Shown: one piece after another, positions 1-64,000 of the stretch
How the letters are laid out: each line of letters begins with the position of its first letter
How positions within the stretch are numbered: the first letter of the stretch is position 1
From: Candidatus Eiseniibacteriota bacterium
Lineage (GTDB): Bacteria > ARS69
DNA length: 64,000 nucleotides
Assembly (NCBI GenBank): GCA_052390515.1
Contig: JBQTGV010000072.1
Span: 7,172 to 71,171 of the forward strand
Reading direction: 5' to 3'
Program-made: the position numbers and the translations under genes
The notes under the pieces: generated by a model
Told to the model about the DNA's origin: nothing
Databases searched by the model: none
The model's input: the letters and a program-made list of their open reading frames with translations, nothing else

Positions 1-677
1 CGTTCCCGAAGCCCTGGATGGCCGCGGTCGTATTCCGGCAAGGCAGGTTCATCTCCCGCAGCGCCTCCCGGATGGTGAACACGGTTCCGTATCCCGTCGC
101 CTCGGCGCGCCCCAGCGAGCCGCCCATCCCCACCGGCTTCCCGGTGATGAACCCGGGGAACCTGCCGCCGTGGATCGCCTCGAACTCGTCCAGCATCCAC
201 AGCATGTGCTGCGCGGAAGTCATCACGTCGGGAGCGGGGACGTCCGTCGTCGGGCCGACGTCCCTCGCCACCTGTCGCACCCAGCCGCGGCAGATCTGTT
301 CCTGCTCCCGCGGACTCAGGCTGTGCGGATCGCAGATGACCCCGCCCTTCGCGCCGCCGAGCGGGATGTCCACGAGCGCGCACTTCCAGGTCATCCACAT
401 GGCCAGGGCCCGCACCGTGTCCAGGGTCTCGTTGGGGTGGAAGCGGATTCCTCCCTTGCAGGGACCTCTGGCGTCGTTGTGCTGGACGCGATACCCGCGG
501 AACACCTGCACGGTACCGTCGTCCATCCTCACCGGAATCGCGAAGGAGTACTCGCGCAGCGGCTCTCGCAGCAGCGCGCGGGTCGCCGCATCCAGGTCGA
601 GGATCTCCGCGGCGTGATCGAACTGCGCCTGTGCCATCTCGAACGAACTGAACGGTCTCTTCGCGATCTCGAGCATG
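1..677 (-). CDS. gdhA: Glutamate dehydrogenase (Glu/Leu/Phe/Val dehydrogenase family), 5'-partial at window edge
   Basis: My translation of the reverse strand gives MLEIAKRPFSSFEMAQAQFDHAAEILDLD...GYRVQHNDARGPCKGGIRFHP...DIPLGGAKGGV, including the catalytic GGAKGG Lys motif. ATG at 675-677; the ORF continues off the window, so it is absent from the ORF track. Confidence 0.8.
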
Positions 678-684
678 ATCCGCC

Positions 685-3006
685 TCACCGTGAGGGCGCC
701 ACCAACTCCCGAACGTCACCCGAGTCTACACCGGCGGGCTTCGCCGAGGCGGCCTCTCTCGCCTGAGCGTCCACCGCCGCGATCGCCGTCATGTTCACGA
801 TGTCCCGCACGGTCATGCCGTGCTGGAGCACGTGCACCGACTTGCGCATGCCCATCAGAATGGGCCCGATGGCCTCCGCCCCTCCCAGCCGCTGCAGCAG
901 CTTGTAGGCCGCGTTCGCGGACTGCAGGTCCGGGAAGATCAACACGTTAGCGCCTTCCTTGATCCGGCAGAAGGGGAAGTTCTCCTCCACCAGCTGCGGT
1001 GTCACCGCCGTGTCCGCCTGCATCTCCCCGTCGATCTCCAGGTGGGGAGCCCGGCGCCGGACGATCTCCACCGCCTCCTTCACCTTGTCGACCAGCGGGT
1101 GCCGGACGCTCCCGAAGTTGGAGAACGAGATCATCGCCACGCGCGGCGTGACATGGAAGCGACGGGCCACCTCCGCGCCCAGCTCGGCGATCTCGGCGAG
1201 CTGCTCCGCCGTCGGCTCGATGTTGACGGTCGTGTCCGCCAGGAAGTACAGGCGGTCCTTCAGGATGATCAGGAACATGCCGGACACTCGAGACACCCCC
1301 TCCCGCATCTCGATGATGGAGAGCGCCGGGCGCAACGTGTCCGGATAGTGCTGGCTGACCCCGGCCACGAGCGCGTCCGCGTCCCCACGACGCACCATCA
1401 TCGCCCCGTAGGCCGTGGGGTTCTTCAGCATCTGCCGCGCCTCCTGCAGAGTGACGCCCTTTCTCTGGCGCAGCTCGAACAGCTGCCGGACGTACTCGTC
1501 GATCTGGGGAGCGGTCGCGGGATCCACGATCTCAGCCCCGCGCAGATCGACCTCCAGCTCCCTCGCCATCGCCTCGATGGCCCGCTTGTCCCCCAGCAGC
1601 ACCGGGCGGGCGATGCCCTCGTCGAGGACGATCTGTGTCGCACGCAGGACCTTCTCGTGCGTCCCCTCCGGGAACACGACCTTTCGCGGCTGCCGCTTCG
1701 CCTGGTTGATGACGATGCGCAGGACCTCGCGGGACTTGCCCAGCCTGCTCTCCAGTTGATCCCGGTACTCGTCGAGGTCCACCGGAATGCGTGCCACGCC
1801 GGTCTTCATCGCCGCTTCGGCCACCGCCGACGCCTCCCACAGCAGCACGCGGTGATCGAAGGGCTTGGGAATCAGGTAATCCGGTCCGAAGCGGAGGCGC
1901 TTCAGGCCGTACGCGTTCGTCACCGACTCCGGAACGTCCTCCTTGGTCAGCGCGGCGAGCGCGCGGGTCGCGGCCAGCTTCATCTCCTCGTTGATCGTGC
2001 TGGCGCGCACGTCGAGCGCGCCGCGGAAGATGAACGGGAAGCCGAGCACGTTGTTCACCTGGTTCGGATAGTCGGACCGGCCGGTGGCGATGATCACGTC
2101 CTTCCGTGCCTTGGTGGCCTCCTCGTAGGTGATCTCCGGGTCGGGGTTGGCCATGGCGAAAACGATGGGGCGGTTCGCCATGCGACGGAGCATGTCTCCG
2201 GTCACACAGTCGGCCACCGACAGACCAACGAAGACGTCCGCGTCGGCCAAGGCCTCGGCGAGCGTCCGCGCCGGCGTGTCGGACGCCAGCTTCTCCTTGA
2301 ACGGGTTCATTCCGTCCTTGCGGCCGCGCCAGACGACACCCTTGGTGTCGCAGAGGATGAGGTTCTCGCGCTTCACGCCGAGGCTGACGTAGTAATTCGC
2401 GCAGGCGATACCGCTCGCGCCGGCCCCGTTGAAGACCACGCGTACTTCCTCGATCCGCTTGTTCACCACCTCCAGCGCGTTGAGCAAAGCGGCGCCGGAG
2501 ATGATCGCGGTGCCGTGCTGATCGTCGTGGAACACGGGGATGCCGAGTTCGCGCCGCAGCGTGTCCTCGATCAGGAAGCACTCCGGCGCCTTGATATCCT
2601 CGAGGTTGATGCCGCCGAAAGTCGGCTCCAGAAGCTTGACCACCCGGATGAACTCCTCCGGGTCCTCCGTCGCCACCTCGATGTCGAACACGTCGATATC
2701 GGCGAAGCGCTTGAACAGGACGCCCTTGCCCTCCATCACCGGCTTGCCGGCGAGCGCCCCGATGTTCCCGAGGCCGAGCACCGCGGTGCCGTTGGATATC
2801 ACCGCGACGAGGTTCCCCTTCGACGTGTACTCGTACGCGTCGGCCGGATCGTCCTGGATGCGCCGGCACGGCTCGGCCACGCCGGGTGTGTAGGCCAGCG
2901 CGAGGTCGCGCTGGGTGACGCAGGGCTTGCTCGGAACCACCTCCACCTTGCCGCGCGGGCGACGGGAGTGGTACTCGAGAGCCTCCTTCCTCAGGATCAT
3001 CGACAT
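685..3006 (-). CDS. maeB: NADP-dependent malic enzyme (malic enzyme + C-terminal phosphotransacetylase-like domain)
   Basis: Within ORF 685..3603 the conserved protein begins at [19 protein letters not shown] (ATG at 3004-3006). Malic-enzyme motifs ([15 protein letters not shown]) and a C-terminal PTA-like domain are present; the upstream 199 aa of the ORF are low-complexity R/P-rich translation artefact. Confidence 0.9.
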
Positions 3007-4376
3007 GATGCCCCCACCTCGACTTTCGGTGCGTGGAGCGCGACCTTCGCCGCCATCCACTCGGTAGTCACGGACTTCGGGCGCTCGATCGGAGCGCCGA
3101 CGGCGCGGTCGACGATCATCTGGGCGCACATGCCCAGGACGCGCGACACGGAGAAGAGTACGGTGTAGTAGGACAGCTCGCGCAGCCCGTAGTGGTACAG
3201 GAGCGCGCCGGACGCGGCGTCGACGTTGGGCCACGGGTTCTTCGCCCTGCCGTGCTCCCGGAGCACATCCGGCACGACGCGGAACACGCGGTCCACCGTC
3301 CGCATCACGGGGTCGTCGGGGAAGCGGTTCATTCCGAACTCGCGGAGCGCCGTGAAGCGCGGGTCGGTGATGCGCAGCACGGCGTGCCCGTAGCCGGGAA
3401 TGACGCGGCCGGACCGGAGCGTCTCCCAGGAGAACTCGCGGAGTTCCTTCTCGCTGGGCGTTCCGCCGAAGCGCTCTTGGACTTGCAGGATCCAGCCCAG
3501 GCACTCCTGGTTGGCCAGGCCGTGTAGCGGTCCGGAGAGGCCGTTCAGCCCCGCCGACACCGCGTAGTAGACGTCGGAGAGCGCCGACGCGACGAGATGG
3601 CACGCGTGCGCCGAGACGTTGCCGCCCTCGTGGTCGCTGTGCAGGACGAGGTAGAGACGCACACAGTCCGCGAACTCGCCGTCCGGATCGTCGATCCCCA
3701 GCATCCGCGCGTAGCTCGTGGCCCAGTCAGCATCCTGGGGCGGGACGAGCCGCGGCCCCTTGTCGAAGCGCATGCGGTAGATGCCCGCGGCGATCGCCGG
3801 GAGCTTGGCGATGAGGTCCAGCGCGTCTTCCAGAGTCGGAACCCACCAGGTCTCCCGATCCGAACCCTCGGTGTACGCCGCGCGGAACTTCGACTCGTTC
3901 TCCATGACGAGGATCGCGGTATCGAGCATGCACATGGGGTGGGACGTCTTCGGCATCGCCTCCAGGACCTTCCACACGTAGGCGGGCACGTCCGCACGCC
4001 GGGCGAGGTCCTCGCGCAGCCCCGCGAGCGCGTCACGGTCCGGGAGCTCACCGGTGCACAGCAGGTAGAACAGCTCCTCCGGCGTTTTCCCGGCCAGCTC
4101 GGCGATCGATCTCCCCCGGATGAGCAAACCTCGATCGGGGGGCACTTCCGACGTGTCGCAGACCATGCAGCGAATGCCGCGCATGCCCCCGTACACCTGC
4201 TTCAATGTCACCTGATCCACCTGCTGGTCGGCGTGCTCGGCGACCAGGCGCTGGATCTCGCGCCGCCACTCGGGGATCTTGCGATCCAAGGCGGCCCGCA
4301 ATCGCGCCATGACGGGCCTCCTCTCTCGGACGAACGAACCTATTCCGGGAGCCGGCTCGGGGGTATGCGGACTCAT
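2997..4376 (-). CDS. gltA: Citrate synthase
   Basis: 459-aa ORF with the citrate synthase signature GYGHAVLRITDPRF and HSDHEGGNVS. Overlaps the maeB start by 10 nt. The start may instead be the internal MARLRA (4310). Confidence 0.85.
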   Translation of the reverse strand: MSPHTPEPAPGIGSFVRERRPVMARLRAALDRKIPEWRREIQRLVAEHADQQVDQVTLKQVYGGMRGIRCMVCDTSEVPPDRGLLIRGRSIAELAGKTPEELFYLLCTGELPDRDALAGLREDLARRADVPAYVWKVLEAMPKTSHPMCMLDTAILVMENESKFRAAYTEGSDRETWWVPTLEDALDLIAKLPAIAAGIYRMRFDKGPRLVPPQDADWATSYARMLGIDDPDGEFADCVRLYLVLHSDHEGGNVSAHACHLVASALSDVYYAVSAGLNGLSGPLHGLANQECLGWILQVQERFGGTPSEKELREFSWETLRSGRVIPGYGHAVLRITDPRFTALREFGMNRFPDDPVMRTVDRVFRVVPDVLREHGRAKNPWPNVDAASGALLYHYGLRELSYYTVLFSVSRVLGMCAQMIVDRAVGAPIERPKSVTTEWMAAKVALHAPKVEVGASCR

Positions 4377-4395
4377 GACGCGGATCAGGAGCGCA

Positions 4396-4444
4396 CGTGA
4401 TGTCGGTCAAAGAGCGCAGGTGACGTCGGTCGCGTGACGTCGGT
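4396..4444. repeat. Three direct copies of 12-mer GTGAyGTCGGTC in gltA upstream / korB downstream spacer
   Basis: gtgatgtcggtc at 4396-4407, gtgacgtcggtc at 4419-4430 and 4433-4444. On the gltA (minus) strand the copies read GACCGACGTCAC, two of them preceded by TT to give TTGACC -35-like hexamers. Confidence 0.6.
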
Positions 4445-4489
4445 CAACGCGGGCTCGGCCGTCGCCGGGCCGGCGGCCGCTCGGCTCGG

Positions 4490-5941
4490 TCAGCCGTCGA
4501 GCCGGGCGATCCCCTCGCGCACCGACTTCGCGCCCCAGCGGAACGCTTCCTCGTTCAGGGGGATCATCGCGCACTTGTCGCGGAGGTTCTCGCGGATGGC
4601 CGCCTCCAGGGACTCCGGGGCGAGCAGCCTGGTCGCCTCCTGCATCGCACCGAGCGCGACGACGTTCTTCACGACGGATTTCCCCAGATGGAGCGCGATC
4701 TCCGCGAACGGGACGGGGATGGCGCGGACACCGGGGCGAAGGTCGGGCACGTCGGAGATTACGCCGGAGTCGTACACGACGACACCGTTCCCGACGACGG
4801 CCGGCCCGAACTTGGCGAGGCTCGGCGCATTGAAGGCGACGAGGACGTTCGGCTCCGGAGACGCCGGCGAGAGCACTTCGTCCCTCGCGACGTGGACGTC
4901 GGCGTAGGACGTGCCACCGCGGGACTCGGGCCCGTAGCTGGGGATGTGCGTCGCGTCGAAGCCTTCGTGGATGGCCGCCTTGGTGAGCAGCATGGCGGCG
5001 GTCTGCGCCCCGTCACCTCCCGCGCCGGCGAACTTGACGGAGACGTCACGGGCGTCGAGATGCTCCGGGAAGCGCTCGCAGAAGCGGGGCGGCGCTTCGC
5101 GGTCCAGCCCCAGCAGCTCGGCCATGCGGTCCGCGGCGAAGCTCGGGCTCTTCCATTCCGGCCACGGCTCGCGAGCTTCGTCCTTCAGGATCCCGAGGGG
5201 GAACACCGGGACCATCTTGTCGCGCACCCAGGCCTCCGACTCCGACGGGGTCATCTTGAGATGAGTCGGACACTCCGCGAGCACCTCGACGAAACCGAAG
5301 CCGCGTCGCTCGATCTGCAACGTCAGGATCTTCTCGACCGCCTTCTTCGTGCGGCGCCGGCTCTTCTGATCGAAGAGCGCCGTCCGCTCCACGTAGATCG
5401 GTCCGTCCAGCCCGGCGATCATCTCCGCCACCTTGAGCGGCGCGCCCTGGAAGAGCCCACGCCCCTCCGGCGTGGTCGTCGACACCTGCCCGAGCAGGGT
5501 GGTGGGCGCCATCTGTCCGCCGGTCATGCCGTAGATGGCGTTGTTCACGAAGACGACACTCAGGGGGATGCCCAGCTGCGCCGCGTGCAAGATCTCGGCG
5601 AGGCCGATCGACGCCAGATCCCCGTCTCCCTGGTAGCTGACGACGACGGCCTCGGGGTTGGCCAGCTTGTGGCCGAGCGCCACCGCCGGCGCGCGGCCGT
5701 GCGGCGCCTGCGAGTTGCCGACGTCGAAGTAGTAGTAGAGGAACACGGCGCAGCCCACGGGCGAGATGGCCACGGTGCGGTCCTGGATGCCGAGATCCGC
5801 CATGCACTCCGCCAGGTACTTGTGGATCAGGCCGTGGCCGCATCCCGGGCAGTAGTGCGTGGATGCGCCCTTGAGCCCCTTGCCGTGCGCGTGGCGGTCG
5901 AAGTGGTGGAAGAACGCCGTTCCGTGTCCGTTGCCGCTCAT
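4490..5941 (-). CDS. korB: 2-oxoglutarate/2-oxoacid:ferredoxin oxidoreductase beta subunit fused to gamma domain (TPP-binding)
   Basis: 483 aa. Contains GDGD...N TPP-binding region (SYQGDGDLASIG, VFVNNAIYGMTGGQ) and a C-terminal OFOR gamma-like domain (SYGPESRGGTSYADV). Confidence 0.9.
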   Translation of the reverse strand: MSGNGHGTAFFHHFDRHAHGKGLKGASTHYCPGCGHGLIHKYLAECMADLGIQDRTVAISPVGCAVFLYYYFDVGNSQAPHGRAPAVALGHKLANPEAVVVSYQGDGDLASIGLAEILHAAQLGIPLSVVFVNNAIYGMTGGQMAPTTLLGQVSTTTPEGRGLFQGAPLKVAEMIAGLDGPIYVERTALFDQKSRRRTKKAVEKILTLQIERRGFGFVEVLAECPTHLKMTPSESEAWVRDKMVPVFPLGILKDEAREPWPEWKSPSFAADRMAELLGLDREAPPRFCERFPEHLDARDVSVKFAGAGGDGAQTAAMLLTKAAIHEGFDATHIPSYGPESRGGTSYADVHVARDEVLSPASPEPNVLVAFNAPSLAKFGPAVVGNGVVVYDSGVISDVPDLRPGVRAIPVPFAEIALHLGKSVVKNVVALGAMQEATRLLAPESLEAAIRENLRDKCAMIPLNEEAFRWGAKSVREGIARLDG

Positions 5942-7323
5942 GCCCGGACCTCCTCCAGGCGGCGCACGGCCGCGGCGATCTCCTGCACCTGCGGCAGCAT
6001 GCCCCCCATGCGCCGCACCGAGTGCAGGCGCGGAGTCGGCGCGACGCTACGTGACAGCGCGAGCCGAACCTCGTCCTCGAGCTGTCCGGCGCTCGCCTCG
6101 ACGATCACGAGGTCACCGACGCGGGAGAGCAGCGGCTCGAGCAGCCGGATCGGGAAGGGCCAGAGCGTGACCGGGTGGAAGAGCCCGACCAGCCTGCCCT
6201 CGCGGCGGAGCGTCTCCACCGCCCCCTTGGCCATGCGCGCGGGAGTGTTGCAGGCCACGACCAAGATCCGCGCGTCGTCGGTGCGGAACAGGTTCGCCCG
6301 CTGCTCGCGGGCGGCCATGAGCTCGTACTTGGCTTCGAGCCGCTGGTTGTGCTCCTCGAGCTCCGTTTCTGCCAGGTAGATCGAGTTGATCAGGTTGTGC
6401 CGGTGACCGGCATCGCCCCAGACCGCCCACGCCGGGAGCCCGGGCCGGATCATGCGGTCGGGAAGACGCACCTTCCCCGTCATCTGCCCGAGGTAGCCGT
6501 CCGCCACCACCACGACCGGGTTGCGGTACTCGAAAGCGATGCGGAACGCGTCCCTGGTGAGGTCCAGCATCTCCTGCGGCGTCGCCGGAGCGAGCACGAC
6601 CGCGTGCGTGTTCCCGTGACCCAGCCCGCGGCAGGCCAGCTTGATGTCGCCTTGCTCGGGACCGATGTTGCCGAGCCCGGGGCCGCCGCGCATCACGTCG
6701 ACGAACACGGCCGGCACTTCCGCGCCGATCATGTAAGAGATGCCCTCGAGCATGAGGCTGAAGCCGGGCGAACTGGTGAACGTCATGCAGGGCAGCCCGG
6801 CGCCGCCGCAGCCGTACATGTGGTTCACCGTCGCGACCTCGCTGACCGCCTGCAGGAACACGCCGTCCAGCTTGGGGAGAACCGACGCCAGCAGCTCCGC
6901 CCCCTCGGTCGACGGAGTGATGGGGTAGCCGAACACGTGGCGGCACCCGGCGAGCAGCGCACCCACGGCTGCTGCGTGATTCCCCTTCATCACCAGGGGC
7001 TCGCTGCGCGGCAGCGCAATCTCCGTCGGCGGGACGGCCGCAGCCGGCGCCGACACCTTCGCGCGGCCACCGAACAGGTGGCGCGGGTCCTCGAGCTCGT
7101 AGTCGTCCACGGAGAGACCGTACGGCTCGGGGCAGGCCGAGAGGCACACGCCGCAGGCGTTGCACACTTCGAAGTCGATGACGACCGGAACGAGCCCCGA
7201 TTCCTGGTTGATCTCGCGGCCCATCGAGATGCAGTGGCGCGGACACGCCTCGATGCAACGTCCGCAACCTTTGCAGAGAGCGGGCAGGACTACGGGTTTC
7301 GGGCGCTCGACGGCTGGGCACAC
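5938..7323 (-). CDS. korA: 2-oxoacid:ferredoxin oxidoreductase alpha subunit with N-terminal 2x[4Fe-4S] ferredoxin (delta) domain
   Basis: N-terminal CKGCGRCIEACP and CNACGVCLSACP ferredoxin motifs, then the OFOR alpha domain. ATGA overlap with korB indicates translational coupling. Confidence 0.9.
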   Translation of the reverse strand: MCPAVERPKPVVLPALCKGCGRCIEACPRHCISMGREINQESGLVPVVIDFEVCNACGVCLSACPEPYGLSVDDYELEDPRHLFGGRAKVSAPAAAVPPTEIALPRSEPLVMKGNHAAAVGALLAGCRHVFGYPITPSTEGAELLASVLPKLDGVFLQAVSEVATVNHMYGCGGAGLPCMTFTSSPGFSLMLEGISYMIGAEVPAVFVDVMRGGPGLGNIGPEQGDIKLACRGLGHGNTHAVVLAPATPQEMLDLTRDAFRIAFEYRNPVVVVADGYLGQMTGKVRLPDRMIRPGLPAWAVWGDAGHRHNLINSIYLAETELEEHNQRLEAKYELMAAREQRANLFRTDDARILVVACNTPARMAKGAVETLRREGRLVGLFHPVTLWPFPIRLLEPLLSRVGDLVIVEASAGQLEDEVRLALSRSVAPTPRLHSVRRMGGMLPQVQEIAAAVRRLEEVRA

Positions 7324-7502
7324 GGCAGTGCTCGCCCCTTCCGTTCCACGATACGCCGCGCGACCATCGGGTCAAGCCGCCACGGCCGGATCCTGATCAC
7401 CGAAGCACGGTGGCGGGGCGTGGCTCCGCCAGCCGGTGTACGATGGCGGCCGAGCGCCAGGGCGGCCCCCGCCGTCACCACTCTCGAGCAGAGGATTCCC
7501 GT

Positions 7503-8402
7503 TTGAACGCGACGATCGTCTCCGGGGCGAACTCGCGCTACTTCTCCCTGCTCTCGGATCTCGTTCGCTCGATCCGCGACCGGGAGGAGTCCCGCGGGGT
7601 CGCGCTCTCCATCCTCGATCTCGGCCTGGAGGAGCCGGAGCGGCTCTGGCTCGAAGGCTGCGGGGCCAAGGTCGTCCGACCCGGCTGGGATCTGGAAATC
7701 CCCGAGAGCCGCCGGCCGCCCGAGCACGTCAAGGGACTGACCGCGCGGCCGTTCCTGCGCGACCACTTCCCGGGCCACGACATCTACGTGTGGCTCGACT
7801 CCGACACCTGGGTGCAGGAGTGGGCGGCGGTCGAGCTGCTGATGCGCGCAGCCGATTCGGGAGCGCTCGGGGTCGTGGCCGAGACGGACCGTGCGTATCC
7901 CACCGTGGACGAGCAGCTGCGCATCGACCGTGTGCTGGGGATCCCGTACCGCGTCTCGTCGTACAACTACCGGAAGTTCCGGGACGCCTACGGGGACGAG
8001 GTGGCGCTCCGGCTCGCGCAGCAGCCGATCGTCAACGCCGGCGTCTTCGCCCTGCGACGCGACGCGCCGCACTGGAGCATCTGGGGCGAGTGCTACCAGC
8101 GCACCCTGGATCGCTCCCGCCGCGACGGCGCCGATCAGGTGTCGCTGAACCGGGTCTGCCGCGCGGGCCACCTGTCCGTCGAGCTGCTCCCGGCGACGTG
8201 CAACTGGATCACGTCCAAGGCTCTCCCGCGATGGGATCCCGTCTCCGGACGGCTCGTCGAGCCGTACCTTCCGCACGCGCCGATCGGCATCTTGCATCTC
8301 ACCGGTGCGGCCAAGGACGCCGAGCTCGACCTCTCGTCACTGGACGGCGGCCTCATCAGGCGCACGCTGCGCTACGCCGGTGCGGAACGTCAGAACGACT
8401 GA
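7503..8402 (+). CDS. Putative GT-A fold glycosyltransferase / nucleotide-diphospho-sugar transferase (DxD motif)
   Basis: ORF 7410..8402. The conserved part starts at an in-frame TTG at 7503 (MNATIVSGANSRYF) with GAGGA 10 nt upstream. DXD-like motif VWLDSDTWV. Transcribed divergently from korA. Confidence 0.55.
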   Translation: MNATIVSGANSRYFSLLSDLVRSIRDREESRGVALSILDLGLEEPERLWLEGCGAKVVRPGWDLEIPESRRPPEHVKGLTARPFLRDHFPGHDIYVWLDSDTWVQEWAAVELLMRAADSGALGVVAETDRAYPTVDEQLRIDRVLGIPYRVSSYNYRKFRDAYGDEVALRLAQQPIVNAGVFALRRDAPHWSIWGECYQRTLDRSRRDGADQVSLNRVCRAGHLSVELLPATCNWITSKALPRWDPVSGRLVEPYLPHAPIGILHLTGAAKDAELDLSSLDGGLIRRTLRYAGAERQND

Positions 8403-10003
8403 TCAGCGATCCGCGCGGCGTTGGCCATCAACGTCAACGTGAGGTTCTTCGCGGGCAGGAACGGGAACGTCGATCCGTCCACGATCCAGAGGTTCTCGAA
8501 GTCACGGCTCCGCCCCTCCGGCGTCGTCGTCAGAGGGCGCTCCTCGCGCGTCATCGGTAGCGTCCCGGCGTAGTGCACACTCGCTCCCATGGGCCGCACG
8601 TGGGACATGCCGGGCGGGACGACGCAGCCGAGCTTCCGGAGCGCACCACGGAACCGCCGCAGCGTGCTGCTGATCCGCGCCCGCTCGCCGGGAGGAGGCT
8701 CGTAGTGCACGCGGAGCGGCGGGGCCTCGCTCTCCGGCCCTCCCGTGTCCCGTGCGTCGAGCGTGAGGAAGCAGTCGTCCCGCCGCCGATCCCAGAAGTT
8801 CACGTTCACGAGGCCAAGCGCGGCGTGCACGTTGCGGAACACGTGCAGCGCGGTGCGCAGGTCGAAGGGCACGCTCTGCACGATGGGGTGGATCTGTGCG
8901 GTCTTCAAAGTCGTCACGATCCCGTGGACGTACTCGCGCGGATCGTCGGCGGTCATTCCGATGAGCAGCTGGTGGTACTGGTACGTGCGCGGATCGTGCG
9001 GGCGGCGGATCATCCCCAGATTCAGGAAGGGCATCAGCACCTGGCGGTTGTCCATGAGGCCGGTCAGGCGGATCACCTCTCCCCGTTCGCGGCGCCACGA
9101 CTCCAGAAAGATCCGGCTCGACGCCAGCGTCCCCGCACCGAGAACGAGGGCGTCGGCCGGGATCTCCTCGACGCCCGTTCCGTCCACTCGCGCGGCGATC
9201 ACCGACGTGACCCGTCCCGCGTGCGTGCGGAAGCGGAGCACGTGCAGGCCCGGCCGGTAGCGGAAGCGCGGCTCCCGGAGACACTCGCCGAGCGTGGCCA
9301 GCGGCGTGTACAGCGAGTCGATCGGACAGCCCATGAGGCAGCGGCCGAGGTAGTCGCAGGCGGGGCGGCCGTGCAGCTCCCGGGTGAGCGTGGCCACGCG
9401 GGAGCGGCCGACGACGAACCCTCGGCCGCGGACCGCGCTCCGCTTCGCCGCGTACCGCTCGAGCAGGACGCGGGAGTGCTCGTCCATGGTGAGCGCGGGC
9501 TGCAACGACTTCGGCGCGGGCATGTGCTCGGTGATGTCGTCCACCGCCCCGGAGACCCCGATGCGCTCGGCGACGAGCTCATAGTACGGCGCCAGGTCGT
9601 CGTACGTGAACGGGAAGTCGGCGAGCTCGCCCGCGTTGAATGGGAAGACGCCCGCGGTCCACGCCTCCGCCAGTCCCCCGCGGGCGAAGGAAACGAGCGG
9701 CGAGAATCCGGTGGCGCGCACATCGAAGGCGTCTACCCCTTCGAAGACGTAGCTCTTGTTCGGCGGAAACCCGTAGTACTCGCTCTCGGCGCCCGGATAG
9801 ATCACCGACTCGAAGCGTGATCCCAGGAAGTGCGCGACGGGATCCTCCAGGTTCTTCTTCAAGTCCTCGAAGCCGTCCCCGGGCCGCACGGGCTGGGGCC
9901 GCTCGCGGCCGACGTCGAGCAGTACGACCTCGTGTCCGCGGGAGAGCGCGGACCTGGCGAAGTGGACCGCGCTCGCTCCGGAGCCGACGACGACGATGTT
10001 CAT
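8390..10003 (-). CDS. GMC-family FAD-dependent oxidoreductase
   Basis: Within ORF 8390..10780 the real start is MNIVVVGSGASAVHFARS (Rossmann GxGxxG), ATG at 10001-10003. The C-terminal GMC region (HYAGTLPM...) is present; the upstream 259 aa are R/P-rich artefact. ATGA overlap with the upstream SDR gene. Confidence 0.85.
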   Translation of the reverse strand: MNIVVVGSGASAVHFARSALSRGHEVVLLDVGRERPQPVRPGDGFEDLKKNLEDPVAHFLGSRFESVIYPGAESEYYGFPPNKSYVFEGVDAFDVRATGFSPLVSFARGGLAEAWTAGVFPFNAGELADFPFTYDDLAPYYELVAERIGVSGAVDDITEHMPAPKSLQPALTMDEHSRVLLERYAAKRSAVRGRGFVVGRSRVATLTRELHGRPACDYLGRCLMGCPIDSLYTPLATLGECLREPRFRYRPGLHVLRFRTHAGRVTSVIAARVDGTGVEEIPADALVLGAGTLASSRIFLESWRRERGEVIRLTGLMDNRQVLMPFLNLGMIRRPHDPRTYQYHQLLIGMTADDPREYVHGIVTTLKTAQIHPIVQSVPFDLRTALHVFRNVHAALGLVNVNFWDRRRDDCFLTLDARDTGGPESEAPPLRVHYEPPPGERARISSTLRRFRGALRKLGCVVPPGMSHVRPMGASVHYAGTLPMTREERPLTTTPEGRSRDFENLWIVDGSTFPFLPAKNLTLTLMANAARIADQSF

Positions 10004-11349
10004 GCGCCACGCCGCGGAGCGATTCGGTCGACGATCCCGAACAGGGGGACCACGACGAGAGAAACGGCGAAGGTCGCCGCGAAGAGCATGACCCGCCCGA
10101 CGAGCCCCGCCACGAAACCGAGACTCGTCCCCCGATCGGGCGCGTCCACCTTCGCCGACGTCTCGCCCGTGCTCTCCAGGATGGCGAGCAGCAGCACGAG
10201 TTTGCGGCGCAGCGTGCCGTTGCGCGCGAGCACGCCGGCCCACGCGTCCGCCAGGCGCGCGAAGGCCGGTCCTCGCCGGGCGACGGCGGTGAGCACGTCG
10301 TCGCCGGATCTCATCGGACCGTGTGCGCCAGGACGGTGAGCCGCTCGATAGGCGTGCCGCACCGAGTCCGGGGGCTCCGCGCCGATCAAGTGGCGGCACA
10401 GGACGGAGCACTCCCGGTCGAGGACCGCGTCGGTCGGCACCGCCGCCGCCTCGAGCTCCAGGTGCTCGAGGACGATCTCGTCGACGCCCCGGCGCTGGGA
10501 GAGCGGCGGGGAAACGCCCTCGGCGGGCTCGGCGCTCGAGTCGTGGGCGAAGAAGTAGAACTGGCCCGCGGTGACCGGGAGCACGGAGAAGAACATCGGC
10601 TCCATCCACGACAGCAAGCGGATGATCAGGCCGACCGGAAGATGCATCGCGGGACCTTCGCGTCCGCGGATACGGCGGCGGATGTGCCGGAGAAACTCCT
10701 CCAGCGACAGCGTGTCCCGGCCGCCCAGCTCCAGCGTGCGCCCTCCGAGAGGCCCGCCGGCGGCCAGGTCGGCCAGGCAACGGGCGACGTCATCCACGTG
10801 CACGGGCTGGACGGCATTACGGCCGCTGCCGAAGACCGGCATCACCGGAGCCGCGGCCAGCGCGCGGAACTTGTCCCACAGCGGCGATCCCGGCCCCAGC
10901 ACGGCGGTCGGCCGCACGACGGCCCAGTCCAGACCGCTCGCCCTGACGAGCGCTTCGGCCTCTTCCTTCGCCTGCGCGTAGGGGTAGGCATGTCTGTCGG
11001 GGTACTTCACCGCGATCGTGCTGACGAAGAGGAATCGGCGGACACCGGCGGACTTCGCGCGGTCGAGCAGACGCGCGGTCTCCACGCGGTTCACGCGCGC
11101 ATGCTCCTCCGCCCTCGCCTTGCCGGTCAGCGCGGCGAGATGGACCACGGTCTCGATCCCGCGCAGGGTGGACTCGTACGTCGCCGGGGCCTCGAGCATC
11201 CCGCGGACGACGCGGACGTTCGGTCCCGGATCGGGGAGCCGGCTCGGGTCGCGGACCAGGCAGACGACCTCCCGGCCCTTCGCCGTCAGGCAGCGGAGGA
11301 CCCGGCCGCCGATGAACCCGGTCGCGCCGGTGAGGAAGATGCCGCTCAT
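10000..11349 (-). CDS. NAD-dependent epimerase/dehydratase (SDR) fused to a ~150-aa C-terminal domain with a predicted TM helix
   Basis: Starts at MSGIFLTGATGFIGGRVL (ATG 11347-11349). Extended-SDR motifs are present (VVHLAAL, Y...K in YPYAQAKEE). The C-terminal extension ends in the hydrophobic LGFVAGLVGRVMLFAATFAVSLVVVPLFGIV. Confidence 0.8.
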   Translation of the reverse strand: MSGIFLTGATGFIGGRVLRCLTAKGREVVCLVRDPSRLPDPGPNVRVVRGMLEAPATYESTLRGIETVVHLAALTGKARAEEHARVNRVETARLLDRAKSAGVRRFLFVSTIAVKYPDRHAYPYAQAKEEAEALVRASGLDWAVVRPTAVLGPGSPLWDKFRALAAAPVMPVFGSGRNAVQPVHVDDVARCLADLAAGGPLGGRTLELGGRDTLSLEEFLRHIRRRIRGREGPAMHLPVGLIIRLLSWMEPMFFSVLPVTAGQFYFFAHDSSAEPAEGVSPPLSQRRGVDEIVLEHLELEAAAVPTDAVLDRECSVLCRHLIGAEPPDSVRHAYRAAHRPGAHGPMRSGDDVLTAVARRGPAFARLADAWAGVLARNGTLRRKLVLLLAILESTGETSAKVDAPDRGTSLGFVAGLVGRVMLFAATFAVSLVVVPLFGIVDRIAPRRGA

Positions 11350-11381
11350 CGAGTCGTCGCGGAGCTCGGCACGAGCACGGG

Positions 11382-11831
11382 TCAGCGGGCGGTGCGGACG
11401 ACCGTCTCGGCGTCGTCCTCGATCTCGACCACGAGATCCTTGCGCTTGACCGCGGAGAGGGCCAGGGACGACCAGGCGGCGAGCCAGAGCACGCCGCCGA
11501 TCGGAGTCACGGCGCCGAACGTACGCACGCCGGTGAACGCCAGCAGATACAGCGAGCCGCAGAACACGACCGTGCCGAGGGCGAAGAGCCAGCCGGCCGC
11601 CGGGGCGAAGCGGCCGTAGCGCCGGCCGGACACGAGCCCCGCGCCGATCATGGCGAGCGCGTGCAGGCCCTGCCAGCGCACCGCGGTGTGGAACCACTCG
11701 AGCTGCTCGTCGGACAGCCTTCCGTCGAGCGCGTGCGCGCCGAACGCACCCAGCGCAACGGTGAGGAGCCCGGACACCGCGCCGAGGAGCACGAAGTGCC
11801 GCTCGCGATCGGATGAGGAGTCCAGGATCAA
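11382..11831 (-). CDS. DUF423-family small membrane protein
   Basis: Hydrophobic protein (…HFVLLGAVSGLLTVALGAFGAHAL…WQGLHALAMIGAGLV…). TTG start at 11829-11831 chosen because the longer ORF would overlap the upstream gene; 7 nt downstream of the mqn stop. Confidence 0.55.
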   Translation of the reverse strand: MILDSSSDRERHFVLLGAVSGLLTVALGAFGAHALDGRLSDEQLEWFHTAVRWQGLHALAMIGAGLVSGRRYGRFAPAAGWLFALGTVVFCGSLYLLAFTGVRTFGAVTPIGGVLWLAAWSSLALSAVKRKDLVVEIEDDAETVVRTAR

Positions 11832-11838
11832 GGCCGCC

Positions 11839-12966
11839 TCACCACTCCCGCACGTGCTCGTAGAGCGTCGTGCGTTGCATGGCCCGGAAGCCCGCCTCCT
11901 TGATGATCGCCACGCACTCCTCGGTGGTCGTCGTGTTGCGGTGGTTCGCCAAGCGAAGCACATTCTCCTCGATGAGCGTGCCCCCGAAGTCGTCGCCGCC
12001 GGCGTGCAGCGCGACCTGCCCGGTCTTCTTACCCTCGGAGAACCAGCTCGCCTGGACGTGCTCGAAGCAGTCCAGGTAGATGCGGGCCAGCGCGATGATG
12101 CGCAGGTACTTCGGCGGTCCGGGGCTCTCCGGCACCCACTTCTCCAGCAGGGTGTTCCCCGGCTTGAAGCTCCAGGGCACGAACGCGGTGAACCCGCCGG
12201 TCTCGTCCTGCAGCTCGCGGATGCGTCGCAGGTGCTCGACGATCTCCTCGTCGCGCTCGGCGTGGCCGTACATCATCGTCGCCGTCGACCGATAGCCGAT
12301 CTCGTGCGCGGTACGCATCACTTCCAGCCAGTTCTCCGCGGAGGGCTTCTTCGGGCTGATGCGCTTGCGCACCCGATCCACCAGGATCTCCGCGCCTCCT
12401 CCGGGAATCGTGCGCTGCCCCGCGTTCCACAGCTCCTGCAGGACTTCGCGGATGGAAAGGCCCGAGACCTCCGCCATCGTGGCGATCTCCGACGGGCTCC
12501 ACAGGTGCACGCACAGATCCGGGTAGGCCTTCTTCAAAGCTCGCACCACGTCCACGTAGTACGAGAAGGGGATCTCCGGATTGTGCCCGCCCTGCAGCAG
12601 CGAAGTCGTCGCGCCCTTGGTCACGCCGCGGCCCACCATCTCCACGACTTCGTCGACCGAGTGCCAGTAGCCCTCGGGGTGGCCCGGCTTGCGGTAGAAC
12701 GCGCAGAAGAGGCAGTCAGTGACGCACACGTTCGTGTAGTTGGGGTTGGTGTCGATCACGAAGGTGACGAAGTCGCCGGGGGCGCGTCTCCGGCGCATCT
12801 CGGCACCGAGCGCACACAGATCCGAGAGGTGTGCGTCGCGGAGCAGGAACAGCGCGTCCTGCTCGTCGATCCGCTCGCCGTCGAGGACGCGTTCGGAGAG
12901 CTCCACGAAGCGGGCCGGATCGCCGGCCGGCCGGTGCAGGTCCTGCCAGGCGAAGGTCGTCGCCAT
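11839..12966 (-). CDS. Radical SAM enzyme of the MqnC/MqnE family (futalosine-pathway menaquinone biosynthesis)
   Basis: Starts MATTFAWQDL (ATG 12964-12966). Radical-SAM Cys triad CVTDCLFCAF; strong MqnC/MqnE-like conservation (…YWHSVDEVVE…GGDDFGGTLIEENV…). MqnC cannot be told from MqnE by eye. Confidence 0.85.
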   Translation of the reverse strand: MATTFAWQDLHRPAGDPARFVELSERVLDGERIDEQDALFLLRDAHLSDLCALGAEMRRRRAPGDFVTFVIDTNPNYTNVCVTDCLFCAFYRKPGHPEGYWHSVDEVVEMVGRGVTKGATTSLLQGGHNPEIPFSYYVDVVRALKKAYPDLCVHLWSPSEIATMAEVSGLSIREVLQELWNAGQRTIPGGGAEILVDRVRKRISPKKPSAENWLEVMRTAHEIGYRSTATMMYGHAERDEEIVEHLRRIRELQDETGGFTAFVPWSFKPGNTLLEKWVPESPGPPKYLRIIALARIYLDCFEHVQASWFSEGKKTGQVALHAGGDDFGGTLIEENVLRLANHRNTTTTEECVAIIKEAGFRAMQRTTLYEHVREW

Positions 12967-13748
12967 CAGCGCGCCTCCTCCGCTAGCATCGCCTCGAAAG
13001 CCTGCTCGCCGAACGTCTCCACCGGCCCGATCCGGTAGCGGAAGGTCTCCAGGTACTGCCGGATGCTCTCGGCGTCGAGGTCGAACTCCGGCCCTCGGCG
13101 CGCGGCGATCTCCGGAACACGCTCCTCCCACGTCTCCAGCGACCGCTCGAGGCTCGTCCGGATACGCTCCCGGTCCTCCTCCGGGACGTCGCGGGAAACC
13201 ACCCACCGCGCGAAAACGAAGGGCAGCGCCTGCCAGGAGTGCCACTCTTCGCCCAGGTCGTAGACGAAGGGGAATCCTTCCAGCCCTTCGCAGGCGGCGC
13301 GCAACGCGCTGTCACCGATCAGCAGGCGCGCCTCGTCGTTGGGCAGGTCGCCGCGCTCCAGCGTCACGTGCCGCGCTTCGTAGCGGCGGCGCAGGATGAC
13401 CTCCAGCAGCCGCACTGACGTGGAGCTCTCGCCGGTGAGTCCCACGCGACAGCCGGAGAGCCGGTCGATCCCACAGCGGGCGAAGAGCAGCACGGAGTGC
13501 GCCGGACCCTCGCACGCGATCCCGAAGTCGCCGAGCGGCTCGTAACGGTCCCGCAGCCGGAACCAGTCGACCACCGCCATCGGCCCGCAAGTGGCCGCGC
13601 CGGCGTCGGCCAGGCGACCGAGCTCGCGGGGGACCTCCCGGACGACGTCGTACCCGAGCTCGCTCAGCCCCTCGTAGAACGGCTCACAGTTGAGGTACGG
13701 GATGAGCGCGAGCGTCGTCGCGTTCCGCGTCGTGGACTTCGAGTACAT
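12966..13748 (-). CDS. mqnA: Chorismate dehydratase MqnA (futalosine pathway)
   Basis: 260 aa beginning …TLALIPYLNCEPFYEGL, the typical MqnA N-terminus (periplasmic-binding-protein-like fold). 1-nt start/stop overlap with the downstream mqn gene. Confidence 0.8.
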   Translation of the reverse strand: MYSKSTTRNATTLALIPYLNCEPFYEGLSELGYDVVREVPRELGRLADAGAATCGPMAVVDWFRLRDRYEPLGDFGIACEGPAHSVLLFARCGIDRLSGCRVGLTGESSTSVRLLEVILRRRYEARHVTLERGDLPNDEARLLIGDSALRAACEGLEGFPFVYDLGEEWHSWQALPFVFARWVVSRDVPEEDRERIRTSLERSLETWEERVPEIAARRGPEFDLDAESIRQYLETFRYRIGPVETFGEQAFEAMLAEEAR

Positions 13749-14823
13749 GGTAGAGAGCGTTCCTCCGGACGGGTACCTTGCCCGCCTCGCGAATCATCTT
13801 GAGAATGCGGCTCTGGGTGAGCCCCACCGGGCTCGGCGCCAGCGCGAAGTGCGCGATCTTCTCCTCCACGATCGTGCCGTCCACGTCGTCCGCGCCGAAG
13901 TTCAGCGCCACGGACGCGGTCTCCTCGCCGAGCATGACCCAGTACGCCTTGATGTGGTCGAAGTTGTCGAGCAGCAGGCGTGCCGTGGCGATCGTCCGCA
14001 GCCCGTCGTCGGCCGATGCCGGCCGGTCCACCAGCAGGGTCGTACCCAGCTGGTACTCGAGCGGGATGAACGAGAAGAAGCCGCCGGTCTCGTCCTGCAG
14101 GGAGCGCACCTGGATCATGTGGTCCACGCGCTCTTCCAGTGTCTCGATGTGACCGAACAGCAGCGTACAGTTGGAGCGGATGCCCATCCCGTGCGCGATG
14201 CGGTGGATCTCGAACCAGCGCTCGTGCCCCATCTTGTTGTGGTAGAGCTCGCGGCGGATTCGCTCGGAGAAGACTTCCGCCCCGCCGCCGGGCATCGCCA
14301 CCATCCCGGCGTCGCGCAGCGTGCCGAGCACGTCCTCCACGCTCCTCTTGGAGATCCGCGTGAACCAGTCGATCTCGACGGCGGTCCAGGCCTTGATGGG
14401 CAGCCGCGGATAGGCCTCGTGCAGGCGCCGGACGATCTCCACGTAGTCGTCGAACTTCCACCTGGGATGCAGGCCGCCGACGATGTGGATCTCGTCGATC
14501 TCCTCGCTCCCGTGAGCGAGGATCTGCTCCATGGTCATCTCGTAGGCGTGCTCGTCGCCCTTGCGCGCGGCGAAGTCGCAGAACTTGCAGGTGAGCACGC
14601 ACAGGTTCGTCGGGTTGAGCTGGCGATTGAGCACATAGAGCACGCGATCGCCGGTCCTGCGCCGTTTCGCGGCGTCGGCCAGGCGCCCCAGCGCGAAGAG
14701 ATCCGGCGTCGTCAGGCAGGCCATGCCGTCGGCGAAGTCCAGGCGTTCGCCCGCCTCGATTTTCCCGGCGACGCGACGGAGCGCTTCGTCCCGGATCAGC
14801 GTGCAGTCCACGGTGGCGGCCAT
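13684..14823 (-). CDS. Second radical SAM enzyme of the MqnC/MqnE family
   Basis: Conserved part starts MAATVDCTLIRDEAL (ATG 14821-14823) with GGGAGGT 3 nt upstream. Cys triad CVLTCKFCDF. Paralogue of the 11839..12966 gene (…GADDVDGTIVEEKI…). Confidence 0.8.
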   Translation of the reverse strand: MAATVDCTLIRDEALRRVAGKIEAGERLDFADGMACLTTPDLFALGRLADAAKRRRTGDRVLYVLNRQLNPTNLCVLTCKFCDFAARKGDEHAYEMTMEQILAHGSEEIDEIHIVGGLHPRWKFDDYVEIVRRLHEAYPRLPIKAWTAVEIDWFTRISKRSVEDVLGTLRDAGMVAMPGGGAEVFSERIRRELYHNKMGHERWFEIHRIAHGMGIRSNCTLLFGHIETLEERVDHMIQVRSLQDETGGFFSFIPLEYQLGTTLLVDRPASADDGLRTIATARLLLDNFDHIKAYWVMLGEETASVALNFGADDVDGTIVEEKIAHFALAPSPVGLTQSRILKMIREAGKVPVRRNALYHVLEVHDAERDDARAHPVPQL

Positions 14824-14909
14824 GACCTCCCCGGCGGCAAGGGCGCCCATGATGGGGCCAGGGGGCGGGATGATCAAGGCCGTCGGAGCGAGCGCCCGCC
14901 GGGAGCGGG

Positions 14910-15458
14910 TCAAGCCGACCCGCCCCCCAGCGACCTGCGGAGCTCCTCGAGGTCTTCGGCGCCGAGCCCCGAGAAGTGCCGGACGCGCCCGGTCACGTCC
15001 GTGGTCCCGAAGTACTCCATCGAGCACTTCGCGTGCACGTAGCCCGACGGCTCGAAGCGGCCGTCCTGAAAGTAGACGAGCGAGATCCGCCAGTCGCCGC
15101 GCGGAATCGCCTCGCGGCAGCCGCGGCAGCGGGCGCGGCCGTTCGGCGATCGTTCCGCTCCGTCGACGCGCGGGAGGCGCCGGTGCGCGATGCCCGCGCG
15201 GGCCAGCTCGGAGAGGCGCGCCGCGTCGTCGACGGCCGGCTCGCCCTGCGCCAGCACCTCCAGGAAGGGCTCGGGGCGCTTGAGCGCCGCGCACTCGGGG
15301 TGGAACCACAGCGTCATCTCCCCGTCGGCGAACGGGTTCGGCAGACGTTCGCCGAAGCGGAGCTCGCCCTTGGCGATGGCCTGACCGCAGCCCCGGCACT
15401 TCGCCCGGCCGGTCGGCGCGGTCTCGAAGACGTGCGCCAAGGCTAGTCCGTCCCCCAC
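14910..15458 (-). CDS. Protein with two PARP-type zinc-finger-like modules
   Basis: Two repeats: CRGCGQAIAKGELRFG…WFHPEC and CRGCREAIPRGDWRIS…YVHAKC. GTG start at 15458 (alternative TTG at 15440). Overlaps the end of the upstream AhpD-like gene. Confidence 0.6.
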   Translation of the reverse strand: MGDGLALAHVFETAPTGRAKCRGCGQAIAKGELRFGERLPNPFADGEMTLWFHPECAALKRPEPFLEVLAQGEPAVDDAARLSELARAGIAHRRLPRVDGAERSPNGRARCRGCREAIPRGDWRISLVYFQDGRFEPSGYVHAKCSMEYFGTTDVTGRVRHFSGLGAEDLEELRRSLGGGSA

Positions 15459-16024
15459 CGCGCCACGAAGCTCTCCGGCTCCACCCCGAGGGCGTGCGCC
15501 ACGCGGGTGATGTAGTTGAAGTAGGCGATCACCTGCACCGCGTCGTGCAGGGCGACGTCGTCGAGCCCGTGGCGGCGAAGCGTGTCCAGATCCGCCGGAG
15601 CCATCTCGTGCTGGCGGCGCGTCAGCTTCTCGGCGAAGGCGCAGAGCGCCGCGTCCGCCCGCTCGAGTTCGGCCTCCCGCCAGTCCCGGGCGACCGCGTG
15701 CACGAACCGGTCCGCGCGATCGTCGTCCCAGCCGAGCTTGGCGACCTCCGCCCGGAGGTCGTGCGCGTGCGCACGCGTTCAGTACTCGCAGGTCACGGCC
15801 GCGGACGAGACGACGGCCAGCATCTCGCGCTGCACGCGCGTCAGCGCCGACGCACCGTGCATCAGCGCCGCGTAGTGCCGCAGGCTCGCGTCCATGACCG
15901 GCGGGTTCAGCGACATGACGTGGACGATGTTCCAGACGCGTCCGGCGCGCGCGATGGCGTCATCGAACTGCTTCTTGAGGAAGCCGGTCGCCTCCCCCAC
16001 GCCGATCTGACGGATCCACGGCAA
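15443..16024 (-). CDS. AhpD-like / carboxymuconolactone-decarboxylase-family peroxidase-related protein with in-frame UGA (candidate selenocysteine: C-x-x-U-x3-H in place of the family's CxxC-x3-H)
   Basis: ORFs 15779..16024 and 15443..15703 are in the same frame, separated by a single TGA (15779-15781) and 25 sense codons. The joined product MPWIRQIGVGE…AAVTCEY[U]TRAHAHDL…QVIAYFNYITRVAHALG is a full-length carboxymuconolactone-decarboxylase-family protein (~194 aa). TTG start with GGAAGGAGGG Shine-Dalgarno. Confidence 0.7.
15740..15778 (-). promoter_or_regulatory. Candidate bacterial SECIS-like stem-loop immediately 3' of the in-frame UGA
   Basis: mRNA reads UGA-ACGCGUGCGCACGCGCAC-GACCUCC-GGGC-GGAGGUC. 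A perfect 7-bp stem with a G-rich 4-nt apical loop starts 19 nt after UGA; the spacer is itself palindromic (GCGUGCGCACGC). Confidence 0.5.
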
Positions 16025-16173
16025 AGCGGGCCCTCCTTCCGCGGCGGGACGGACCGGGGAAGTTCTACCCCCGCGCGCCGCGCCCGCGCAATGACCCGAC
16101 CAGGGCGCTGAATCCGGCGGGCCGACCGGCCGAAGACAGGAGGGTCCTGCCCACTCCTCCCGAGGACCGCCTG

Positions 16174-17316
16174 ATGGCTCGTATCCTCGTCGCCGACGAC
16201 GTCCCCTTCATCGCGGCGATGATCGGCTCCGTGTTCGAGAGGGAGGGCCACGAGGTGGCCATCGCAGCCGACGGCGCGGAGGCCGTCCGCAAGGCGAAGG
16301 ATCTGCTCCCCGATCTCATCCTGCTGGACCTCGTGATGCCGGGGACCGACGGCCTCGAGGCTGCCACGCGGATCAAGAGCGACAGCTCCACCCACCACAT
16401 CCCCATCATGATGATCAGCGCTTTGGGCGACTTGCGCACGATTTCGGACGCGTTCGCCGCGGACGTCGCCGAGTTCGTGACCAAGCCGTTCGAGGCCGAC
16501 GAGCTGCTGGAGAAGGCCTCGATGCTCCTCGGCAGCTTCCGCATGACCTACTCCATCAGCGACGAGAAGCGCATCCCCACCGTCACCGTCCTGCACGACG
16601 AGCTCGCGCTGGAGACGTTCGACCTGCTGCTGCACGCGCTGCGCACCGCCCAGGGCAGCGGCGCGCGCCCGATCGTGCTGGACCTGTCCCGCGTGAGGCG
16701 GCTCGCCGCGGAGACCGAGGCCGAGATCGGCGCCTTCGCGACGAAGATCCGCGAGCTGGGCGAGGACCTGCACATCGTTCGCCCGGAGGCGGGCACGCGC
16801 GCGAGCCAGATCTTGCCGGGCGTCACCGGCGAGCTGAGCCTGCACGACAGCAAGAGCCGTGCGGTGAGCGCGGCCCGTCGCACTGCCCGGGCGCAGGGCT
16901 TCCTCTCCGGTGTGATGACGCCGCTCCCGTCGGCGCCGGCCCAGCGGCCACCCTCCGGGGGCGAAGCGATCCGCTTCGACGTGCTGGACACCCTGGCCAT
17001 GGTCCGCCTGCCCGGTCCGGAGGTCCGCGCCGAGGAGCTCGTCGCCATCGAAGAGGGGCTTCCCCGTTCCGCCCACGTGCTCCTGCTCGACCTTTCCGAG
17101 ATCCGGGAGCTGTCCGCCGCGCGCATTCGGGAGCTCGGGGAGCTCGTCGACCGGATCAGCCTGACCGGGCGGCGCGTGAAGCTGGTCAATCCGTGCCCAG
17201 CGGCCGCGGATGCCCTCCGAGAGGGTGGGCAGGCAGCGAACCTGTTCACCTTGAAGGGTCGACCGCGCGGGTTCCGCCCGGCCGGAGCTGATCCGCAACG
17301 ACCGGGACCGAGGTAG
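16174..17316 (+). CDS. Response-regulator receiver domain protein with C-terminal STAS (anti-sigma-factor-antagonist-like) domains
   Basis: N-terminal CheY-like REC (MARILVADDVPFIAAMI…DLILLDLVMPGTDGLEA…KPFEADEL), followed by two STAS-like segments. Confidence 0.8.
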   Translation: MARILVADDVPFIAAMIGSVFEREGHEVAIAADGAEAVRKAKDLLPDLILLDLVMPGTDGLEAATRIKSDSSTHHIPIMMISALGDLRTISDAFAADVAEFVTKPFEADELLEKASMLLGSFRMTYSISDEKRIPTVTVLHDELALETFDLLLHALRTAQGSGARPIVLDLSRVRRLAAETEAEIGAFATKIRELGEDLHIVRPEAGTRASQILPGVTGELSLHDSKSRAVSAARRTARAQGFLSGVMTPLPSAPAQRPPSGGEAIRFDVLDTLAMVRLPGPEVRAEELVAIEEGLPRSAHVLLLDLSEIRELSAARIRELGELVDRISLTGRRVKLVNPCPAAADALREGGQAANLFTLKGRPRGFRPAGADPQRPGPR

Positions 17317-17465
17317 CAGCGTCCGCCTAGCCTGGCTTAAGCCGGGCGGAAAACGACGGCCCGATCAGGAAGCCCGCCTGTGCCCGGCCGATGTCGCGTT
17401 TCGCACGATCGAAGAGAGCCGGTACTCGGTTTCCGAGAATGACCGACCATCCGGGGTTCCTGGAG

Positions 17466-17495
17466 GTTGAGGTCGGCCGGCCGGATTCGTTATAC
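17466..17495 (+). promoter_or_regulatory. Possible sigma70-type promoter for the B12-rSAM operon
   Basis: TTGAGG-N18-TATACT in the only AT-richer patch of the 290-bp intergenic region, ~110 nt upstream of the ATG at 17607. Confidence 0.35.
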
Positions 17496-17606
17496 TCTCT
17501 CCCATATCGCAACCGCCCGCTGTTGCCCTGCCCCGCGCTTCTCAGGCCCTGGCTGTTCCCACGTTCCCCGGGCCGCGAAGCGTCCGCCGATCAGAAGGGC
17601 TGACCG

Positions 17607-19163
17607 ATGCGAGTCCTGCTCTGCTACCCGTCCCTGCTTCCCGGACAGAAGTCGAAGTACGGGCTGCAGCCTCTCGGAGTGCTGTACATCGCCGCCTTGC
17701 TGCGCCAGCACGGAACCGACGTGCGCGTCCTCGACGCGGACATCGACGGGCTGACCGTCGACGAGATCGTCGACGACATCCTCGGCTGGGAGCCGGATCT
17801 CGTGGGCTTCAGCATGATGACCCCGCAGCTGATCACCGGCCTGGAAGCCTCCGCGCGTCTCAAGCAGGCCCGGCCGGACCTGCGGATCGTGCTGGGCGGT
17901 GCACACCTGGATTCGACTCACGCCGACGTCTTCTCCATGGACGACTGCTTCGACTTCGCGATCTACGGCGAGGGCGAGTTCCCCCTGCTCGAGGTCGTGC
18001 AGAACATGGAGAAGCACGGCACGGCCGACCTCCGCGAGTCGCTGGAGGGAGTCGGTAACGTCATCTGGCGGAACGACGCCGGCGAAGTGGTGGAGAACCC
18101 CTCGCGGCCGTTCCTCACCGACCTCGACGTCCTGCCGCCGGTGGACTACGAGATGGTGGACGTCTCCAAGTACAGCATTCCCACGATGGCCGGAGACTAC
18201 GTGATCTCGATGATGCTCTCGCGGGGGTGCCCCTTCCGGTGCACGTTCTGCGATGCTCCGCAGGTCATGGGAAAGAAGTTCCGCTATTTCTCGATGGACC
18301 GCATCATGCGGGACATCCGGTACTACTCGGAGAAGTACGACTGCAAGAACTTCGTCTTCAAGGACAGCACGTTCACGCCCAACAAGAAGTGGGCGGCGGA
18401 GCTGTGCGACCGGCTGATCGAGTCGGGCCTCGACATCAAGTGGCGGTGCAACACGAGGGTTCACCTCGTGCCTCAACCGCTGCTGGAGAAGATGAAGCAG
18501 GCCGGCTGCTACGTGATCAACTTCGGCGTGGAGTCCGGAGATCCGCAGATCCTCAAGAACATCAAGAAGGAAGTGAAGATCGAGGACATCTACGACGCGC
18601 ACAAGCGGTCCCGGAAACTCGGCATCCGCACGTACGCGACGTTCCTGATGGGCAACCCCGGCGAGACCGACGAGACGGCCCAGAGGACGATCGACGTGGC
18701 CTGCGGTATCCGGCCCAACCTGGCGATGTTCTTCGTCTCCACCGCCTATCCGGGAACGCCCATGTACGAGGATGCGGTGCGGGACGGGATGGTGCAGCCG
18801 CGCTGGTGGGCGACGCCGTACTGGGAGTCGAAGAAGAGCTCGGCCTTCGAGCTCCGTTGGGGCTGGACGGCGAAGGGCGCGCTCAAGATCCCCGGCTTCG
18901 ATTCGGAGAAGTGGCAGAAGAAGGCGACGCGAGCCTTCTATCTTCGCCCGTACTTCATCTGGGACACGATCACGTTCACGCTCCGCAACCCGTACTTCCT
19001 GCGCCACCTCGTGAATCTGGGGTCGGAGCTCCTGCCCTTCTACAAGATTCCTTGGCCGTGGAAGAAGTCTCGCGTGAACGAGCTGCACCGGCGTTACTCG
19101 AGATGCCCGTCCGCACCGAACTGGGACTACGAACAGCGGAGCGCCGTCCAGGCCAGCGAGTGA
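17607..19163 (+). CDS. Cobalamin-binding (class B) radical SAM protein
   Basis: N-terminal B12-binding domain (MRVLLCYPSL…DLVGFSMMTPQ…IVLGGAHLD), radical SAM CxxxCxxC (SRGCPFRCTFCDAP). Confidence 0.85.
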   Translation: MRVLLCYPSLLPGQKSKYGLQPLGVLYIAALLRQHGTDVRVLDADIDGLTVDEIVDDILGWEPDLVGFSMMTPQLITGLEASARLKQARPDLRIVLGGAHLDSTHADVFSMDDCFDFAIYGEGEFPLLEVVQNMEKHGTADLRESLEGVGNVIWRNDAGEVVENPSRPFLTDLDVLPPVDYEMVDVSKYSIPTMAGDYVISMMLSRGCPFRCTFCDAPQVMGKKFRYFSMDRIMRDIRYYSEKYDCKNFVFKDSTFTPNKKWAAELCDRLIESGLDIKWRCNTRVHLVPQPLLEKMKQAGCYVINFGVESGDPQILKNIKKEVKIEDIYDAHKRSRKLGIRTYATFLMGNPGETDETAQRTIDVACGIRPNLAMFFVSTAYPGTPMYEDAVRDGMVQPRWWATPYWESKKSSAFELRWGWTAKGALKIPGFDSEKWQKKATRAFYLRPYFIWDTITFTLRNPYFLRHLVNLGSELLPFYKIPWPWKKSRVNELHRRYSRCPSAPNWDYEQRSAVQASE

Positions 19164-19185
19164 CGGGTCCGCCGGGCGAACACGC

Positions 19186-20859
19186 ATGAACGTCGTCGTC
19201 GCGCTCGGAGCCGCCGGTGCGCTCCTCGTCGTCGCGGCCATCGCCCTACCCTCCTCCGCGCTCGTCGCTTGCCTCCGTCCCGAGCTGCCCGGCCCCGACG
19301 CGCCGCTGCTGCAGGGGGCCGCGCTCTTCCGCGCCGGGCTCGCCGTGCTGGGCCTCGTCCTGGCCGGAGGCGCGCTGCTGGGCAGGCGCCCCGCCCGGGC
19401 GGTCGTCGCACCGGCAGCGGCCCGCCCCTTCGGAAGGCGGGAAGCCGCGCTGCTCGCCCTCCTGCTTCTCACCGCCACCGCGCTCCGCCTCTACGGACTC
19501 GGAGCGGGACTCTGGTACGACGAGATCCTGACCTTCTCGAAGTTCGCGCGCATGCCCTACGGCGAGATCGTCTCCACCTACGACTCGCAGAACAACCACT
19601 TTGTCTACTCGCTCGCCGCGCACGCCTCCTTCTCGCTCCTCGGCGAGAGCGCGTCGTCGGTACGACTGCCGGCGGTGCTCTTTGGCGTCGGGAGCATCGC
19701 CGCGCTGTGGTTGCTCGCCCGCCGCCTCACCGGCCCGCGGGAGTCCTTGCTGGCCTGCGCGCTGCTGACCTTCTCGTATCACCACATCTGGTTCAGCCAG
19801 AACGCGCGCGGCTACTCCGCCCTGCTGCTCTGGACGAACCTGTCGAGCTGGCTGCTGGTCCGCGCTTGCCGCGAGAGGCGCGAAGGGCTCTGGCTGCTCT
19901 ACGGCGTGACCGTCTCGCTCGGGGTCTGGACGCACATGACCATGCTGTTCGTGATCCTCGGACACTTCGTCATCTTCGCCGTCCACGCCTTGCGGAAGCG
20001 ACACGAGCGTCCGTCCCCGTGGATCGGGATGCTGGGCTTCGTGTTCAGCGGACTCCTCGTCTTCCAGCTGCACGCGCTCGTGCTGCCGCAGCTCTTCGGG
20101 GGAACGCTGTGGCAGGGCGTGCAGAGCACCGTCGGCGACTGGAAGAATCCGGTCTGGACCGTGCTCGAGATGCTGCGGGGCCTCGCCGGGGCGAACCTCG
20201 GCGGCATCGTGGCCCTCACCGGCTTCCTCGTCCTGGGCGTGGGCGTCTCGAGCTACGCGCGCGAGGAGCCGGTCGTCGTGCAGCTGCTGTTCCTGCCGGC
20301 CGCCCTCGGCGGCCTGCTCACCATGGCTCTCGGGCACCCGCTCTGGCCGCGGTTCTTCTTCTTCGCCGCGGGGTTCGCCGTGCTCGTCGTCGTCCGTGCC
20401 ACGACCGTGCTGGGGCGATGGGCTGCGCGGCTCCTCCGCCGAACCCCCCGCACCGGTGAGATCCTCGGAACCGCGTTCGCCATCCTCGGCATCCTGCTCA
20501 TGCTCCCTTCGCTCCGCCATGTGTACGCGCCGAAGCAGGACTTCGGCGGCGCGTTCGCGTACGTGCGGGAGCATCAGCAGCCGGGCGATGTCGTCGTGAC
20601 GGTGGGCATCGCCACCGACGCGTTCCGGAAGCTCCACGGCGTCGACTGGCCCGCGGTGGAGAGTCCGGCCGCGCTGGACGCCGTCCGGGCGAGCGCGCGC
20701 CGGACCTGGATGGTCTACACGCTTCCCCTGCACGTCGAATCGGTGTATCCGGAGCTCATGGCGAAGGTGCGGGAGGATTTCGCGGTCGAGACGAAGTTCT
20801 GGGGCACGCTCGGGGGCGGCACGATCTTCGTCTGCCGGGCCGACGGGGGCGCCGCGTGA
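19186..20859 (+). CDS. GT-C fold membrane glycosyltransferase (GT39/GT83, ArnT/PMT-like)
   Basis: 557 aa, polytopic. Conserved DE loop motif near the N-terminus (LYGLGAGLWYDEILTFSKF). Confidence 0.75.
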   Translation: MNVVVALGAAGALLVVAAIALPSSALVACLRPELPGPDAPLLQGAALFRAGLAVLGLVLAGGALLGRRPARAVVAPAAARPFGRREAALLALLLLTATALRLYGLGAGLWYDEILTFSKFARMPYGEIVSTYDSQNNHFVYSLAAHASFSLLGESASSVRLPAVLFGVGSIAALWLLARRLTGPRESLLACALLTFSYHHIWFSQNARGYSALLLWTNLSSWLLVRACRERREGLWLLYGVTVSLGVWTHMTMLFVILGHFVIFAVHALRKRHERPSPWIGMLGFVFSGLLVFQLHALVLPQLFGGTLWQGVQSTVGDWKNPVWTVLEMLRGLAGANLGGIVALTGFLVLGVGVSSYAREEPVVVQLLFLPAALGGLLTMALGHPLWPRFFFFAAGFAVLVVVRATTVLGRWAARLLRRTPRTGEILGTAFAILGILLMLPSLRHVYAPKQDFGGAFAYVREHQQPGDVVVTVGIATDAFRKLHGVDWPAVESPAALDAVRASARRTWMVYTLPLHVESVYPELMAKVREDFAVETKFWGTLGGGTIFVCRADGGAA

Positions 20860-21413
20860 CGCTGCTGCGGGTCTTCTTGTTCGTCGGACTGCTGGTACGG
20901 CGCCTCAATCTGGAGGCGATGAAGCGCGCGCAGGCGCGCCCCGAGACGCGTGCTCCGCAGGTCACGCTCGTCAAGGTGATCAAGGGCGGCGTGCAGCTCT
21001 TCCTCGCCGCGCAGGCGCTCTTCCTGGACGTGTGGCCGATAGCCGATGCGCCGGTCTCCCTCCGCGCGGGCGGCGTCGTGCTCTTCGCCCTCGGCCTCGC
21101 GACGACGATCGCGAGCCGCCGCCGCCTCGGCAGGAACTGGGTGGACCTGGAGGAGGCGCAGATCCTCCGCGAGCACGAGCTGGTGACGGACGGCCTCTAC
21201 CGGTACATTCGGCACCCGATCTACACCGCGGACCTTCTGCTCTTCGCCGGGATGCAGGTCGCGCTGGCGTCCTGGCTCGTCGTCGCGGTGCTGCCGCTCG
21301 TCGTCATCCTGGTGCGCCAGAGCACGCGGGAGGAGGAGCAGCTCGTACAGGCGTTTCCGGGGTACGTCGAGTACCGCCTGCGGACGAAGCGGTTCATTCC
21401 GTTCGTCATCTAG
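20856..21413 (+). CDS. ICMT / phospholipid-methyltransferase-family membrane methyltransferase
   Basis: GTG start overlapping the upstream stop (GTGA). Carries the ICMT/PEMT C-terminal signature (…DGLYRYIRHPIYTADLLLFAGMQ…EEEQLVQAFPGYVEYRLRTKRFIPFV). Confidence 0.75.
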   Translation: MTLLRVFLFVGLLVRRLNLEAMKRAQARPETRAPQVTLVKVIKGGVQLFLAAQALFLDVWPIADAPVSLRAGGVVLFALGLATTIASRRRLGRNWVDLEEAQILREHELVTDGLYRYIRHPIYTADLLLFAGMQVALASWLVVAVLPLVVILVRQSTREEEQLVQAFPGYVEYRLRTKRFIPFVI

Positions 21414-21525
21414 GACACCCCAAGGGCAGTCGGCCGCCCCTGCCGCGACCGGGGGCAACCCGCTCCGCCGGGCGGCCGTACCTCGCAACGAAGGCCGGCC
21501 GCGCCCGGCCCCTGGAGGAGAATCG

Positions 21526-22860
21526 ATGAAGTCCACGATCGGGTTCGCGGCCGTGCTCACCCTTACCGTCGTGCCCGCTCACCTCGTGCGTGCCGTTCCC
21601 ATCGAGGCGTCCGACCGCCAGGCGGTCGTCGAAGAGCTGGCCAAGGCCCTCTCCGAGATCTACGTCTTCGCCGAAGCCGGCGAGAAGTACGCCGCCGACA
21701 TCCGCACCCGGGCGGCGGCCGGCGAGTACGCATCCATCGAGGACGACGCCGCGCTCGCCGACCGGCTCACCCGCGACCTGCAGGCCGTACACGCCGACAA
21801 GCACCTACGCGTCGTCACCGCGGCGGACCCCCGCGCGGAGCGTTTCCGCCCGCCGCCGCCGCCCGACCCGGGTTCGCCGGCCGTCGATCCGCGCGCCGAG
21901 CGCGTCGCCCGCGAGCGCCGCGCCAACTTCGGCTTCACGCGGCTCGAAGTCCTTCCCGGAAACGTCGGGGTGCTGGAGCTGCGCGGGTTCGTCCCCGCGG
22001 AGATCGCCGGGGAGACCGGCACGGCCGCCATGCGCTTCCTGGCGAACTGCGACGCGATCATCTTCGACCTGCGCAAGAACGGCGGCGGGAGTCCGTCCAT
22101 GATCCAGCTCCTCACCAGCTACCTCGTTCCGGAGCATCCGCAACACATCAACAGCTTCTACATGCGCGAGGGCGACGAGACCATCCAGTTCCACACGCTG
22201 CCCTACGTGCCGGGCACGCGGCTGCCCGACGCGGAGGTCTTCGTGCTCACCAGCTCGATCACGTTCTCGGCGGCGGAGGAGTTCACGTACAACCTGCAGG
22301 CCATGGAGCGCGCCACGGTCGTCGGGGACACGACCGGCGGCGGTGCGCATCCCGTCCGGCCGGCCCCGCTCGGCGCGGGGATGATCGCGGTGATCCCCTT
22401 CGGGCGCGCGGTGAATCCCGTGACCGGAACGAACTGGGAGGGCACGGGCGTGGTGCCGCACATCGCCTGCGAAGCCGACGAGGCGCTGGACGTCGCCTAC
22501 GCCGAGGCGCTGCGGCGGCTCGCCGACCGCGCGCCGGACGAGCTTCGCAAGACCGAGCTCGCCTGGACGCTTGAGGAGGCTGCCGCGCGGCGGAGTCCCG
22601 CGGCTCTCGGGGCGAAGGCGGTGGCGTCGCTCACCGGAACCTACGGCGCGCGCACCGTGAAGTCGGAACGCGGTCGGCTCTGGCTGCAGCCCGAGACAGG
22701 CCCCACGCTCGAGCTGCTGCCCCTCCGCGAAGACGTCTTCACGCTGCTGGACTCTCAGACCCCGACCCGGGTCACGTTCGTCCGGAGCCGGGGTGGAAGG
22801 GCATCCGAGATCGTGATCTCGGGTCCGGCCGGGGAGATCGCCCGCTTCCCGAGGAGCTAG
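21526..22860 (+). CDS. S41-family peptidase (C-terminal processing / tail-specific protease-like), secreted
   Basis: Signal peptide MKSTIGFAAVLTLTVVPAHL; S41 catalytic region (LTSSITFSAAEEF). GGAGGAG Shine-Dalgarno. Confidence 0.8.
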   Translation: MKSTIGFAAVLTLTVVPAHLVRAVPIEASDRQAVVEELAKALSEIYVFAEAGEKYAADIRTRAAAGEYASIEDDAALADRLTRDLQAVHADKHLRVVTAADPRAERFRPPPPPDPGSPAVDPRAERVARERRANFGFTRLEVLPGNVGVLELRGFVPAEIAGETGTAAMRFLANCDAIIFDLRKNGGGSPSMIQLLTSYLVPEHPQHINSFYMREGDETIQFHTLPYVPGTRLPDAEVFVLTSSITFSAAEEFTYNLQAMERATVVGDTTGGGAHPVRPAPLGAGMIAVIPFGRAVNPVTGTNWEGTGVVPHIACEADEALDVAYAEALRRLADRAPDELRKTELAWTLEEAAARRSPAALGAKAVASLTGTYGARTVKSERGRLWLQPETGPTLELLPLREDVFTLLDSQTPTRVTFVRSRGGRASEIVISGPAGEIARFPRS

Positions 22861-22861
22861 T

Positions 22862-22886
22862 CCGCACCCCTTCGGGGCGGTTCCCC
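22862..22886 (+). terminator. Possible intrinsic terminator-like hairpin (UUCG tetraloop) after the S41 peptidase gene
   Basis: CCGC(A)CCCC-TTCG-GGGGCGG followed by TTCCCC. The U-tract is weak. Confidence 0.3.
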
Positions 22887-23004
22887 GGGCCCCGCGGCGA
22901 CCGTCCTCCACCGCCTGCCCGTGGCGGCTTCGACCCCGTGTCCGGTCGGGGCCGCCGTTCGCGTTTCCCTGGGTGACTGACCTCACCGACCCCAGGAGAC
23001 CGCC

Positions 23005-24519
23005 ATGAGACGCGACCGACCCCCGCACGGAATCACAGTCACCGCCGTCGCCGCCCTCGCCCTGGCGCCGGCCGTCGCCACGGCACAGCTCATCGACGAC
23101 TTCGAGGCCGGGCCGTTCAGCTTCGGCTGCGGGTACCCGGGCTGCACGTACGTCCAGAACATCGGAAGTCACGGGATCGAACCGACACGCTCGGTGACTC
23201 TGTGGAGCAACAGCGCCGACGCCCAGGTGACGGCCAACCTGGCCACGACGAGCTTCGACGATGCGGCCGTGTTCGGCTTCTACGCGGGCACCACTTCCTA
23301 CGCGAACGTGTCGTACGACCCGCCGGGCGACGTGGATCTGACGGGAGGCGGGACGTACGAGTACATCGCCATCCGCGCGAGCGCCGTCGCCGGGACGAAG
23401 GTCGACGTCGAGGTCACGCTCGACAACGGGTTCTACGCGGTGGCGACCGCCGACATCGACCCGTCGGGCACCACCTACGTGGGCTGGACGGACTTCGGAG
23501 TCCTGACCGAGCAGGACTTCGAGGCGGTCGACCGCTTCAACTTCACCTTCCGCAACGACACCTGGTTCGGCTGGGTCGACGTGACGGTCTGGGACATCCG
23601 CCTCGGGCGCTGGGAGTTCGGCCTGTGGGACGGCGTAGTGACCGACATCGTATGGTGCCCGACCTGTCCGATCCAGGCGCTCATCTACGACGGGTACACC
23701 AGCGGTCTGTCCGCGGCCTACCACATGGACTTCGGACCCGCGTCGGTCATGGGCATCGATCCCCAGCCCTTCGTCACCATGACGGGCTTCGACTCGGGAG
23801 GTGGCCGCGGCATGAACGGCGCCTCCGCCGGAAGCGCGCTCTACTGGGGCCCTCAGTCCTACGACACCTCGACCTTCGAGTTCCTCGTCGAGTACACCGC
23901 CGGTGCCGGGAACCTGTGGTACCACTCGCCGGATCCGGTCATCGTGCTGAACGACGGTACGTCCTTCGAGCTCCTCACCGTGTTGACGGTCGGTGGTCGC
24001 TACCCCGCTCCGGTCGACAACGTCCTCGAGTCCTTCCGGTTCGACATCGATCCCGCGCAGCCGCTGCTCTTCGAAGACGTGGCGGTGACCCCCCTCACCC
24101 CCGGGCCGGGAGTGGACGGCGCGTGGCGGGTCTCCTTCAAGCTCTCCGCCGACGGCACCGCCGACGTGGCCCTGCCGCTGTTCACCACCATGATGACCGC
24201 CGACTGGGCGCCGGCTGGGACGCCGACGGACGCGCCGCTCGTCGCCGCGCCGACGCCTGCGGCTCTCTCGGCGCAGCCCAGCGTCACCGCCGGTCCAACC
24301 CGGCTCGTGCTCTCCCGGCCCGCGGACGCCCGGGGCGAAGTCTCCGTCCTCGACGTCAGCGGCCGGCTCGTGCGGCGGCTGGGCATCGGAGCGGGTGCGA
24401 GCTCGGTCGACTGGGACGGGCGCGGCGAAGCCGGCCGCCTCCTTCCTCCCGGCGTCTACTTCGCCACGCTACCCGGTGGGATCGGGGAGCGGACGGCGCG
24501 CATCACCGTCGTGCGATGA
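23005..24519 (+). CDS. Secreted hypothetical protein with C-terminal FlgD-Ig-like / CTD sorting-type domain
   Basis: Signal peptide (…VAALALAPAVATAQ). C-terminus …VLDVSGRLVRRLGIGAGASSVDWDGRGEAGRLLPPGVYFATL. Its stop overlaps the sigma-factor start (ATGA). Confidence 0.7.
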   Translation: MRRDRPPHGITVTAVAALALAPAVATAQLIDDFEAGPFSFGCGYPGCTYVQNIGSHGIEPTRSVTLWSNSADAQVTANLATTSFDDAAVFGFYAGTTSYANVSYDPPGDVDLTGGGTYEYIAIRASAVAGTKVDVEVTLDNGFYAVATADIDPSGTTYVGWTDFGVLTEQDFEAVDRFNFTFRNDTWFGWVDVTVWDIRLGRWEFGLWDGVVTDIVWCPTCPIQALIYDGYTSGLSAAYHMDFGPASVMGIDPQPFVTMTGFDSGGGRGMNGASAGSALYWGPQSYDTSTFEFLVEYTAGAGNLWYHSPDPVIVLNDGTSFELLTVLTVGGRYPAPVDNVLESFRFDIDPAQPLLFEDVAVTPLTPGPGVDGAWRVSFKLSADGTADVALPLFTTMMTADWAPAGTPTDAPLVAAPTPAALSAQPSVTAGPTRLVLSRPADARGEVSVLDVSGRLVRRLGIGAGASSVDWDGRGEAGRLLPPGVYFATLPGGIGERTARITVVR

Positions 24520-25157
24520 GATTCCCGGCAGCCTCCGACCGCGTTCTGCTACCCTGGCTCGGGCCGGCGCGGAGGCTGCCCTTGTCGACCACGGAGCAAG
24601 TCCGCGGGCTCCTCGACGGGATGCGGGCGGGGAACGCCGAGGCCCGGGACCGTCTGTTCTCCATCGTGTACCACGACCTCCGTCGCATCGCCCGGAGCCA
24701 CCTCCGCGGCCGGTCCACCGGCACGCTCGGCACGACGGCGATGGTCAACGAAGCCTACTTGCGCCTCGCCGGACCGAACGTCGGCCCCTGGCAGGACCGC
24801 GCGCACTTCTTCGCCGTGGCCTCTCGCGCCATGCGGCAGATCCTCGTCGACCAGGCACGGCGGAAGCTCGCGCAGAAGCGAGGAGGCGGCGCGCCCGTCA
24901 CCAGCTTCGAGTCGCGGGACGCGGGCGAGGAGCCGCGCTTCCTCGAGCTGATCGAGCTGGACGACGCGCTGGGACGTCTCGCCGCGCTCAACGAGCGCCT
25001 GGCGCGCATCGTCGAGCTTCGCTTCTTCGGTGATCTCTCCGAGCAGGAGACGGCCGAAGCGCTCGGCGTCAACGAACGCACCGTGCGCCGCGACTGGCGC
25101 AAGGCGCGCGCGTTCCTGCATCACGTCCTCCGCGAGCCGAAGGCGGGCGGCGAGTGA
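24516..25157 (+). CDS. ECF-type sigma-70 family RNA polymerase sigma factor (kinase-associated subgroup)
   Basis: In-frame tail of ORF 23202..25157. Region 2 and region 4 helices are present (…VYHDLRRIARSHL… …LSEQETAEALGVNERTVRRDWRKARAFL). ATGA overlap on both sides. Confidence 0.8.
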   Translation: MRFPAASDRVLLPWLGPARRLPLSTTEQVRGLLDGMRAGNAEARDRLFSIVYHDLRRIARSHLRGRSTGTLGTTAMVNEAYLRLAGPNVGPWQDRAHFFAVASRAMRQILVDQARRKLAQKRGGGAPVTSFESRDAGEEPRFLELIELDDALGRLAALNERLARIVELRFFGDLSEQETAEALGVNERTVRRDWRKARAFLHHVLREPKAGGE

Positions 25158-27964
25158 CCTCCGGCGACCGCTGGGCGGCCATCGAGGCGATCCTCGACGA
25201 GTTGTTGGAGCTGGCTCCGGGAGAGCGCAGCGTGCGCCTCGTGCAGCTCGCCGCGGGGGACGAGGAGCTCCGCGCGGAGATCGAGGCGCTGCTGGCCGAG
25301 GACCAGGGCGAGAACGGTCCGCTCGATCGCCGCCTCGACTCCGTCGCGGCTGCGCTGCTGGACGACACGGACACGCCCTCCCAGGAGGGGCGCCTCATCG
25401 GACCGTATCGGGTGGTCCGGGAGCTCGGCCGCGGGGGAATGGGCGAGGTCCTGCTCGCCGAGCGCGCGGACGGGCAGTTCGAGCAGCAGGTGGCGCTGAA
25501 GATCGTTCGTGGCGGACTGAACCGCGAGGACATCCTCCGGCGATTCCGCCACGAGCGGACCATCCTCGCCCGGCTGCGCCATCCCAACATCGCCTTGCTG
25601 CACGACGGCGGTATCGCGGCGGACGGCGTGCCCTACTTTGCCATGGAGTACGTGCAGGGCGAGCCCATCACGGACTACTGCGACCGCCGGACCCTGGGCA
25701 TCCCGGAGCGGATCGCGCTCTTCGAGTCGGTGTGCCGCGCGGTGCAGTACGCGCACCGCAACCTGGTGATCCACCGCGACCTGAAGCCGAGCAACGTGCT
25801 GGTCACCGCCGACGGAGTGCCGAAGCTGCTCGACTTCGGCATCGCCAAGGTCATCAACCCGGGAGTGGACGATCCCACCCAAGCCACCCGCGGCTTCCTC
25901 ACCCCCGCGTACGCGGCTCCCGAGCAGATCCGCGGCGAGCCGACGTCCACCGCGACGGACGTCTTCTCGCTGGGCGTGCTCCTCTACGTCCTGCTCGCCG
26001 GGCATCACCCCCACGGCGACACGTCCAGCTCCGTCACCGTGGCGCGCGCGATCGTGGAAGAGGATCCGGTGGAGCCCAGCACCGTTGCCGGCAGGAGCAG
26101 CGACGCCGCCCGCCTGCGACGTGCCGACCCCGCCGAGCTCAGGCGCGCGCTGCGCGGCGATCTCGACAACATCGTGGCCAAGGCGCTGCGTAAGAACGCC
26201 GATGACCGCTACGCGTCCGTCGACGATCTGCGCACCGATCTCGAGCGCCACCGCGGCTCGCTCCCGGTGTCCGCGCGTCCGGCCACCGCGCGCTACCGGA
26301 TGCACAAGTTCGTGCGGCGACATCGCGTCGGTGTCGCGGCGGCGGCCGCCGCCGCTCTCGCCCTCGCGGCCGGTGTCGCGGGGATCGCGTGGCAGGCGAA
26401 CGTCGCCGCCCGCGAGCGGGACCGCGCTCGCGCCGTGAAGGACTACTTGCTGGAAGTGTTCTCCGGAGCCGACCCGGCGATCGAATCCGGCGAGACCCTC
26501 ACGGCGCTGGAGCTCGTGGAGCGCGGGGCCGCGCGCGTGTCGGATCGTTTCGCTCACAGCCCGGGGATCCGCGCCGAGGTCATGCAGACGCTCGGCGCCG
26601 TTCTCACCAGCCTGGGGCGGTATGAACGTGGAGACTCGCTGCTCTCCACCGCCCTGGTGGAGCTTCGGCACGAAGGGCGCGAGGAAGCGGTGGTGGAGAC
26701 GCTTCATCGCCTGGGCGGCAACGCCCGCGCACGCGGCGACTTCGACCTGGCTGCGGCGCGCTACGAAGAAGCCGTACGCATCGCCCGCGAGGCGTTCGGC
26801 GAGCGGGACTCGCTGGCCGCGAGCGCGCTCGGCGAGCTCGGCATGGTGCTCACGGACCAGGCGAAGTACGACGAGGCCGAGGCCGTGCTCGGCGAGGCGC
26901 TGGCGGCCGCGAGGGCGGGACGCCATCGCCGGCTTCCCCACCACCTGTCCAACCTGGCGAACCTCGAGCAGAAGCGCGGGCGGCTGGAGGCGGCGGAGGC
27001 CCTCTACCGCGAGTCGATCGAGCTGCACCGCGCGTCGGCGCCGCACGGAGACGTGGCCACGGCGCGGGCGATGAGCGAGCTCGCCTCCGTGCTCCTCCAG
27101 CTAGGCCGGGTGAGCGAAGGGGAGAGTCTGAACCGAGAGGCCCTGGCGATGCTCCGCCGCGAATACGGAGAAGCCGGGCATCCCGAGGTCGCCACCGCCC
27201 TCAACAACCTCGCCGGGGCCGTCCTGATGAGCAGGCGGTGGGCGGAGGCCGAGCCCCTGCTGCTCGAGGCGCTGGCCATGCACCGGCGGTTCCTCGACGA
27301 CAGCGGGGCCATCTCCAGCACGTTGTCGAACCTCGCCGTGGCGCGGGGCGAGCAGGGTGATCTCGAAGGCGCCGAGCGGTACATCGGCGAAGCGATCGAG
27401 TCGATTCGGCGAGCGCTGGGTGACCGACACCCTGAGCTCGTCATTCCCCTCTTGAACCGCGGCTCCGTTCTCCGGAACCTGCGTCGGTTCGATGAAGCCG
27501 AACCGGTCCTGCAGGAAGCCTTGGCGATCGCCCGAGAAACGCTCGGTGAGCATCATCGCGACACGTGCACCGCGATGCTACATCTCGCGGCGCTGTACCG
27601 CGACAGCAAGAGGCTGGAGGACTCGGAGCGCGCGTATCGCGAGGCCGCTTCGGCTTATCGGGGTGCGCTCGGGGAGGGTCATCCCGAGGAGATCGACGCA
27701 CGCATCGAGTGGGCGCGCATCGTGGCGAAGCTCCGGAGAACCAGGGAGTCGCAGCAGATGCTGGACCGCACCATCGCCGATGCACGCGCGGGTGGGGCGG
27801 AGGCGCGGTTTGTCCTGTCCCGAGCCCTCTTGGAGCGCGCCATGGTCGGAGGCGACGACGTGCTGGTGAGCGAGGCCTACGAGATCCGCCGCGCGGAGCT
27901 CGGCGAGCAGCATCCGATGACCGTCGCGGCAAGGTCCGAGCTGGAGCGGAGAGGCGGTCTCTAG
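25154..27964 (+). CDS. Serine/threonine protein kinase with TM helix and C-terminal TPR repeats
   Basis: Hanks-kinase motifs (GRGGMGEV, VALK, HRDLKPSNVL, DFGIAK, APE). One TM segment (VGVAAAAAAALALAAGVAGIAW), then ~550 aa of TPR-like repeats. Confidence 0.9.
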   Translation: MTSGDRWAAIEAILDELLELAPGERSVRLVQLAAGDEELRAEIEALLAEDQGENGPLDRRLDSVAAALLDDTDTPSQEGRLIGPYRVVRELGRGGMGEVLLAERADGQFEQQVALKIVRGGLNREDILRRFRHERTILARLRHPNIALLHDGGIAADGVPYFAMEYVQGEPITDYCDRRTLGIPERIALFESVCRAVQYAHRNLVIHRDLKPSNVLVTADGVPKLLDFGIAKVINPGVDDPTQATRGFLTPAYAAPEQIRGEPTSTATDVFSLGVLLYVLLAGHHPHGDTSSSVTVARAIVEEDPVEPSTVAGRSSDAARLRRADPAELRRALRGDLDNIVAKALRKNADDRYASVDDLRTDLERHRGSLPVSARPATARYRMHKFVRRHRVGVAAAAAAALALAAGVAGIAWQANVAARERDRARAVKDYLLEVFSGADPAIESGETLTALELVERGAARVSDRFAHSPGIRAEVMQTLGAVLTSLGRYERGDSLLSTALVELRHEGREEAVVETLHRLGGNARARGDFDLAAARYEEAVRIAREAFGERDSLAASALGELGMVLTDQAKYDEAEAVLGEALAAARAGRHRRLPHHLSNLANLEQKRGRLEAAEALYRESIELHRASAPHGDVATARAMSELASVLLQLGRVSEGESLNREALAMLRREYGEAGHPEVATALNNLAGAVLMSRRWAEAEPLLLEALAMHRRFLDDSGAISSTLSNLAVARGEQGDLEGAERYIGEAIESIRRALGDRHPELVIPLLNRGSVLRNLRRFDEAEPVLQEALAIARETLGEHHRDTCTAMLHLAALYRDSKRLEDSERAYREAASAYRGALGEGHPEEIDARIEWARIVAKLRRTRESQQMLDRTIADARAGGAEARFVLSRALLERAMVGGDDVLVSEAYEIRRAELGEQHPMTVAARSELERRGGL

Positions 27965-27985
27965 CCTCGCAGCGGTTCGCGCCGC

Positions 27986-28768
27986 TCAGCGTTTGGCTCT
28001 TCGCGCGAACTGCAGCCCGGACCAGGTCGCATCGACGGCCGCGATCTTGTAGTCCACGAAGCCGCGGTCCATCCCGTAGCGGCGGACCACCGCCTCGTCG
28101 AGATCCTTCGCCAGACCCGAGGCCTTCTTCGGCCACACGATCCACAGGCCGCCCTTCTCGTCGAGCGTGCGCGTGGCGGTTGCGAACCGCTTCGCCAGCT
28201 CCGCGCGGGTCTTCACGAAGAGCAGTACGCGGTCGGCGCGGCCCCGAGCCTGCCGGATGGTCCGCACGCCGTCCGGAAGCGGCGCCAGCGCACGCTCGAA
28301 GCCGACCGGCGCACCCAGCAGCGCGACGGTCGTCCCCGGTTTGATGCCGAGCTTCTTGGGAAGCGGCGTCCCCGAGTAGCCTTGCATGGTACCCGGTACG
28401 GCGGGCTTCTCCGGCTGCATGCGAGCCGCCGCACGCAATGCGCTCCGGATGCGTGACCAACTCGTGTAGGTCGCGTCGGGGAGCAGCGCCCGGGTGGCAG
28501 CCACCTTCTGCTTGTCGCCGCCGACGAACACGAGGGGTACGCCGCGCGTCGCTCTGTGCTGCCGGAAAGAGACGCCGCAGGCTCGCCCGTGGGACGGAAT
28601 CCGCCCGAGATCGATGACGATCGCCTCCGGTGGCTTCTTCACCCAGCGGCGCAGCCCCGGCCCGTCCTCCGGATCCCAGTGCAGGTCGGCGTCTTGCCCG
28701 GACGCCCGGAGGCGCGCGAGCCGCTCTTCGCCCTCGGCGCGGTTCCAGTGGATGAGAAGGAGCCTCAT
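27986..28768 (-). CDS. Hypothetical protein with C-terminal DUF3052-like domain
   Basis: 260 aa. The C-terminal half resembles DUF3052 (…GGLWIVWPKKASGLAKDLDEAVVRRYGMDRGFVDYKIAAVDATWSGLQF). 35 nt downstream of the UbiD-like gene, same strand. Confidence 0.6.
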   Translation of the reverse strand: MRLLLIHWNRAEGEERLARLRASGQDADLHWDPEDGPGLRRWVKKPPEAIVIDLGRIPSHGRACGVSFRQHRATRGVPLVFVGGDKQKVAATRALLPDATYTSWSRIRSALRAAARMQPEKPAVPGTMQGYSGTPLPKKLGIKPGTTVALLGAPVGFERALAPLPDGVRTIRQARGRADRVLLFVKTRAELAKRFATATRTLDEKGGLWIVWPKKASGLAKDLDEAVVRRYGMDRGFVDYKIAAVDATWSGLQFARRAKR

Positions 28769-28802
28769 GGACGACGGGCGCCGTCTCGGAGGAACGGCGA
28801 CA

Positions 28803-30566
28803 CTAGATCGCGTACTCCTTCCACCGCCGGTCGACCTTGGCCACGATCTCCGGATCCATCACCAGCGGCTCGGGATAGCCCTGCTTGAACGTCGCGTCGA
28901 TGGCCATGCGGCCGCGGTGCACGGGCCAGGCGCCGTGCAGCTCCGACTGCTCGAAGAACACGTCGCGGGCGGGATCGAAGCGCGTGAAGATGCCCCACAT
29001 CAATTGAGTGCGGTCGTCGAGCGGCACGTCCGGGGAGACTGCCGCGACGATGCGGGGCAGTGCCGCCTGCGGGAGCGCGCGCATCGCCGCGGCCAGAGCC
29101 CCTCGCGGCGACTCCTCCACGTGAATTGCCAGCAGCGTGCGCCCGAACAGCGCCTGTCCCCGGATGCGCCGGTCGACGAGCGACAGGTCGGGAACGGCCG
29201 GCAGCTCCGCTGGCGTGGCTCGGGTCCGCGGCGTCGCGTCGACGATCATCTTGCTGCCGAGGTTCGGAGTGAAGCTGGTGAAGTCCAGCGTGTCGAACGG
29301 CACGCGCGGCAGCAGCAGGAAGTCCTCCTCCGGATCGAAGTTCCTGGCGATGGCCTCGAGAACCTCGTCGAGGTTCCGCGGATTCACCGTGCGACCCACC
29401 ATCACGACGACCTTGGTCAGCCCGAGCTGGCCCTGCCCCAGGAGCCCGAACGCCGTGCGCATCGCCTCCTTGGCGAACCGCTGCTCCACCGACGCGACCA
29501 GCAGGTGGTGGAACCCCGTCTCCTCGAACGCCCACACGTCGCGCACCTCGGGATGCGGCAGCCGGATGAGCGGCCCGATCAGTTCCTGCACGAGGTTGCC
29601 CATGAAGCCGTCCTCCTGCGGCGGCTTGCCGACGACGATCGCGGGGTAGATCGCGTCCTTCCGGCGAAAGACCTTGCGCGCGCGGAACACCGGGAAGGGC
29701 GCCGCCGCGGAGTAGTGGCCGAAGTGATCGCCGAAGGGCCCCTCGCGCCGGCGCTCGCCCGCGGCCACGCTGCCTTCGATGACGAACTCCGCGCCCCGCG
29801 GCACCGGTAGATCCACGGTGACGCCGCGGGAGAGCTCCACTCCCCTACCGCGGAGCAGCCCGACGAAGGCGGTCTCGGGCAGTCCCTCGGGGAGCGGCAT
29901 CATCGCGGCGAGCATGAGCAGAGGGTCCCCTCCCAGCGCCACCGCGACCGGCAGCGATTTGCGCTCCTCCTCCGCCTCGAAGTGGTGGTAGCCGCCGCCC
30001 TTCCCGATCTGGAAGTGCATTCCCGTCTCGGTCGAGTCGTAGACGTGCATGCGGTAGATGCCGACGTTCAGCGAGGCATCGCGCGGGCTGCGCGTGAAAA
30101 CCATCGGGAACGTGAGGAAGGGGCCGCCGTCACCCGGCCAGCAGGTGAGCGCCGGCAGCTGGGTCAGGTCGGGATCCTCCTCGACCTCGCGGACCGGGCC
30201 GCCGGAGGAGATTCGCGGCTTCATGCCGCGGAAGCGCATCAGGTCGGGCAGGTGCCTGAGCAGCAGGCCCGCGCTGGGCGGGTTCAGGTCCTTGGCCAGC
30301 TTCACCAGGGACTCGCCGATCTCAGCCGCCGGCCGGCCGAGCACCAGCTCGATGCGCCGGCGCGAGCCGAACAGGTTGATCGCCAGCGGGAAGGTGCTGC
30401 CTTCGACGCGCTCGAAGAGGAGAGCCGGGCCTTCGCCCCGGACGACGCGTTGCACGATCTCGGTGATCTCGAGCCGCGGGTCGACGGGGACTTTCACCCG
30501 GCGAAGCTCACCCGCCGCCTCGATGGCACGGAGGAATGCGCGAAGGTCGGTGATCGGGCTCGGCAA
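28803..30566 (-). CDS. ubiD: UbiD-family prFMN-dependent decarboxylase (candidate menaquinone/futalosine-pathway decarboxylase)
   Basis: 587 aa. Typical UbiD N-terminus MPSPITDLRAFLRAIEAAGELRRVKVPVDPRLEITEI and conserved core. Confidence 0.85.
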   Translation of the reverse strand: MPSPITDLRAFLRAIEAAGELRRVKVPVDPRLEITEIVQRVVRGEGPALLFERVEGSTFPLAINLFGSRRRIELVLGRPAAEIGESLVKLAKDLNPPSAGLLLRHLPDLMRFRGMKPRISSGGPVREVEEDPDLTQLPALTCWPGDGGPFLTFPMVFTRSPRDASLNVGIYRMHVYDSTETGMHFQIGKGGGYHHFEAEEERKSLPVAVALGGDPLLMLAAMMPLPEGLPETAFVGLLRGRGVELSRGVTVDLPVPRGAEFVIEGSVAAGERRREGPFGDHFGHYSAAAPFPVFRARKVFRRKDAIYPAIVVGKPPQEDGFMGNLVQELIGPLIRLPHPEVRDVWAFEETGFHHLLVASVEQRFAKEAMRTAFGLLGQGQLGLTKVVVMVGRTVNPRNLDEVLEAIARNFDPEEDFLLLPRVPFDTLDFTSFTPNLGSKMIVDATPRTRATPAELPAVPDLSLVDRRIRGQALFGRTLLAIHVEESPRGALAAAMRALPQAALPRIVAAVSPDVPLDDRTQLMWGIFTRFDPARDVFFEQSELHGAWPVHRGRMAIDATFKQGYPEPLVMDPEIVAKVDRRWKEYAI

Positions 30567-30612
30567 CGGGGGGCTCTCCGGACGACGCCAGTCGGGTGGT
30601 CGACGCTAGCAG

Positions 30613-30641
30613 CGGCCCCCCAGGCCGTCAACGAGGGGACT
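30613..30641 (-). promoter_or_regulatory. Putative promoter of UbiD-like gene: TTGACG-N17-TAGCGTCG
   Basis: On the minus strand: cgTTGACGgcctggggggccgctgcTAGCGTcg, ~47 nt upstream of the ATG. The extended -10 region ctgcTAGCGTcg is identical to the UbiX-like promoter at 36884-36913. Confidence 0.45.
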
Positions 30642-30707
30642 GAAACGGGAAGGCCGGCCTTCCGATGGACGAAGGGAGGTCCGAACCCCTTTCCCGGCGG
30701 CTACCCG

Positions 30708-32741
30708 ATGGCGACCCAGTTTCGCGGCTACACCATCCTCGAGACCCTCGGAATCGGCGGCATGGCCTCCGTGTTCCTCGGGGTCCAGGAGAACCTCAAG
30801 CGCCACGTGGCCATCAAGCTGCTGGACAAGCGCCTGGCCCTCTCCGAGGACTTCGTGCGGCGCTTCGAGCGCGAAGCGCGCGCCGCCTCCGAACTGAACC
30901 ACCGTAACATCATCACCATCCACGAGTTCGGCAACGAGGGCGGCGACTACTTCATCGTCATGGAGCACGTGAAGGGATCGGATCTGCAGGCCGTGCTCGA
31001 CCGCGTCACCCGCTTTCCGCCGGAGATCGCGCTGGTGATCCTCGAGGAAGTGGCCACCGGCCTCGCCGCCGCGCACGAGAAGGACATCGTGCATCGGGAC
31101 ATCAAGCCGGCGAACGTGCTGCTCTCCCACAACGGCGACGTGAAGATCACCGACTTCGGTCTGGCGCGGGACTACAGCCTGGATGCGAGCCGGCTCTTCG
31201 ACAGCCTGACTGTCGGCGGCACGGTGCTGGGTACGCCGTCGTACATGTCGCCGGAGCAGGCGTCGGGGCTGTCGCTCGATCACAAGACCGACACGTTCGC
31301 GCTGGGTGTGATGGCCTACGAGATGTTCACCGGGCAGAAGCCCTTCCCGGGCGAGACCTACTCGGCCATCCGCGAGGCGATCCTGGAAGGCGAGCCGCGT
31401 CCGCTCACGCTGCAGCGCCCGCTGGCCACCCCGCAGATCGAGGACATGGTCCGGCGGATGCTGGCGAAGGCGCCGGAGCACCGACCGGACATGCGCCAGC
31501 TCCTGCACATGGTCGAGGCCTGCATGGAGACGGTGGACCCCTCGGGGATGCTGCTGCGCCATCGCCGCCGCTTCCTCGAGAAGTTCGCCGCGGATCCTGA
31601 GAGTTTCTCCTCCCGGCTCGAGCAGGTCGTCGTGCAGAAGAGCCTCGGCCGCGGCCTCTACGCGAAGGCGCTGGGCCTGGAGCGGCTGGACGTCGCGCTG
31701 GAGCATCTGGAGTACGTGCAGCAGAAGGACCCGCAGAACAGCAAGGCGAAGCGCGCGATCGCCGAGATCGTCGACTACGGGAGCGGGACCACCCGGGACC
31801 GCCGATCGAAGGCACCGGCTCGGCCGGAGCGGACCCAGATCGATCGGGCGCCGCGGAAGCCGCGCGTGCGCGTGCCGGAGATCTCGCTCGGGATCGTGAT
31901 CCTCGCCGCGGCGTCCTTCGGCGTCGTCCGCTCCGGGCTGGTGGATCGACTCACCGCGCGAACCGAGCTGGCGGTAGCCGCTCCGACCACGCCCTCGGCG
32001 AGTCCGCCCCCCGCGGTGACGTCGGCCGCGACGACGGCGCTGCCGCCCGCACTCGCCCTTCCGTCCGATCCTCAGCCCGCGGGAACGCCGCCGGCCGATC
32101 TGCCGTCCGCCGAGCCCGCGCCTGCCCAGAAGCCGGCACCGGCCGTCGCGTCCCGGCAGGAGTCGGAGCCGGTTCGCGCCGTCGAGGATGGGGCGCCCGA
32201 GGTCGAGGCCCCGAAGCCTGCACCGCCCAAGGACAGCTGGGTGCGCGTGCGCACGGAACCGGCCGGGAACATCCTCCTGAACGGGAAGCTGCTGGAGTCC
32301 GGTTCCACCGGGCTCGTCTCGCGGGTCGCGCCCGGCGAGACCGTCACGCTGGAGGTGCGGCATCCGGAGCTCTTCGGCTCCAAGACCTGGACGCGGAAGG
32401 TCGCGCCCGGCGACACGCTCGATCTGGGGAAGTACGCCGTGAAGACGGGCACCCTTCGCGTGTCGACCCGCCCGCCGACTCCGGTCGAGGTGCTGATCGA
32501 CGGGCGGGAGACGCGCAAGGAGACCCCCCTGGCCCTGACCGTGACGAGCCGGCAGCAGGTCGTCTCCATCCAGGCACCGGGCTGGATCGTCGAGAAGGCG
32601 GTGGTGAGCGAGCGCAGCGGCGAGGGCACCGCGCGGGAGATCGTGCCCGAGGATCCCGCGCGATTCGCCGGCGTGCCGGTCGACGTCGGCGAGGGACAGG
32701 ACCTCAAGGTCGTCTTTCACCTGGCCAAGGCCGGGGGCTGA
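30708..32741 (+). CDS. Serine/threonine protein kinase with C-terminal PEGA domains
   Basis: The kinase domain starts at MATQFRGYTILETLGIGGMASV (ATG 30708), with HRDIKPANVLL, DFGLAR, SPEQ. One TM helix, an A/P-rich linker, then PEGA repeats (VRTEPAGNILLNGK…, VSTRPPTPVEVLIDGRE…). The upstream 242 aa of the track ORF are artefact. Confidence 0.85.
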   Translation: MATQFRGYTILETLGIGGMASVFLGVQENLKRHVAIKLLDKRLALSEDFVRRFEREARAASELNHRNIITIHEFGNEGGDYFIVMEHVKGSDLQAVLDRVTRFPPEIALVILEEVATGLAAAHEKDIVHRDIKPANVLLSHNGDVKITDFGLARDYSLDASRLFDSLTVGGTVLGTPSYMSPEQASGLSLDHKTDTFALGVMAYEMFTGQKPFPGETYSAIREAILEGEPRPLTLQRPLATPQIEDMVRRMLAKAPEHRPDMRQLLHMVEACMETVDPSGMLLRHRRRFLEKFAADPESFSSRLEQVVVQKSLGRGLYAKALGLERLDVALEHLEYVQQKDPQNSKAKRAIAEIVDYGSGTTRDRRSKAPARPERTQIDRAPRKPRVRVPEISLGIVILAAASFGVVRSGLVDRLTARTELAVAAPTTPSASPPPAVTSAATTALPPALALPSDPQPAGTPPADLPSAEPAPAQKPAPAVASRQESEPVRAVEDGAPEVEAPKPAPPKDSWVRVRTEPAGNILLNGKLLESGSTGLVSRVAPGETVTLEVRHPELFGSKTWTRKVAPGDTLDLGKYAVKTGTLRVSTRPPTPVEVLIDGRETRKETPLALTVTSRQQVVSIQAPGWIVEKAVVSERSGEGTAREIVPEDPARFAGVPVDVGEGQDLKVVFHLAKAGG

Positions 32742-32840
32742 GTCGGCCCGGAGATTGCCACTTTAGATCTCCGCAGGACCTTCCGAACACTTCCGGCAGA
32801 TGCTCGAACGACCCCGTCAGCCCGGAGACCCGGCGAGACC

Positions 32841-33443
32841 TTGCGAAGGAACTCCGTTCTTCTGATGTGTCACGTGCTCGCGGCCGCGGTGCTCCTCGCC
32901 GCTCCCGTGCACGCCGCCGACGCCGACCTCGCCACGGCGTGGGAGTACTTCTACGACGCCGACTTCGAGCTCGCGCTGGGCGAGGTCGACCGCTTCCTGG
33001 GCGCCGTCGTGCTGGATGCCCCGCGACTGCGCGAGGCGCACGCGCTCGCCGGGCAGTGTCACGCCCGGCTCGGCGACGAGGTCGCCGCGGTCGAGTCGTT
33101 CTGCAGCGCGCTCGCGGTGGACGCCGCGTGGTCGCCGGATCCGACGGTGTTCTCTCTCGAGGAGCTCGCGCTCTTCCGCCGCGCACACTCCGAGTGCCCG
33201 CAGGTCGCGTCACCCGAGCCGGTGACGCCGGACCCGATGCCCGGCGGCGTTCCGGACGAGGTCGCGGCGGCGGCGCTCGCAGGAAGCCCCTGGTACCACA
33301 AGAAGAGCTTCTGGATCGGCACCGGGGCCTTGCTGACGGCGCTCGTCATCGCCGGGAGCAGCTCCGACGACGGCGCACCGACCGGCGATCAGGTCCCCGG
33401 CTTCCCCGACCCGCCTGGGCCGGCGCCGGCGTGGACGCCATGA
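32841..33443 (+). CDS. Secreted/membrane hypothetical protein
   Basis: Signal peptide (MCHVLAAAVLLAAPVHA) and a C-terminal hydrophobic segment. ATGA overlap with the downstream large gene. Confidence 0.55.
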   Translation: MRRNSVLLMCHVLAAAVLLAAPVHAADADLATAWEYFYDADFELALGEVDRFLGAVVLDAPRLREAHALAGQCHARLGDEVAAVESFCSALAVDAAWSPDPTVFSLEELALFRRAHSECPQVASPEPVTPDPMPGGVPDEVAAAALAGSPWYHKKSFWIGTGALLTALVIAGSSSDDGAPTGDQVPGFPDPPGPAPAWTP

Positions 33444-36298
33444 CCGCGCGCCCCGTCCGCGTCGCGCTCTCGGTCCTGTCGGTGACGGCGGTGGTGCTCG
33501 CGCCGGCTCCGGGCCGCTGCGTGAACCTCTACGGATGGTCGATCAGCGAGAGCAACACGGATCCGTTCGTGAACTCCGGCTCGGGGTTCCTGGGGAGCCG
33601 GACGGTCTATCTGTGGTACGTGTGCAACTCCTCGGAGGGTCTCGCCGGGGCGGAGTTCAACCTCGCCGCGAGCGGCTTCTCTTTCGCGGGCTTCACGCCG
33701 ACGCCCGCGTTCACCGACGGCGGCTCCGGTGCGTCCCTTCGCCTCACCAGCAACGTGAGCTGCGCGACGGGCCCGATGCTCGCCGGCGCGATCCAGCTCT
33801 CCAGCCTGCTCGTCATCCCCGGGCAGATCTGCATCGTGCCGAACTCGGGCAGCGGCGAGAACGTCTCCTACGACTGCTCCTTCGGCCGGCACTGGCCGAA
33901 CCAGACGATCGGCTACTCCACCGGAGGCGCCATCAGCTGCGTCGAGCTGCTGTGCGATCCACCCGACGCGGATCTGGGTGTCATCAAGAGCGTGAACGAC
34001 AGCAAGCCGAAGGAGGGCAGTCCGGCCCAGTACACCATGCAGGTGACGAACGACGGCCCGCAGACGGTGTGCGACGCGCTCGTCACCGATACATGGCCGC
34101 TTGGCCTGGCCTACGACTCGTCCGCCGCCACCCACGGCTGGTACGACCCGACGTTCGGATCGTGGTCGATCGGCACGCTCGCCCCGGGCGACACGGCCAC
34201 GCTCTGGATCGACTTCCACCCGGAGCCCGGCAGCGCGAACCAGACGATCTGGAACGGCGCCGCCGTGTCCGCCACCGCGGACGACGCGAACAATGCGAAC
34301 AACGCCTCCTGGGTGTCCATCGACGTCGCTCCTCCGGGCACCGCGGATCTCGCCGTGGTCAAGACGGTGGACGATCCCGCGCCCGGCGAAGGCGTCGGCG
34401 CGCTCTACGCCTTGACGGTCGCGAACCAAGGTCCCGACGACGTCTTCGACGCCCTCGTCACCGACTGGATGCCGCTCGGCGTCGTCCACGACTCCTCTGC
34501 AGCGACGCACGGCTCGTACGACGACTTCACGGGGTCGTGGTCGATCGGATTTCTTGCCGCCGGTGATTCGGCGACGCTGTGGATCCACTTCCATCCGGGA
34601 ACGGGATCGGCGGGCCAGACGATCTGGAACACCGCGAACGTCTCCGCCACCGCGTCCGACCCGGACGCTTCCGACAACTCGTCGTCGGTCTCCATCGACG
34701 TCGGCCCGCCCGTGATCAGCGCCACGCTGCCGCAGGTCACGACGGGCGACGGGCTGGACGTGCTCGTTCCGGCCACGATCACGAACGACGTCTACGTGAG
34801 CGCCACGACGCTCCACTACCGGGAAGGCGGCAGCCCGGCCTTCTCGCAGCTTGGCATGACGCGCAGCGCGGAAGGCCAGTGGGAGGCGACGGTGCCCGCG
34901 AGCTCCGTCACCATCCGCGGCGTGCAGTACTTCATCGAGGTGACGCACACCTCGCCGAACGCGCCGGGACTCCGCGCGGTGTCCTACTTCCCGGAGACGA
35001 ACTACCGCAGCATGAACGTGATCGTCCCGTCGCAGTCCATCTCCCTGCCGCCGGCGTCCTACGCGCTGCTCGGCGTCCCGTTCCGCGCGGAGCGCGCCGG
35101 CGACCCTCTCGGCGTCTTCGACGAGCTCGCTCCCTACGACACCAAGCGTTGGCGCTACGGCGTGTGGAACGGCACCGGATACCTCGACGGCCCGGCCGCC
35201 GCCGGGGCGGTCACCCCGGGAAAGAGCTTCTGGATCTACGACAAGAACGGGGCGACCGTCGGAATCGGCGGTCTCTCCGCGGATCTCACCTCCGACCACT
35301 CCGTGGTGCTGCACGCCGGCTGGAACATGGTCGCGAGTCCCTTTGCGTTCGCCGTGCCGGCCGACCAGGTGGTGCGGGACCCCGGCGTGCCGCTGGACTT
35401 CGTGAGCTGGAACGGCTCGGGGTACGACCACTTCAACGCGACGATCGTCCCCGGCCGCGGCTATTGGGTGCTGAACACCACCGCCGCACCACGCACGGTG
35501 ACCTTCCCCGTCGGCGTACTGCCCACGGCGCGGATGCCTCTCGCCGGCGATCCCTGGCTGCCGTCGGGGGACGGCTGGGCTGTCGACGTGCACGCCGCGT
35601 CCGGCCGCGCGGCGGACCGCGTGAACCGCTTCGGCATGCGCGACGGCGCGACCGACTCGTTGGACGAGCTCGACCTGCCGGAGGCGCCCGCGCCGCCCGC
35701 GGACTACCTGGTCGTCGCGTTCCTGGACGGCTCCGGCGCGCTGCTGCAGGTGGATTACCGGAGCCGCCGCGACCAAGGCGCGGCGTGGACGATCGCGGTC
35801 GAGAGTGATGCGTCGCCGCACGTGGTCCGGCTCGACTTCGAGGGCGTCGACGCGGCGCCCGCGGAGTGGGAGGTCTTCGCGCTGATCGGCGAGGCGCGGC
35901 AGGACCTTCGCGCCGATCCTTCGCTCGAGACGTTGACCGGTTTCGGGGCGACGTCGCGCCGCATCCATGTCGTCGCCGGACCGCCGGCCTTCGTTCGCGC
36001 CTTCACCGTTCCGGCCGAGCCCATGCAGCTCGTGGTCGGGCCGAACCCGTTCCTCGCGCCGTCCTCGACGACGCTCTCGCTGCTCGTGCCGTCGCCCGGG
36101 CCGGCCAGCCTCGCCGTCTACGACGTCGCCGGGCGGACGGTGCGCGTGCTGCACCGCGGGCCGCTCGACGCGGGACTCCGCGCGTTCTCGTGGAACGGCC
36201 GCGACGAATCCGGCCGCGACGTCGCCGCGGGAGTGTACTTCGTGCGCGCGCAGTCGATGGCGGCGAGCGAGGTCAAGAAGATCCTCGTGCTTCGCTAG
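33440..36298 (+). CDS. Large secreted protein with tandem DUF11 ('conserved repeat domain') modules and C-terminal FlgD-Ig-like/CTD domain
   Basis: Start MTARPVRVALSVLSVTAVVLAPAPG (ATG 33440). Repeated DUF11-like units (VTDTWPLGLAYDSSAATHGWYDPTFGSWSIGTLAPGDTATLWIDF, VTDWMPLGVVHDSSAATHGSYDDFTGSWSIGFLAAGDSATLWIHF). C-terminus …VYDVAGRTVRVLHRGPLDAGLRAFSWNGRDESGRDVAAGVYFVRA. Confidence 0.8.
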   Translation: MTARPVRVALSVLSVTAVVLAPAPGRCVNLYGWSISESNTDPFVNSGSGFLGSRTVYLWYVCNSSEGLAGAEFNLAASGFSFAGFTPTPAFTDGGSGASLRLTSNVSCATGPMLAGAIQLSSLLVIPGQICIVPNSGSGENVSYDCSFGRHWPNQTIGYSTGGAISCVELLCDPPDADLGVIKSVNDSKPKEGSPAQYTMQVTNDGPQTVCDALVTDTWPLGLAYDSSAATHGWYDPTFGSWSIGTLAPGDTATLWIDFHPEPGSANQTIWNGAAVSATADDANNANNASWVSIDVAPPGTADLAVVKTVDDPAPGEGVGALYALTVANQGPDDVFDALVTDWMPLGVVHDSSAATHGSYDDFTGSWSIGFLAAGDSATLWIHFHPGTGSAGQTIWNTANVSATASDPDASDNSSSVSIDVGPPVISATLPQVTTGDGLDVLVPATITNDVYVSATTLHYREGGSPAFSQLGMTRSAEGQWEATVPASSVTIRGVQYFIEVTHTSPNAPGLRAVSYFPETNYRSMNVIVPSQSISLPPASYALLGVPFRAERAGDPLGVFDELAPYDTKRWRYGVWNGTGYLDGPAAAGAVTPGKSFWIYDKNGATVGIGGLSADLTSDHSVVLHAGWNMVASPFAFAVPADQVVRDPGVPLDFVSWNGSGYDHFNATIVPGRGYWVLNTTAAPRTVTFPVGVLPTARMPLAGDPWLPSGDGWAVDVHAASGRAADRVNRFGMRDGATDSLDELDLPEAPAPPADYLVVAFLDGSGALLQVDYRSRRDQGAAWTIAVESDASPHVVRLDFEGVDAAPAEWEVFALIGEARQDLRADPSLETLTGFGATSRRIHVVAGPPAFVRAFTVPAEPMQLVVGPNPFLAPSSTTLSLLVPSPGPASLAVYDVAGRTVRVLHRGPLDAGLRAFSWNGRDESGRDVAAGVYFVRAQSMAASEVKKILVLR

Positions 36299-36849
36299 GG
36301 CAGCTCCTCCCGCCGCCACCCGCGCTCCTGCGGAGTGCCGGTCAGGCTCTGCACGACGCGGTCCACGAAGTCGCCGACGAGGCGCTCCATCGAGTCCGGC
36401 TTCAGGTAGAAGAAAGGCGACACCGGCATGATGAGGCCGCCCTCGCGGGACACGCGCAGCGCGTTCTCCAGCGCGATGCCGGTGAGCGGGCTTTCCCGCA
36501 GACCGATGACGAGGCGACGGCGCTCTTTCAGGGCGATGTGGCAGACCCGCGTGCCCAGCGTGTCCCCGAGCCCGGCCGCGACCTTCGCCAGGAAGCTCGC
36601 GCTGGCGGGCAGCACGGCCACGGCATCGAACGGGTTCGAGCCGGAGGAGAGCGGCGAGGCGAGGTCGTCGTCCGCGAACACGGCGTCCGCCCGACCCTCC
36701 AAGTCCTTGGGAGACAGCCCGGTCTCGTCCTTGAGGACGACCTTGCCCCACCTGGTGAGGATGGCGAGGCGCTCTCCGGGGAGGCGCTTCAGCAGCTCCA
36801 GACCGAAGATCGATCCGGAAGCGCCGGTGATCACGACGATGGTCCGCAC
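36295..36849 (-). CDS. ubiX: UbiX-family flavin prenyltransferase (prFMN synthase)
   Basis: MRTIVVITGASGSIFGLELLKRL… typical UbiX/Pad1. 184 aa. Confidence 0.85.
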   Translation of the reverse strand: MRTIVVITGASGSIFGLELLKRLPGERLAILTRWGKVVLKDETGLSPKDLEGRADAVFADDDLASPLSSGSNPFDAVAVLPASASFLAKVAAGLGDTLGTRVCHIALKERRRLVIGLRESPLTGIALENALRVSREGGLIMPVSPFFYLKPDSMERLVGDFVDRVVQSLTGTPQERGWRREELP

Positions 36850-36883
36850 GGGCGCTCTCCCTGGGCTCGGGCTGCGGCCGACG

Positions 36884-36913
36884 ACGCTAGCAGGGCCGTT
36901 CCGGAAGCGTCAA
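36884..36913 (-). promoter_or_regulatory. Putative promoter of UbiX-like gene: TTGACG-N18-TAGCGTCG
   Basis: On the minus strand: cgTTGACGcttccggaacggccctgcTAGCGTcgtcg, ~35 nt upstream of the ATG. Shares the TTGACG hexamer and the ctgcTAGCGTcg extended -10 with the UbiD-like promoter. Confidence 0.45.
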
Positions 36914-37076
36914 CGGGGCGGCCCCGCAGGAAGGGCGCATGCCGCTTCGACGGCTGTGGCGACGAGCCCCTGGAATCGGGGCGGCGCGGTGGTGTACGAT
37001 CGACTCGTTCTCCCCCGAGCCTCGGGTCCAGCCCGGCACCGCGGGGGCCTTCGCACCGAGCCACAAGGGGCGGCCC

Positions 37077-37580
37077 ATGAAGTCTTTCGCTACGATCTCG
37101 CTCTGGTCGACCTGTGCGGTCGCCGTTCTGGTCACCGGCGCCTCCGCGGCGCCTTCCCGGGACCATGCCGGCATCGGCATCAGCGCCGCTGCGGCAGGAC
37201 CTTTTCCACCGACCCTGCCGGACATCCAGGCGAACGTGTTCACGCCGAGCTGCGCCGTGAGCTTCTGTCACGGAGCGGGAATGTCGGCGAATCTCGATCT
37301 GCGCGACGGCAACTCGTTCTCGAGCCTCGTGAACGTGCCGTCCCTCGTGTCGCCGGGATCGACGCGCGTCGTTCCCTTCGACGCGAACGGCAGCTTCCTC
37401 GTCTGCAAGCTGGAGGCGTGCTCGTGGCTCGTGGGATCGCAGATGCCGCTGATCGGCGGGCCGCTCTCGCAGGACAAGATCAACGTGATCCGCGCCTGGA
37501 TCGGGCTCGGCGCGCCCGAGTTCCCCTCGGTCGGCGTCGAGGCGAACACCTGGGGCCGCGTGAAGACCATGTACCGGTAG
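37077..37580 (+). CDS. Small secreted PSCyt1-like (Planctomycete cytochrome c-type) domain protein with variant C-x4-CH motif
   Basis: Start MKSFATISLWSTCAVAVLVTGASA (ATG 37077, AAGGGG Shine-Dalgarno). …FTPSCAVSFCHGAG..LDLRDG…LV…PG…MP…PLS…I..I..WI..GAP matches the PSCyt1 layout, but with CAVSFCH (CX4CH) where CxxCH is expected. Confidence 0.6.
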   Translation: MKSFATISLWSTCAVAVLVTGASAAPSRDHAGIGISAAAAGPFPPTLPDIQANVFTPSCAVSFCHGAGMSANLDLRDGNSFSSLVNVPSLVSPGSTRVVPFDANGSFLVCKLEACSWLVGSQMPLIGGPLSQDKINVIRAWIGLGAPEFPSVGVEANTWGRVKTMYR

Positions 37581-37625
37581 CCGCTGTGCCGTGAGAGGGC
37601 TCGCGGAAGAGTCCTCGGAAGGGCC

Positions 37626-37645
37626 GAAGGGCGGGAGCCATGCTC
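37626..37645. repeat. Direct repeat copy 1 (cgaagggcgggagccatgct), embedded in the terminator hairpin
   Basis: Identical 20-mer recurs at 38721-38740. An upstream ggaagag (37606-37612) also recurs at 38713-38719. Confidence 0.7.
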
Positions 37646-37663
37646 CCGCCCTTTCGCTTTTGC
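37627..37663 (+). terminator. Rho-independent terminator
   Basis: GAAGGGCGGGAGC-CATG-GCTCCCGCCCTT (12-bp stem, 4-nt loop) followed by TCGCTTTTGCG, 46 nt after the stop at 37578-37580. Confidence 0.8.
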
Positions 37664-37680
37664 GCTGCACGCTCCGTGCC

Positions 37681-38337
37681 TCAGCGTGGTGGATTCCCAC
37701 CCGGGCGCGCGACGCGCGCAAGTCGTCGCTCGAGATCCGAGGCGAAGTCCTGAAGGTCCGCGGGCGAAACGTCGCCGGGAATCCTGGCGTCCGCGGCGAT
37801 CTCGATCTGCGAGAGGATCCACGCGAGCTGCGCTGCGGACATCGCTCCGTCCTTCCTCTCCGCGAGCGCAAGGGCCTCCTCCACGCGAAGACCGGCTCGC
37901 TCGAGGAAGAGGACGTCCACGAGATCACGGATCTCCGCACGGGAAAGCAGCGCACAGAGTTTGTTGGCCAGGATCTCCTCGGGCGCGTCGAGGACGACCA
38001 CCCCCTGCCGGCGCTTCTCCGTGTCCCCCTGAGGTGCCGTATCGAAGACCAGATCCACGATCACCGCCTCATCGCTCCGCCGCACGAGGCGACGCCGGAA
38101 GCTGGGAGAGGTGCGGACGGCTTCCACGGCTGCTCCCAGCTCGCGCGCGACGTCCCGCAGGGCCGCTTCGCCCTCGTCAAGGATCTCCGACGTCGTGAAC
38201 AGATCGAGATCCTGCGTCGTACGATGCCCAAGGTAGAAGCCGGCGAGAGCTGCTCCACCGGTCAGAAAAAAGCGCGACTCCCGACGAAAGAAACTCTCGA
38301 GGATCTCCCGCTGCAGCCTACCGAGTCGGTCGGTCAA
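37681..38337 (-). CDS. AbiEii/AbiGii-family (DUF1814) nucleotidyltransferase toxin
   Basis: Polβ-type NTase motif FLTGGAALAGFYLGHRTTQDLDLF, with a C-terminal helical domain typical of AbiEii (…EEILANKLCALLSRAEIRDLVDVLFL…). Confidence 0.75.
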   Translation of the reverse strand: MTDRLGRLQREILESFFRRESRFFLTGGAALAGFYLGHRTTQDLDLFTTSEILDEGEAALRDVARELGAAVEAVRTSPSFRRRLVRRSDEAVIVDLVFDTAPQGDTEKRRQGVVVLDAPEEILANKLCALLSRAEIRDLVDVLFLERAGLRVEEALALAERKDGAMSAAQLAWILSQIEIAADARIPGDVSPADLQDFASDLERRLARVARPGGNPPR

Positions 38338-38611
38338 CGATCAGCCCCTCCTCGCGCCACCGCCCCAGGAGATACTGCCAGAAAGCCTTCTGCCGGCCGA
38401 GATGCTTGGAGAGCGCGTCCCAGCTGGCCACCACCTCCTCGACCGTCGTGAACCTCCACACGTCACGGTCACGTGCCTCGCGGAGGATCTTGCCGAGAAG
38501 CCGCACACGCTCGGCTTCCGACGCGGTTTGCAGCCGCCGCCGCAGCTCCCCCACCGTCATGGGGTCGTCCCAGAGGAAGTAGGGAACCGCGTCTTCGCGG
38601 TCGAGATCCAT
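38318..38611 (-). CDS. Small protein upstream of/overlapping the AbiEii-like gene (putative cognate antitoxin/partner)
   Basis: ~98 aa from MLSMDLDREDAVPYFLWDDPMTVGELRRRL…; stop overlaps the toxin start by 20 nt. Start ambiguous between ATG at 38611 and 38602. Confidence 0.5.
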   Translation of the reverse strand: MDLDREDAVPYFLWDDPMTVGELRRRLQTASEAERVRLLGKILREARDRDVWRFTTVEEVVASWDALSKHLGRQKAFWQYLLGRWREEGLIVDRPTR

Positions 38612-38720
38612 GGAGAGCATCGTCGCCTGGCCTCGCATTCCGTTGTCCAGTTCACAGGGTAGCGCGCGACGCCCCCGGCGTCTCGAACGTTCCGTCCGTG
38701 TGCGAGCGTGCTGGAAGAGA

Positions 38721-38740
38721 CGAAGGGCGGGAGCCATGCT
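38721..38740. repeat. Direct repeat copy 2 (cgaagggcgggagccatgct)
   Basis: Exact copy of 37626-37645 but lacking the right hairpin arm, so no terminator can form here. Lies in the upstream region of the TA partner gene. Confidence 0.7.
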
Positions 38741-38753
38741 TCCTGCGCGCGAT

Positions 38754-39391
38754 CTACAGGCCCCGTTCGCGCACCGGCCGAGACACTTCCCGATAGGATA
38801 CGTCGATCGTCGCATCCGCGACCGAAAGGTAGCGGCTCACCGACGTGGACCGGATCCCCTCGCCGGCGTACGGCGGGACGGTGAGCAGGAATCCGTCGGC
38901 GAACATCCCCTCCTCGACCTGTGCCTTCACCAGACTGGTGAGATCGATGCCGATGGTGTGGCCGCCTTGCGAGAGATCCACGTCGACGCGACTGTAGAGA
39001 TCCCGGATCGACGTCCCCGCCGGGCCGCTGCCAGCTTGTCCAAGTCGCCCGCTCCGGCGGTCCAGGCAGCCGTGACCGGATGAACCTGGATCTGCTCCCG
39101 GCAGGGAGTCCGGCTGGGCGTCGACGTCGAAGGTCAGCGTGACCCCGAAGGATGAGCGCGCTCTCGGGCAGCCCGAGATCCGGAAGGCGGAAAGAGGATC
39201 CGTTCCTCTCCGCGGCCGTTGGTGATGGTGCTCACGTCCCGGATGCCGGAGGTGATCTGCGTGGCGGTCGAGGGTTGTGCCGCTGCGAGGAGGACCGCGC
39301 TGATCGAATCTCGAATCGCCGGAGGTGCCATGGGGAAGACGGGCGCCTCGCCGACGACTTGATCGTAGACCCTTGCGGGCGGCCAGTTCAA
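38754..39391 (-). pseudogene. Frameshifted 3' remnant of a larger gene (no intact N-terminus)
   Basis: Protein-like translation in two minus-strand frames: …AVLLAAAQPSTATQITSGIRDVSTITNGRGEERILF (39134..39391) and …DLYSRVDVDLSQGGHTIGIDLTSLVKAQVEEGMFADGFLLTVPPYAGEGIRSTSVSRYLSVADATIDVSY (to the stop at 38754). No start or 5' part; the upstream space is occupied by the + strand NTase gene. Confidence 0.4.
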
Positions 39392-39446
39392 GCGGGTCGC
39401 CCACGAACCGCTTGCCGGGACTGCATCCGTCCCTTAAACCGACCCC

Positions 39447-39941
39447 ATGGCCGGTCCCATCGAGGAAGCCCTGCGCGCCTTGAACGCTGCCGAGGTGCGT
39501 TACCTCGTCACCGGCGGGGTGGCCGTCGTGCTGCACGGCTACCTCCGGACCACGGCCGACCTCGACCTCTGGGTGCAGCTCGAGCCCGAGAACCTGCGGC
39601 ACGCCACACGCGCGCTCGGGGCCCTTGGCTACCGGCCGCGCGCCCCGGTGAAGCTCGACGAGTTCGCCGATCCCGCGAAGCGGCGCGAGTGGATCGAAGA
39701 GAAGGGCCTCGTGGTATTCTCGCTCTGGAATCCGAGCGCGCCGCTGGAGATCGACCTCTTTGTGAAGGACCCGTTCGACTTCGGGGCGGCGTGGGCACGG
39801 GCCGTCCGCGCGCCGCTCGAGACCACGGACGCCATGGTCGTCGCGCTGGAGGACCTCATCGCCATGAAGCAGCGCGTCGGCCGGCCGCGCGATCTCGAGG
39901 ACGTCGAGGCGCTGCGAGCGCTGCGCGATGCCTCAGGGTAG
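39447..39941 (+). CDS. Nucleotidyltransferase-fold protein (second NTase module)
   Basis: MAGPIEEALRALNAAEVRYLVTGGVAVVLHGYLRTTADLDLWV shows the same GG…G..R.T.DLDL Polβ-NTase signature as the AbiEii-like protein. Confidence 0.6.
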   Translation: MAGPIEEALRALNAAEVRYLVTGGVAVVLHGYLRTTADLDLWVQLEPENLRHATRALGALGYRPRAPVKLDEFADPAKRREWIEEKGLVVFSLWNPSAPLEIDLFVKDPFDFGAAWARAVRAPLETTDAMVVALEDLIAMKQRVGRPRDLEDVEALRALRDASG

Positions 39942-39950
39942 TGGCAAGCA

Positions 39951-40193
39951 ATGACCGAGCCGAGGATCGATGGCGTGGACGCGCCGTTCCCCGACACGAG
40001 CTGGGAGGCTCACCGGCGTCGCCGCGCCGTCCAGGGTCTGGATCTCACGCCCGCCGAGCGTCTCCGCTGGCTCGAGTCGACGATGGCGACGATGCGCGAG
40101 TGGCGGGGGCGTGCCCACGCACTACCCGACTCCGAACCCCACCAGCGCCAGCACGACGAACCCCAGCCACGCGTTGATCCGGAAGAACGCTAG
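39951..40193 (+). CDS. Small hypothetical ORF downstream of the NTase (possible partner); overlaps 3' end of ubiA-like gene
   Basis: 80 aa, no recognisable domain. Its 3' end overlaps the convergent UbiA-like gene by ~70 nt, so it may be spurious. Confidence 0.25.
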   Translation: MTEPRIDGVDAPFPDTSWEAHRRRRAVQGLDLTPAERLRWLESTMATMREWRGRAHALPDSEPHQRQHDEPQPRVDPEER

Positions 40194-40958
40194 ATCCACC
40201 TTGCGCGCCAGCAGGTGCTCGGCCAGGAGCAGCGCGCCGACCGCGCCGGCGAGCGGCACGACGAACGGCCCTTTCAGGTGCCGTACCGCCATCGCCAGAA
40301 GCAGGGCGAAGGCCACCGAGTGCACGCCAGCCGCGACGGCCAGCGCGCGCCGGCTCCCCAGCGCGGTCGGCAGCGAACGCAGCCCCGCCTTCCGGTCGAA
40401 GTCCTCGTCGAGCGTCGCGTAGATGACGTCGAACCCCGCGACCCACAGCCAGGTGAACCCGACGAGCAGATGCACGGCACCGAGCGGCAGCACCCGCCCG
40501 GTCACCGCCGCATACGCCGCCAGTGGCCCGAAGGCGAGCGCTGCCCCAACCCCAAAGTGCGCGAGCGGCGTCCATCGCTTCAGGAACGGATACAGGGCGA
40601 AGAGCGCGAGTGGCACCGGCGAGAGGCGAAGGCAGATCGGCGGCAGGTTCGCGACGCCGAGATAGAAGAGCGCGGTCCCCGCCGCGGCCACGGCCCACGC
40701 CACCCCGAGGCTCATCCGGCCGGCCGGCAGCTCCCGCGCGGCGGTCCGCGGATTCCGCGCGTCGATCCGCCGGTCGATGATGCGGTTCAGCGCCATGGCA
40801 AGCGTCCGAGCCCCCGTCCCGGCGACGAGGATCCAGAGCAGGGGCTTCGCGTCCGGCCAGCCTCCCGCGCCGAGCATGGCTCCGGCGAGCAGCAACGGCA
40901 GCGAGAACAGCGTGTGCTCGAACTTGACGAACTCGAGCAGCGTGCGGACCCGGATCAC
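40122..40958 (-). CDS. ubiA: UbiA-family polyprenyltransferase (candidate menaquinone prenyltransferase)
   Basis: Polytopic, with UbiA motifs (…NRIIDRRIDARNPRTAARELP… …VAGFDVIYATLDEDFDRKAGLRSL). No in-frame ATG precedes the conserved VIRVRTLLEFVKFEH, so a GTG start at 40956-40958 is inferred. Confidence 0.7.
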   Translation of the reverse strand: MIRVRTLLEFVKFEHTLFSLPLLLAGAMLGAGGWPDAKPLLWILVAGTGARTLAMALNRIIDRRIDARNPRTAARELPAGRMSLGVAWAVAAAGTALFYLGVANLPPICLRLSPVPLALFALYPFLKRWTPLAHFGVGAALAFGPLAAYAAVTGRVLPLGAVHLLVGFTWLWVAGFDVIYATLDEDFDRKAGLRSLPTALGSRRALAVAAGVHSVAFALLLAMAVRHLKGPFVVPLAGAVGALLLAEHLLARKVDLAFFRINAWLGFVVLALVGFGVG

Positions 40959-40965
40959 CGCACGC

Positions 40966-43494
40966 TCATCCGTCGAGCAGCGGCACGGCGAGGTGATCCT
41001 TGGCGACGAACAAGCTGCCCTCGGTGGTCCCGCCCGGGGCGGCCTCCGCGAGCACCTTGCCCAGCGCCGCGCATGAACCGCCGCACGCCAGCGCGGTGAC
41101 GAATGCGCCGGTGATCCTCGCCACGTCCTCCGCGGACTCGTGCGCGAACTCGAGCCGGAAGTGCCGGACTCCCGCCGCACGCCAGCGGCCCAGGTGCCGG
41201 CTCGCCTCCTGCGCCTGCGCGCCGAACACCGTGTTGCGGCAGCCCACGTCCGCCATCACCGGGTGCGCGCGCCCGTTCGTGTCCCGCAGCAGGACGCGAT
41301 GGCGCTCGCAGGGCTTGCCGCAGTCGCGGAAGCTCGTGCCCGTGGAGAGGAACCGGCAGAACACGCAGTGTTCGGTGTGGAATACGGGCAGGTGATGGTA
41401 GGCGACGACCTCGATCCGCTCCGCGCCGACGGAGCGCGCCAGCGCGGCGACTTGCGCCGCGTTCAGGTCGTGCGCCGGAGTGATCCGTCGCAGCCCGAGC
41501 GCGAGCAGCGTCTCCGCCGACACTGCGTTCGCCGCGTTCAGGCTGAAGTCGCCGGTGAGCGGCGGCGGCTCCTCCTGAGAGAGCGGGCCTTGGGAGAGCG
41601 CGTGCAGCAGACCGATCGAGCGCACCAGGATCTCGCAGTCGAGCCGCGCCAGGAACGTGACGATGCGCTCCTCGGCGGGCTTCAGGATCCGGGGGCTGGC
41701 CACGCGCGCGGTGACGCCCGCAGCCCGCACGCGCTCGACCGAGGGGCGAAGCCCATAGAGGTCCAGGTAGTCCAGGGTGATGCTGGAAGGAGCGGCTTGC
41801 AGCGCGGCCTCCAGCTGCTCCGGGGTGCGCACCAGCAAGTGGATCTCGGGCGCCGCCGCCCACTCGGCCGATGCCGCCGACGCGGCCAATGCTGCATCCC
41901 GCCCCGCCCTCACCGCAGTCAGCGCCGCCGTCGCCTCCGCGACCTCACGGGCCGGCACCGCGCCCTGCCGCTCCTGTAACGCCACGACCGCCGCGCGCCG
42001 CAGGTCGTTCAGCCACGACACCGGCGCGAAGGCACTGCCCGTCGTCTCCAGCTTCACTTCCACCAGTTCGTAGGGCGAACCTCCGAGGCGCCCGAGCTGC
42101 GCGGTGAGCAACGACTCGTCGAGCGGCCTCTTCGCCGCCGTCTCGAGCGGCAGCGGCGAGACGACCTCGACGCGGATCTCGGGCGAAGACTCGAGGCTCC
42201 ACTCCAGCACCAGAGGCTCGCCGGCGCGCGCCGTCGCGTGCGCGCGGACCGGCTGCCGCCGCACCGGGGCGGCCGGCCGGGTGAGCTCGCCGGCCACGCG
42301 GTCGATCTCGGGATCGTGCGTCCGCCACAGGAGATCGCCGGCGGCCATCCGGGCGAAGTCCACCGCGCCGTTCGCGAAGAGCAGCTCGACGGTGCCCCCC
42401 GCGGCCTTCCGCACCGACCAGACGCGACCACCTTCCTCGCGTTCCTCGGGGCTGCGCCGGTGCGCGGCGTCGAACACGATGCCGTCGCCGGCCTCGAGGG
42501 GCGCCGTCCCGTTCGCCTCCGACGGAGCGATGGTCACGCGGTCCGCGCCCACGCGCGTCACACGCCCCATCAGCACGCCCCGGTGCCGCGGCGATCGCCC
42601 CCGCACCACCGTCTGATGATTCACGCCGGTGACGAAGAACGGCCCGGACCCGCGCGAGTACACCTGCTCCAGGCGAAGCGCCTCGAGCGGATCGAGCGCC
42701 ACCGGCCTCCCCGCGCAGACCGCGTCCACGGCGCGCCGGTACGCCCGCGTCGTCAACGCGACATAGTTCTCGTCCTTGTAGCGCCCCTCGATCTTGAGCG
42801 CGTCGAGCCCGGCCCGCACGATCTCCGGAACCTGCGCCACCGTGGAAAGATCACCGGGCGAGAGCAGGTACCGGGCATCGCCCAGCGGCTTCGCCTTTCC
42901 GTCCACGAGCAGCTCGTAGGGCAGCCGGCACGCCTGCGCGCACTGCCCGCGGTTCGCGCTGCGCCCGCCCCAGGCCTCCGACGACAGACACTGCCCGGAG
43001 TAGGACACGCACAACGCGCCGTGCACGAACATCTCCAGCTCGCAATCGGTGGCGGCGCGGACCATGCGGATCTCTTCCAGAGAGAGCTCGCGGGCCAGGA
43101 TGACGCGCGTCACGCCGAGGGACTGCGCCAGCCGAACGCCCTCCGCGCTGGTGAAGGTCAGCTGCGTGCTGGCGTGCACCGGCAGCTCCGGTGCGACGCG
43201 GCGCGCCACCCGCACCGCACCCACGTCCTGCACGATGACCGCATCCGCGCCGGCCGCAGCGATGGCGCCGACGGCGCGCGCCGCTTCCTCCAGCTCGTGG
43301 TCGAAGACCAGCGTGTTGAAGGCGACGTAGCCCTTCACGCCGCGGCGGTGCAGCGTGCCGATCACGTCGGATAGCTCGGCCAGGGCGAAGCCCACCTTGG
43401 CCCGCGCCGAGAAATGCCGGAGCCCGAAGTAGACCGCGTCCGCGCCGGCCTCGACGGCGGCGGCGAGCTCCGGCCAGCCTCCCGCCGGGCTCAT
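40966..43494 (-). CDS. Peptidase U32-family protein, long form with C-terminal extension (DUF3656-like)
   Basis: Conserved U32 N-terminus MSPAGGWPELAAAVEAGADAVYFGL (ATG 43492-43494, GGAG 5 nt upstream). Cys-rich U32 core (HGALCVSYSGQCL…CAQACRLPY) and C-terminal 4-Cys cluster. 8 nt upstream of the UbiA-like gene. Confidence 0.8.
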   Translation of the reverse strand: MSPAGGWPELAAAVEAGADAVYFGLRHFSARAKVGFALAELSDVIGTLHRRGVKGYVAFNTLVFDHELEEAARAVGAIAAAGADAVIVQDVGAVRVARRVAPELPVHASTQLTFTSAEGVRLAQSLGVTRVILARELSLEEIRMVRAATDCELEMFVHGALCVSYSGQCLSSEAWGGRSANRGQCAQACRLPYELLVDGKAKPLGDARYLLSPGDLSTVAQVPEIVRAGLDALKIEGRYKDENYVALTTRAYRRAVDAVCAGRPVALDPLEALRLEQVYSRGSGPFFVTGVNHQTVVRGRSPRHRGVLMGRVTRVGADRVTIAPSEANGTAPLEAGDGIVFDAAHRRSPEEREEGGRVWSVRKAAGGTVELLFANGAVDFARMAAGDLLWRTHDPEIDRVAGELTRPAAPVRRQPVRAHATARAGEPLVLEWSLESSPEIRVEVVSPLPLETAAKRPLDESLLTAQLGRLGGSPYELVEVKLETTGSAFAPVSWLNDLRRAAVVALQERQGAVPAREVAEATAALTAVRAGRDAALAASAASAEWAAAPEIHLLVRTPEQLEAALQAAPSSITLDYLDLYGLRPSVERVRAAGVTARVASPRILKPAEERIVTFLARLDCEILVRSIGLLHALSQGPLSQEEPPPLTGDFSLNAANAVSAETLLALGLRRITPAHDLNAAQVAALARSVGAERIEVVAYHHLPVFHTEHCVFCRFLSTGTSFRDCGKPCERHRVLLRDTNGRAHPVMADVGCRNTVFGAQAQEASRHLGRWRAAGVRHFRLEFAHESAEDVARITGAFVTALACGGSCAALGKVLAEAAPGGTTEGSLFVAKDHLAVPLLDG

Positions 43495-43639
43495 GATCTC
43501 CGGTTTCGATGGCTGGACGCGCTCGATCATCCCGGCTCCACGTCGACGAAGGGCCGCGATTCTACCAGAGCGCCCGCGGCCTTGGTGCTATGCTGCACCG
43601 TCTCCCCAGAGGGAGTTTCTCTTGGTCGTCCTTCCGGAA

Positions 43640-44599
43640 ATGGCCGTCCTCCTCGACCAGGTCACGAAGCGCTTCGGCGAGCACGCCGCCGTCCACGAGC
43701 TCTCGTTCACCGTGCCGCGCGGCTCGGTGTACGGGCTGCTCGGCCCGAACGGGGCGGGCAAGACCACGTCCATCCGCATGATCATGGCCATCCTGCTGCC
43801 GGACTCCGGTCGCGTCCGCGTGCTGGGACAGGAGCCGACGGTCGCGCTGCAGTCCCGCGTCGGCTACCTGCCGGAGGAGCGGGGCCTCTACAAGAGCATG
43901 AAGGTGCTCGACAACCTGGTGTTCTTCGCCGGGCTCCGCGGTCTGTCCGCTTCCGATGCGCGCCGGCGCGCGCACGCCTGGCTCGAGCGGATGGGAATGT
44001 CCGCCGACGCGAACCGCAAGCTGCAGGATCTCTCCAAGGGCAACCAGCAGAAGATCCAGTTCATCGCCACGGTGGTGCACGAACCGGAGCTGATCGTGCT
44101 GGACGAGCCCTTTTCCGGGCTCGACCCGGTGAACCAGGAGACCGTTCGCGAGACGATCCTCGACCTCGCCGGGCGTGGCACGACGATCGTCCTGTCGACG
44201 CACTTGATGGACGAGGTGGAGCGTCTGTGCACGCACCTGACGCTGATCGACTCCGGCCGCGCGCTCGTGGACGGAACGCTCGACGAGGTCAAGCGGCGTC
44301 ACGGGACGGACACGCTCCGGATCGACGTGCAGGACGACCCCGCGCTGGTGGAAGCGCTCCCCGAGGTCGCCGAGAGCCGGCGGATCGGGCGTACGCTCGA
44401 GATCCGGCTTCGCGACGGAGCCGACCCGTCGGAGTTCCTCTCCCGCGCCGCCTCGCTTGCGAGGATCCGCCGCTTCGAGGTCCGCGCCCCGAGCCTGCAC
44501 TCCATCTTCGTGCAGTTGGTCGGCGGCAAGGGCGGCGCGGACGCCTCGAAGGCCGACGCCACGGAGACTCTCCCCTCCGCGGTCGGAGGCGTACGATGA
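43640..44599 (+). CDS. ABC transporter ATP-binding protein
   Basis: Walker A GPNGAGKTT, signature LSKGNQQK, Walker B LIVLDEPFSGLD. Start MAVLLDQVTKRFG. Confidence 0.9.
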   Translation: MAVLLDQVTKRFGEHAAVHELSFTVPRGSVYGLLGPNGAGKTTSIRMIMAILLPDSGRVRVLGQEPTVALQSRVGYLPEERGLYKSMKVLDNLVFFAGLRGLSASDARRRAHAWLERMGMSADANRKLQDLSKGNQQKIQFIATVVHEPELIVLDEPFSGLDPVNQETVRETILDLAGRGTTIVLSTHLMDEVERLCTHLTLIDSGRALVDGTLDEVKRRHGTDTLRIDVQDDPALVEALPEVAESRRIGRTLEIRLRDGADPSEFLSRAASLARIRRFEVRAPSLHSIFVQLVGGKGGADASKADATETLPSAVGGVR

Positions 44600-45837
44600 A
44601 CCGGGCGAAGGTGTGGCTCATCATCCGCCGCGAGTACCTGGAGAGCGTGCGGAAGAAGTCCTTCCTCTTCGGACTCGTGGCGACGCCGCTGATCTTCGTG
44701 ACGGTGATGTTCGTGCCCATCCTGGCCACGGGACTGCTGGCCGACGGCGAGGTCCAACTCTCCGTGGTCGACGAGACCGGGGTCTACGGCGAGAAGCTGC
44801 GGGCTGCGCTCGAGGGAGGGGAGGCGGGAACCGCCGGCTTCCGCCCTACGGTCACGGTGTGGAGCGCGGGCGAGGGGCCGGAAGCGGCCGAGCTGGATGA
44901 CGCGGTGGCGCGCGGCGAGTTGTCCGGCTGGATCCGCCTGCCCGCGGACTTCGAGCAGACCGGCGCACTCGAGCTGCACGCGCAGTCCGTCCTGGATCTG
45001 GCCGCCCTGGAAGCCATCGAGAACCGCGCGACCTCCATCCTCTCCGAGAAGAAGGCGGCGGATCTTGGTCTCGAGTCGGAGCAGGTTCGCCAGCTGCTGC
45101 AGCGGGCGGACCTCAAGGTGTTCCGCGCGGGGGACGCGGCGAAGGAGACGGACCCCGAGCAGCTCTACCTGCGCGCCGTGATCCTGGTCATGATGCTCTT
45201 CTTCGCCCTGCTCCCGACCGGACAGATCCTGATGCGCAGCGTGATCGAGGAGAAGGCGAACCGCGTGGTGGAGGTGCTGGTTTCCAGCGTCACGCCGCGG
45301 GAGATCATGGTGGGCAAGATCCTCGGCCTGGGCGCGGTCGGCCTGACCCTGATCGGCGCCTGGGCGGCGGCCGGTGGACTTCTCGCCTGGCGGTCCGGCA
45401 GCGCCACCCTCCCCGTCGGCGGGGGCGAGATCGGCATCTTCCTGCTCTACTTCTTCCCGGGCTACTTCCTGTACGCCGCGCTCCTCGGCGCCATCGGCTC
45501 GGTGTGCAGCTCCGAGCGGGACGCGCAGCCCTTCCTGACGCCGATCTCGCTGCTCCTCGTGCTGCCGGTGATGGCCGGTTTCGCCATCGCGCAGAATCCC
45601 GATCACCTGGCGGCGCGCGTGCTCTCGTTCGTGCCGCTGGTGACGCCGAGCCTCATGGTGTTCCGGTACACCATCCAGCCGCCACCGGCCTGGGAGATCG
45701 CCGCGACCTGGCTCGTCCTCGTCGCGTCGACTGTGGGCATGTTCTGGATCTCGGCCAGGGTGTTCCGCACCGGGATCCTGATGATCGGGAAGCGCCCGAC
45801 CCTCCCCGAGATCGCGCGGTGGGTGTGGGCGCGGTAG
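44596..45837 (+). CDS. ABC-2 type transporter permease
   Basis: ATGA overlap with the ATPase gene. N-terminal TM helix, large extracytoplasmic loop, five C-terminal TM helices (…IEEKANRVVEVLVSSVTPREIMVGKILGLGAVGL…). Confidence 0.85.
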   Translation: MNRAKVWLIIRREYLESVRKKSFLFGLVATPLIFVTVMFVPILATGLLADGEVQLSVVDETGVYGEKLRAALEGGEAGTAGFRPTVTVWSAGEGPEAAELDDAVARGELSGWIRLPADFEQTGALELHAQSVLDLAALEAIENRATSILSEKKAADLGLESEQVRQLLQRADLKVFRAGDAAKETDPEQLYLRAVILVMMLFFALLPTGQILMRSVIEEKANRVVEVLVSSVTPREIMVGKILGLGAVGLTLIGAWAAAGGLLAWRSGSATLPVGGGEIGIFLLYFFPGYFLYAALLGAIGSVCSSERDAQPFLTPISLLLVLPVMAGFAIAQNPDHLAARVLSFVPLVTPSLMVFRYTIQPPPAWEIAATWLVLVASTVGMFWISARVFRTGILMIGKRPTLPEIARWVWAR

Positions 45838-45889
45838 GCCGCTCCCGCTCCGGCGGAGCTCCGGCAGCGAACACAGGTGGAGCCGCTCG

Positions 45890-46885
45890 ATGAGGATCGT
45901 CAGGGAGTCGCGGATCCGCGCGCCCGAGCTCGTCGCCGCGGGCTGGGCCACGAGCGATTCGCGCCTCATCGGAGCGATGCGTGGCAGCGTCGTCCTGCTG
46001 GACTTCTTCTCCTTCGCCGATCCGGCGGGCGTCCGCGAGATCGCCCACGTCCGCCGACTGGCCGAGCATTACGCCGCGTCCGGTCTCGTCGTCGTCGGGG
46101 TCCACGTTCCCGCGTACGACTTCGAGCGCCCGCTGGAAGCCGCCCGCCGCGAGATCTGGCGCCTCGGGATCCCGTATCCGGTGGCGCTCGATCAGGCGCT
46201 CTCGCTCTTCCAGGCCTACGAATGCCGCAACCTTCCCGCGCGGTACGTGATCGACGCCCAGGGCTTCGTCCGCGCCTGGCACCACGGAGCGGGCGGCTTG
46301 GCCGAGGCGGAGCGGGTCGTCCGCACGCTCCTGCGGGAGGCTCGCCCGGACCGGCGCCTCCCGCCCCTCGCGGAGCGGACCGAGGGGGTCGCGCTGGCCG
46401 GTCGCGTGACCTGGTACTCCACGCCGGAGATCCTCTTCGGCACCCGCGGAGCGGGCTTCGGCCCGCCGGACTCCTCCGGGCCCGCCCCCGCCGACGGCGA
46501 GACGCGTACCTTCGGGGAGCTCCCCGATCTCCGGGCGCCGGGCGTCGCGCAGCTCGAGGGCGAATGGACCGTGCGTGCCGACCGGATCGTCTCGCAGAGC
46601 GAAGAGGGAGCGGTGGCGGTCGTGTTCGAGGGCTCTTCCGTGCTCGGCGTCCTGTCCCCCGAGGGACGCGACGACCGGGAGGAAGATCCCCACGTCCAGG
46701 TGATCCTGGACGGCGACCCCGCGGCGGGCATCCCGGATCCGCTCCCCGTCGGCGAAGGACGCCTCTACGAATTGGTCTCGTCGGCGGACTTCGGGATCCA
46801 TAATCTCCACCTGCGAGTGCGGGGTCGCGGCCTTTCGCTGCACCTGCTGCACTTCGGCAGCACCGAAGTGCCCGAGGAGGCCTGA
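45890..46885 (+). CDS. Thioredoxin-fold (TlpA/redoxin-like) protein lacking the CxxC cysteines, with C-terminal extension
   Basis: VVLLDFFSFADPAGVREIAHVRRLAEHYAASGLVVVGVHVP…IPYPVALDQ aligns to TlpA/ResA-type redoxins, but the active-site position reads SFAD rather than CxxC. Confidence 0.6.
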   Translation: MRIVRESRIRAPELVAAGWATSDSRLIGAMRGSVVLLDFFSFADPAGVREIAHVRRLAEHYAASGLVVVGVHVPAYDFERPLEAARREIWRLGIPYPVALDQALSLFQAYECRNLPARYVIDAQGFVRAWHHGAGGLAEAERVVRTLLREARPDRRLPPLAERTEGVALAGRVTWYSTPEILFGTRGAGFGPPDSSGPAPADGETRTFGELPDLRAPGVAQLEGEWTVRADRIVSQSEEGAVAVVFEGSSVLGVLSPEGRDDREEDPHVQVILDGDPAAGIPDPLPVGEGRLYELVSSADFGIHNLHLRVRGRGLSLHLLHFGSTEVPEEA

Positions 46886-46893
46886 CCGTCACC

Positions 46894-48609
46894 ATGGCGG
46901 ATTTCTTCCGGACGTTCTTCGCGGTGATCTTCGCCATCCTCTTCCTGGTCTTCGTGCCGGTCGGAGTGTTCGTGGTCGCGGCGCTCTTCGCCGACACGGG
47001 TCCACGCCCCGATTCGTGGCTCACGATCGGCCTCGAAGGGCCGCTGCTCGAGCATTACGGACCGACGACGCTGCGTGAGTTCTTCGAGGATCCTCCACCC
47101 TGCCTGATGGAGATCACCGAAAATCTGGAGAAGGCCGCGTCGGACGAACGCATCCGCGGGGTGCTCTTCCGTATCGAGGAGTTCAGCGCGGGCCCGGGCA
47201 AGATCGACGAGATCCGTGCCGGGATCCGCGCGGTGCAGGAAGCGGGCAAGCCGGTGTACGCGTACGCGTCCTGGCTGCTCGACTCCGGCCTGCACCTGAC
47301 CAGCGCGTGCGACTCCACCTTCCTCTTCCCCCAGGGGCGCGTGTTCCTGCTCGGCAGGGGCGCGACGCTGGAGCACGTGAAGGGCACGCTGGAGAAGCTC
47401 GGCGTGCGCGAGCAGTTCCTCGCCACGGGCGACTACAAGAGCGCCGTGGAGCTGTTCACGGCGGACACCTCCTCGGCGGCTTCGCTCGCGAACATCCGCT
47501 GGGTGCTGGAGGACCTGGAGGCATCGTTCGACTCCACCATCGGCGCCGACCGCTCCCTGGAGGACGGAGCCCTGGTCGGACTTCGCCAGCGCGCCATCCT
47601 GCGTGCCGACGAAGCCGTCGCGGAGGGGCTGGTCGACGAAGCCCTGTGGTTCGACGAGCTGCGCGACCGGTTGCGCGGACATCATCGCCACTGGCGCACG
47701 ATCTCCTCGCAGGAGTATGCGAAGGTGGATCGCGCGGCGGCGGGCCTCGGCGGCGGGGCGAAGATCGCCGTGGTGCACGCACAGGGATTCGTCGCGGTGG
47801 ACGGTGACGACCGCTGGGACGGTGTCAACGGACTGACCATGGGCCCCGACCGCGTGGTCGACGACCTTCGCCAGGTCTGGGAGGACGACGACGTGCGCGC
47901 AGTGATCCTGCGCTGGGACACGGGCGGCGGATCGACCGACGGTTCGATGCGCATCACCCGCGCGGTCGCTCGGGCCCGCGACGAGAAGCCGGTGGTGGTG
48001 TCCATCGCCGACGTCGCCGCCTCCGGCGGGTACATGATGAGCTACCCGGCCAACCGGATCGTCTGCCCGGCGAGCGGGATCACCGGATCGATCGGCCAAC
48101 TGATCGGCAAGTTCAACGTGCGCGGGCTCTGGGAGAAGCTCGGCGTCACGTTCGATGACGTCGCGCTGGCGCCGAATGCGTTCCTGTTCTCGCCGCTGCA
48201 CGACTGGAGCGAGGAACAGCTCGCCCGGATCGCCGAGGACAACTGGCGGACCTACCGCGATTGGGTGGAGGACATCGCCGCGTCGCGGGGCCTGTCGTTC
48301 GACGACGTCGACTCGGTCGCCCAGGGCCGCGTCTGGACCGGGCGCCAGGCCGCCGAGCGACGCCTCGTGGACGCAACCGGGGGGTTTGCCGAAGCCCTGG
48401 CCGAGGCCCGTCGCCTGGCCGACCTGGGCGAGGGCGAATCCGTCACGCTCGTGCACTACCCGGCGAGGAAGTCGCCGCTGGAGCTGCTGGTGGAGGGCGA
48501 GCTCGACCTGGCGGTGACTTCGCATTTCGCACGGGTCGTCCGCGAGGCCCTTTCGCCCGGTTTCTCGGCCCGGGGAAGCCTGGCTTTCCAGCCGTTCCGG
48601 CCGCACTGA
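46894..48609 (+). CDS. sppA: Signal peptide peptidase SppA (67K type, protease IV)
   Basis: N-terminal TM helix; two ClpP/crotonase-like halves; catalytic-Ser motif region ADVAASGGYMMS. Confidence 0.85.
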   Translation: MADFFRTFFAVIFAILFLVFVPVGVFVVAALFADTGPRPDSWLTIGLEGPLLEHYGPTTLREFFEDPPPCLMEITENLEKAASDERIRGVLFRIEEFSAGPGKIDEIRAGIRAVQEAGKPVYAYASWLLDSGLHLTSACDSTFLFPQGRVFLLGRGATLEHVKGTLEKLGVREQFLATGDYKSAVELFTADTSSAASLANIRWVLEDLEASFDSTIGADRSLEDGALVGLRQRAILRADEAVAEGLVDEALWFDELRDRLRGHHRHWRTISSQEYAKVDRAAAGLGGGAKIAVVHAQGFVAVDGDDRWDGVNGLTMGPDRVVDDLRQVWEDDDVRAVILRWDTGGGSTDGSMRITRAVARARDEKPVVVSIADVAASGGYMMSYPANRIVCPASGITGSIGQLIGKFNVRGLWEKLGVTFDDVALAPNAFLFSPLHDWSEEQLARIAEDNWRTYRDWVEDIAASRGLSFDDVDSVAQGRVWTGRQAAERRLVDATGGFAEALAEARRLADLGEGESVTLVHYPARKSPLELLVEGELDLAVTSHFARVVREALSPGFSARGSLAFQPFRPH

Positions 48610-48681
48610 GGCGGTCGGCTTGACGCCCGCGGTGGGCGTCCGATACGCTTCTCGGGCTTTCATCCCCCTCCCGGAGTCAGC

Positions 48682-50610
48682 ATGCCTGCGCAGTTTCGCG
48701 TGGGGATCGCGGTCTCTCTGCTCTTCACGTCCATCTTCTCTCTGGGGATCCTGCTCCTCAATCCCCGGTTCGTCGACGACGGGAAGCTCGGCGCTGCCGT
48801 CCTCCTGGGCGTTCCGTTGCTCGCCGGCGTGGTCCTCGGCCTGACCGTGGACCGCTGGCTCCTCGCGGTCGCCCGCCTGGGCTCGAGCGAAGACACGTTC
48901 CGGGCGCGGGCCCTGCTGTGGGTCGCTCTGGCGGGGCTCGGCGCGTTCTTCGTGACTCTGGCTCTCCTGCCGCCGTTCCTCGGCCTCTACGGCGATTCGG
49001 AGAGTTTCCGGTTCGGGGGCGGCCTCGTCCTCTCGCTCGCGTTCGCCTGGATCGCGGTGCGCATCCTGCGGGACGTAGCTCTCCACGGGCGAGTCTGGTG
49101 GCTCCCCGTCCTCGCCGTGCTCCCGGCGGCGCTCGTCGTGACCGGAGGAACGTCGTGGGGACGCGGCGTCGGACCGGGCTCTCGGCTCCTGATGCTCGCC
49201 TTCCCGGGGCTCTCCTGGAACGTGGCCGAGGATCTCATCGACCGCGGGGAGATGCCCCACCTGGCGAGCCTCCGGCGGTCCGGTTCGTGGGGCAGCCTGC
49301 ACTCGGTGAAGGGGATGAGCACGCCCGCGGTGTGGACCTCGATCGCCACGGGGAAGACCTCCGAGGCTCACGGCATCTCCGCGTTCAACGCCACCGCCGA
49401 CGAGCTCACCGCGCGCCGCCTGTGGGAGATCCTGGAGGAGCGCGGGTGGTCGGTCGGGCTCTTCGGATGGCCGGTGACCTGGCCGCCGCGGCCGGTCGAA
49501 GGGTTCGTCGTGCCGGCGGTCTCGGACATGGGCTCCGACACGTACCCCAAGGACCTGCGCTTCATCCGCGAGCTGGCCATGCGCGAGAAGACCGGACAGG
49601 ACCGCGCGTGGGGGATCTACTGCCGATTCACTTTCCTGAGCATCCGTTACGGCGCGAGCCTCTCCACGTTGCTGCAGGCGGCCGGCGAGCTCGTGGCGGA
49701 TCCCTGGCGCGGCCGGGAGCTGGACGCGGCGAGACTGTTCGAGCGGCGCAAGCTCCGGGCGAAGCTCTCCTGCGACTACTTCGCCGAGCTCAGACGCCAG
49801 AGGCCGGTCGACTTCGCCGCGTTCCACACCAACATCGTGCACGTCGCGCAGGCGTACTTCTGGAAGTACCACGAGCCCGGCGCGTTCGAGGACATCTCCT
49901 CACGGGACGTCGAGCAGTACGGCGACAGCGTGCACGACGCGTATCGCATCGTCGACGAGTTCATCGGACGGATCCTCGCCGAGACGGAGGAGAACGACCT
50001 GATCGTGGTGGTTTCCGACCACGGTGCGGAGGCGCTGGCGGAGCCGTACCCGCGTCTCACGCTGCGCGTCGAACCGATGCTCGAGCGCATGCGGCTGGCC
50101 GGTGCGGTCGAGGCGACGAACGTCGCGGCGCGCACGTACCTGAGGATGAGCCGCGGCCACGAGGGCAACGAGGACCGCGTCTGCCGGCTCTTCGAGGCGG
50201 CGCGCCTGGACCACTCCGGGCTGCAGCCGTTCGATGCGCGCGTCGACGAGTGGGGCAACGTGGAGGTCACCGTCGTCGCGGGGGCGGCGGAGGCGCTCGA
50301 CGAGTTCGTGCTCTTCCAGGGCGGCCGATGTCGCGTGCGCGACGTGATCCGCCCTCTGGAGCTGCAGGAGAGCTCGAGAGTCCGCGAGACGGGCGCCCTC
50401 GTCCTCGCCGGAGACGGCATCCGCCCGGGCCGCGAGTTCGATGACTGCAGCCTGTTCGACGTCGTCCCCACCCTGCTGGTGCTGACCGGACACGACCTGG
50501 CCGCCGACCTGTCCGGGGACGTGATCACCGGAGCTCTGGAGCCCCCTCTGCTCGATCGAGTCCCGGGCATGGTCGCCACCTACGACGCGGAGCCGCTCTC
50601 CGCGAACTGA
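48682..50610 (+). CDS. Membrane-anchored alkaline-phosphatase-superfamily protein (type I phosphodiesterase/nucleotide pyrophosphatase-like)
   Basis: ~190-aa N-terminal polytopic region, then a PF01663-like domain (…LMLAFPGLSWNVAEDLIDRGEMPHLASL…GSLHSVKGMSTPAVWTSIATGKTSEAHGI… VVVSDHGAE). Confidence 0.8.
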   Translation: MPAQFRVGIAVSLLFTSIFSLGILLLNPRFVDDGKLGAAVLLGVPLLAGVVLGLTVDRWLLAVARLGSSEDTFRARALLWVALAGLGAFFVTLALLPPFLGLYGDSESFRFGGGLVLSLAFAWIAVRILRDVALHGRVWWLPVLAVLPAALVVTGGTSWGRGVGPGSRLLMLAFPGLSWNVAEDLIDRGEMPHLASLRRSGSWGSLHSVKGMSTPAVWTSIATGKTSEAHGISAFNATADELTARRLWEILEERGWSVGLFGWPVTWPPRPVEGFVVPAVSDMGSDTYPKDLRFIRELAMREKTGQDRAWGIYCRFTFLSIRYGASLSTLLQAAGELVADPWRGRELDAARLFERRKLRAKLSCDYFAELRRQRPVDFAAFHTNIVHVAQAYFWKYHEPGAFEDISSRDVEQYGDSVHDAYRIVDEFIGRILAETEENDLIVVVSDHGAEALAEPYPRLTLRVEPMLERMRLAGAVEATNVAARTYLRMSRGHEGNEDRVCRLFEAARLDHSGLQPFDARVDEWGNVEVTVVAGAAEALDEFVLFQGGRCRVRDVIRPLELQESSRVRETGALVLAGDGIRPGREFDDCSLFDVVPTLLVLTGHDLAADLSGDVITGALEPPLLDRVPGMVATYDAEPLSAN

Positions 50611-50616
50611 GGCGCC

Positions 50617-52026
50617 TTGGTCCGGAGCAGGTCCGCGCCGCCCACCCGGCCTCCCGTGGGCGCACCCCGCGCTCCCCTCTTCGCCCTCGCCGCGCTGGTT
50701 CTCCTCGGCGGCATCGCCCTGTGGGTCCTGCGCGGTCCGTCCGCCCCGCCCACCACCATCGTCGTCGTGCTGATCGACACGCTCCGCCAGGACGCGCTCG
50801 GCGCGTACGGCGAGCCCCGCGGCGCAAGCCCGTGCCTCGACGCGCTGGCCGCGGAGAGCGTCTGCTTCCGCAACGCGCTCTCGACTTCGGGATGGACGCT
50901 GCCGGCGGTGGGCTCGCTGCTCACCGGGACCTGGCCGACGCTTCACGGCGGCTTCGGCCGCGAGGCCCTGCTCCATCCGATCCGGCCCGAGGTGGCCACG
51001 GCCGCGGAAGTCCTGCGCGACGCCGGCTTCCGCACCACGGCGATCGCGAACGCGGCGTTCCTGAGCCCGCTCCTGCACCTCGACCGCGGCTTCGACGAGT
51101 TCGACCACCGCTATGCCTACAACTCCTTCGTGCGGCGCGCCGACGAGACCGTGGACGTGGCGCTGGATCGGATCCAGCGCCACCGGAGAGACCGGCACTT
51201 CGTGCTCGTCCACCTGTTCGACCCGCATCTCAACTACGATCCGCCGGCGCCGTGGACGCGGCGTTTCACCGCGGGGCGAAGTTCGCCCGCGCCTCCGCTC
51301 GACCTGAACGGCAGCAGGGGGCTGGGCGGAGACGCCGCCGGCGCCGCCTACGTCCGGGACGTGCACCTCGGCGAGCTCGGCTTCGTGGACCGCGAGGTCG
51401 GCCGGCTGGTGCGCGGGCTCCGCGACCTGCGCCTCTGGGAGAGCTGCACGTTCGTGGTGCTCTCCGATCACGGCGAGGAGTTCTGGGACCACGGCGACTT
51501 CGAGCACGGCCACTCGCTGTACGCCGAGCTGCTGCGCATCCCGCTGATCCTCAAGCCCCCGATCGGCACGGGATCCTTCGCCGGAATCGTCGACGCGCAA
51601 GTTCGCATCCTCGACGTGCTTCCGACCGTCTTCGAGCTCGCCGGGGTGCAGCCGCCGCCCTCCTTCGTCGGCGAGTCGCTGGTATCTCGCATTGCCGGAC
51701 GCGAGCGCGCGGACCTCTTCGCCTTCGCCGAGGGTCTGCTGTACGGAGAGAGCCAGCTGGCCTGGAGCGACGGCCGGCACAAGATCGTCGTGGACCTCGA
51801 GACAGGGCTTTCTCCACAGGTCGAGCTGTACGATCTCGGGCAGGATCCCGGCGAACGGCGCGACCGGGCGGGCGAGTCCCCCGAGCTGGCCGAGGCGCTC
51901 GGCTCGGATCTCACCGCGTTCGTCGGCCGCCTCACCGACGAGGCCCTCACGCTCTCCCGACCGGAGCCGGTCTCGCTGGCCCCGGAGGACGTGGCCACGC
52001 TGCGGAGCCTCGGGTACATCCGTTGA
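50617..52026 (+). CDS. Sulfatase-family (alkaline-phosphatase superfamily) protein with signal anchor; ends …LRSLGYIR
   Basis: TTG start at 50617 (alternative in-frame GTG ~50657). …TIVVVLIDTLRQDALGAYG…SGWTLPAVGSLLTG…; metal-site region VVLSDHGEEFWDHGDFEHGHSLY. Confidence 0.8.
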   Translation: MVRSRSAPPTRPPVGAPRAPLFALAALVLLGGIALWVLRGPSAPPTTIVVVLIDTLRQDALGAYGEPRGASPCLDALAAESVCFRNALSTSGWTLPAVGSLLTGTWPTLHGGFGREALLHPIRPEVATAAEVLRDAGFRTTAIANAAFLSPLLHLDRGFDEFDHRYAYNSFVRRADETVDVALDRIQRHRRDRHFVLVHLFDPHLNYDPPAPWTRRFTAGRSSPAPPLDLNGSRGLGGDAAGAAYVRDVHLGELGFVDREVGRLVRGLRDLRLWESCTFVVLSDHGEEFWDHGDFEHGHSLYAELLRIPLILKPPIGTGSFAGIVDAQVRILDVLPTVFELAGVQPPPSFVGESLVSRIAGRERADLFAFAEGLLYGESQLAWSDGRHKIVVDLETGLSPQVELYDLGQDPGERRDRAGESPELAEALGSDLTAFVGRLTDEALTLSRPEPVSLAPEDVATLRSLGYIR

Positions 52027-52121
52027 CCGCGGGCGAACGGAGCGCGCTTGAGCGGGCCCCGCAGCGAGGTTAGGATGCCCTCCCTCTCATCGACCGACTG
52101 CGGGAACATCCGAGGAGCGCC

Positions 52122-53186
52122 ATGAACCTGAAACTATTGAGCGAGCTCTGCCGGACGGGGGGCGGCCCCGGCCGCGAGGAGCGGATCCGCAAGATCGTGA
52201 TCCGCGAGCTCGCGCCGATCGTCGACGGCATCGAGGTGGATCGGCTGGGCAACGTGATCGCGCGGCGGGCGCCGCGGGGCGCAGGCCGGCCGAAGACGAA
52301 GGCGACGCCGCGCAAGCTGATGATCTCCGCGCACATGGACGAGATCTGCCTCATGGTGACCCACATCGAGGAGTCCGGCTTCCTCCGCTTCGCCACCCTC
52401 GGCGGTTTCGACCCCAAGACGCTGGCCGCGCAGCGCGTGATCGTGCACGGGCGCAAGGACGTCCTCGGGTTGATCGGCACGAAGCCGGCTCACATCATGA
52501 CCGACGAGGAGAAACAGAAGGTCCCGGCGCTGGAGACGTTCTTCATCGACCTCGGACTGCCGCGCTCCCGGGTGGAGAAGCTCGTGCGGATCGGCGACCT
52601 GTGCACGCGCGAGCGCGACTTCGTCGAGGTCGGCGAGGCGGTCTCCACGAAGTCGCTCGACGACCGCGTCGGCGTGTTCGTGATGATCGAGGGCATGAAG
52701 AAGGCGAAGGTGCACGGGGTCGAGGTGCTCGCCGTGGCGACGACGCAGGAGGAAGTGGGCATTCGCGGCGCCCAGGTGGCCGCTCAGCAGCTTCTTCCCG
52801 ACCTCGGGTTGGCGCTGGACGTGACGCTGGCCAACGACGTGCCCGGATCCTCGGACCGGGACGCGGTCACCCGGCTCGGGGACGGCGCCGCGATCAAGAT
52901 CATGGATTCGAGCGTCGTGTGCGATTTCCGCGTCGTGGACGCGCTGCGGGAGACGGCGGAGAAGCGGCGTATCGAGTACCAGATGGAGGTGCTCACCAAG
53001 GGCGGCACGGACACCGCGGCGATCCAGCGCGCCGGACGCGGTGTCCCCGCCGGCTGCATCTCGATTCCCTGCCGGTACGTCCACTCCGTCATCGAGATGT
53101 GCCACAAGAAGGACATCCAGGCGGCGATCGACCTCCTGGCCGCATTCCTGGCCGTGGCTCACCGGGTGCCGCTCGACTACGATTGA
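52122..53186 (+). CDS. M42-family aminopeptidase (FrvX/YsdC/glutamyl aminopeptidase-like)
   Basis: 354 aa; …LMISAHMDEICLMVTHIEESGFLRF… …STKSLDDRVGVFVMIEG…; GAGGAG Shine-Dalgarno. Confidence 0.8.
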   Translation: MNLKLLSELCRTGGGPGREERIRKIVIRELAPIVDGIEVDRLGNVIARRAPRGAGRPKTKATPRKLMISAHMDEICLMVTHIEESGFLRFATLGGFDPKTLAAQRVIVHGRKDVLGLIGTKPAHIMTDEEKQKVPALETFFIDLGLPRSRVEKLVRIGDLCTRERDFVEVGEAVSTKSLDDRVGVFVMIEGMKKAKVHGVEVLAVATTQEEVGIRGAQVAAQQLLPDLGLALDVTLANDVPGSSDRDAVTRLGDGAAIKIMDSSVVCDFRVVDALRETAEKRRIEYQMEVLTKGGTDTAAIQRAGRGVPAGCISIPCRYVHSVIEMCHKKDIQAAIDLLAAFLAVAHRVPLDYD

Positions 53187-53228
53187 CGGTGGGTGGGGCG
53201 CTCCCTACGCTTGGTTCGCAGGGGACCG

Positions 53229-53924
53229 ATGATGAAGCAGGAGCTACCGAGGGACCCGACGGTTCTCCAGCCCGCGCACGTCGCGCTGCATCAGCTCGCG
53301 ACGTTCGTTCCCGATCATCACGGGACCATCGAGGCGCTGGAGCGCAGCCCCTTCTTTCGCCTGCGGCTGGTCGAGCACGGCGCCGTCGCGGAGTGGGTCC
53401 GCACGTCGGCGGAGCGGGATCCGTTCTGGTTCCCGCTCGGGCGCATTTCGATCCATCCCTCGGGGCTGTTGCTCGAGACCTTCTCCGAGCGGCGCCTGGA
53501 CCTGATGGGGAGCGCCGCCTTCGAGTCCGGGCTCGGGCGTGTCCGCGCCGACCAGCTGCGCGTCTTCCCCGTCGCGGAGGCCCTCGCGAACCCGCGCCAC
53601 CTGTCGCAGCCCCTGCACGACCTGACCGACGAGGAGCTGACGTCCCGCGAGGTGGCGACGCTGTACCTGCGCATGGCCTGGCCGTTCCTGCCCCGGGAGG
53701 ATCTCCGCGGGCGGACGCCGGAGTCGGTCATGCACGGCGGCCGCGGGCGGGCGGAGCTCGAGACGGTCATCGAGGCGCTGCCACGAGAGCTGCGCTCGGA
53801 GTTCCCTTCCTTCCCGGCGTTCTCGGGCGACGAGCTCCTGGACCTGCTCGTTCCGGAGGAGCCGGTGCCGGCCCCGATCCCGGCGAGACGACCCCGCTCC
53901 GCGACTCCGCGGAGGAAGGACTGA
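53229..53924 (+). CDS. Hypothetical protein
   Basis: Start taken at MMKQEL (GGGGA Shine-Dalgarno); no recognisable domain. Confidence 0.45.
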   Translation: MMKQELPRDPTVLQPAHVALHQLATFVPDHHGTIEALERSPFFRLRLVEHGAVAEWVRTSAERDPFWFPLGRISIHPSGLLLETFSERRLDLMGSAAFESGLGRVRADQLRVFPVAEALANPRHLSQPLHDLTDEELTSREVATLYLRMAWPFLPREDLRGRTPESVMHGGRGRAELETVIEALPRELRSEFPSFPAFSGDELLDLLVPEEPVPAPIPARRPRSATPRRKD

Positions 53925-53934
53925 TCCGACTCCA

Positions 53935-56094
53935 TTGAACCAGCGATCCGACTCCGGCGCGCGAACCGTGCTGGAGGGGCTCACCGGCGGCGCGGCATCC
54001 GGCGCGTTCCTCCTCGCCATGGAGCGCTCGCCGACGTTCAACATCTTCGCCGACGTGCTCAACGCGGTGTTCCGCGTGCTGGCGACGAAGCTGCCCGAGG
54101 CCCTGGTCGTTCGCCTCGACTCGGAGCCCGTCGCGGTCTGCGCGTACATGGGAGGTGCCGGCCTCCTGGGCGCCGCCGTCGGGGCGGCGGTCAGCTGCGG
54201 TGGACCGCTCGTGCGGGCGCTTCTGATCGGCCTGCTGCTCGCCGCTGCGGAGGCGGCGGTGCTCGGCTCGGTCTGGCGGCACCGTGCGCTCTCGCCGGTC
54301 GTGGGCGCCGGGCTCGTGGCGCTGGCGGGGCTCGTCGCCGCGTTCTCGGCGTGGCTCGTGGGTGCGCTCGTCGTCCGCCGCCTCGGCGCACGCGCCGTTT
54401 CGTGGCTCGCCGTCGCAGCGCCGGCGGCCGTGGCGGTCTCGGTGATCGCAACGGTGGTGGTCGCGAGCGGCGGTCCCCGCCGGCCGGCGGGAATCGTGGT
54501 GGACGCACCGCTCCGCGACGACAGCGGGGTCAAGCTAGCCATCGTGGGGATCGACGGCCTGGACTGGGCGCTGGTAGACCGCGCCGTCACCGAGGGGCGA
54601 ATGCCGCATCTCGCACGACTCCTGGGGAGCGGCGTGCGCGGCCCGCTGCGATCCATCCGGCCGCCGAAGTCGCCCGTGGTCTGGACCTCCGTCGCGACCG
54701 GCATGCTGCCGTCGGTCCACGGCATCGTCGACTTCGTCGTGCGGCGCGAAGGGCAGCGCATTCCCGTCTCGGGCAACCTCCGGCGCGCGCCGGCGCTCTG
54801 GAATCTGGCCGAAGCGTGCGGGTTCCGCGTCGCGTTCGTGAACTGGTACGTCACTTGGCCCGCCGAGGATGTCGCCGGGACGGTGGTCTCGGACCGCGCC
54901 GACTACGAGGGGTTGGAACGACGCGTGACGCCGGAGTCGCTCACCGCGGCGGTCGACTCGACGCGCGCGGCCCTCGACGCCCGCGAGGACCGCGACATCG
55001 CGCGCTTCACGCAGGTCCCCGGCTCCTTCGCGCAGTGGCGCGAGGGGCAATGGGGCCAGGTGGATCGCGCGCTGCGCATCCTCGACGACGTCGTTCGCCA
55101 TGACCTCCTGACGCTGGAGGCGGCGCGCGTTTCGCTTCGCGGTGGTCAGCCCGATCTCACGGCTCTCTACTTCCGTGGGAACGACAACACCCAGCATCTC
55201 TTCTGGAAGCACCGCTTCGCGAACGGCTCCGGTGGACCGCTCTCTGGGCTCTTGTGGCGGGACCTGGATCCAGAGGAGGTTCACGCGCTCGCCACGGTGG
55301 TCGACCGCTACTACGACTTCGCCGACGAGCTGCTCGGCGAGACGCTGGCGATGCTGGAACCGGACACGGCCGTCCTGCTGCTCTCCGACCATGGCTTCCT
55401 GACCAACAACGAGCGCAGCCGCTGGTTTCACGCGAACCGCGTGCTGGTCGCCGCGGGACTCGCCGTGGCGTCGGCGAGCGAGGCCGGCGAGGTCGACCGC
55501 GCCGCGAGCCTGCTGGCGGATCCCGAGCCGCCGTCGATCGTGGCGCGCCGCGTCCTGCGACCCGGTGGCGCGGCCGGTGACACCGCCGCGACGCTCGCGC
55601 GCGCGAGGGATCTCCTGGCGGCAGCACGCACCGACGCGGGGGATCCGCTGTTCGACTCGGTCGTGATCGGGGCGGACGGCGAGGGTCCGCTCCTCGAGGT
55701 GGTGTTCCGTTCCCCGCTCTCCGGAGAGAGCGCACGACTCGGCGGGACGGACCTTCCCGTCGCCGACTTCACCGTTCCCGAGGGACACTCGGGCAATCAC
55801 CGCATGAATGGCCTCCTCGTGGCGGCCGGCCCTCCGTTCCGCCGCGAAGGGCGCATCCACGGGGCGCGCGTCGTCGACGTCGCCCCGACCGTGCTGCACG
55901 CTTTGGGCGCGCCGGCCGCCCGCGACATGGAAGGCGTCGTCCTGACCGATCTGTTCGACAAGGAGTGGCTCGCACGGCGGCCGGTGCGCTATGTCGAGTC
56001 GTTCGGTCTCCGCACCGCGGAGGGCGACGCGATTCCCACGGAAGCGGATGAGCGCATCCGCGAAGAGCTCGAGGCGCTCGGGTACATCCGCTGA
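53935..56094 (+). CDS. Membrane-anchored alkaline-phosphatase-superfamily protein, paralogue of 48682..50610; ends …LEALGYIR
   Basis: TTG start (alternative ATG at 54019). ~190-aa hydrophobic N-terminus, then …LAIVGIDGLDWALVDRAVTEGRMPHLARLL…SIRPPKSPVVWTSVATGMLPSVHGI… LLLSDHGF. Confidence 0.75.
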   Translation: MNQRSDSGARTVLEGLTGGAASGAFLLAMERSPTFNIFADVLNAVFRVLATKLPEALVVRLDSEPVAVCAYMGGAGLLGAAVGAAVSCGGPLVRALLIGLLLAAAEAAVLGSVWRHRALSPVVGAGLVALAGLVAAFSAWLVGALVVRRLGARAVSWLAVAAPAAVAVSVIATVVVASGGPRRPAGIVVDAPLRDDSGVKLAIVGIDGLDWALVDRAVTEGRMPHLARLLGSGVRGPLRSIRPPKSPVVWTSVATGMLPSVHGIVDFVVRREGQRIPVSGNLRRAPALWNLAEACGFRVAFVNWYVTWPAEDVAGTVVSDRADYEGLERRVTPESLTAAVDSTRAALDAREDRDIARFTQVPGSFAQWREGQWGQVDRALRILDDVVRHDLLTLEAARVSLRGGQPDLTALYFRGNDNTQHLFWKHRFANGSGGPLSGLLWRDLDPEEVHALATVVDRYYDFADELLGETLAMLEPDTAVLLLSDHGFLTNNERSRWFHANRVLVAAGLAVASASEAGEVDRAASLLADPEPPSIVARRVLRPGGAAGDTAATLARARDLLAAARTDAGDPLFDSVVIGADGEGPLLEVVFRSPLSGESARLGGTDLPVADFTVPEGHSGNHRMNGLLVAAGPPFRREGRIHGARVVDVAPTVLHALGAPAARDMEGVVLTDLFDKEWLARRPVRYVESFGLRTAEGDAIPTEADERIREELEALGYIR

Positions 56095-56169
56095 CCGCTC
56101 GACCGCCGCGCCGCGCCCCCGCCCGCCGTCTCAGCACCAGGCCGCCGCCTCACCGCCCGGTCGTCCGCG

Positions 56170-56712
56170 TCACCCTTCCTCGGCTTCGCCTTCCCGGTCC
56201 TCGCCCTCGTCCTCCCGATGGCGGGCCAGCTCGTCCTCGAATCCGATCCGGGAGAGATCCGGCATTCGCCGGAAGAAGAAGATTCCGTCGAGGTGGTCGG
56301 TTTCGTGCTGACCGACCGCAGCGGCCAGACCGCGAAGGAACAGCGTCTGCGGGGCGCCGTGTCGGTCGAGGCCCTCGACGTGGACCTCCGCGCGGCGGCA
56401 CGTGAGGCCCCGAATCCCCGGGATCGAGAGGCAGCCCTCCCACAGCTCCTGCGTGTCGTCCGAGGGAAAGGAGAGGACGGGATTCGCGACGACGTGGAGG
56501 CTTCCCTCGCCGTCCGGCTCCATCACGAAGAGCCGCAGCGACTCGTGAACCTGCGGTGCGGCGAGGCCGACGCCGCGTGCCGCGCGCATCGTGTCCACCA
56601 TGTCGTCGATGAGCTGCTGCACGCGGCCCCCGCTCAGCTCCGCCGGCATCACCGGCGCGGCCGTGCGGATGAGCACGGGATGCCCCATGCGCGCGATCTC
56701 GAGAACGGCCAT
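56170..56712 (-). CDS. def: Peptide deformylase with acidic C-terminal tail
   Basis: Starts MAVLEIARMGHPVL (ATG 56710-56712) with GGAAGGAGG Shine-Dalgarno. Motifs GVGLAAPQV, EGCLSIPG, QHETDHLDG. Confidence 0.9.
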   Translation of the reverse strand: MAVLEIARMGHPVLIRTAAPVMPAELSGGRVQQLIDDMVDTMRAARGVGLAAPQVHESLRLFVMEPDGEGSLHVVANPVLSFPSDDTQELWEGCLSIPGIRGLTCRRAEVHVEGLDRHGAPQTLFLRGLAAAVGQHETDHLDGIFFFRRMPDLSRIGFEDELARHREDEGEDREGEAEEG

Positions 56713-56845
56713 CGAACCTCCTTCCGGTCGGGGAGTGTACCCCGAACCGACTGCCGGGAAAGGAGTTCCGGTGCCCTGGACATTGCCGGCCGGTTTTGCT
56801 AATGGTGGGGTTCGCGTCCTCCCTCCCACCACTCCGGAGCCACCC

Positions 56846-57742
56846 ATGCGCTTCGCCTCGCGTCTCGGCCGGCGGCTCGTGGCAGCGGGTGTCTGCCTCG
56901 CCGCGCTCGCCGCTCCCGGCTGCGAGGACGACCGCGAGTCGGCGATCGGCCCGACGACCGGGTTCCTGGGAGGTGGGGAGCTGTTCGGCACCGCAGTGGT
57001 CACCACCTCGATCCTGCGGTACCAGAACGACGTGGCCCTCCGGATCCTCGAGATCTTGGAGAACAACCTCTCGACGCCGATCTTCGAGACCGGCTGCGCA
57101 GGCTCCGGCCAGCGCGTCATCACCGAGGATGCGCAGAACCCCAACCGCTTCCGCATCCAGCACGGGACGGCCGCGGGCAGCTACGTCGTCGACTGCGCGA
57201 GCGACCTGCGGCTCAGCCTGAACGGCGACATGTTCATCGAGTGGCTGGAGACTTCGCCCGGCCTGCACTTCACGGTCGAGATGCCGTTCAACCACCTCAC
57301 CGGGGATCCGGAGGGCATGATCTACGCGCTCCCCTCGGACTTCGGCGGCGCGATCCTCGACGTCACCACCCCAGGCCACACGTCGAATCCCCTCCTCGAT
57401 CCGTACGGGGTGAACGGAGTCCTCGACTGTGTGCTGGGCGCGGGATTCGTGCACGAGACGGGGACCGTGCGGATCGAGGAACGAATCCAGAGCATCCTGC
57501 TGATCGAGGAGATGGAGATCGAGTACGCGTTCGACGAGAGCATCTCGCCGCCGTTCAGCCCGTGGCCGACCGGCCGCTACGAAATCGCTTCCTTCTCCGT
57601 GCAGGGTTTCTTCGGCGGCGGCGTCGTCTCCGCGCCCGTGGACGTGACGTTCGACGGATTCGGCGGCGCCGTGTTTCCGCTGGGGGACCGGACCTGCCAG
57701 GTCAATCTGCGGGACGGGACGAATCCCTGCGAGGGTCTCTGA
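56846..57742 (+). CDS. Putative lipoprotein (hypothetical)
   Basis: MRFASRLGRRLVAAGVCLAALAAPGCEDD – signal peptide with a Cys lipobox-like site. Divergent from def. Confidence 0.6.
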   Translation: MRFASRLGRRLVAAGVCLAALAAPGCEDDRESAIGPTTGFLGGGELFGTAVVTTSILRYQNDVALRILEILENNLSTPIFETGCAGSGQRVITEDAQNPNRFRIQHGTAAGSYVVDCASDLRLSLNGDMFIEWLETSPGLHFTVEMPFNHLTGDPEGMIYALPSDFGGAILDVTTPGHTSNPLLDPYGVNGVLDCVLGAGFVHETGTVRIEERIQSILLIEEMEIEYAFDESISPPFSPWPTGRYEIASFSVQGFFGGGVVSAPVDVTFDGFGGAVFPLGDRTCQVNLRDGTNPCEGL

Positions 57743-57902
57743 CCGGCGGTTCTCCGGACGTCCCCCGCCGCTCCCGAACCGCGCGGCGGAGCAGGTACTC
57801 GATGTGCCCGTTCACGCTGCGGAACTCGTCGGCCGCCCACCCCGCGAGTTCCTCCCAGAGCTCCGGCTGGATCCGCAGCAGGAACGTCTTCTTCTTCGGC
57901 AC
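57702..57902 (-). CDS. Small Arc/MetJ-type ribbon-helix-helix DNA-binding protein
   Basis: MPKKKTFLLRIQPELWEELAGWAADEFRSVNGHIEYLLRRAVRERR – conserved small-protein family. Its 3' end overlaps the convergent lipoprotein gene by ~40 nt. Confidence 0.6.
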   Translation of the reverse strand: MPKKKTFLLRIQPELWEELAGWAADEFRSVNGHIEYLLRRAVRERRGTSGEPPVRDPRRDSSRPAD

Positions 57903-57938
57903 CGGAGTCCCTTCCCCGCCGGGGCTTGAGCGCGGCCG

Positions 57939-58802
57939 CTAGTAGAGGGAGCCGGTGTTCACAACCGGGTGCGCTTCCTCCTGTCCGCAGAGCACGACGA
58001 GCAGGTTCGAGACCATCGCTGCCTTCCGCTCGTCGTCGAGCTCCACGATCTTTCGCTCGCCCAGGGCCTGCAACGCGTTCTCCACCATGCTGACCGCGCC
58101 TTCGACGATCTTGAAGCGCGCGGCGATGATCGCGTCGGCCTGCTGGCGGCGAAGCATCGCACCGGCGATCTCCTGGGCGTAAGCCAGGTGCGAGAGCCTA
58201 GCCTCGATCACGCGCACGCCGGCACGGCCGAGGCGCTGGGCCAGCTCGCCCTCCAGCTTCTCGCTCACCGTCTCGATGTCGCCGCGTAGCGAGAGCTCGC
58301 GCTCGTCGGAGTCGTAGGGGTACGACGTCGCCAAGTGGCGCACGGCCGACTCGCTCTGCGTCTTCACGTACTCCTCGTAGTTGTCCACGTCGAACAGCGA
58401 CTCGGCGGTGTTGGACACCTCCCACACGACGACCGCGGCGATCTCGATCGGGTTTCCGGCCTTGTCGTTCACCTTGAGCCGGTCGCCGTTCAGGTTGCGG
58501 GCGCGCAGCGAGATCTTCTTCCGGATGGTGAAGGGGTTCACCCACCAGAAGCCGTTCGTCTTGACCGAGCCGGTGTACCGCCCGAAGAAGATCAGCACCG
58601 CAGCTTGATTCGGGTGGACGACGAAGAAGCCCGCGGTGAGGAAGATCGAGAACAGCAAGAGGACCACGCCGGCGATCACCGTCGGCGCGATGCCGGCCAC
58701 CGCCCCGGTGATCAGCGTGACGATGGCGAAGGCGAAGAGCACGACGACCAGGAGGAGCATCAGGCTCCCCGCGGCGGGTTTTCGTACGATTTCCTGGGTC
58801 AT
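57939..58802 (-). CDS. SPFH/band-7 (stomatin/prohibitin-like) membrane protein
   Basis: Start MTQEIVRKP (ATG 58800-58802) with CAGGAGGGG Shine-Dalgarno. N-terminal TM helices then the SPFH domain (…[23 protein letters not shown]…). Confidence 0.8.
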
Positions 58803-58866
58803 GGCGGATCCCCTCCTGTAATGGCGAAACAACAAACGGGCGAAACTGATGCCATAGTGATATCAT

Positions 58867-58895
58867 TCAGGTATCGGCCCGTCAAGGGGAGGGCG
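58867..58895 (-). promoter_or_regulatory. Putative promoter of SPFH gene: TTGACG-N17-TATCAC (with TGn extended -10)
   Basis: Minus strand reads cTTGACGggccgatacctgaaTGaTATCACtatggcatcag, in the only AT-rich intergenic patch. ~65 nt upstream of the ATG. Confidence 0.4.
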
Positions 58896-58939
58896 ATCCG
58901 GCTTTCGCCCGGGCGGACCCTCCAGGGGGCGGCACCGGG

Positions 58940-60085
58940 CTAGTAGCGGGGGACCTGCGGATCGACCTCGAGGGACCAAGCATCGATCCCGCCCCGGAGG
59001 TTCAGCACCCGGCGGAATCCCACGGACCGGAGGAACTGCACGGCCTGGGCCGCGCGCATTCCGTGGTGGCAGTGGACGACGACGGTCTTGGAGTCGTCCA
59101 GTCGGTGGATGGAGTCGGGGAGCTCGCGGAGCGGGATGAGCTGGGCCCCCTGGATTCGGCAGATGACGTTCTCGTCCGGGTTGCGCACGTCGACCAGCAG
59201 GAAGTCTTCGCCCCCGTCCATGCGGCGCTTCAGGTCGAGCGGCTCGATCTCGAGTGCGTCATCCATGCTTCGCTCCTCCGGGCCGGCGACGCCGCAGAAA
59301 GCTTCGTAGTCGACGAGCGCCGTGATCGTGGGGTTCGCACCGCAAACCGGGCAGGCCGGGTCCTTTCGAACCCGAAGCTCCCGGAACGTCATCGCCAGGG
59401 CATCGTACATCAGGAGGCGCCCGACGAGCGATTCCCCGATCCCCACGAGCAGCTTCACCGCCTCGGTCGCCTGGATGAGCCCGACGACACCGGGCAGGAT
59501 CCCGAGCACCCCGCCTTCCGCGCAGCTCGGCACGAGCCCGGGAGGAGGCGGCTCCGGATACAGGCAGCGGTAACACGGCCCCTCCGCGTGCGCGAACACC
59601 GAGGCCTGCCCTTCGAATCGGAAGACCGATCCGTAGACGTTCGGCTTCCCCAGCAGCACGCACGCGTCGTTCACGAGATACCGAGTGGCGAAGTTGTCCG
59701 TACCGTCGGCGACGAGGTCGTACGGCGCCAGGATCTCCAGGGCGTTCGCGGACGTGAGCCGCGTCTCGTGCAGGACCACGTTCACGTGGGGGTTGAGGTC
59801 GGCGAGCGTCTCGCGCGCGGACTCGACCTTGCGGCGGCCGACGTCGCCCGTTCCGTGCAGGATCTGCCGGTGGAGGTTGGACGCGTCCACCACGTCGAAA
59901 TCGACGACGCCGATCGTGCCCACGCCCGCCGCCGCGAGGTACATCGCGAGGGGGGAGCCCAGGCCGCCCGCCCCGACGCACAGCGCCTTCGCCTCCTTCA
60001 GCCGCTTCTGGCCGGCGAGGCCCACGTCCGGGAGGATCAGGTGACGCGAATAGCGGAGGACTTCCTCGCGGGAGAGCTCGGTCAT
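58940..60085 (-). CDS. MoeB/ThiF-family adenylyltransferase fused to C-terminal rhodanese domain (MoeZ-like)
   Basis: GAGGLGSPLAMYLAAAGVG nucleotide-binding motif, Zn motifs CYRC…CPVC, C-terminal rhodanese (VVVHCHHGMRAAQAVQFLR). Confidence 0.85.
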   Translation of the reverse strand: MTELSREEVLRYSRHLILPDVGLAGQKRLKEAKALCVGAGGLGSPLAMYLAAAGVGTIGVVDFDVVDASNLHRQILHGTGDVGRRKVESARETLADLNPHVNVVLHETRLTSANALEILAPYDLVADGTDNFATRYLVNDACVLLGKPNVYGSVFRFEGQASVFAHAEGPCYRCLYPEPPPPGLVPSCAEGGVLGILPGVVGLIQATEAVKLLVGIGESLVGRLLMYDALAMTFRELRVRKDPACPVCGANPTITALVDYEAFCGVAGPEERSMDDALEIEPLDLKRRMDGGEDFLLVDVRNPDENVICRIQGAQLIPLRELPDSIHRLDDSKTVVVHCHHGMRAAQAVQFLRSVGFRRVLNLRGGIDAWSLEVDPQVPRY

Positions 60086-60122
60086 GGCCTTCGCAAGATA
60101 CCCGGGCCCGAGCCCGCGTGGG

Positions 60123-60467
60123 TCAGGCGGAGAAGGACGAACCGCAGCCGCAGCTCCCGGTGGCGTTCGGGTTGGAGATCTTGAAGCCGGATCCCTCGAT
60201 CGAGTCCACGAAGTCCACGGTGGCGCCGCGCAGGTAGTTCATGCTGAACGTGTCCACCAGCACGTCGAAGCCCTCGGGCATCGTCAGGCGGAAGTCGGTG
60301 TCGCGTGCCTCGTCGAAGGCGAACCCGTACTGGAACCCGGCGCATCCCCCGCCCTCGACGTAGATCCGGACTCCCTTCCCGGCCATCGCCTCCTGCTCGA
60401 TGATCTCGTGCATCTTCTTGGATGCGACCGTCGTGACGTCGAGCATCCCTGCGATCTGACTTTCCAT
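60123..60467 (-). CDS. Fe-S cluster insertion/A-type carrier protein (ErpA/IscA/HesB family)
   Basis: 114 aa from MESQIAGMLDVTTVASKK… with CAGFQYGF and the C-terminal GSCGCG motif. GAGGGGG Shine-Dalgarno. Confidence 0.85.
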   Translation of the reverse strand: MESQIAGMLDVTTVASKKMHEIIEQEAMAGKGVRIYVEGGGCAGFQYGFAFDEARDTDFRLTMPEGFDVLVDTFSMNYLRGATVDFVDSIEGSGFKISNPNATGSCGCGSSFSA

Positions 60468-60475
60468 GACCCCCT

Positions 60476-60919
60476 CTACGAAGACGGTTCCGCCGGGAGA
60501 GTCCCGGCCGTGCGAAGAGCTTCCCGACAGGGCCCCCGGTTCTCCCGGTACACCCCGCAGTCCCGGCAGTACTCCGGAGCCGATCCGGCGTACGCACGGC
60601 GAACCCGCTCCAGCCGGGCCTCGATCGGCGGGGCGGCGCCGGCCGGCCCGGATCCGGCGTGCAGCTCGCTGCGGATGGCCCAGCACGGCACGAAGCGCAG
60701 CATCGTGCTGAGCCCCTGCAGGCTGATGCCACCCTCCCGGTTCAGCGTCTGGACACAGCCCAGCCAGCGCAGCTCGTCCGGGGAGTAGTGCCGCCGATTC
60801 GAGCGGCGAGCCGGCCGGACGAGCCCGATCCGCTCGTAGGCCATGAGGGTGCGAGGATGCACCCCGAGCGCCTCCGACGCGCGACCGATCGACTGCAGCG
60901 GGACTCCGGATCTCGACAT
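60476..60919 (-). CDS. MerR-family transcriptional regulator with Cys-rich C-terminus
   Basis: Start MSRSGVPLQSIGRASEALGVHPRTLMAYERIGLVRPARRSNRRHYSPDE (MerR HTH); ATG 60917-60919. C-terminal CRDCGVYRENRGPC. Confidence 0.75.
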   Translation of the reverse strand: MSRSGVPLQSIGRASEALGVHPRTLMAYERIGLVRPARRSNRRHYSPDELRWLGCVQTLNREGGISLQGLSTMLRFVPCWAIRSELHAGSGPAGAAPPIEARLERVRRAYAGSAPEYCRDCGVYRENRGPCREALRTAGTLPAEPSS

Positions 60920-60926
60920 CGGCTCC

Positions 60927-60955
60927 AAGCTACAGTTGATAGAAATCTCTGTCAA
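60927..60955 (-). promoter_or_regulatory. Putative MerR promoter (TTGACA-N17-TAGCTT) with embedded imperfect dyad TTGATAGA-N4-TCTGTCAA
   Basis: Perfect -35 TTGACA (revcomp of 60950-60955), -10 TAGCTT (60927-60932). The 7/8 inverted repeat 60936-60955 overlaps -35/spacer; the mRNA would be leaderless. Confidence 0.45.
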
Positions 60956-61103
60956 GTTGCACCTCGGGAGGTCTGGTGTCCTCTTCGAATGGCGGCCTTG
61001 CCGCGACCAGCGACCCCACGGAGAGCGGCGACCCCGACCGCGAAGGGCGATCCCACCGCCGCGGGGCAGGCCGGCGGCGAACCTGCTATTCTCGGTTCGC
61101 CCG

Positions 61104-62249
61104 ATGACCCCGCCTCGCCGCGAAGCGCGAAGACCGCTCCCCGTCCTCTTCCTGGTCACGCACCTCCCCACCGGAGGAGCCGAGCGCCAGCTCGCCTCCC
61201 TCGTCATGCGGATGGACCGTGCCCGCTTCCTGCCGATCGTGGTCTGCCAGAAGGACGGCGGGCCGTTCTACGAGCCCATCGCGGCCGCCGGATTGCCCGT
61301 GTATCGCCTCGGCTTCCATGGCAAGTGGGACCCGCGTTTCTTCGGCCGGCTCGCCTCGATCTGCCGGGAGCACGACGTCCAGGCGATGGTCATCCGCGGC
61401 TTCTCCACCGGGGTGGTCGGGCGGCTGGTCGGGCGCTTCCTCCGCATTCGCCCGCTCATCATGGCCGAACACTCCACCGGCCGGATCGACCCGGATCCGA
61501 AGAAGCGCCCGGTCGAGCGCCTCCTGGCGCCCTGGGCGGACGGAGTGATCGCCGTCGCCCGCGGCCAGGTGCCGTTCCTGCTCGAGGACATCGGCTACGA
61601 CGAGCGCCGGATCCGGGTCATCTACAACGGGATCGACCTCCGCGACTGGACTCCCGCGCCGCGCAACGAGGCGCTGATGCGCGAGCTGGAGATCCCGCCC
61701 GATGCGCCCGTCGCCGGGATCCTGGCGATGCTTCGCCCCGAGAAGGACCACGACACGTTCCTCGCTGCAGCCCGGATCGTTCGCGAGCGCCTCCCCCGCG
61801 CCCGCTTCCTCGTCGTGGGCGAAGGCAGCGAGCGGGAACGGTTGCAGCAACTCTCCGCTTCGCTCGGCCTGACCGACGCGGTCCGCTTTACGGGCCAACG
61901 CAGCGACGTGTCCCGTCTGCTCACCGTGTTCGACGTCAGCATCCTGTGCAGCGTGACGATCGAGACGTTCCCCATGTCCTTCCTCGAGGCGATGGCCATG
62001 GAGCGTCCGATCATCGGCACGAAGGTCGGCGGCGTACCCGAGATGATCGAGGAAGGCGAGAACGGCTTCGTCGTGCCGCTGCGCGATCCCGAGGCGCTCG
62101 CCGGGGCGATCGTGCGCGTGATCGCCGACCGGCGGACGGTCGAGGCGATGGGGCGCCGCTCCCGGCGGATCGTCGAGGAGCGCTTCTCCATCGAGAGAAT
62201 GGTGCGGGACACCGAGGACTACCTGGACTCGTTCTTCGTCGCCGGCTAG
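61104..62249 (+). CDS. GT4-family glycosyltransferase
   Basis: Start MTPPRREARRPLPVLFLVTHLPTGGAE. C-terminal GT4 motif region …ETFPMSFLEAMAMERPIIGTKVGGVPEMIEEGENGFVV. The upstream 87 aa of the track ORF are artefact. Confidence 0.8.
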   Translation: MTPPRREARRPLPVLFLVTHLPTGGAERQLASLVMRMDRARFLPIVVCQKDGGPFYEPIAAAGLPVYRLGFHGKWDPRFFGRLASICREHDVQAMVIRGFSTGVVGRLVGRFLRIRPLIMAEHSTGRIDPDPKKRPVERLLAPWADGVIAVARGQVPFLLEDIGYDERRIRVIYNGIDLRDWTPAPRNEALMRELEIPPDAPVAGILAMLRPEKDHDTFLAAARIVRERLPRARFLVVGEGSERERLQQLSASLGLTDAVRFTGQRSDVSRLLTVFDVSILCSVTIETFPMSFLEAMAMERPIIGTKVGGVPEMIEEGENGFVVPLRDPEALAGAIVRVIADRRTVEAMGRRSRRIVEERFSIERMVRDTEDYLDSFFVAG

Positions 62250-63280
62250 GCGCGGAAGATCCCGAAGGAGAGGGCGAGCCCGGGCCGTTCGCCCAGGGAG
62301 AACACGGAGTGCCAGGCCGCATCGTCGGGGCCGTGCGACGGGAGCAGCAGCACGTCCGCGGGCGACAGCGCCACGAAGGCTCCGCGCCCCACGAGTCTTC
62401 GCGCGAGGTGCGGCGTGCCATTCAGCAGCCGGTCGACCCGCAGGGAATCGTGCGCGTCCAGAAGGCGAAGGCCGGCGCGCTCCCCCGCGCGGCCCGTCAG
62501 CTCCGCCACCTCCACCGCGAGCCTCCGCTTCGAGACCGCGAGCCACCCCGTTCGCCCGGTGAGCTGCGCGTACGCGACGCCGAGCTGACCCTCCTCCGCG
62601 TCGTCGTGGAACGCCGCGCCCCCTCCCGGAGCGTTCCAGAAGACAATCCGCTCGGAGAGGCGGACCTTGCCGCCGGTCCATGTCTCGAGCGTCCTGTGCA
62701 GCGCGGTGTTCCGGTCCAGCAGCCGGCACTCCGGAAACACTGCCTCGGCGAAGTCGTCCGCCGCGCGGGCTCGACGCAGGTCCGACCGCCAGTCGTCCAG
62801 CCGCTCCGCCCCGAACGAGAAGCGGACGCGCAGGGACGCATCCCCGGGTCGGGCCGTGATCCAGGAGAGCTTCGCCCACACGTCCCGCGCGACGATCCTG
62901 CCGCCGCGGCGGAGGTCGGCGTGGACCTTCTCGATCTCGCGGACGTCGCCCAGGTCCGCAGAGACGCCCGCGGGGACGAACGGCCCGCGCACGGAGCAGC
63001 GCCGCCAGACCTCCGGCTCGAGCAGGCCGCCGTCCCGAAAGCGGCGAAACGCGCGCGCGGTCCGGGTGACGGCCGGGCGAAGGCTCGCGAAGCGCGGCGC
63101 CAACGCGCGACCCAGATGCACGGCCTCGGCGGCGTCCCAGCGTGCCCGCCCCGCCTCGGCGTCGAGCTGGCTCCGGCCGGTCCGCCGGACCCACCCGAAT
63201 GCCGTGCCGCGTCGCGTGAGGGGCAGCGCGCCCGCTCGACGGGAAGCCGACCAGCTCCAGCGATCCGCTCGAAACTCCAT
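62246..63280 (-). CDS. Hypothetical protein
   Basis: 344-aa ORF convergent with the GT4 gene (4-nt overlap). No domain recognised; moderate coding-like composition. Confidence 0.4.
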   Translation of the reverse strand: MEFRADRWSWSASRRAGALPLTRRGTAFGWVRRTGRSQLDAEAGRARWDAAEAVHLGRALAPRFASLRPAVTRTARAFRRFRDGGLLEPEVWRRCSVRGPFVPAGVSADLGDVREIEKVHADLRRGGRIVARDVWAKLSWITARPGDASLRVRFSFGAERLDDWRSDLRRARAADDFAEAVFPECRLLDRNTALHRTLETWTGGKVRLSERIVFWNAPGGGAAFHDDAEEGQLGVAYAQLTGRTGWLAVSKRRLAVEVAELTGRAGERAGLRLLDAHDSLRVDRLLNGTPHLARRLVGRGAFVALSPADVLLLPSHGPDDAAWHSVFSLGERPGLALSFGIFRA

Positions 63281-63322
63281 GGTCTGCTAATCTAGCCCGA
63301 CTCGCGGAGGACGTGACCAGGA

Positions 63323-64000
63323 ATGAGCGCTCGCGAGACGATCCGACCCGCGGTCGTCGTCGGCGCCGGCGCCGCGGGCCTCACGGCCGCGATCTTCGCC
63401 GGACGCGCCGGCGTTCCGGTCCTGGTGCTGGAGACGCGGCCTTCGCCGGGAGCGAAGATCCGGATCAGCGGCGGCGGCCGCTGCAACGTGCTGCCGTCCC
63501 GGGTCGACCTCTCCGACTTCCACACGTCGGGTTCGCGGAACACGCTCCGCAACATCCTCCTCTCCTGGCCGCTCGCGGACGTTCGCGCGTTCTTCGAGCG
63601 CGACCTGGGCGTGCCGCTGAAGGACGAACCGACCGGCAAGGTCTTCCCCCGGAGCGACGATGCCCGCGATGTCGTCGCGGCGCTCCTGCGGGAGGCCGCG
63701 CGATCCGGAGCGGAGATCCAGGGGGGCTTCCGGGTCGCGTCGGCTCGCCGGGTCGAGTCGGAAGGGGCGGCTCGCTTCATCCTCGCCGCGGACGACGGCC
63801 GCGAGGTCCACGCCCGGCGGGTTGTGCTCGCCACCGGGGGGCTCTCGCTCCCGAAGACCGGAAGCGACGGCGGCGGCCTGCGCATGGCGGAGCGGTTCGG
63901 ACACCGCATCGCGCCGACCTACCCGGCGCTCGTGCCGCTCCTCGGAGGGGATCCTGCCTTGCGCGAGCTCGCCGGCGTCTCCGTCCGGGTCGAGCTGACC
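63323..64000 (+). CDS. HI0933/BaiN-like NAD(FAD)-utilising flavoprotein, 3'-partial at window edge
   Basis: My translation from ATG 63323: MSARETIRPAVVVGAGAAGLTAAIFAGRAGVPVLVLETRPSPGAKIRISGGGRCNV… – FAD Rossmann motif plus the HI0933 hallmark ISGGGRCN. Runs off the window end. Confidence 0.75.
   Translation, partial: MSARETIRPAVVVGAGAAGLTAAIFAGRAGVPVLVLETRPSPGAKIRISGGGRCNVLPSRVDLSDFHTSGSRNTLRNILLSWPLADVRAFFERDLGVPLKDEPTGKVFPRSDDARDVVAALLREAARSGAEIQGGFRVASARRVESEGAARFILAADDGREVHARRVVLATGGLSLPKTGSDGGGLRMAERFGHRIAPTYPALVPLLGGDPALRELAGVSVRVELT

Follow-up and report, generated by a model that had tools for sequence, protein, structure and literature searches.

The window, 64,000 nucleotides of a contig from an Eiseniibacteriota MAG, carries four minus-strand genes of interest, which were identified with Pfam and NCBIfam profiles. 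The ubiD-like gene (28803..30566) encodes an MqnL-type prFMN-dependent decarboxylase of 587 aa with Pfam domains UbiD_N, UbiD and UbiD_C. Its product scored 489.6 bits on TIGR03701 ('menaquinone biosynthesis decarboxylase') over residues 11-439, 6 bits under the equivalog cut-off of 495.9. The protein extends ~140 aa beyond the C-terminal end of the 433-position model, and this extension is conserved, with homologues from 80 loci aligning up to residue 585-587. The ubiX-like gene (36295..36849) encodes an MqnM-type flavin prenyltransferase of 184 aa (Pfam Flavoprotein, with TIGR00421 above cut-off), and the ubiA-like gene (40122..40958) an MqnP-type polyprenyltransferase of 278 aa (Pfam UbiA; TIGR01475, 252.6 bits against a cut-off of 180.8), which did not reach the narrow MqnP models of NCBIfam. 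The fourth gene, for a long-form U32 protein of the RlhA family, lies at 40966..43530.

The early futalosine-pathway genes form another minus-strand block (11839..14913) in the same window: mqnC (11839-12966; TIGR03699, 453.9 vs 428.1), a VitK2_biosynth gene of MqnA/D type (12966-13793; PF02621, 163.6 bits) and mqnE (13684-14913; TIGR03700, 443.7 vs 434.55), mqnC and mqnE both exceeding their equivalog cut-offs. The earlier note's reading of ubiD, ubiX and ubiA as late menaquinone genes was thus borne out, the three being a late futalosine-pathway set. Its description of them as dispersed is correct for distance, but ubiA, ubiX and ubiD are collinear and all on the minus strand.

Gene order in related genomes

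Related genomes have a compact ubiA-orfY-ubiX-ubiD cluster beside mqnE/A/C, in which ubiX and ubiD are joined as a single operon. Among 80 metagenome loci with a long UbiD, UbiX was found on the same strand in 61 and directly upstream of UbiD (<300 nt) in 49; UbiA was also present in 49. The arrangement ubiA|orfY|ubiX-ubiD was seen in L167/L168, L169/L170, L171 and L085. The neighbors in L167 match those in the window (ABC transporter, mqnE/A/C, DUF423, epimerase), and its mqnC, VitK2_biosynth gene and mqnE come after ubiD within 2 kb. In the window, orfY (37236..37580, plus strand) is a small conserved gene divergent from ubiX, whose uncertain start may lie as far up as 36939. It has no Pfam match; in L167, L169 and L085, the ORF on the opposite strand that separates ubiX from ubiA is 54-65% identical to it (tblastx).

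Between ubiX and ubiD, the window carries a 5.7 kb block of three plus-strand genes opposite to the quinone genes (30708..36298), comprising a Ser/Thr kinase gene (30708-32741; Pfam), a gene for a 200-aa protein (32841-33443) and a DUF11/FlgD_ig surface protein gene (33431-36298; Pfam). This block is not found between ubiX and ubiD in L085, L167, L169 or L171, and 49 of 61 other loci likewise lack it there; a relative with 92% UbiD identity also shows kinase|ubiD. Between orfY and ubiA lies a variable insertion of 2.5 kb (37581..40121), of which ~1.8 kb has poor coding potential as judged by low GC3 coding scores. It includes a plus-strand DUF6036/NTP_transf_5 nucleotidyltransferase gene (39447-39941; Pfam DUF6036, 28 bits vs a cut-off of 23.6), homologues of which adjoin ubiA in L166 and lie ~9 kb off in L165. 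Because both kinase|ubiD and U32-ubiA recur on independent contigs, misassembly was ruled out.

Paired putative promoter sequences of ubiD and ubiX

The earlier note had reported that the UbiD-like and UbiX-like genes are preceded by an identical extended -10 region and the same promoter layout, and this was confirmed. TTGACG-N17/18-TAGCGT matched exactly twice in the 64 kb, both times on the minus strand, against 0.00 expected from 100 shuffles, and the longer form TTGACG-N17/18-cTGCTAGCGTCG occurred exactly twice in the window, 35-37 nt upstream of these two genes and likewise against an expectation of 0.00. Identity between the two sites covers the blocks cgTTGACG and cTGCTAGCGTCG. The putative ubiX promoter, P, occupies 36884..36913, as had been given (-35 TTGACG, 36913-36908; spacer 18 nt; extended -10 TGC, 36892-36890; -10 TAGCGT, 36889-36884). 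The putative ubiD promoter, P′, had been placed at 30613-30641, 10 nt off the actual site at 30603..30631 (-35 TTGACG, 30631-30626; spacer 17 nt; extended -10 TGC, 30611-30609; -10 TAGCGT, 30608-30603). At each site the -10 ends 34-36 nt ahead of the start codon, and at both genes a GGAGAG Shine-Dalgarno sequence follows 21 nt beyond TAGCGTCG; that of ubiD lies at 30579-30574, ahead of a TTG start at 30566.

The -35, TGn and TAG(C/G)nT elements are conserved at the same position upstream of ubiX in L167 (gcgTTGACGc..cgcTGCTAGCGTCc), L169 (gcgTTGACGc..GGGGCCGCTGGTAGCGTCc), L171 (TTGACC..cTGGTAGCCT) and L085 (..cgcTGCTAGGTT). When TTGAC-N15-17-TGnTAGnnT was searched in 2.39 Mb of fetched DNA, 7 of the 10 occurrences were ubiX/ubiD promoters. 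P′ aligned with the ubiX promoter region of L169 over 49 columns with 40 identities (z=8.8; Smith-Waterman score 45 vs 20.8±2.7 for shuffles, 0/300 of which reached the score), whereas unrelated promoter regions used as controls gave z≤2.7. The spacer of P′ matched that of L169 at 11/17 positions, compared with 8/17 for one unrelated promoter in a base-by-base reading, G-runs being common to the spacers of GC-rich promoters. P′ and the window's own P are alike in the core elements only (z=2.8), which does not set the pair apart from the best unrelated controls, and the hypothesis that P′ arose by duplication of the ubiX promoter therefore draws mainly on one relative, L169.

In a genome of 70% GC, both upstream sequences could simply be good fits to the generic housekeeping consensus, with their additional identity a coincidence. 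The core is indeed the generic sigma-70-type housekeeping promoter of this genome: TTGACN-N16-19-TAnnnT matched 10 times in the window, and 9/10 matches were intergenic although intergenic DNA makes up only 11% of it. TTGACG is present in 4/6 perfect TTGAC sites, an unrelated pair (48620 and 53183) likewise has TTGACG...TACGCTt in common, and outside the core P and P′ agree at chance level (5/21 in the 5′ UTR). However, P and P′ share ~10 more positions (cg before the -35, its G6, cTGC, GCG within the -10 and CG after it) that recur together in none of the other eight generic-core sites, all of which lack TGn-TAGCGT. The same block is kept at the orthologous ubiX promoters of four other genomes, its second copy stands precisely at the gene formerly served by that promoter, and the L169 alignment takes in the spacer. 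We consider coincidence unlikely. The earlier note had raised the possibility that the motif is a generic housekeeping consensus; this holds for the -35/-10 core, but among the window promoters only those of ubiD and ubiX have the extended -10 block.

A dedicated regulon is less probable still. Under this explanation, an alternative sigma factor or a repressor/activator would read TTGACG...TGCTAGCGTCG, for example for oxygen or redox control of the late-step genes. The block is conserved past the positions that primary sigma normally reads, and the neighborhood includes several Ser/Thr kinases as well as a gene for an ECF sigma factor (24516-25157). The elements themselves, however, are textbook primary-sigma (-35 TTGACN, 17/18 nt, TGn, TAnnnT) rather than an ECF-type pair, and the motif is absent at the other pathway genes of the window, ubiA (behind U32) and mqnE/A/C. 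In compact relatives ubiA is preceded by a different sequence, TTGCGG-N17-CAT(C/T)CT. The only transcription-factor-type inverted or direct repeat is a 6-bp GCTAGC, and idiosyncratic flanks are also kept at the promoter of a phosphodiesterase gene in the window, L166 and L167. Thus, nothing points to a dedicated regulator of these promoters. The likeness between them exceeds chance and supports coupled expression of ubiD and ubiX. The co-regulation of decarboxylase and cofactor synthase that had been proposed earlier may accordingly be retained as a legacy of one operon rather than as a special regulon, because relatives hold ubiX and ubiD as one operon behind the same promoter.

The U32 gene and its position beside ubiA

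The earlier note described an 842-aa U32 protein. The long form was confirmed, but the start is probably the ATG at 43530 rather than 43494, giving 854 aa: the residues KPEI-MSPAG upstream of 43494 fit the homologue consensus KPExMSPAG, and the NCBI model P0001 also has 854 aa. Pfam resolves the protein into an N-terminal U32 domain, DUF3656 and another U32 domain; the first U32 domain carries a 4-Cys motif and the second a further Cys cluster, and the cysteines are invariant in alignment A1. This combination of U32, DUF3656, second U32 domain and two cysteine clusters defines the RlhA family (PMC5727448). E. coli RlhA was the best E. coli match (33% identical over 510 aa), and the N-domain is 39.5% identical to RlhA, above TrhP or UbiU. 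The NCBIfam models for UbiU and UbiV scored far below cut-off (170 vs 440 and 68 vs 275). Architecture and 33-40% identity indicate a long-form RlhA-type Fe-S enzyme, and its most likely job would be O2-independent hydroxylation of C2501 in 23S rRNA, with rRNA as the presumed substrate.

The gap between U32 and ubiA is 7 nt (40959-40965), not 8 as previously stated, and no promoter-like site lies between the two genes. An extended -10 promoter-like element, TGGTAGAAT, was read upstream of U32 (43559..43567, minus strand); it is kept in L165 and L166 and is likely the promoter of a U32-ubiA transcript, from which both genes would be co-transcribed. The adjacency is limited to relatives with at least 83% identity (L165, L166 and the P0002 contig). 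It was seen at 0/77 informative U32 loci from Chloroflexota, Acidobacteriota, Gemmatimonadota, Planctomycetota, Deinococcota and Cyanobacteria (orthologues 54-68% identical), nor was it seen in L081 or in the next-closest genomes L167 and L169, both of which have ubiA directly next to the ABC transporter; in the L167 assembly, U32 is on a separate contig, L001. None of the 80 ubiD loci has a U32 gene within 6 kb, and the long U32 has no conserved neighbor whatsoever across the loci compared. Conserved synteny of U32 with quinone genes is therefore lacking, and this recently arrived gene most likely came to lie beside ubiA by chance and not long ago.

The suggestion that the U32-UbiA pairing hints at quinone hydroxylation was not supported by these comparisons. 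That the U32 protein is an O2-independent, prephenate-dependent hydroxylase of quinone or prenylated naphthoate working with the co-transcribed UbiA-like enzyme is the least probable explanation of all: the 7-nt gap without an intervening promoter implies a single transcript, the adjacency recurs in three independent contigs of close relatives, UbiU/UbiV set a precedent for hydroxylation of quinone precursors by U32 proteins (PMC6747719, PMC10990095) and the two-domain protein resembles a fused UbiU-like and UbiV-like pair, but only very close relatives share the adjacency, the UbiU/UbiV scores are low, U32 plus DUF3656 is the mark of RlhA (PMC5727448) and the late futalosine pathway has been proposed without a hydroxylation step (PMC4746308).

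Proposed history of the locus

We favor, with a probability of about 0.75, a stretched ancestral futalosine locus with a split ubiX-ubiD operon and a duplicated promoter. The ancestral order would have been ABC transporter (divergent) | ubiA/mqnP | orfY (opposite strand) | ubiX/mqnM-ubiD/mqnL operon | ... mqnE-mqnA/D-mqnC. In the line leading to the Eiseniibacteriota MAG, ubiA, ubiX and ubiD would have kept their order and strand while three insertions pulled them apart: the RlhA-family U32 gene between the ABC transporter and ubiA, ~2.5 kb including the nucleotidyltransferase gene between ubiA and orfY, and the 5.7 kb opposite-strand block of kinase, 200-aa protein and DUF11 surface protein genes between ubiX and ubiD. 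ubiX would retain the ancestral operon promoter (near-consensus primary-sigma, extended -10, TTGACG, 17/18 nt, TGC-TAGCGT), and the detached ubiD would have acquired a second, homologous copy with a similar 5′ UTR and Shine-Dalgarno sequence. With this second copy, prFMN synthase and prFMN-dependent decarboxylase would still be expressed in parallel, so that their co-expression would be inherited from the operon. ubiA would have lost its own upstream region and be transcribed by read-through from U32 across the 7-nt gap. Overall, the biology of the locus is nothing unusual, but it tells a neat evolutionary story.

Comparison with known systems

The closest counterpart is the Streptomyces-type set SCO4490 (UbiD-like, MqnL), SCO4491 (UbiA-like, MqnP) and SCO4492 (UbiX-like, MqnM), predicted by Ravcheev and Thiele in 2016 (PMC4746308). 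The enzymology of these steps is predicted rather than demonstrated, and the proposed late steps are prenylation, decarboxylation and methylation (PMC4746308). Like this set, the window has the same three families plus mqnC, mqnE and a VitK2_biosynth gene, and most relatives hold the three families as one same-strand cluster; unlike it, the window's cluster is broken by three insertions. The window also departs from the set modelled by NCBIfam for Streptomyces-type late futalosine genes (TIGR03701, NF041584) in its 587-aa UbiD, 6 bits under cut-off, and in not meeting the narrow MqnP models.

UbiU-UbiV is an O2-independent ubiquinone hydroxylase pair (Pelosi 2019, PMC6747719; PMC10990095), and neither partner has DUF3656 (PMC5727448). 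The window U32 belongs to the same family, has 4Fe-4S-type Cys motifs, has two U32 domains as the heterodimer does, but in one chain, and lies beside a quinone gene within its own clade. It differs in falling far below both NCBIfam cut-offs and in its non-conserved synteny with quinone genes; neither a UbiT partner nor ubiquinone genes were seen in the window. E. coli RlhA (YdcP) is the 23S rRNA 5-hydroxycytidine C2501 synthase, and RlhA1/RlhA2 long forms exist, e.g. D. radiodurans DR2130 (Kimura 2017, PMC5727448). RlhA was the best match of the window U32 among the four E. coli paralogues, and both have N-terminal CX6CX15CX3C cysteines followed by DUF3656 and a C-terminal Cys cluster. Like the long forms, the window U32 has a second C-terminal U32 motif. 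Unlike E. coli RlhA, it has 854 rather than 653 aa, a full second U32 domain in place of a short Cys-rich tail, and predicted co-transcription with ubiA in its clade.

In high-GC bacteria, primary-sigma (sigma-70/sigma-A) promoters occur with an extended -10 (TGn) and a -10 reading TAnnnT. TAGCGT fits only 3/6 positions of the standard sigma-70 TATAAT, and a standard promoter scan therefore misses the ubiD and ubiX sites. The flanking bases of the ubiX promoters are more conserved across orthologues than sigma contacts alone require. In all other respects listed here, P and P′ resemble extended -10 primary-sigma promoters: a -35 TTGACG, a spacer of 17/18 nt, TGC at -15 to -13, T, A and T at -12, -11 and -7, and a 5′ UTR of ~30 nt with a Shine-Dalgarno sequence.

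Quinone genes of the window and their identity

Pfam and NCBIfam searches confirmed the four genes named by the earlier note, all of them on the minus strand. They encode a UbiD-family decarboxylase (28803-30566; 587 aa; Pfam and NCBIfam, best family TIGR03701), a UbiX flavin prenyltransferase (36295-36849; Pfam and NCBIfam), a UbiA-like polyprenyltransferase (40122-40958; Pfam and NCBIfam, with a score that satisfies the generic UbiA-like model TIGR01475) and a long U32 protein (40966-43530, with a likely ATG at 43530; Pfam), in DNA of 70% GC. TIGR03701, the 'menaquinone biosynthesis decarboxylase' (SCO4490 equivalog), was the top-scoring family for the UbiD protein and its model was covered over the full length, at 489.6 bits against a cut-off of 495.9. 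The UbiA protein stayed below all NCBIfam MqnP cut-offs, which belong to narrow 'exception' models (MqnP_DT, 213.7 versus 430; MqnP_SCO4491, 177.7 versus 420; MqnP_Cj_Hp, 162.8 versus 375). Exact-protein look-ups with the window UbiX and U32 returned no record. The UbiD protein carries a C-terminal extension of ~140 aa (residues ~450-587) beyond the 433-position TIGR03701 model, which was kept in 80/80 fetched homologues; in two metagenome loci (L106, 8587-8796; L107, 3378-3596) an extra stand-alone copy of residues ~513-585 lies slightly downstream of ubiD.

An early futalosine cluster occupies 11839-14913 on the same strand, where mqnC (11839-12966) and mqnE (13684-14913) exceed their equivalog cut-offs and enclose a VitK2_biosynth (MqnA/D-type) gene; a DUF423 gene and an epimerase gene adjoin it. 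The late-step genes co-occur with mqnC, mqnE and the VitK2_biosynth gene, and they are linked likewise in L167, a metagenome locus of a relative. The menaquinone (futalosine) context of these genes is solid. In L167 no more than 2 kb separates the mqnE/A/C cluster from ubiD. The window has ~13 kb of other genes between the two, among them response regulator, B12-radical SAM, PMT_2, ICMT, S41 peptidase, ECF sigma and TPR-kinase genes; the ECF sigma gene directly precedes the gene of a 936-aa Ser/Thr kinase with many TPR repeats, and the pair spans 24516-27964 on the plus strand. For the UbiA-, UbiD- and UbiX-like genes of futalosine organisms, the designations MqnP, MqnL and MqnM rest on a prediction by comparative genomics, and the prenylation and decarboxylation of 1,4-dihydroxy-6-naphthoate by the late-step enzymes are likewise predicted only (PMC4746308).

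A promoter block shared by ubiD and ubiX

The promoter block that the earlier note had described upstream of both ubiD and ubiX is real. TTGACG-N17/18-TAGCGT matched exactly twice in the 64 kb (0.00 expected), both times on the minus strand: at 36884-36913 before ubiX, where it had been placed, and at 30603-30631 before ubiD, where the earlier position was 10 nt off. The two sites are identical in the stretches cgTTGACG and cTGCTAGCGTCG, and at each of them a GGAGAG Shine-Dalgarno sequence stands 21 nt after TAGCGTCG, with the start codon 5-7 nt further. The -35 element TTGACG matches TTGACA at 5/6 positions, the spacers are 17 nt (ubiD) and 18 nt (ubiX), and both extended -10 elements read TGC-TAGCGT, with TGC at -15 to -13 and with T-12, A-11 and T-7 present. 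Together with leaders of ~30 nt that carry a strong Shine-Dalgarno sequence, these features are most likely those of primary-sigma promoters with an extended -10. The 11-mer TGCTAGCGTCG was unenriched when up to 2 mismatches were allowed (28 matches versus 34 expected); only the exact, positioned composite is informative. An Rfam search of the whole window at gathering thresholds gave no match, which leaves the 5' UTRs without a recognised riboswitch or leader. The shared block was also considered as a palindromic operator; this was rejected, the palindrome being limited to the 6-bp GCTAGC.

The standard TATAAT-based sigma-70 consensus recovered no promoters in a scan of 27-46 kb, since TAGCGT shares just 3/6 positions with TATAAT; a scan of the window for TTGAC (at least 4/5)-N16-19-TAnnnT took its place. 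TAnnnT-type -10 elements are familiar from high-GC bacteria. This generic core had 10 matches, 9 of which were intergenic though intergenic DNA makes up 11% of the window, and 7 of which sat 18-124 nt upstream of a called gene. Its perfect form occurred 6 times against 0.17 expected, and four of the six read TTGACG. An unrelated pair of promoters (48620-48649 and 53183-53211, both plus strand) also has TTGACG...TACGCTt in common. These counts and the unrelated pair identify the -35/-10 core as the housekeeping consensus of the organism. The shared motif is therefore this consensus as far as its core goes, but not in the extended -10 block: the other eight sites in the window have no TGn before the -10, no TAGCGT and no flanking c...CG.

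Insertions probably split an ancestral ubiA-ubiX-ubiD cluster

We fetched 80 metagenome loci that encode the same long UbiD and searched them with the window proteins. The ubiX gene was on the same strand as ubiD in 61 of the 80, and most of the others were cut by contig ends; in 49 it lay directly upstream of ubiD (<300 nt, often overlapping), and ubiA lay just upstream again in 49. These counts indicate that the ancestral state was a same-strand ubiA-ubiX-ubiD cluster. In L167 and L168 (UbiA 73% identical), a divergent ABC transporter gene is followed by ubiA, by a small ORF on the other strand (orfY) and by ubiX overlapping ubiD; further along L167 come mqnE, the VitK2_biosynth gene, mqnC, DUF423 and, after other genes, the epimerase. 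The order in L167 is the window gene order minus the extra DNA. On one flank the window and L167 have ABC transporter, thioredoxin-like, S49, phosphodiesterase, sulfatase and M42 genes in common, and on the other the DUF423 and epimerase genes. The core of ubiA, orfY and ubiX-ubiD is repeated in the relatives L169 and L170 (UbiD 78% identical), L171 (77%) and L085 (71%), and tblastx identified the window ORF at 37236-37580 as the orfY homologue.

The window genes ubiA, ubiX and ubiD have kept the ancestral order and orientation, and three pieces of DNA separate them. A 5.7-kb block on the opposite strand between ubiX and ubiD (30708-36298) encodes a Ser/Thr kinase, a 200-aa protein and a DUF11/FlgD_ig surface protein; ~2.5 kb between orfY and ubiA (37581-40121) includes a DUF6036 nucleotidyltransferase gene; and the U32 gene stands between the ABC transporter gene and ubiA. 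The kinase-ubiD junction recurs on an independent metagenome contig of a relative with 92% UbiD identity, and the U32-ubiA junction recurs on independent metagenome contigs as well, so neither is an assembly artefact. Base composition did not mark the inserted blocks as foreign. The kinase gene that heads the ubiX-ubiD insertion (30708-32741, plus strand) is the second Ser/Thr kinase gene of the region, and kinase genes also flank the U32 gene in locus L081. Among the other lineages, ubiX and ubiD are 0.3-3.6 kb apart in 8/61 (L090, L093, L100 and five more within L085-L164), which indicates that operon fission has been repeated.

The DUF6036/NTP_transf_5 nucleotidyltransferase gene, possibly toxin-antitoxin-like, comes with a small adjacent ORF in the window (39447-39941, plus strand) and in the close relatives L166 (11005-11475) and L165 (13432-13938), where it accompanies the variable DNA beside ubiA. 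At the same place L165 has further inserted genes (a CHAT protease and a Big_5/FG-GAP protein), which suggests an insertion hot spot beside ubiA. The ~1.9 kb at 37581-39446 has poor coding potential (GC3 0.79-0.84 versus ~0.91 in neighbouring genes), with just short minus-strand ORF fragments in differing frames, and may be a decayed gene; a promoter-like site at 39362-39391 (minus strand) has no called gene behind it. A tblastx comparison of this segment against all fetched loci gave low-complexity noise alone and no homologue. It contains a 31-nt direct repeat, 90% identical (37617-37647 and 38713-38743), each copy of which holds the hairpin GGGCGGGAGC-CAT-GCTCCCGCCC. The first copy lies just after orfY and is followed by TTTCGCTTTTG; it looks like an intrinsic terminator, repeated 1.1 kb away.

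The detached ubiD carries a probable copy of the operon promoter

In compact genomes ubiX heads a ubiX-ubiD operon, and the same promoter elements were found upstream of it while the remaining intergenic DNA has diverged. TGn-TAG(C/G)nT was present at four orthologous ubiX promoters: gcgTTGACGc-..-cgcTGCTAGCGTCc in L167 (spacer 18 nt), gcgTTGACGc-..-GGGGCCGCTGGTAGCGTCc in L169 (17 nt), TTGACC-..-cTGGTAGCCT in L171 (17 nt) and gcgTTGACGc-..-cgcTGCTAGGTT in L085 (18 nt). The composite TTGAC-N15-17-TGnTAGnnT occurred 10 times in 2.39 Mb of fetched DNA, and 7 of the 10 were ubiX or ubiD promoters. The recurrence at the relatives' ubiX genes and this count mark the block as characteristic of the promoter of the ancestral ubiX-ubiD operon, and the promoter sequences identify the block in front of the detached ubiD of the window as a putative second copy.

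To the 141-nt intergenic region between the kinase gene and ubiD we aligned the orfY-ubiX region of L169; 40 of 49 aligned columns were identical, and the aligned stretch covered the spacer (GGGGCCGC) as well as a CGTTTC(C)AG element upstream. Its score was 45, versus 20.8±2.7 for shuffled sequences (0/300 reached 45), and nine unrelated promoter-bearing regions used as controls gave z<=2.7. This similarity argues for common descent of the ubiD promoter and the ubiX promoter rather than convergence. With the ubiX promoter of the window itself, the ubiD promoter shows less similarity (z=2.8) than with that of L169. The two window promoters have only functional elements in common, with UTRs identical at 5/21 positions, so that any duplication would be old, the cores having been held by selection. 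A recent duplication of the ubiX promoter within the window was rejected because spacer and UTR identity are at chance level; any duplication was probably old, or is better mirrored by the L169-type ancestral sequence.

Expression of ubiX and ubiD

Enzymes of the UbiD family, as is established for the family, depend on prenylated FMN, which is the product of UbiX. After fission of the operon, a copy of the same promoter before the detached ubiD would keep UbiX and UbiD co-expressed, and equivalent promoters before the two genes would reproduce the former stoichiometric co-expression. The earlier note had proposed co-regulation of the two genes. That proposal stands insofar as the promoters imply coupled expression, which most likely goes back to the split operon and its consensus-type promoter; a special regulon is unsupported.

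No evidence of a dedicated regulator was seen. Besides the generic nature of the promoter elements, ubiA and mqnE/A/C are without the motif, and the sequence upstream of ubiA differs in compact relatives. Idiosyncratic flanks are equally kept at other orthologous promoters, one example being the phosphodiesterase promoter of the window, L166 and L167. The promoter of that gene was kept with its flanks (ggcTTGACG..CCGATACGCTtctc) in L166 (2329-2358, minus strand) and partly in L167 (4803-4832, minus strand), and orthologous promoters of the lineage seem to keep such flanks in general.

The U32-ubiA pairing is young and lineage-specific

The gap between the U32 gene and ubiA is 7 nt and has no promoter-like site, so the two are probably read as one transcript, for which the conserved TGGTAGAAT element at 43559-43567 would be the promoter. 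The pairing was also present, with gaps of 4-7 nt, in L165, L166 and the contig of the homologue P0002 (U32 83% identical to the window protein in P0002; UbiA 85-86% in L166 and L165), and it was limited to relatives with at least 83% identity. It was absent from L167, where ubiA abuts the ABC transporter gene and where a 68%-identical U32 protein of the same assembly is encoded on another contig (L001), and from L169 and L081. In 80 species-level genome loci, 77 of them with at least 1 kb downstream, the U32 gene had no gene for UbiA, UbiD or UbiX nearby, and no U32 gene was within 6 kb of ubiD in the 80 ubiD loci. The adjacency, which the earlier note had offered as a link, is accordingly not conserved beyond the immediate clade (80 U32 and 80 ubiD loci), an outcome that the note itself had listed as a refutation. 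It is phylogenetically shallow, young and lineage-specific, so that a quinone role of U32 proteins should not be argued from it by guilt by association.

No conserved partner gene of the long U32 was found in its 80 loci, which fits a housekeeping modification enzyme that stands alone; the best cluster was histidine kinases (12 loci). A NUDIX-like gene 3 nt downstream of the long U32 was the one immediate neighbour found to recur, in 10 loci (L018, 12466-13164, and nine others), all restricted to Bryobacterales.

The long U32 protein

The U32 gene is present as described, and its product is probably longer than the 842 aa first assigned (start at 43494). The likely start is the ATG at 43530, giving 854 aa, because the 12 extra residues include KPEI, which fits the homologue consensus KPExMSPAG, and because the NCBI model has 854 aa. 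The protein consists of a U32 domain, DUF3656 and a second U32 stretch, with PF01136 (298 bits) and PF12392 (78 bits) in one chain. Two cysteine clusters are invariant in 16 homologues (C162/C169/C185/C189 and C710/C713/C725/C729, 842-aa numbering); the N-terminal cysteines align with HGALCV..GQC..C..C of RlhA, in which the U32-motif cysteines of the Escherichia coli protein are C169 and C176. Homologues ~54-70% identical were found in Chloroflexota, Acidobacteriota, Gemmatimonadota, Planctomycetota, Deinococcota and one cyanobacterium.

Among the E. coli paralogues, RlhA scored highest over the full length (233 bits, versus 157 for TrhP, 128 for UbiU and 33 for UbiV), and the two proteins are 33% identical over 510 aa that span U32 and DUF3656. 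N-domain identities were 39.5% to RlhA, 33.6% to TrhP and 30.3% to UbiU. The NCBIfam UbiU and UbiV models scored 170 (cut-off 440) and 67.7 (cut-off 275), and the TrhP model was also far below its cut-off; a PDB sequence search found nothing at E<=0.001. The combination of peptidase U32 motif and DUF3656 is stated to be unique to the RlhA subfamily, ~half of RlhA1 proteins have a second C-terminal U32 motif (RlhA2a/b), C-terminal cysteines are essential, and Deinococcus radiodurans has both ho5C2501 and a homologue with the second motif (PMC5727448). In Pelosi et al. (PMC6747719), too, RlhA1 and RlhA2 are treated as two domains within a single protein. From this family resemblance we infer an rRNA substrate.

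The quinone-hydroxylation role that the earlier note had suggested for the U32 protein found no support: UbiU/UbiV cut-offs were not reached, conserved quinone synteny was absent, and the late steps proposed for the futalosine pathway (prenylation, decarboxylation and methylation) contain no hydroxylation (PMC4746308). Recruitment of the two-domain U32 in this clade, where it would share a transcript with the MqnP-type prenyltransferase, for O2-free modification of a naphthoquinone or prenylated precursor is very improbable; the protein would then act as a single-chain UbiU-UbiV analogue and yield a hydroxylated or otherwise altered menaquinone.

Comparison with known systems

Two tempting over-readings of this locus are cleared up by the analysis: the 'co-regulation motif' is best read as the inherited promoter of an operon split by insertion, and the U32-UbiA adjacency gives no warrant for a quinone role. 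The promoter history would be a neat natural case of a cofactor synthase (UbiX) and its client decarboxylase (UbiD) staying co-expressed after their operon was broken up. The long-form RlhA-like protein, ~65% identical across at least six phyla, is a worthwhile target independent of this locus.

All parts of the locus are of known kinds: late futalosine genes, a member of the RlhA family and a sigma-70 promoter with an extended -10. Only the operon fission documented here, together with its homologous promoter copy, is mildly novel. In contrast to the quinone hydroxylase UbiU/UbiV, from which it differs in falling short of the equivalog cut-offs and in having no conserved association with quinone genes, the window U32 agrees at every sequence-level point with the RlhA family, the 23S rRNA ho5C2501 synthases.

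Follow-up and report, generated by a model that had tools for sequence, protein, structure and literature searches.

The gene pair described here has its closest relatives in the AbiE/MenAT systems, such as AbiEii of S. agalactiae and MenT1-4 of M. tuberculosis. Toxins of the DUF1814/AbiEii-MenT type are expected to block translation by nucleotide addition at tRNA 3' ends. Like them, the toxin of our window (the whole 64-kb stretch of DNA that was analysed) matches PF08843, bears all four DUF1814 motifs and is encoded as the second gene of a two-gene operon, overlapping the presumed antitoxin gene in front of it. Unlike them, the partner does not belong to AbiEi/COG5340, and the toxin, whose activity is predicted, is shorter (218 aa). 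Short antitoxins that lack a DNA-binding domain have a precedent in MenA1, with 68 aa (PMC10435456).

With respect to mobility, integron cassettes and CALIN arrays are comparable to the units of the present family: both are small, with one or two genes and no recombinase of their own, have a recombination-site-like segment directly past the stop codon of the ORF, and form arrays, toxin-antitoxin (TA) cargo being common in those of integrons and CALINs. In contrast to integron cassettes, the repeats of the family are host-gene ends instead of attC, without the GTTRRRY/RYYYAAC core, IntI was not found, and at least one cassette has its own promoter (comparison of loci L101 and L105, below). A family-wide hairpin after the toxin was not detected either (mean z -0.25, versus -0.21 in controls). 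Casposons, CRISPR Cas1 integration and IS1634-like IS give long and variable target repeats and favour gene 3' ends or tRNA genes, which resembles our family, although the latter has no Cas1, transposase or terminal inverted repeats, the two copies of a pair have often diverged, and the repeat moves along with the cassette. CIMEs (cis-mobilizable elements) are attL/attR-flanked remnants of an ICE or IME that lack integration genes and show tandem accretion at att sites (PMC5704250). [quoted passage not shown] However, its units are small (1.0-1.5 kb, one or two genes) and recur in gene content, the same cassette is present at different sites, and no parent ICE/IME or integrase was seen near any sampled locus.

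The two genes, with 109 nt on their upstream side and 36 nt on their downstream side, make up the whole of the repeat-bounded unit in the window, which has 1,096 bp. The features are collected in the table.

Features of the repeat-bounded unit and of its surroundings, in window positions
Feature	Positions	Strand	Remarks
PSCyt1-like (planctomycete cytochrome c) secreted protein	37077..37580	+	167 aa; native-looking, GC3 0.881
Hairpin terminator	37616..37664	+	13-bp perfect core stem 37626-37638 / 37642-37654, 3-nt loop
Direct repeat copy 1	37617..37647	+	exact core 37625-37644; hairpin left arm and loop
Toxin, DUF1814/AbiEii-MenT-type nucleotidyltransferase	37681..38337	-	218 aa; PF08843 match, four motifs
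Partner, presumed antitoxin	38318..38611	-	about 94-97 aa; upstream of toxin, 20-nt overlap
Palindrome GACGCC-CCC-GGCGTC	38668..38682		57-71 nt upstream of partner start; read from sequence
Direct repeat copy 2	38713..38743	+	exact core 38721-38740; without complementary arm
Pseudogene of a 186-192-aa secreted protein	38754..39331	-	full length; five frame-shifting indels, ATG at 39331
Two-gene module	39447..40193	+	DUF6036-type NTase, 164 aa (39447-39941), and 80-aa partner (39951-40193)

The match of the toxin to PF08843 (AbiEii) reached E=3.9e-16 and 60 bits, for a cutoff of 22.5, and its motifs are GG27-28, DLD43-45 with R39, KLxALxxR126-133 and RDLVD137-141. Used alone as query, it retrieved no solved structure; its profile matched only weakly (E about 0.005) the chains 4o8s and 4ok0, both uncharacterised and labelled 'Putative', and did not match MenT. 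The partner of about 95 aa, which presumably neutralises the toxin, shows the motif PYFLWD...LLGKILREARD...LGRRR.FWEFLL and had no match in Pfam, NCBIfam/PADLOC or PDB. It stands directly upstream of the toxin in all of the 80 genome loci (80/80) from Acidobacteriota, Planctomycetota, Myxococcota and others, and the best identity of only 61-70% would fit with lateral spread. The GC3 of the toxin is 0.763, versus 0.883±0.029 (minimum 0.81) in 40 window genes, and native-looking values are found on either side, namely 0.881 in the cytochrome-like gene and 0.903 in the 164-aa NTase (NT164). The original prediction of a DUF1814/AbiEii NTase with an overlapping partner in these 1.1 kb is borne out, as is its reading as a TA cassette, which is genuine and, as the GC3 shows, of foreign composition. 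The palindrome upstream of the partner is a candidate operator.

The 20-mer CGAAGGGCGGGAGCCATGCT has exactly two copies in the 64 kb, allowing up to 3 mismatches; shuffled sequences gave 0.02 matches on average and at least two in 0 of 100 cases. Its gapless extension comprises 28 identical positions out of 31, beyond which the similarity of the flanks is at the level of shuffled sequence (right p=0.61, left p=0.34). Copy 1 is located 36 nt past the toxin stop codon; copy 2 follows the pseudogene stop after 13 nt and precedes the partner start by 109 nt. Copy 2 had been placed correctly, copy 1 one base off (at 37626-37645), and the heptamer ggaagag noted before each copy is in register at copy 2, while at copy 1 it is 13 nt further upstream. 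The 64 kb and the relatives' contigs give no sign of a REP-like family, which had been named as a possible objection: relatives L082-L089 carry no copy even when 4 mismatches are tolerated, and across all fetched loci the sole matches at that level are those of L006 and L061, unrelated and 16/20.

As anticipated, a strong hairpin takes its left arm and loop from copy 1; its perfect core stem lies within an extended helix (37616-37664), and its 80-nt fold has -46.3 kcal/mol (z=-3.6). Copy 2 is devoid of the right arm, the folding of its region being nothing special (z=0.16). 3' of the hairpin the + strand reads UUUCGCUUUUG; since the T-tract is found only on this strand, the terminator is oriented for the cytochrome-like gene, which it serves and which is convergent with the toxin. 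The proposal that an insertion had split the terminator is not supported on this point, because the completing arm sits within the repeat-bounded unit. The hairpin arm may have arrived with the cassette, or copy 2 may have lost its arm.

The cassette sits between the convergent 3' ends of the native cytochrome-like gene and of the decayed secreted-protein gene, which is upstream of it on the same strand. The latter had been taken for a start-less 3' fragment (38754-39391) with an NTase and a small ORF on its 5' side, and for a resident gene broken up by insertions nested in one another. It is instead a full-length copy, frameshifted by four 1-nt insertions and one 2-nt deletion, and neither of the two genes occupies that side, so that nested insertions are not supported. 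These two genes form a separate conserved module outside the repeat-bounded cassette; the order NT164-small ORF-ubiA is kept in relatives with 85-87% UbiA identity, and therefore the module is not a recent insertion into the pseudogene's gene. An empty site or a cassette-free close relative was not recovered; in the nearest relatives (L082/L088 and L083) synteny breaks off at 39309, or the sequence stops at that point.

Direct repeats, originally proposed as the footprint of an insertion, recur around the same gene pair in many other bacteria. Flank-versus-flank alignments of at least 40 bits were obtained at 16 of 130 loci, whereas control segments of matched size, taken from these loci as well, gave them in 6 of 320 cases (odds ratio 7.3, p=1.6e-5), although these statistics overstate independence because many of the repeat-positive loci are orthologous and correspond to roughly nine independent sites. 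The repeats are 20-190 nt long. In search flanks of 600 nt their ends cluster close to the gene pair, the median distance being 42 nt ahead of the partner start and 39 nt past the toxin stop, and the spacing from copy to copy is 1000-1096 bp in 13 loci. The repeats are copied from the ends of neighbouring host genes: at L003 a stretch of tRNA-Lys that begins in the anticodon stem and runs to the 3' end (50/51 identical), the dihydropyrimidinase 3' end at nine loci, the uvrA 3' end at L045 (identified from the translated repeat), the Ser/Thr-kinase 5' end at L037 and L019, and the 3' end of a PSCyt1 cytochrome gene at L065 (76 nt, 100% identical), where this gene is convergent with the toxin in the same way as in the window.

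Moreover, the same cassette is found in different contexts. L136 and L139-144 share 95% identity over 1,081 nt, and L101 and L105 share 88.7% over 999 nt, from a TTGACG-17-TAGAAT promoter to 2 nt past the stop codon; L016/L036/L019 versus L121, L038 versus L049 and L133 versus L149 are further cases. Such tight homology limits around the pair could reflect selection and deletion bias, not defined element ends. The host-like segment stays with the toxin end also where the adjacent upstream gene is not its source (L046, L150, L022, L163); at L150 an interval of 3.5 kb separates it from the dihydropyrimidinase gene upstream, which heads the array. Arrays of small cargo units at L150, L152, L017, L132 and L032 likewise have the segment as their boundary.

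In agreement with the earlier statement that integrase and transposase are missing, no tyrosine-recombinase motif is present in the real genes of the window, nor was any found across 97 loci of at least 6 kb, and among the families with at least two members in 120 neighbouring ORFs none is an integrase, a resolvase or a transposase. The gene-pair module had no match in phage or IMG/VR collections, and its plasmid matches are distant only (32-34% identity).

This recurrent bracketing by host-gene copies suggests a small mobile "addiction" cassette. As the best reading, we consider with about even confidence that the 1,096 bp are a horizontally acquired, minimal, integrase-less integrative TA cassette, with the 20-bp repeat as integration junction. 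We infer that an excised copy, probably circular, would bear a short host-like sequence beside the toxin 3' end and would undergo Campbell-type reciprocal recombination with the matching chromosomal sequence at a host gene end, an event that would duplicate this sequence. The catalyst might be a recombinase encoded elsewhere, or host recombination. Once integrated, the addictive TA pair would resist loss while the surrounding DNA erodes. Besides the empty site that was looked for and not recovered, several facts weigh against this cassette reading. Repeats are present at only about 12-15% of the loci; at L030 and L041 the repeat takes in part of the gene-pair module, so that extra events are needed; the repeat in the window is short, with 20 exact bases and no significant similarity of the flanks beyond; and the complementary arm and T-tract of the hairpin are inside the unit, yet the terminator faces the native cytochrome-like gene.

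The pair could also be a true CIME, the last survivor of a larger integrase-bearing island, in which deletions spared attL/attR and the addictive genes, without it ever having moved as a 1-kb unit; we think that this is unlikely. Larger repeat-bounded units with the gene pair at the toxin-side end do exist (5.5 kb with a Mrr/NTPase-like gene at L065; about 1.8 kb of extra cargo at L011 and L029), though these also have no integrase. The tRNA-Lys repeat of L003 begins at the anticodon stem, which we take to be the classic footprint of a tyrosine integrase, and close-strain synteny often breaks directly after the toxin stop. CIMEs are indeed defined as decayed elements retaining attL and attR (PMC5704250), but deletions would have had to end within about 0-110 nt on both sides, sparing the att copies, at roughly nine sites, and the same roughly 1-kb cassette occurs in unrelated contexts with 86-95% identity. 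A true target-site duplication, in which insertion machinery makes staggered cuts (20-100+ nt) at gene ends that are then filled in, in the manner of Cas1-type integrases but on a larger scale, seems distinctly improbable to us. It would account for repeats that are host-derived, locus-specific, variable in length and in some cases near-perfect (76/76 at L065, 70/71 at L030, 50/51 at L003), and for the fact that no recombinase gene was found. Nevertheless, several repeat pairs are only 78-88% identical, with differences that look like between-species divergence, and the downstream copy of L018 matches the dihydropyrimidinase ends of other species equally well as its own. The retention of the host-like segment at the toxin end despite a different upstream context, the mismatch between the L163 segment and the actual insertion point, and the absence of conserved cassette termini or inverted repeats point in the same direction. 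Simple target duplication also predicts a complete hairpin at copy 2; it does not fit the window, in which the complete hairpin is at copy 1 with its arm inside the unit.

An explanation confined to the locus is that copy 2 arose when slippage or ectopic repair duplicated part of the terminator, and that the pair arrived independently by ordinary homologous or illegitimate recombination. The GC-rich hairpin sequence is prone to slippage, its repeat has only 20 exact bases with an internal GAAGGGC-CGAAGGGC redundancy and non-significant flank similarity, and about 85% of the family loci have no repeats. We nonetheless consider it very unlikely, for it needs the coincidence that the copies bracket exactly the foreign pair, at family-typical distances (36 and 109 nt), and it has to face the about 7-fold enrichment of repeats over control segments. 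Finally, an artefact or common repeat, whether a terminator family of REP type or a misassembly of the metagenome at a shared k-mer, can hardly be the case. The window does belong to a metagenome-assembled genome, and the five pseudogene indels, in G/C runs, could hint at local sequence-quality problems. Against this stand the scarcity of the 20-mer in the window and relatives, and its length, since assembler k-mers are longer than an exact repeat of 20 bp, and a misassembly would require two joins at one 20-mer. Besides, the neighbouring genes are all intact, and an independent Logan assembly agrees with 39235-40259 at 99.9%.

The 1,096-bp unit bounded by two 20-bp direct repeats is a real feature of this genome: it holds a predicted DUF1814 toxin-antitoxin pair, with a presumed antitoxin of an uncharacterised family, in a minimal cassette similar to a CIME, which is an integrase-less element flanked by att sites (PMC5704250). 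The original prediction of a DUF1814/AbiEii nucleotidyltransferase (NTase) with an overlapping partner was confirmed by a Pfam match, by sequence motifs and by the 20-nt overlap of the toxin gene with the partner ORF upstream. The toxin (218 aa) scores 60.1 bits with PF08843 (AbiEii; E=3.9e-16) over residues 19-201, where the cutoff is 22.5, is also weakly matched by 20 PADLOC AbiEii models, and is named AbiEii/AbiGii family toxin by NCBI. The motifs of DUF1814 proteins are hG[GS]x~15DhD with an Arg (I/II), KLxAaxxR (III) and +DxxD (IV) (PMC3985639). All of them are present in the toxin, as hGG...DhD with Arg, KLxALxxR and RDLVD, and residues G27, G28, R39, D43, D45, K126, L127, R133, R137, D138 and D141 are invariant in an alignment of 20 homologues.

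The partner belongs to a sharply conserved family of ~95 aa (94-97 aa), recognised by PYFLWD..., LLGKILREARD and LGRRR.FWEFLL. It gave no match in Pfam or PADLOC, nor in the PDB by single-sequence or profile searches; the same two types of PDB search gave no MenT match for the toxin. The single-sequence AlphaFold model of the partner has a pLDDT of 63, which does not suffice for a fold search. The linkage of both genes is very regular: the partner lies directly upstream of the toxin in 80/80 genome loci (Acidobacteriota, Planctomycetota, Myxococcota and others), where the best identity is 61-63%, and in every metagenome locus with upstream sequence (best identity 70%) apart from one, L138. The AbiEi/COG5340 antitoxin of AbiE (type IV) systems has an N-terminal wHTH followed by a C-terminal domain, with about 200-300 aa in total. 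AbiE proper was rejected for this pair, as the partner is too short and matches no Pfam, PADLOC or PDB entry. In the AbiE and MenAT operons a growth-inhibitory toxin is neutralised by its partner, and the activity involved is nucleotidylation of the tRNA 3' end. The present pair resembles them in having the antitoxin gene upstream, overlapping the toxin gene and in conserved linkage. Since the partner is not AbiEi, we think that the pair would work like MenAT/AbiE and not as an AbiEi-AbiEii pair; judged from sequence, it appears functionally most like a MenAT/AbiE toxin-antitoxin pair, and by membership it is a DUF1814 toxin whose presumed antitoxin is not of the AbiEi type. For a short antitoxin devoid of a DNA-binding domain, the 68-aa MenA1 provides a precedent (PMC10435456). 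A palindrome, GACGCC-CCC-GGCGTC, precedes the start codon of the partner by 57-71 nt and might be an operator for autoregulation.

The GC3 values of toxin (0.763) and partner (0.837) are lower than the average of 40 window genes (0.883±0.029, minimum 0.81), therefore the pair is taken as a comparatively recent import. The neighbouring genes cyt167, for a PSCyt1-like secreted protein, and NT164, for a DUF6036-type NTase separate from the cassette, look native (0.881 and 0.903, respectively).

Positions of the features at the site and in the compared homologous loci (L numbers, fetched from genomes and metagenomes), with the host sources of the flanking repeats
Feature	Locus	Position	Strand	Remark
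977-aa ORF	window	25034-27964	+	
977-aa ORF	window	29811-32741	+	
ubiX	window	36295-36849	-	
cyt167	window	37077-37580	+	167-aa secreted protein resembling PSCyt1 (planctomycete cytochrome c)
Hairpin	window	37616-37664	+	
20-mer copy 1	window	37625-37644		
Toxin	window	37681-38337	-	
Partner	window	38318-38611	-	
Palindrome	window	38668-38682		
20-mer copy 2	window	38721-38740		
Pseudogene	window	38754-39331	-	
Twister-P5 match	window	39414-39464	-	sub-threshold
NT164	window	39447-39941	+	
Small ORF downstream of NT164	window	39951-40193	+	
ubiA	window	40122-40958	-	
U32 peptidase	window	40966-43530	-	
Array downstream of dihydropyrimidinase	L150	1-7331		Pyrinomonadaceae-type contig
Array downstream of dihydropyrimidinase	L152	1-6678		Pyrinomonadaceae-type contig
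Repeat source: tRNA-Lys(UUU)	L003			anticodon stem to 3' end, 51-58 nt
Repeat source: dihydropyrimidinase	nine loci			last ~20 codons
Repeat source: uvrA	L045			3' end; translated repeat
Repeat source: Ser/Thr kinase	L037, L019			5' G-loop region; translated repeat
Repeat source: PSCyt1 cytochrome gene	L065			3' end
76-bp direct repeats	L065	5077-5152; 10681-10756		perfect
IS200-like Y1 transposase	L013	7408-7911		
NTase module	L170	3001-3689		
NTase module	L172	3001-3707		
9.2-kb block	L082 (= L088)	4092-13276		

The 20-mer CGAAGGGCGGGAGCCATGCT has two copies in the 64 kb even when up to three mismatches are allowed, against a mean of 0.02 matches in shuffled sequence. Copy 2 and the heptamer ggaagag before it stand as originally described; copy 1 is shifted by one base from its earlier placement, and there the heptamer is out of register. 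The repeat lies 13 nt beyond the pseudogene stop (copy 2) and 44 nt beyond the cyt167 stop (copy 1). Its ungapped extension gives 28/31 identity, no longer gapped repeat taking in the whole hairpin was found, and the outer flanks are no more alike than shuffles. As noted from the sequence before, copy 1 is part of a strong hairpin, with a 13-bp perfect stem and a 3-nt loop inside a helix that extends further (z=-3.6, with -46.3 kcal/mol for a fold of 80 nt), whereas copy 2 lacks the partner arm and is unstructured (z=0.16). A T-tract follows the hairpin 3' of copy 1 on the + strand only, thus the hairpin is oriented as a terminator of cyt167. The complementary arm and the T-tract are found past copy 1 and before the toxin gene, inside the repeat-bounded unit. 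A promoter/terminator scan, which passed over this hairpin owing to its T-tract rule, gave no sigma-70-like promoter in 36000-41500.

Bracketing by repeats is also found across the family. For each locus two flanks of 600 nt were compared, one ahead of the partner and one past the toxin, and direct repeats of at least 40 bits were obtained in 16/130 loci versus 6/320 size-matched control segments of the same loci (odds ratio 7.3, p=1.6e-5; the p-value overstates independence because many loci are orthologous and represent roughly nine independent sites). The repeats lie close to the genes, at a median distance of 42 nt on the side of the partner start and of 39 nt on the side of the toxin stop, and their spacing is 1000-1096 bp in 13 loci, the window value being 1,096 bp. 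Their sequence differs from site to site, and the source is the end of a host gene, as listed in the table. In the cultured Polyangium fumosum DSM 14668 (L065), the cytochrome gene and the toxin gene converge, as cyt167 and the toxin gene do in the window. The unit of this strain measures 5.5 kb and encodes a protein of 1486 aa, whose Mrr-endonuclease and P-loop NTPase matches are weak and below threshold, and then the toxin-antitoxin pair.

The cassette behaves as a discrete unit, being common to pairs of loci at 81-95% nucleotide identity with unrelated flanks. The identity of L136 with L139-144 is 95% over 1,081 nt, and that of L101 with L105 is 88.7% over 999 nt, from a TTGACG-17-TAGAAT promoter to 2 nt past the stop codon; further pairs are L016/L036/L019 with L121, L038 with L049, and L133 with L149. 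In four loci (L046, L150, L022 and L163) a host-like segment is kept at the toxin end though the adjoining upstream gene is not its source; in L150 the dihydropyrimidinase gene is found further upstream, at the head of an array. In such arrays the dihydropyrimidinase-type repeat, that is, the last ~50-70 nt of the gene with the core GGCGACGGGCAATTTTTGAARCGCGGAAC, is present two to four times per locus and separates small cargo units. As judged from translations, the cargo includes an XisH/XisI-like pair, an 866-aa DNA methylase/restriction-like protein together with the toxin-antitoxin pair, and a PIN-like pair, besides a second, decayed toxin-antitoxin copy; beta-lactamase-like, YxiG-like, DUF4440 and GTP cyclohydrolase II cargo is supported by Pfam. 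In the L150 and L152 arrays no recombinase was seen. In close genome pairs (L056/L064, L027/L035, L008/L010 and others) homology often extends at least 1.5 kb upstream of the gene pair and often ceases 0-60 nt past the stop codon of the toxin gene, therefore the toxin end is a synteny breakpoint. The limits of the window cassette cannot be mapped by comparison, because its closest relative is 70% identical and nucleotide homology ends at the coding region.

[quoted passage not shown] A small excised element would integrate in this way at an att-like sequence, and either a function acting in trans or the recombination of the host would provide the activity. We infer that the 20-mer pair may represent attL/attR-like junctions of the cassette. 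The likeness to CIMEs, in the window and in the family, consists in direct repeats as bounds, at or near gene ends; in a CIME one of them overlaps the end of a target gene. Also expected of a CIME are descent from, or mobilisation by, an ICE/IME that encodes an integrase of the same att specificity, an empty site (attB) in relatives and excision as a circle. The layout is also that of integron cassettes, whereas the repeats here are host coding or tRNA sequence and not attC. An attC site is an imperfect palindrome with R''/L''-L'/R' boxes that forms a hairpin directly 3' of the ORF. An integron cassette was rejected since no GTTRRRY core was found at the boundaries and there is no excess of structure in the 100 nt past the toxin stop in 149 loci. 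A broader reading, which we consider rather improbable, is that a class of ~1-kb recombinase-less "addiction cassettes" spreads by means of a mimic of a host-gene end beside the toxin stop, building integron-like arrays with other small defence or toxin-antitoxin units at the 3' end of a housekeeping gene. The mimicked ends would be those of tRNA-Lys, dihydropyrimidinase, uvrA, the kinase and the cytochrome-gene terminator, and recombination would be due to an unrecognised function acting in trans or to the host.

Several rivals to reciprocal integration have to be weighed. The cassette could be what is left of a decayed larger island, which suits L065, L011 and L029, all with extra cargo upstream of the partner. 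The repeats could be a true long target-site duplication. A transposon as its source would be expected to have conserved termini or inverted repeats, a transposase, and identical duplications abutting the element; against it, there are no shared termini and no recurrent transposase among the 120 neighbouring ORFs, the repeat pairs are 78-100% identical, and the hairpin arm and T-tract placed between window copy 1 and the toxin gene also contradict it. That the repeat is an artefact or belongs to a dispersed family has to face its rarity: the search for further copies that was proposed originally gave none elsewhere in the 64 kb and none in the relatives' contigs L082-L089, even with three mismatches allowed in the window, which for the sequence covered speaks against a REP-like or dispersed terminator family. 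An unrelated local duplication of the terminator is a further rival. A simple target duplication, or an insertion into the hairpin as it was first proposed, predicts an intact hairpin at copy 2, and the intact hairpin is seen at copy 1. As its complementary arm is inside the unit though the terminator fits the native cyt167, either the incoming cassette brought this arm, or both junctions had the full hairpin and copy 2 lost one arm.

No carrier of the recombination activity was recognised in the searches made. In agreement with the earlier statement that no integrase or transposase is present, tyrosine-recombinase motif matches in the window fall only in non-coding frames; the motif was absent in 97 loci, and a Pfam census of 120 neighbouring ORFs gave no recurrent recombinase and no integrase. 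Searches of phage and IMG/VR collections did not find the toxin-antitoxin module, and plasmids contain only distant matches to it. In a single locus, L013, an isolated IS200-like Y1 transposase is encoded just upstream of the dihydropyrimidinase gene preceding the cassette.

Chromosomal toxin-antitoxin modules are patchy in distribution and plainly laterally transferred, usually without visible mobility genes, and their route of movement is a long-standing loose end. We think that the site described here provides a footprint of such movement: a ~1-kb two-gene unit, duplicated host-gene ends, several independent targets, arrays, and no recombinase found in the unit or in the sampled neighbours. 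The repeat signature generalises across phyla, which gives a testable route for toxin-antitoxin mobility. If the reading is right, it would offer a handle for finding the recombination activity responsible, it would explain small integrase-less defence or toxin-antitoxin islets at gene ends, and the logic of integrons and CIMEs would then reach soil phyla, among them Acidobacteriota, Myxococcota and Eiseniibacteriota. Should the cassettes be no more than decayed islands, they would still be a clean example of addiction modules outliving their vehicles. The annotation of the window is in any case corrected to a foreign AbiEii/MenT-type pair whose presumed antitoxin is of an uncharacterised family, a pseudogene with several frameshifts, and a second NTase module independent of that pair.

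The pseudogene had been regarded as a start-less 3' remnant, a view that has to be abandoned: it is a full-length copy, to which homologues align from 39331 (ATG) to 38763. Its reconstructed translation finds five intact homologues of 127-192 aa with signal peptides, the intact form being a secreted protein of 186-192 aa. The nucleotide alignment has five indels within about 200 nt, four of them insertions of 1 nt in C/T or G runs and the fifth a deletion of 2 nt; every one of them shifts the frame by +1. Substitutions are not in obvious excess (~84% nucleotide identity to intact homologues, like ubiA versus its relatives), and the indels may be either real decay or a local sequence error. In relatives, intact copies of this protein's gene follow genes for beta-helix proteins, in a different context.

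The second NTase module (39447-40193, +) consists of a DUF6036-type NTase of 164-168 aa and then a ~60-80-aa protein with the motif F(D/E)EHRR...LTPAERLRWLEETM. It is conserved in unrelated genomes (L170 and L172; in the latter it separates dnaK from dnaJ and is encoded on the other strand), and no flanking direct repeats were found for it. Relatives of the window (L082, L083 and L088) were reached through UbiA, NT164 and pseudogene searches, and in L083 and L082 (85-87% UbiA identity) the order U32-ubiA-small ORF-NT164 is kept. Nested insertions disrupting a resident gene are thus unsupported, because the module is independent and this order already exists in relatives. L083 ends inside NT164. 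The homology of L088, the rest of the L082 contig, with the window ceases at 39309, and to the left of this point L088 has a different gene of at least 1016 aa. No empty site was found in these relatives. Exact-protein look-ups with toxin, UbiA and cyt167 gave no contig and a metagenome scan with cyt167 gave nothing; a cyt167 homologue (P0248, 95% identical) is present on a 2,270-nt JGI contig.

The ubiA/NT164 corner of the genome is a spot of repeated insertion. L082, a relative with 87% identity, has a 9.2-kb block that interrupts the homologue of the small ORF and so stands between ubiA and the NT164 module; it carries a CHAT protease-TPR gene, a Big_5/FG-GAP/FlgD_ig protein, several unknown genes and a second DUF6036 NTase, and no convincing direct repeats were found at its junctions. 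In the window, the 3' ends of the small ORF and ubiA overlap. A Twister-P5 ribozyme match in the pseudogene/NT164 spacer, overlapping the first bases of NT164, is below the Rfam threshold (23.7 bits versus a gathering score of 37.6, E=0.1) and was treated as probably due to chance. Finally, the two 977-aa ORFs of the window, ~4.8 kb apart, are of equal length and alike in composition, and are possibly paralogous large genes.
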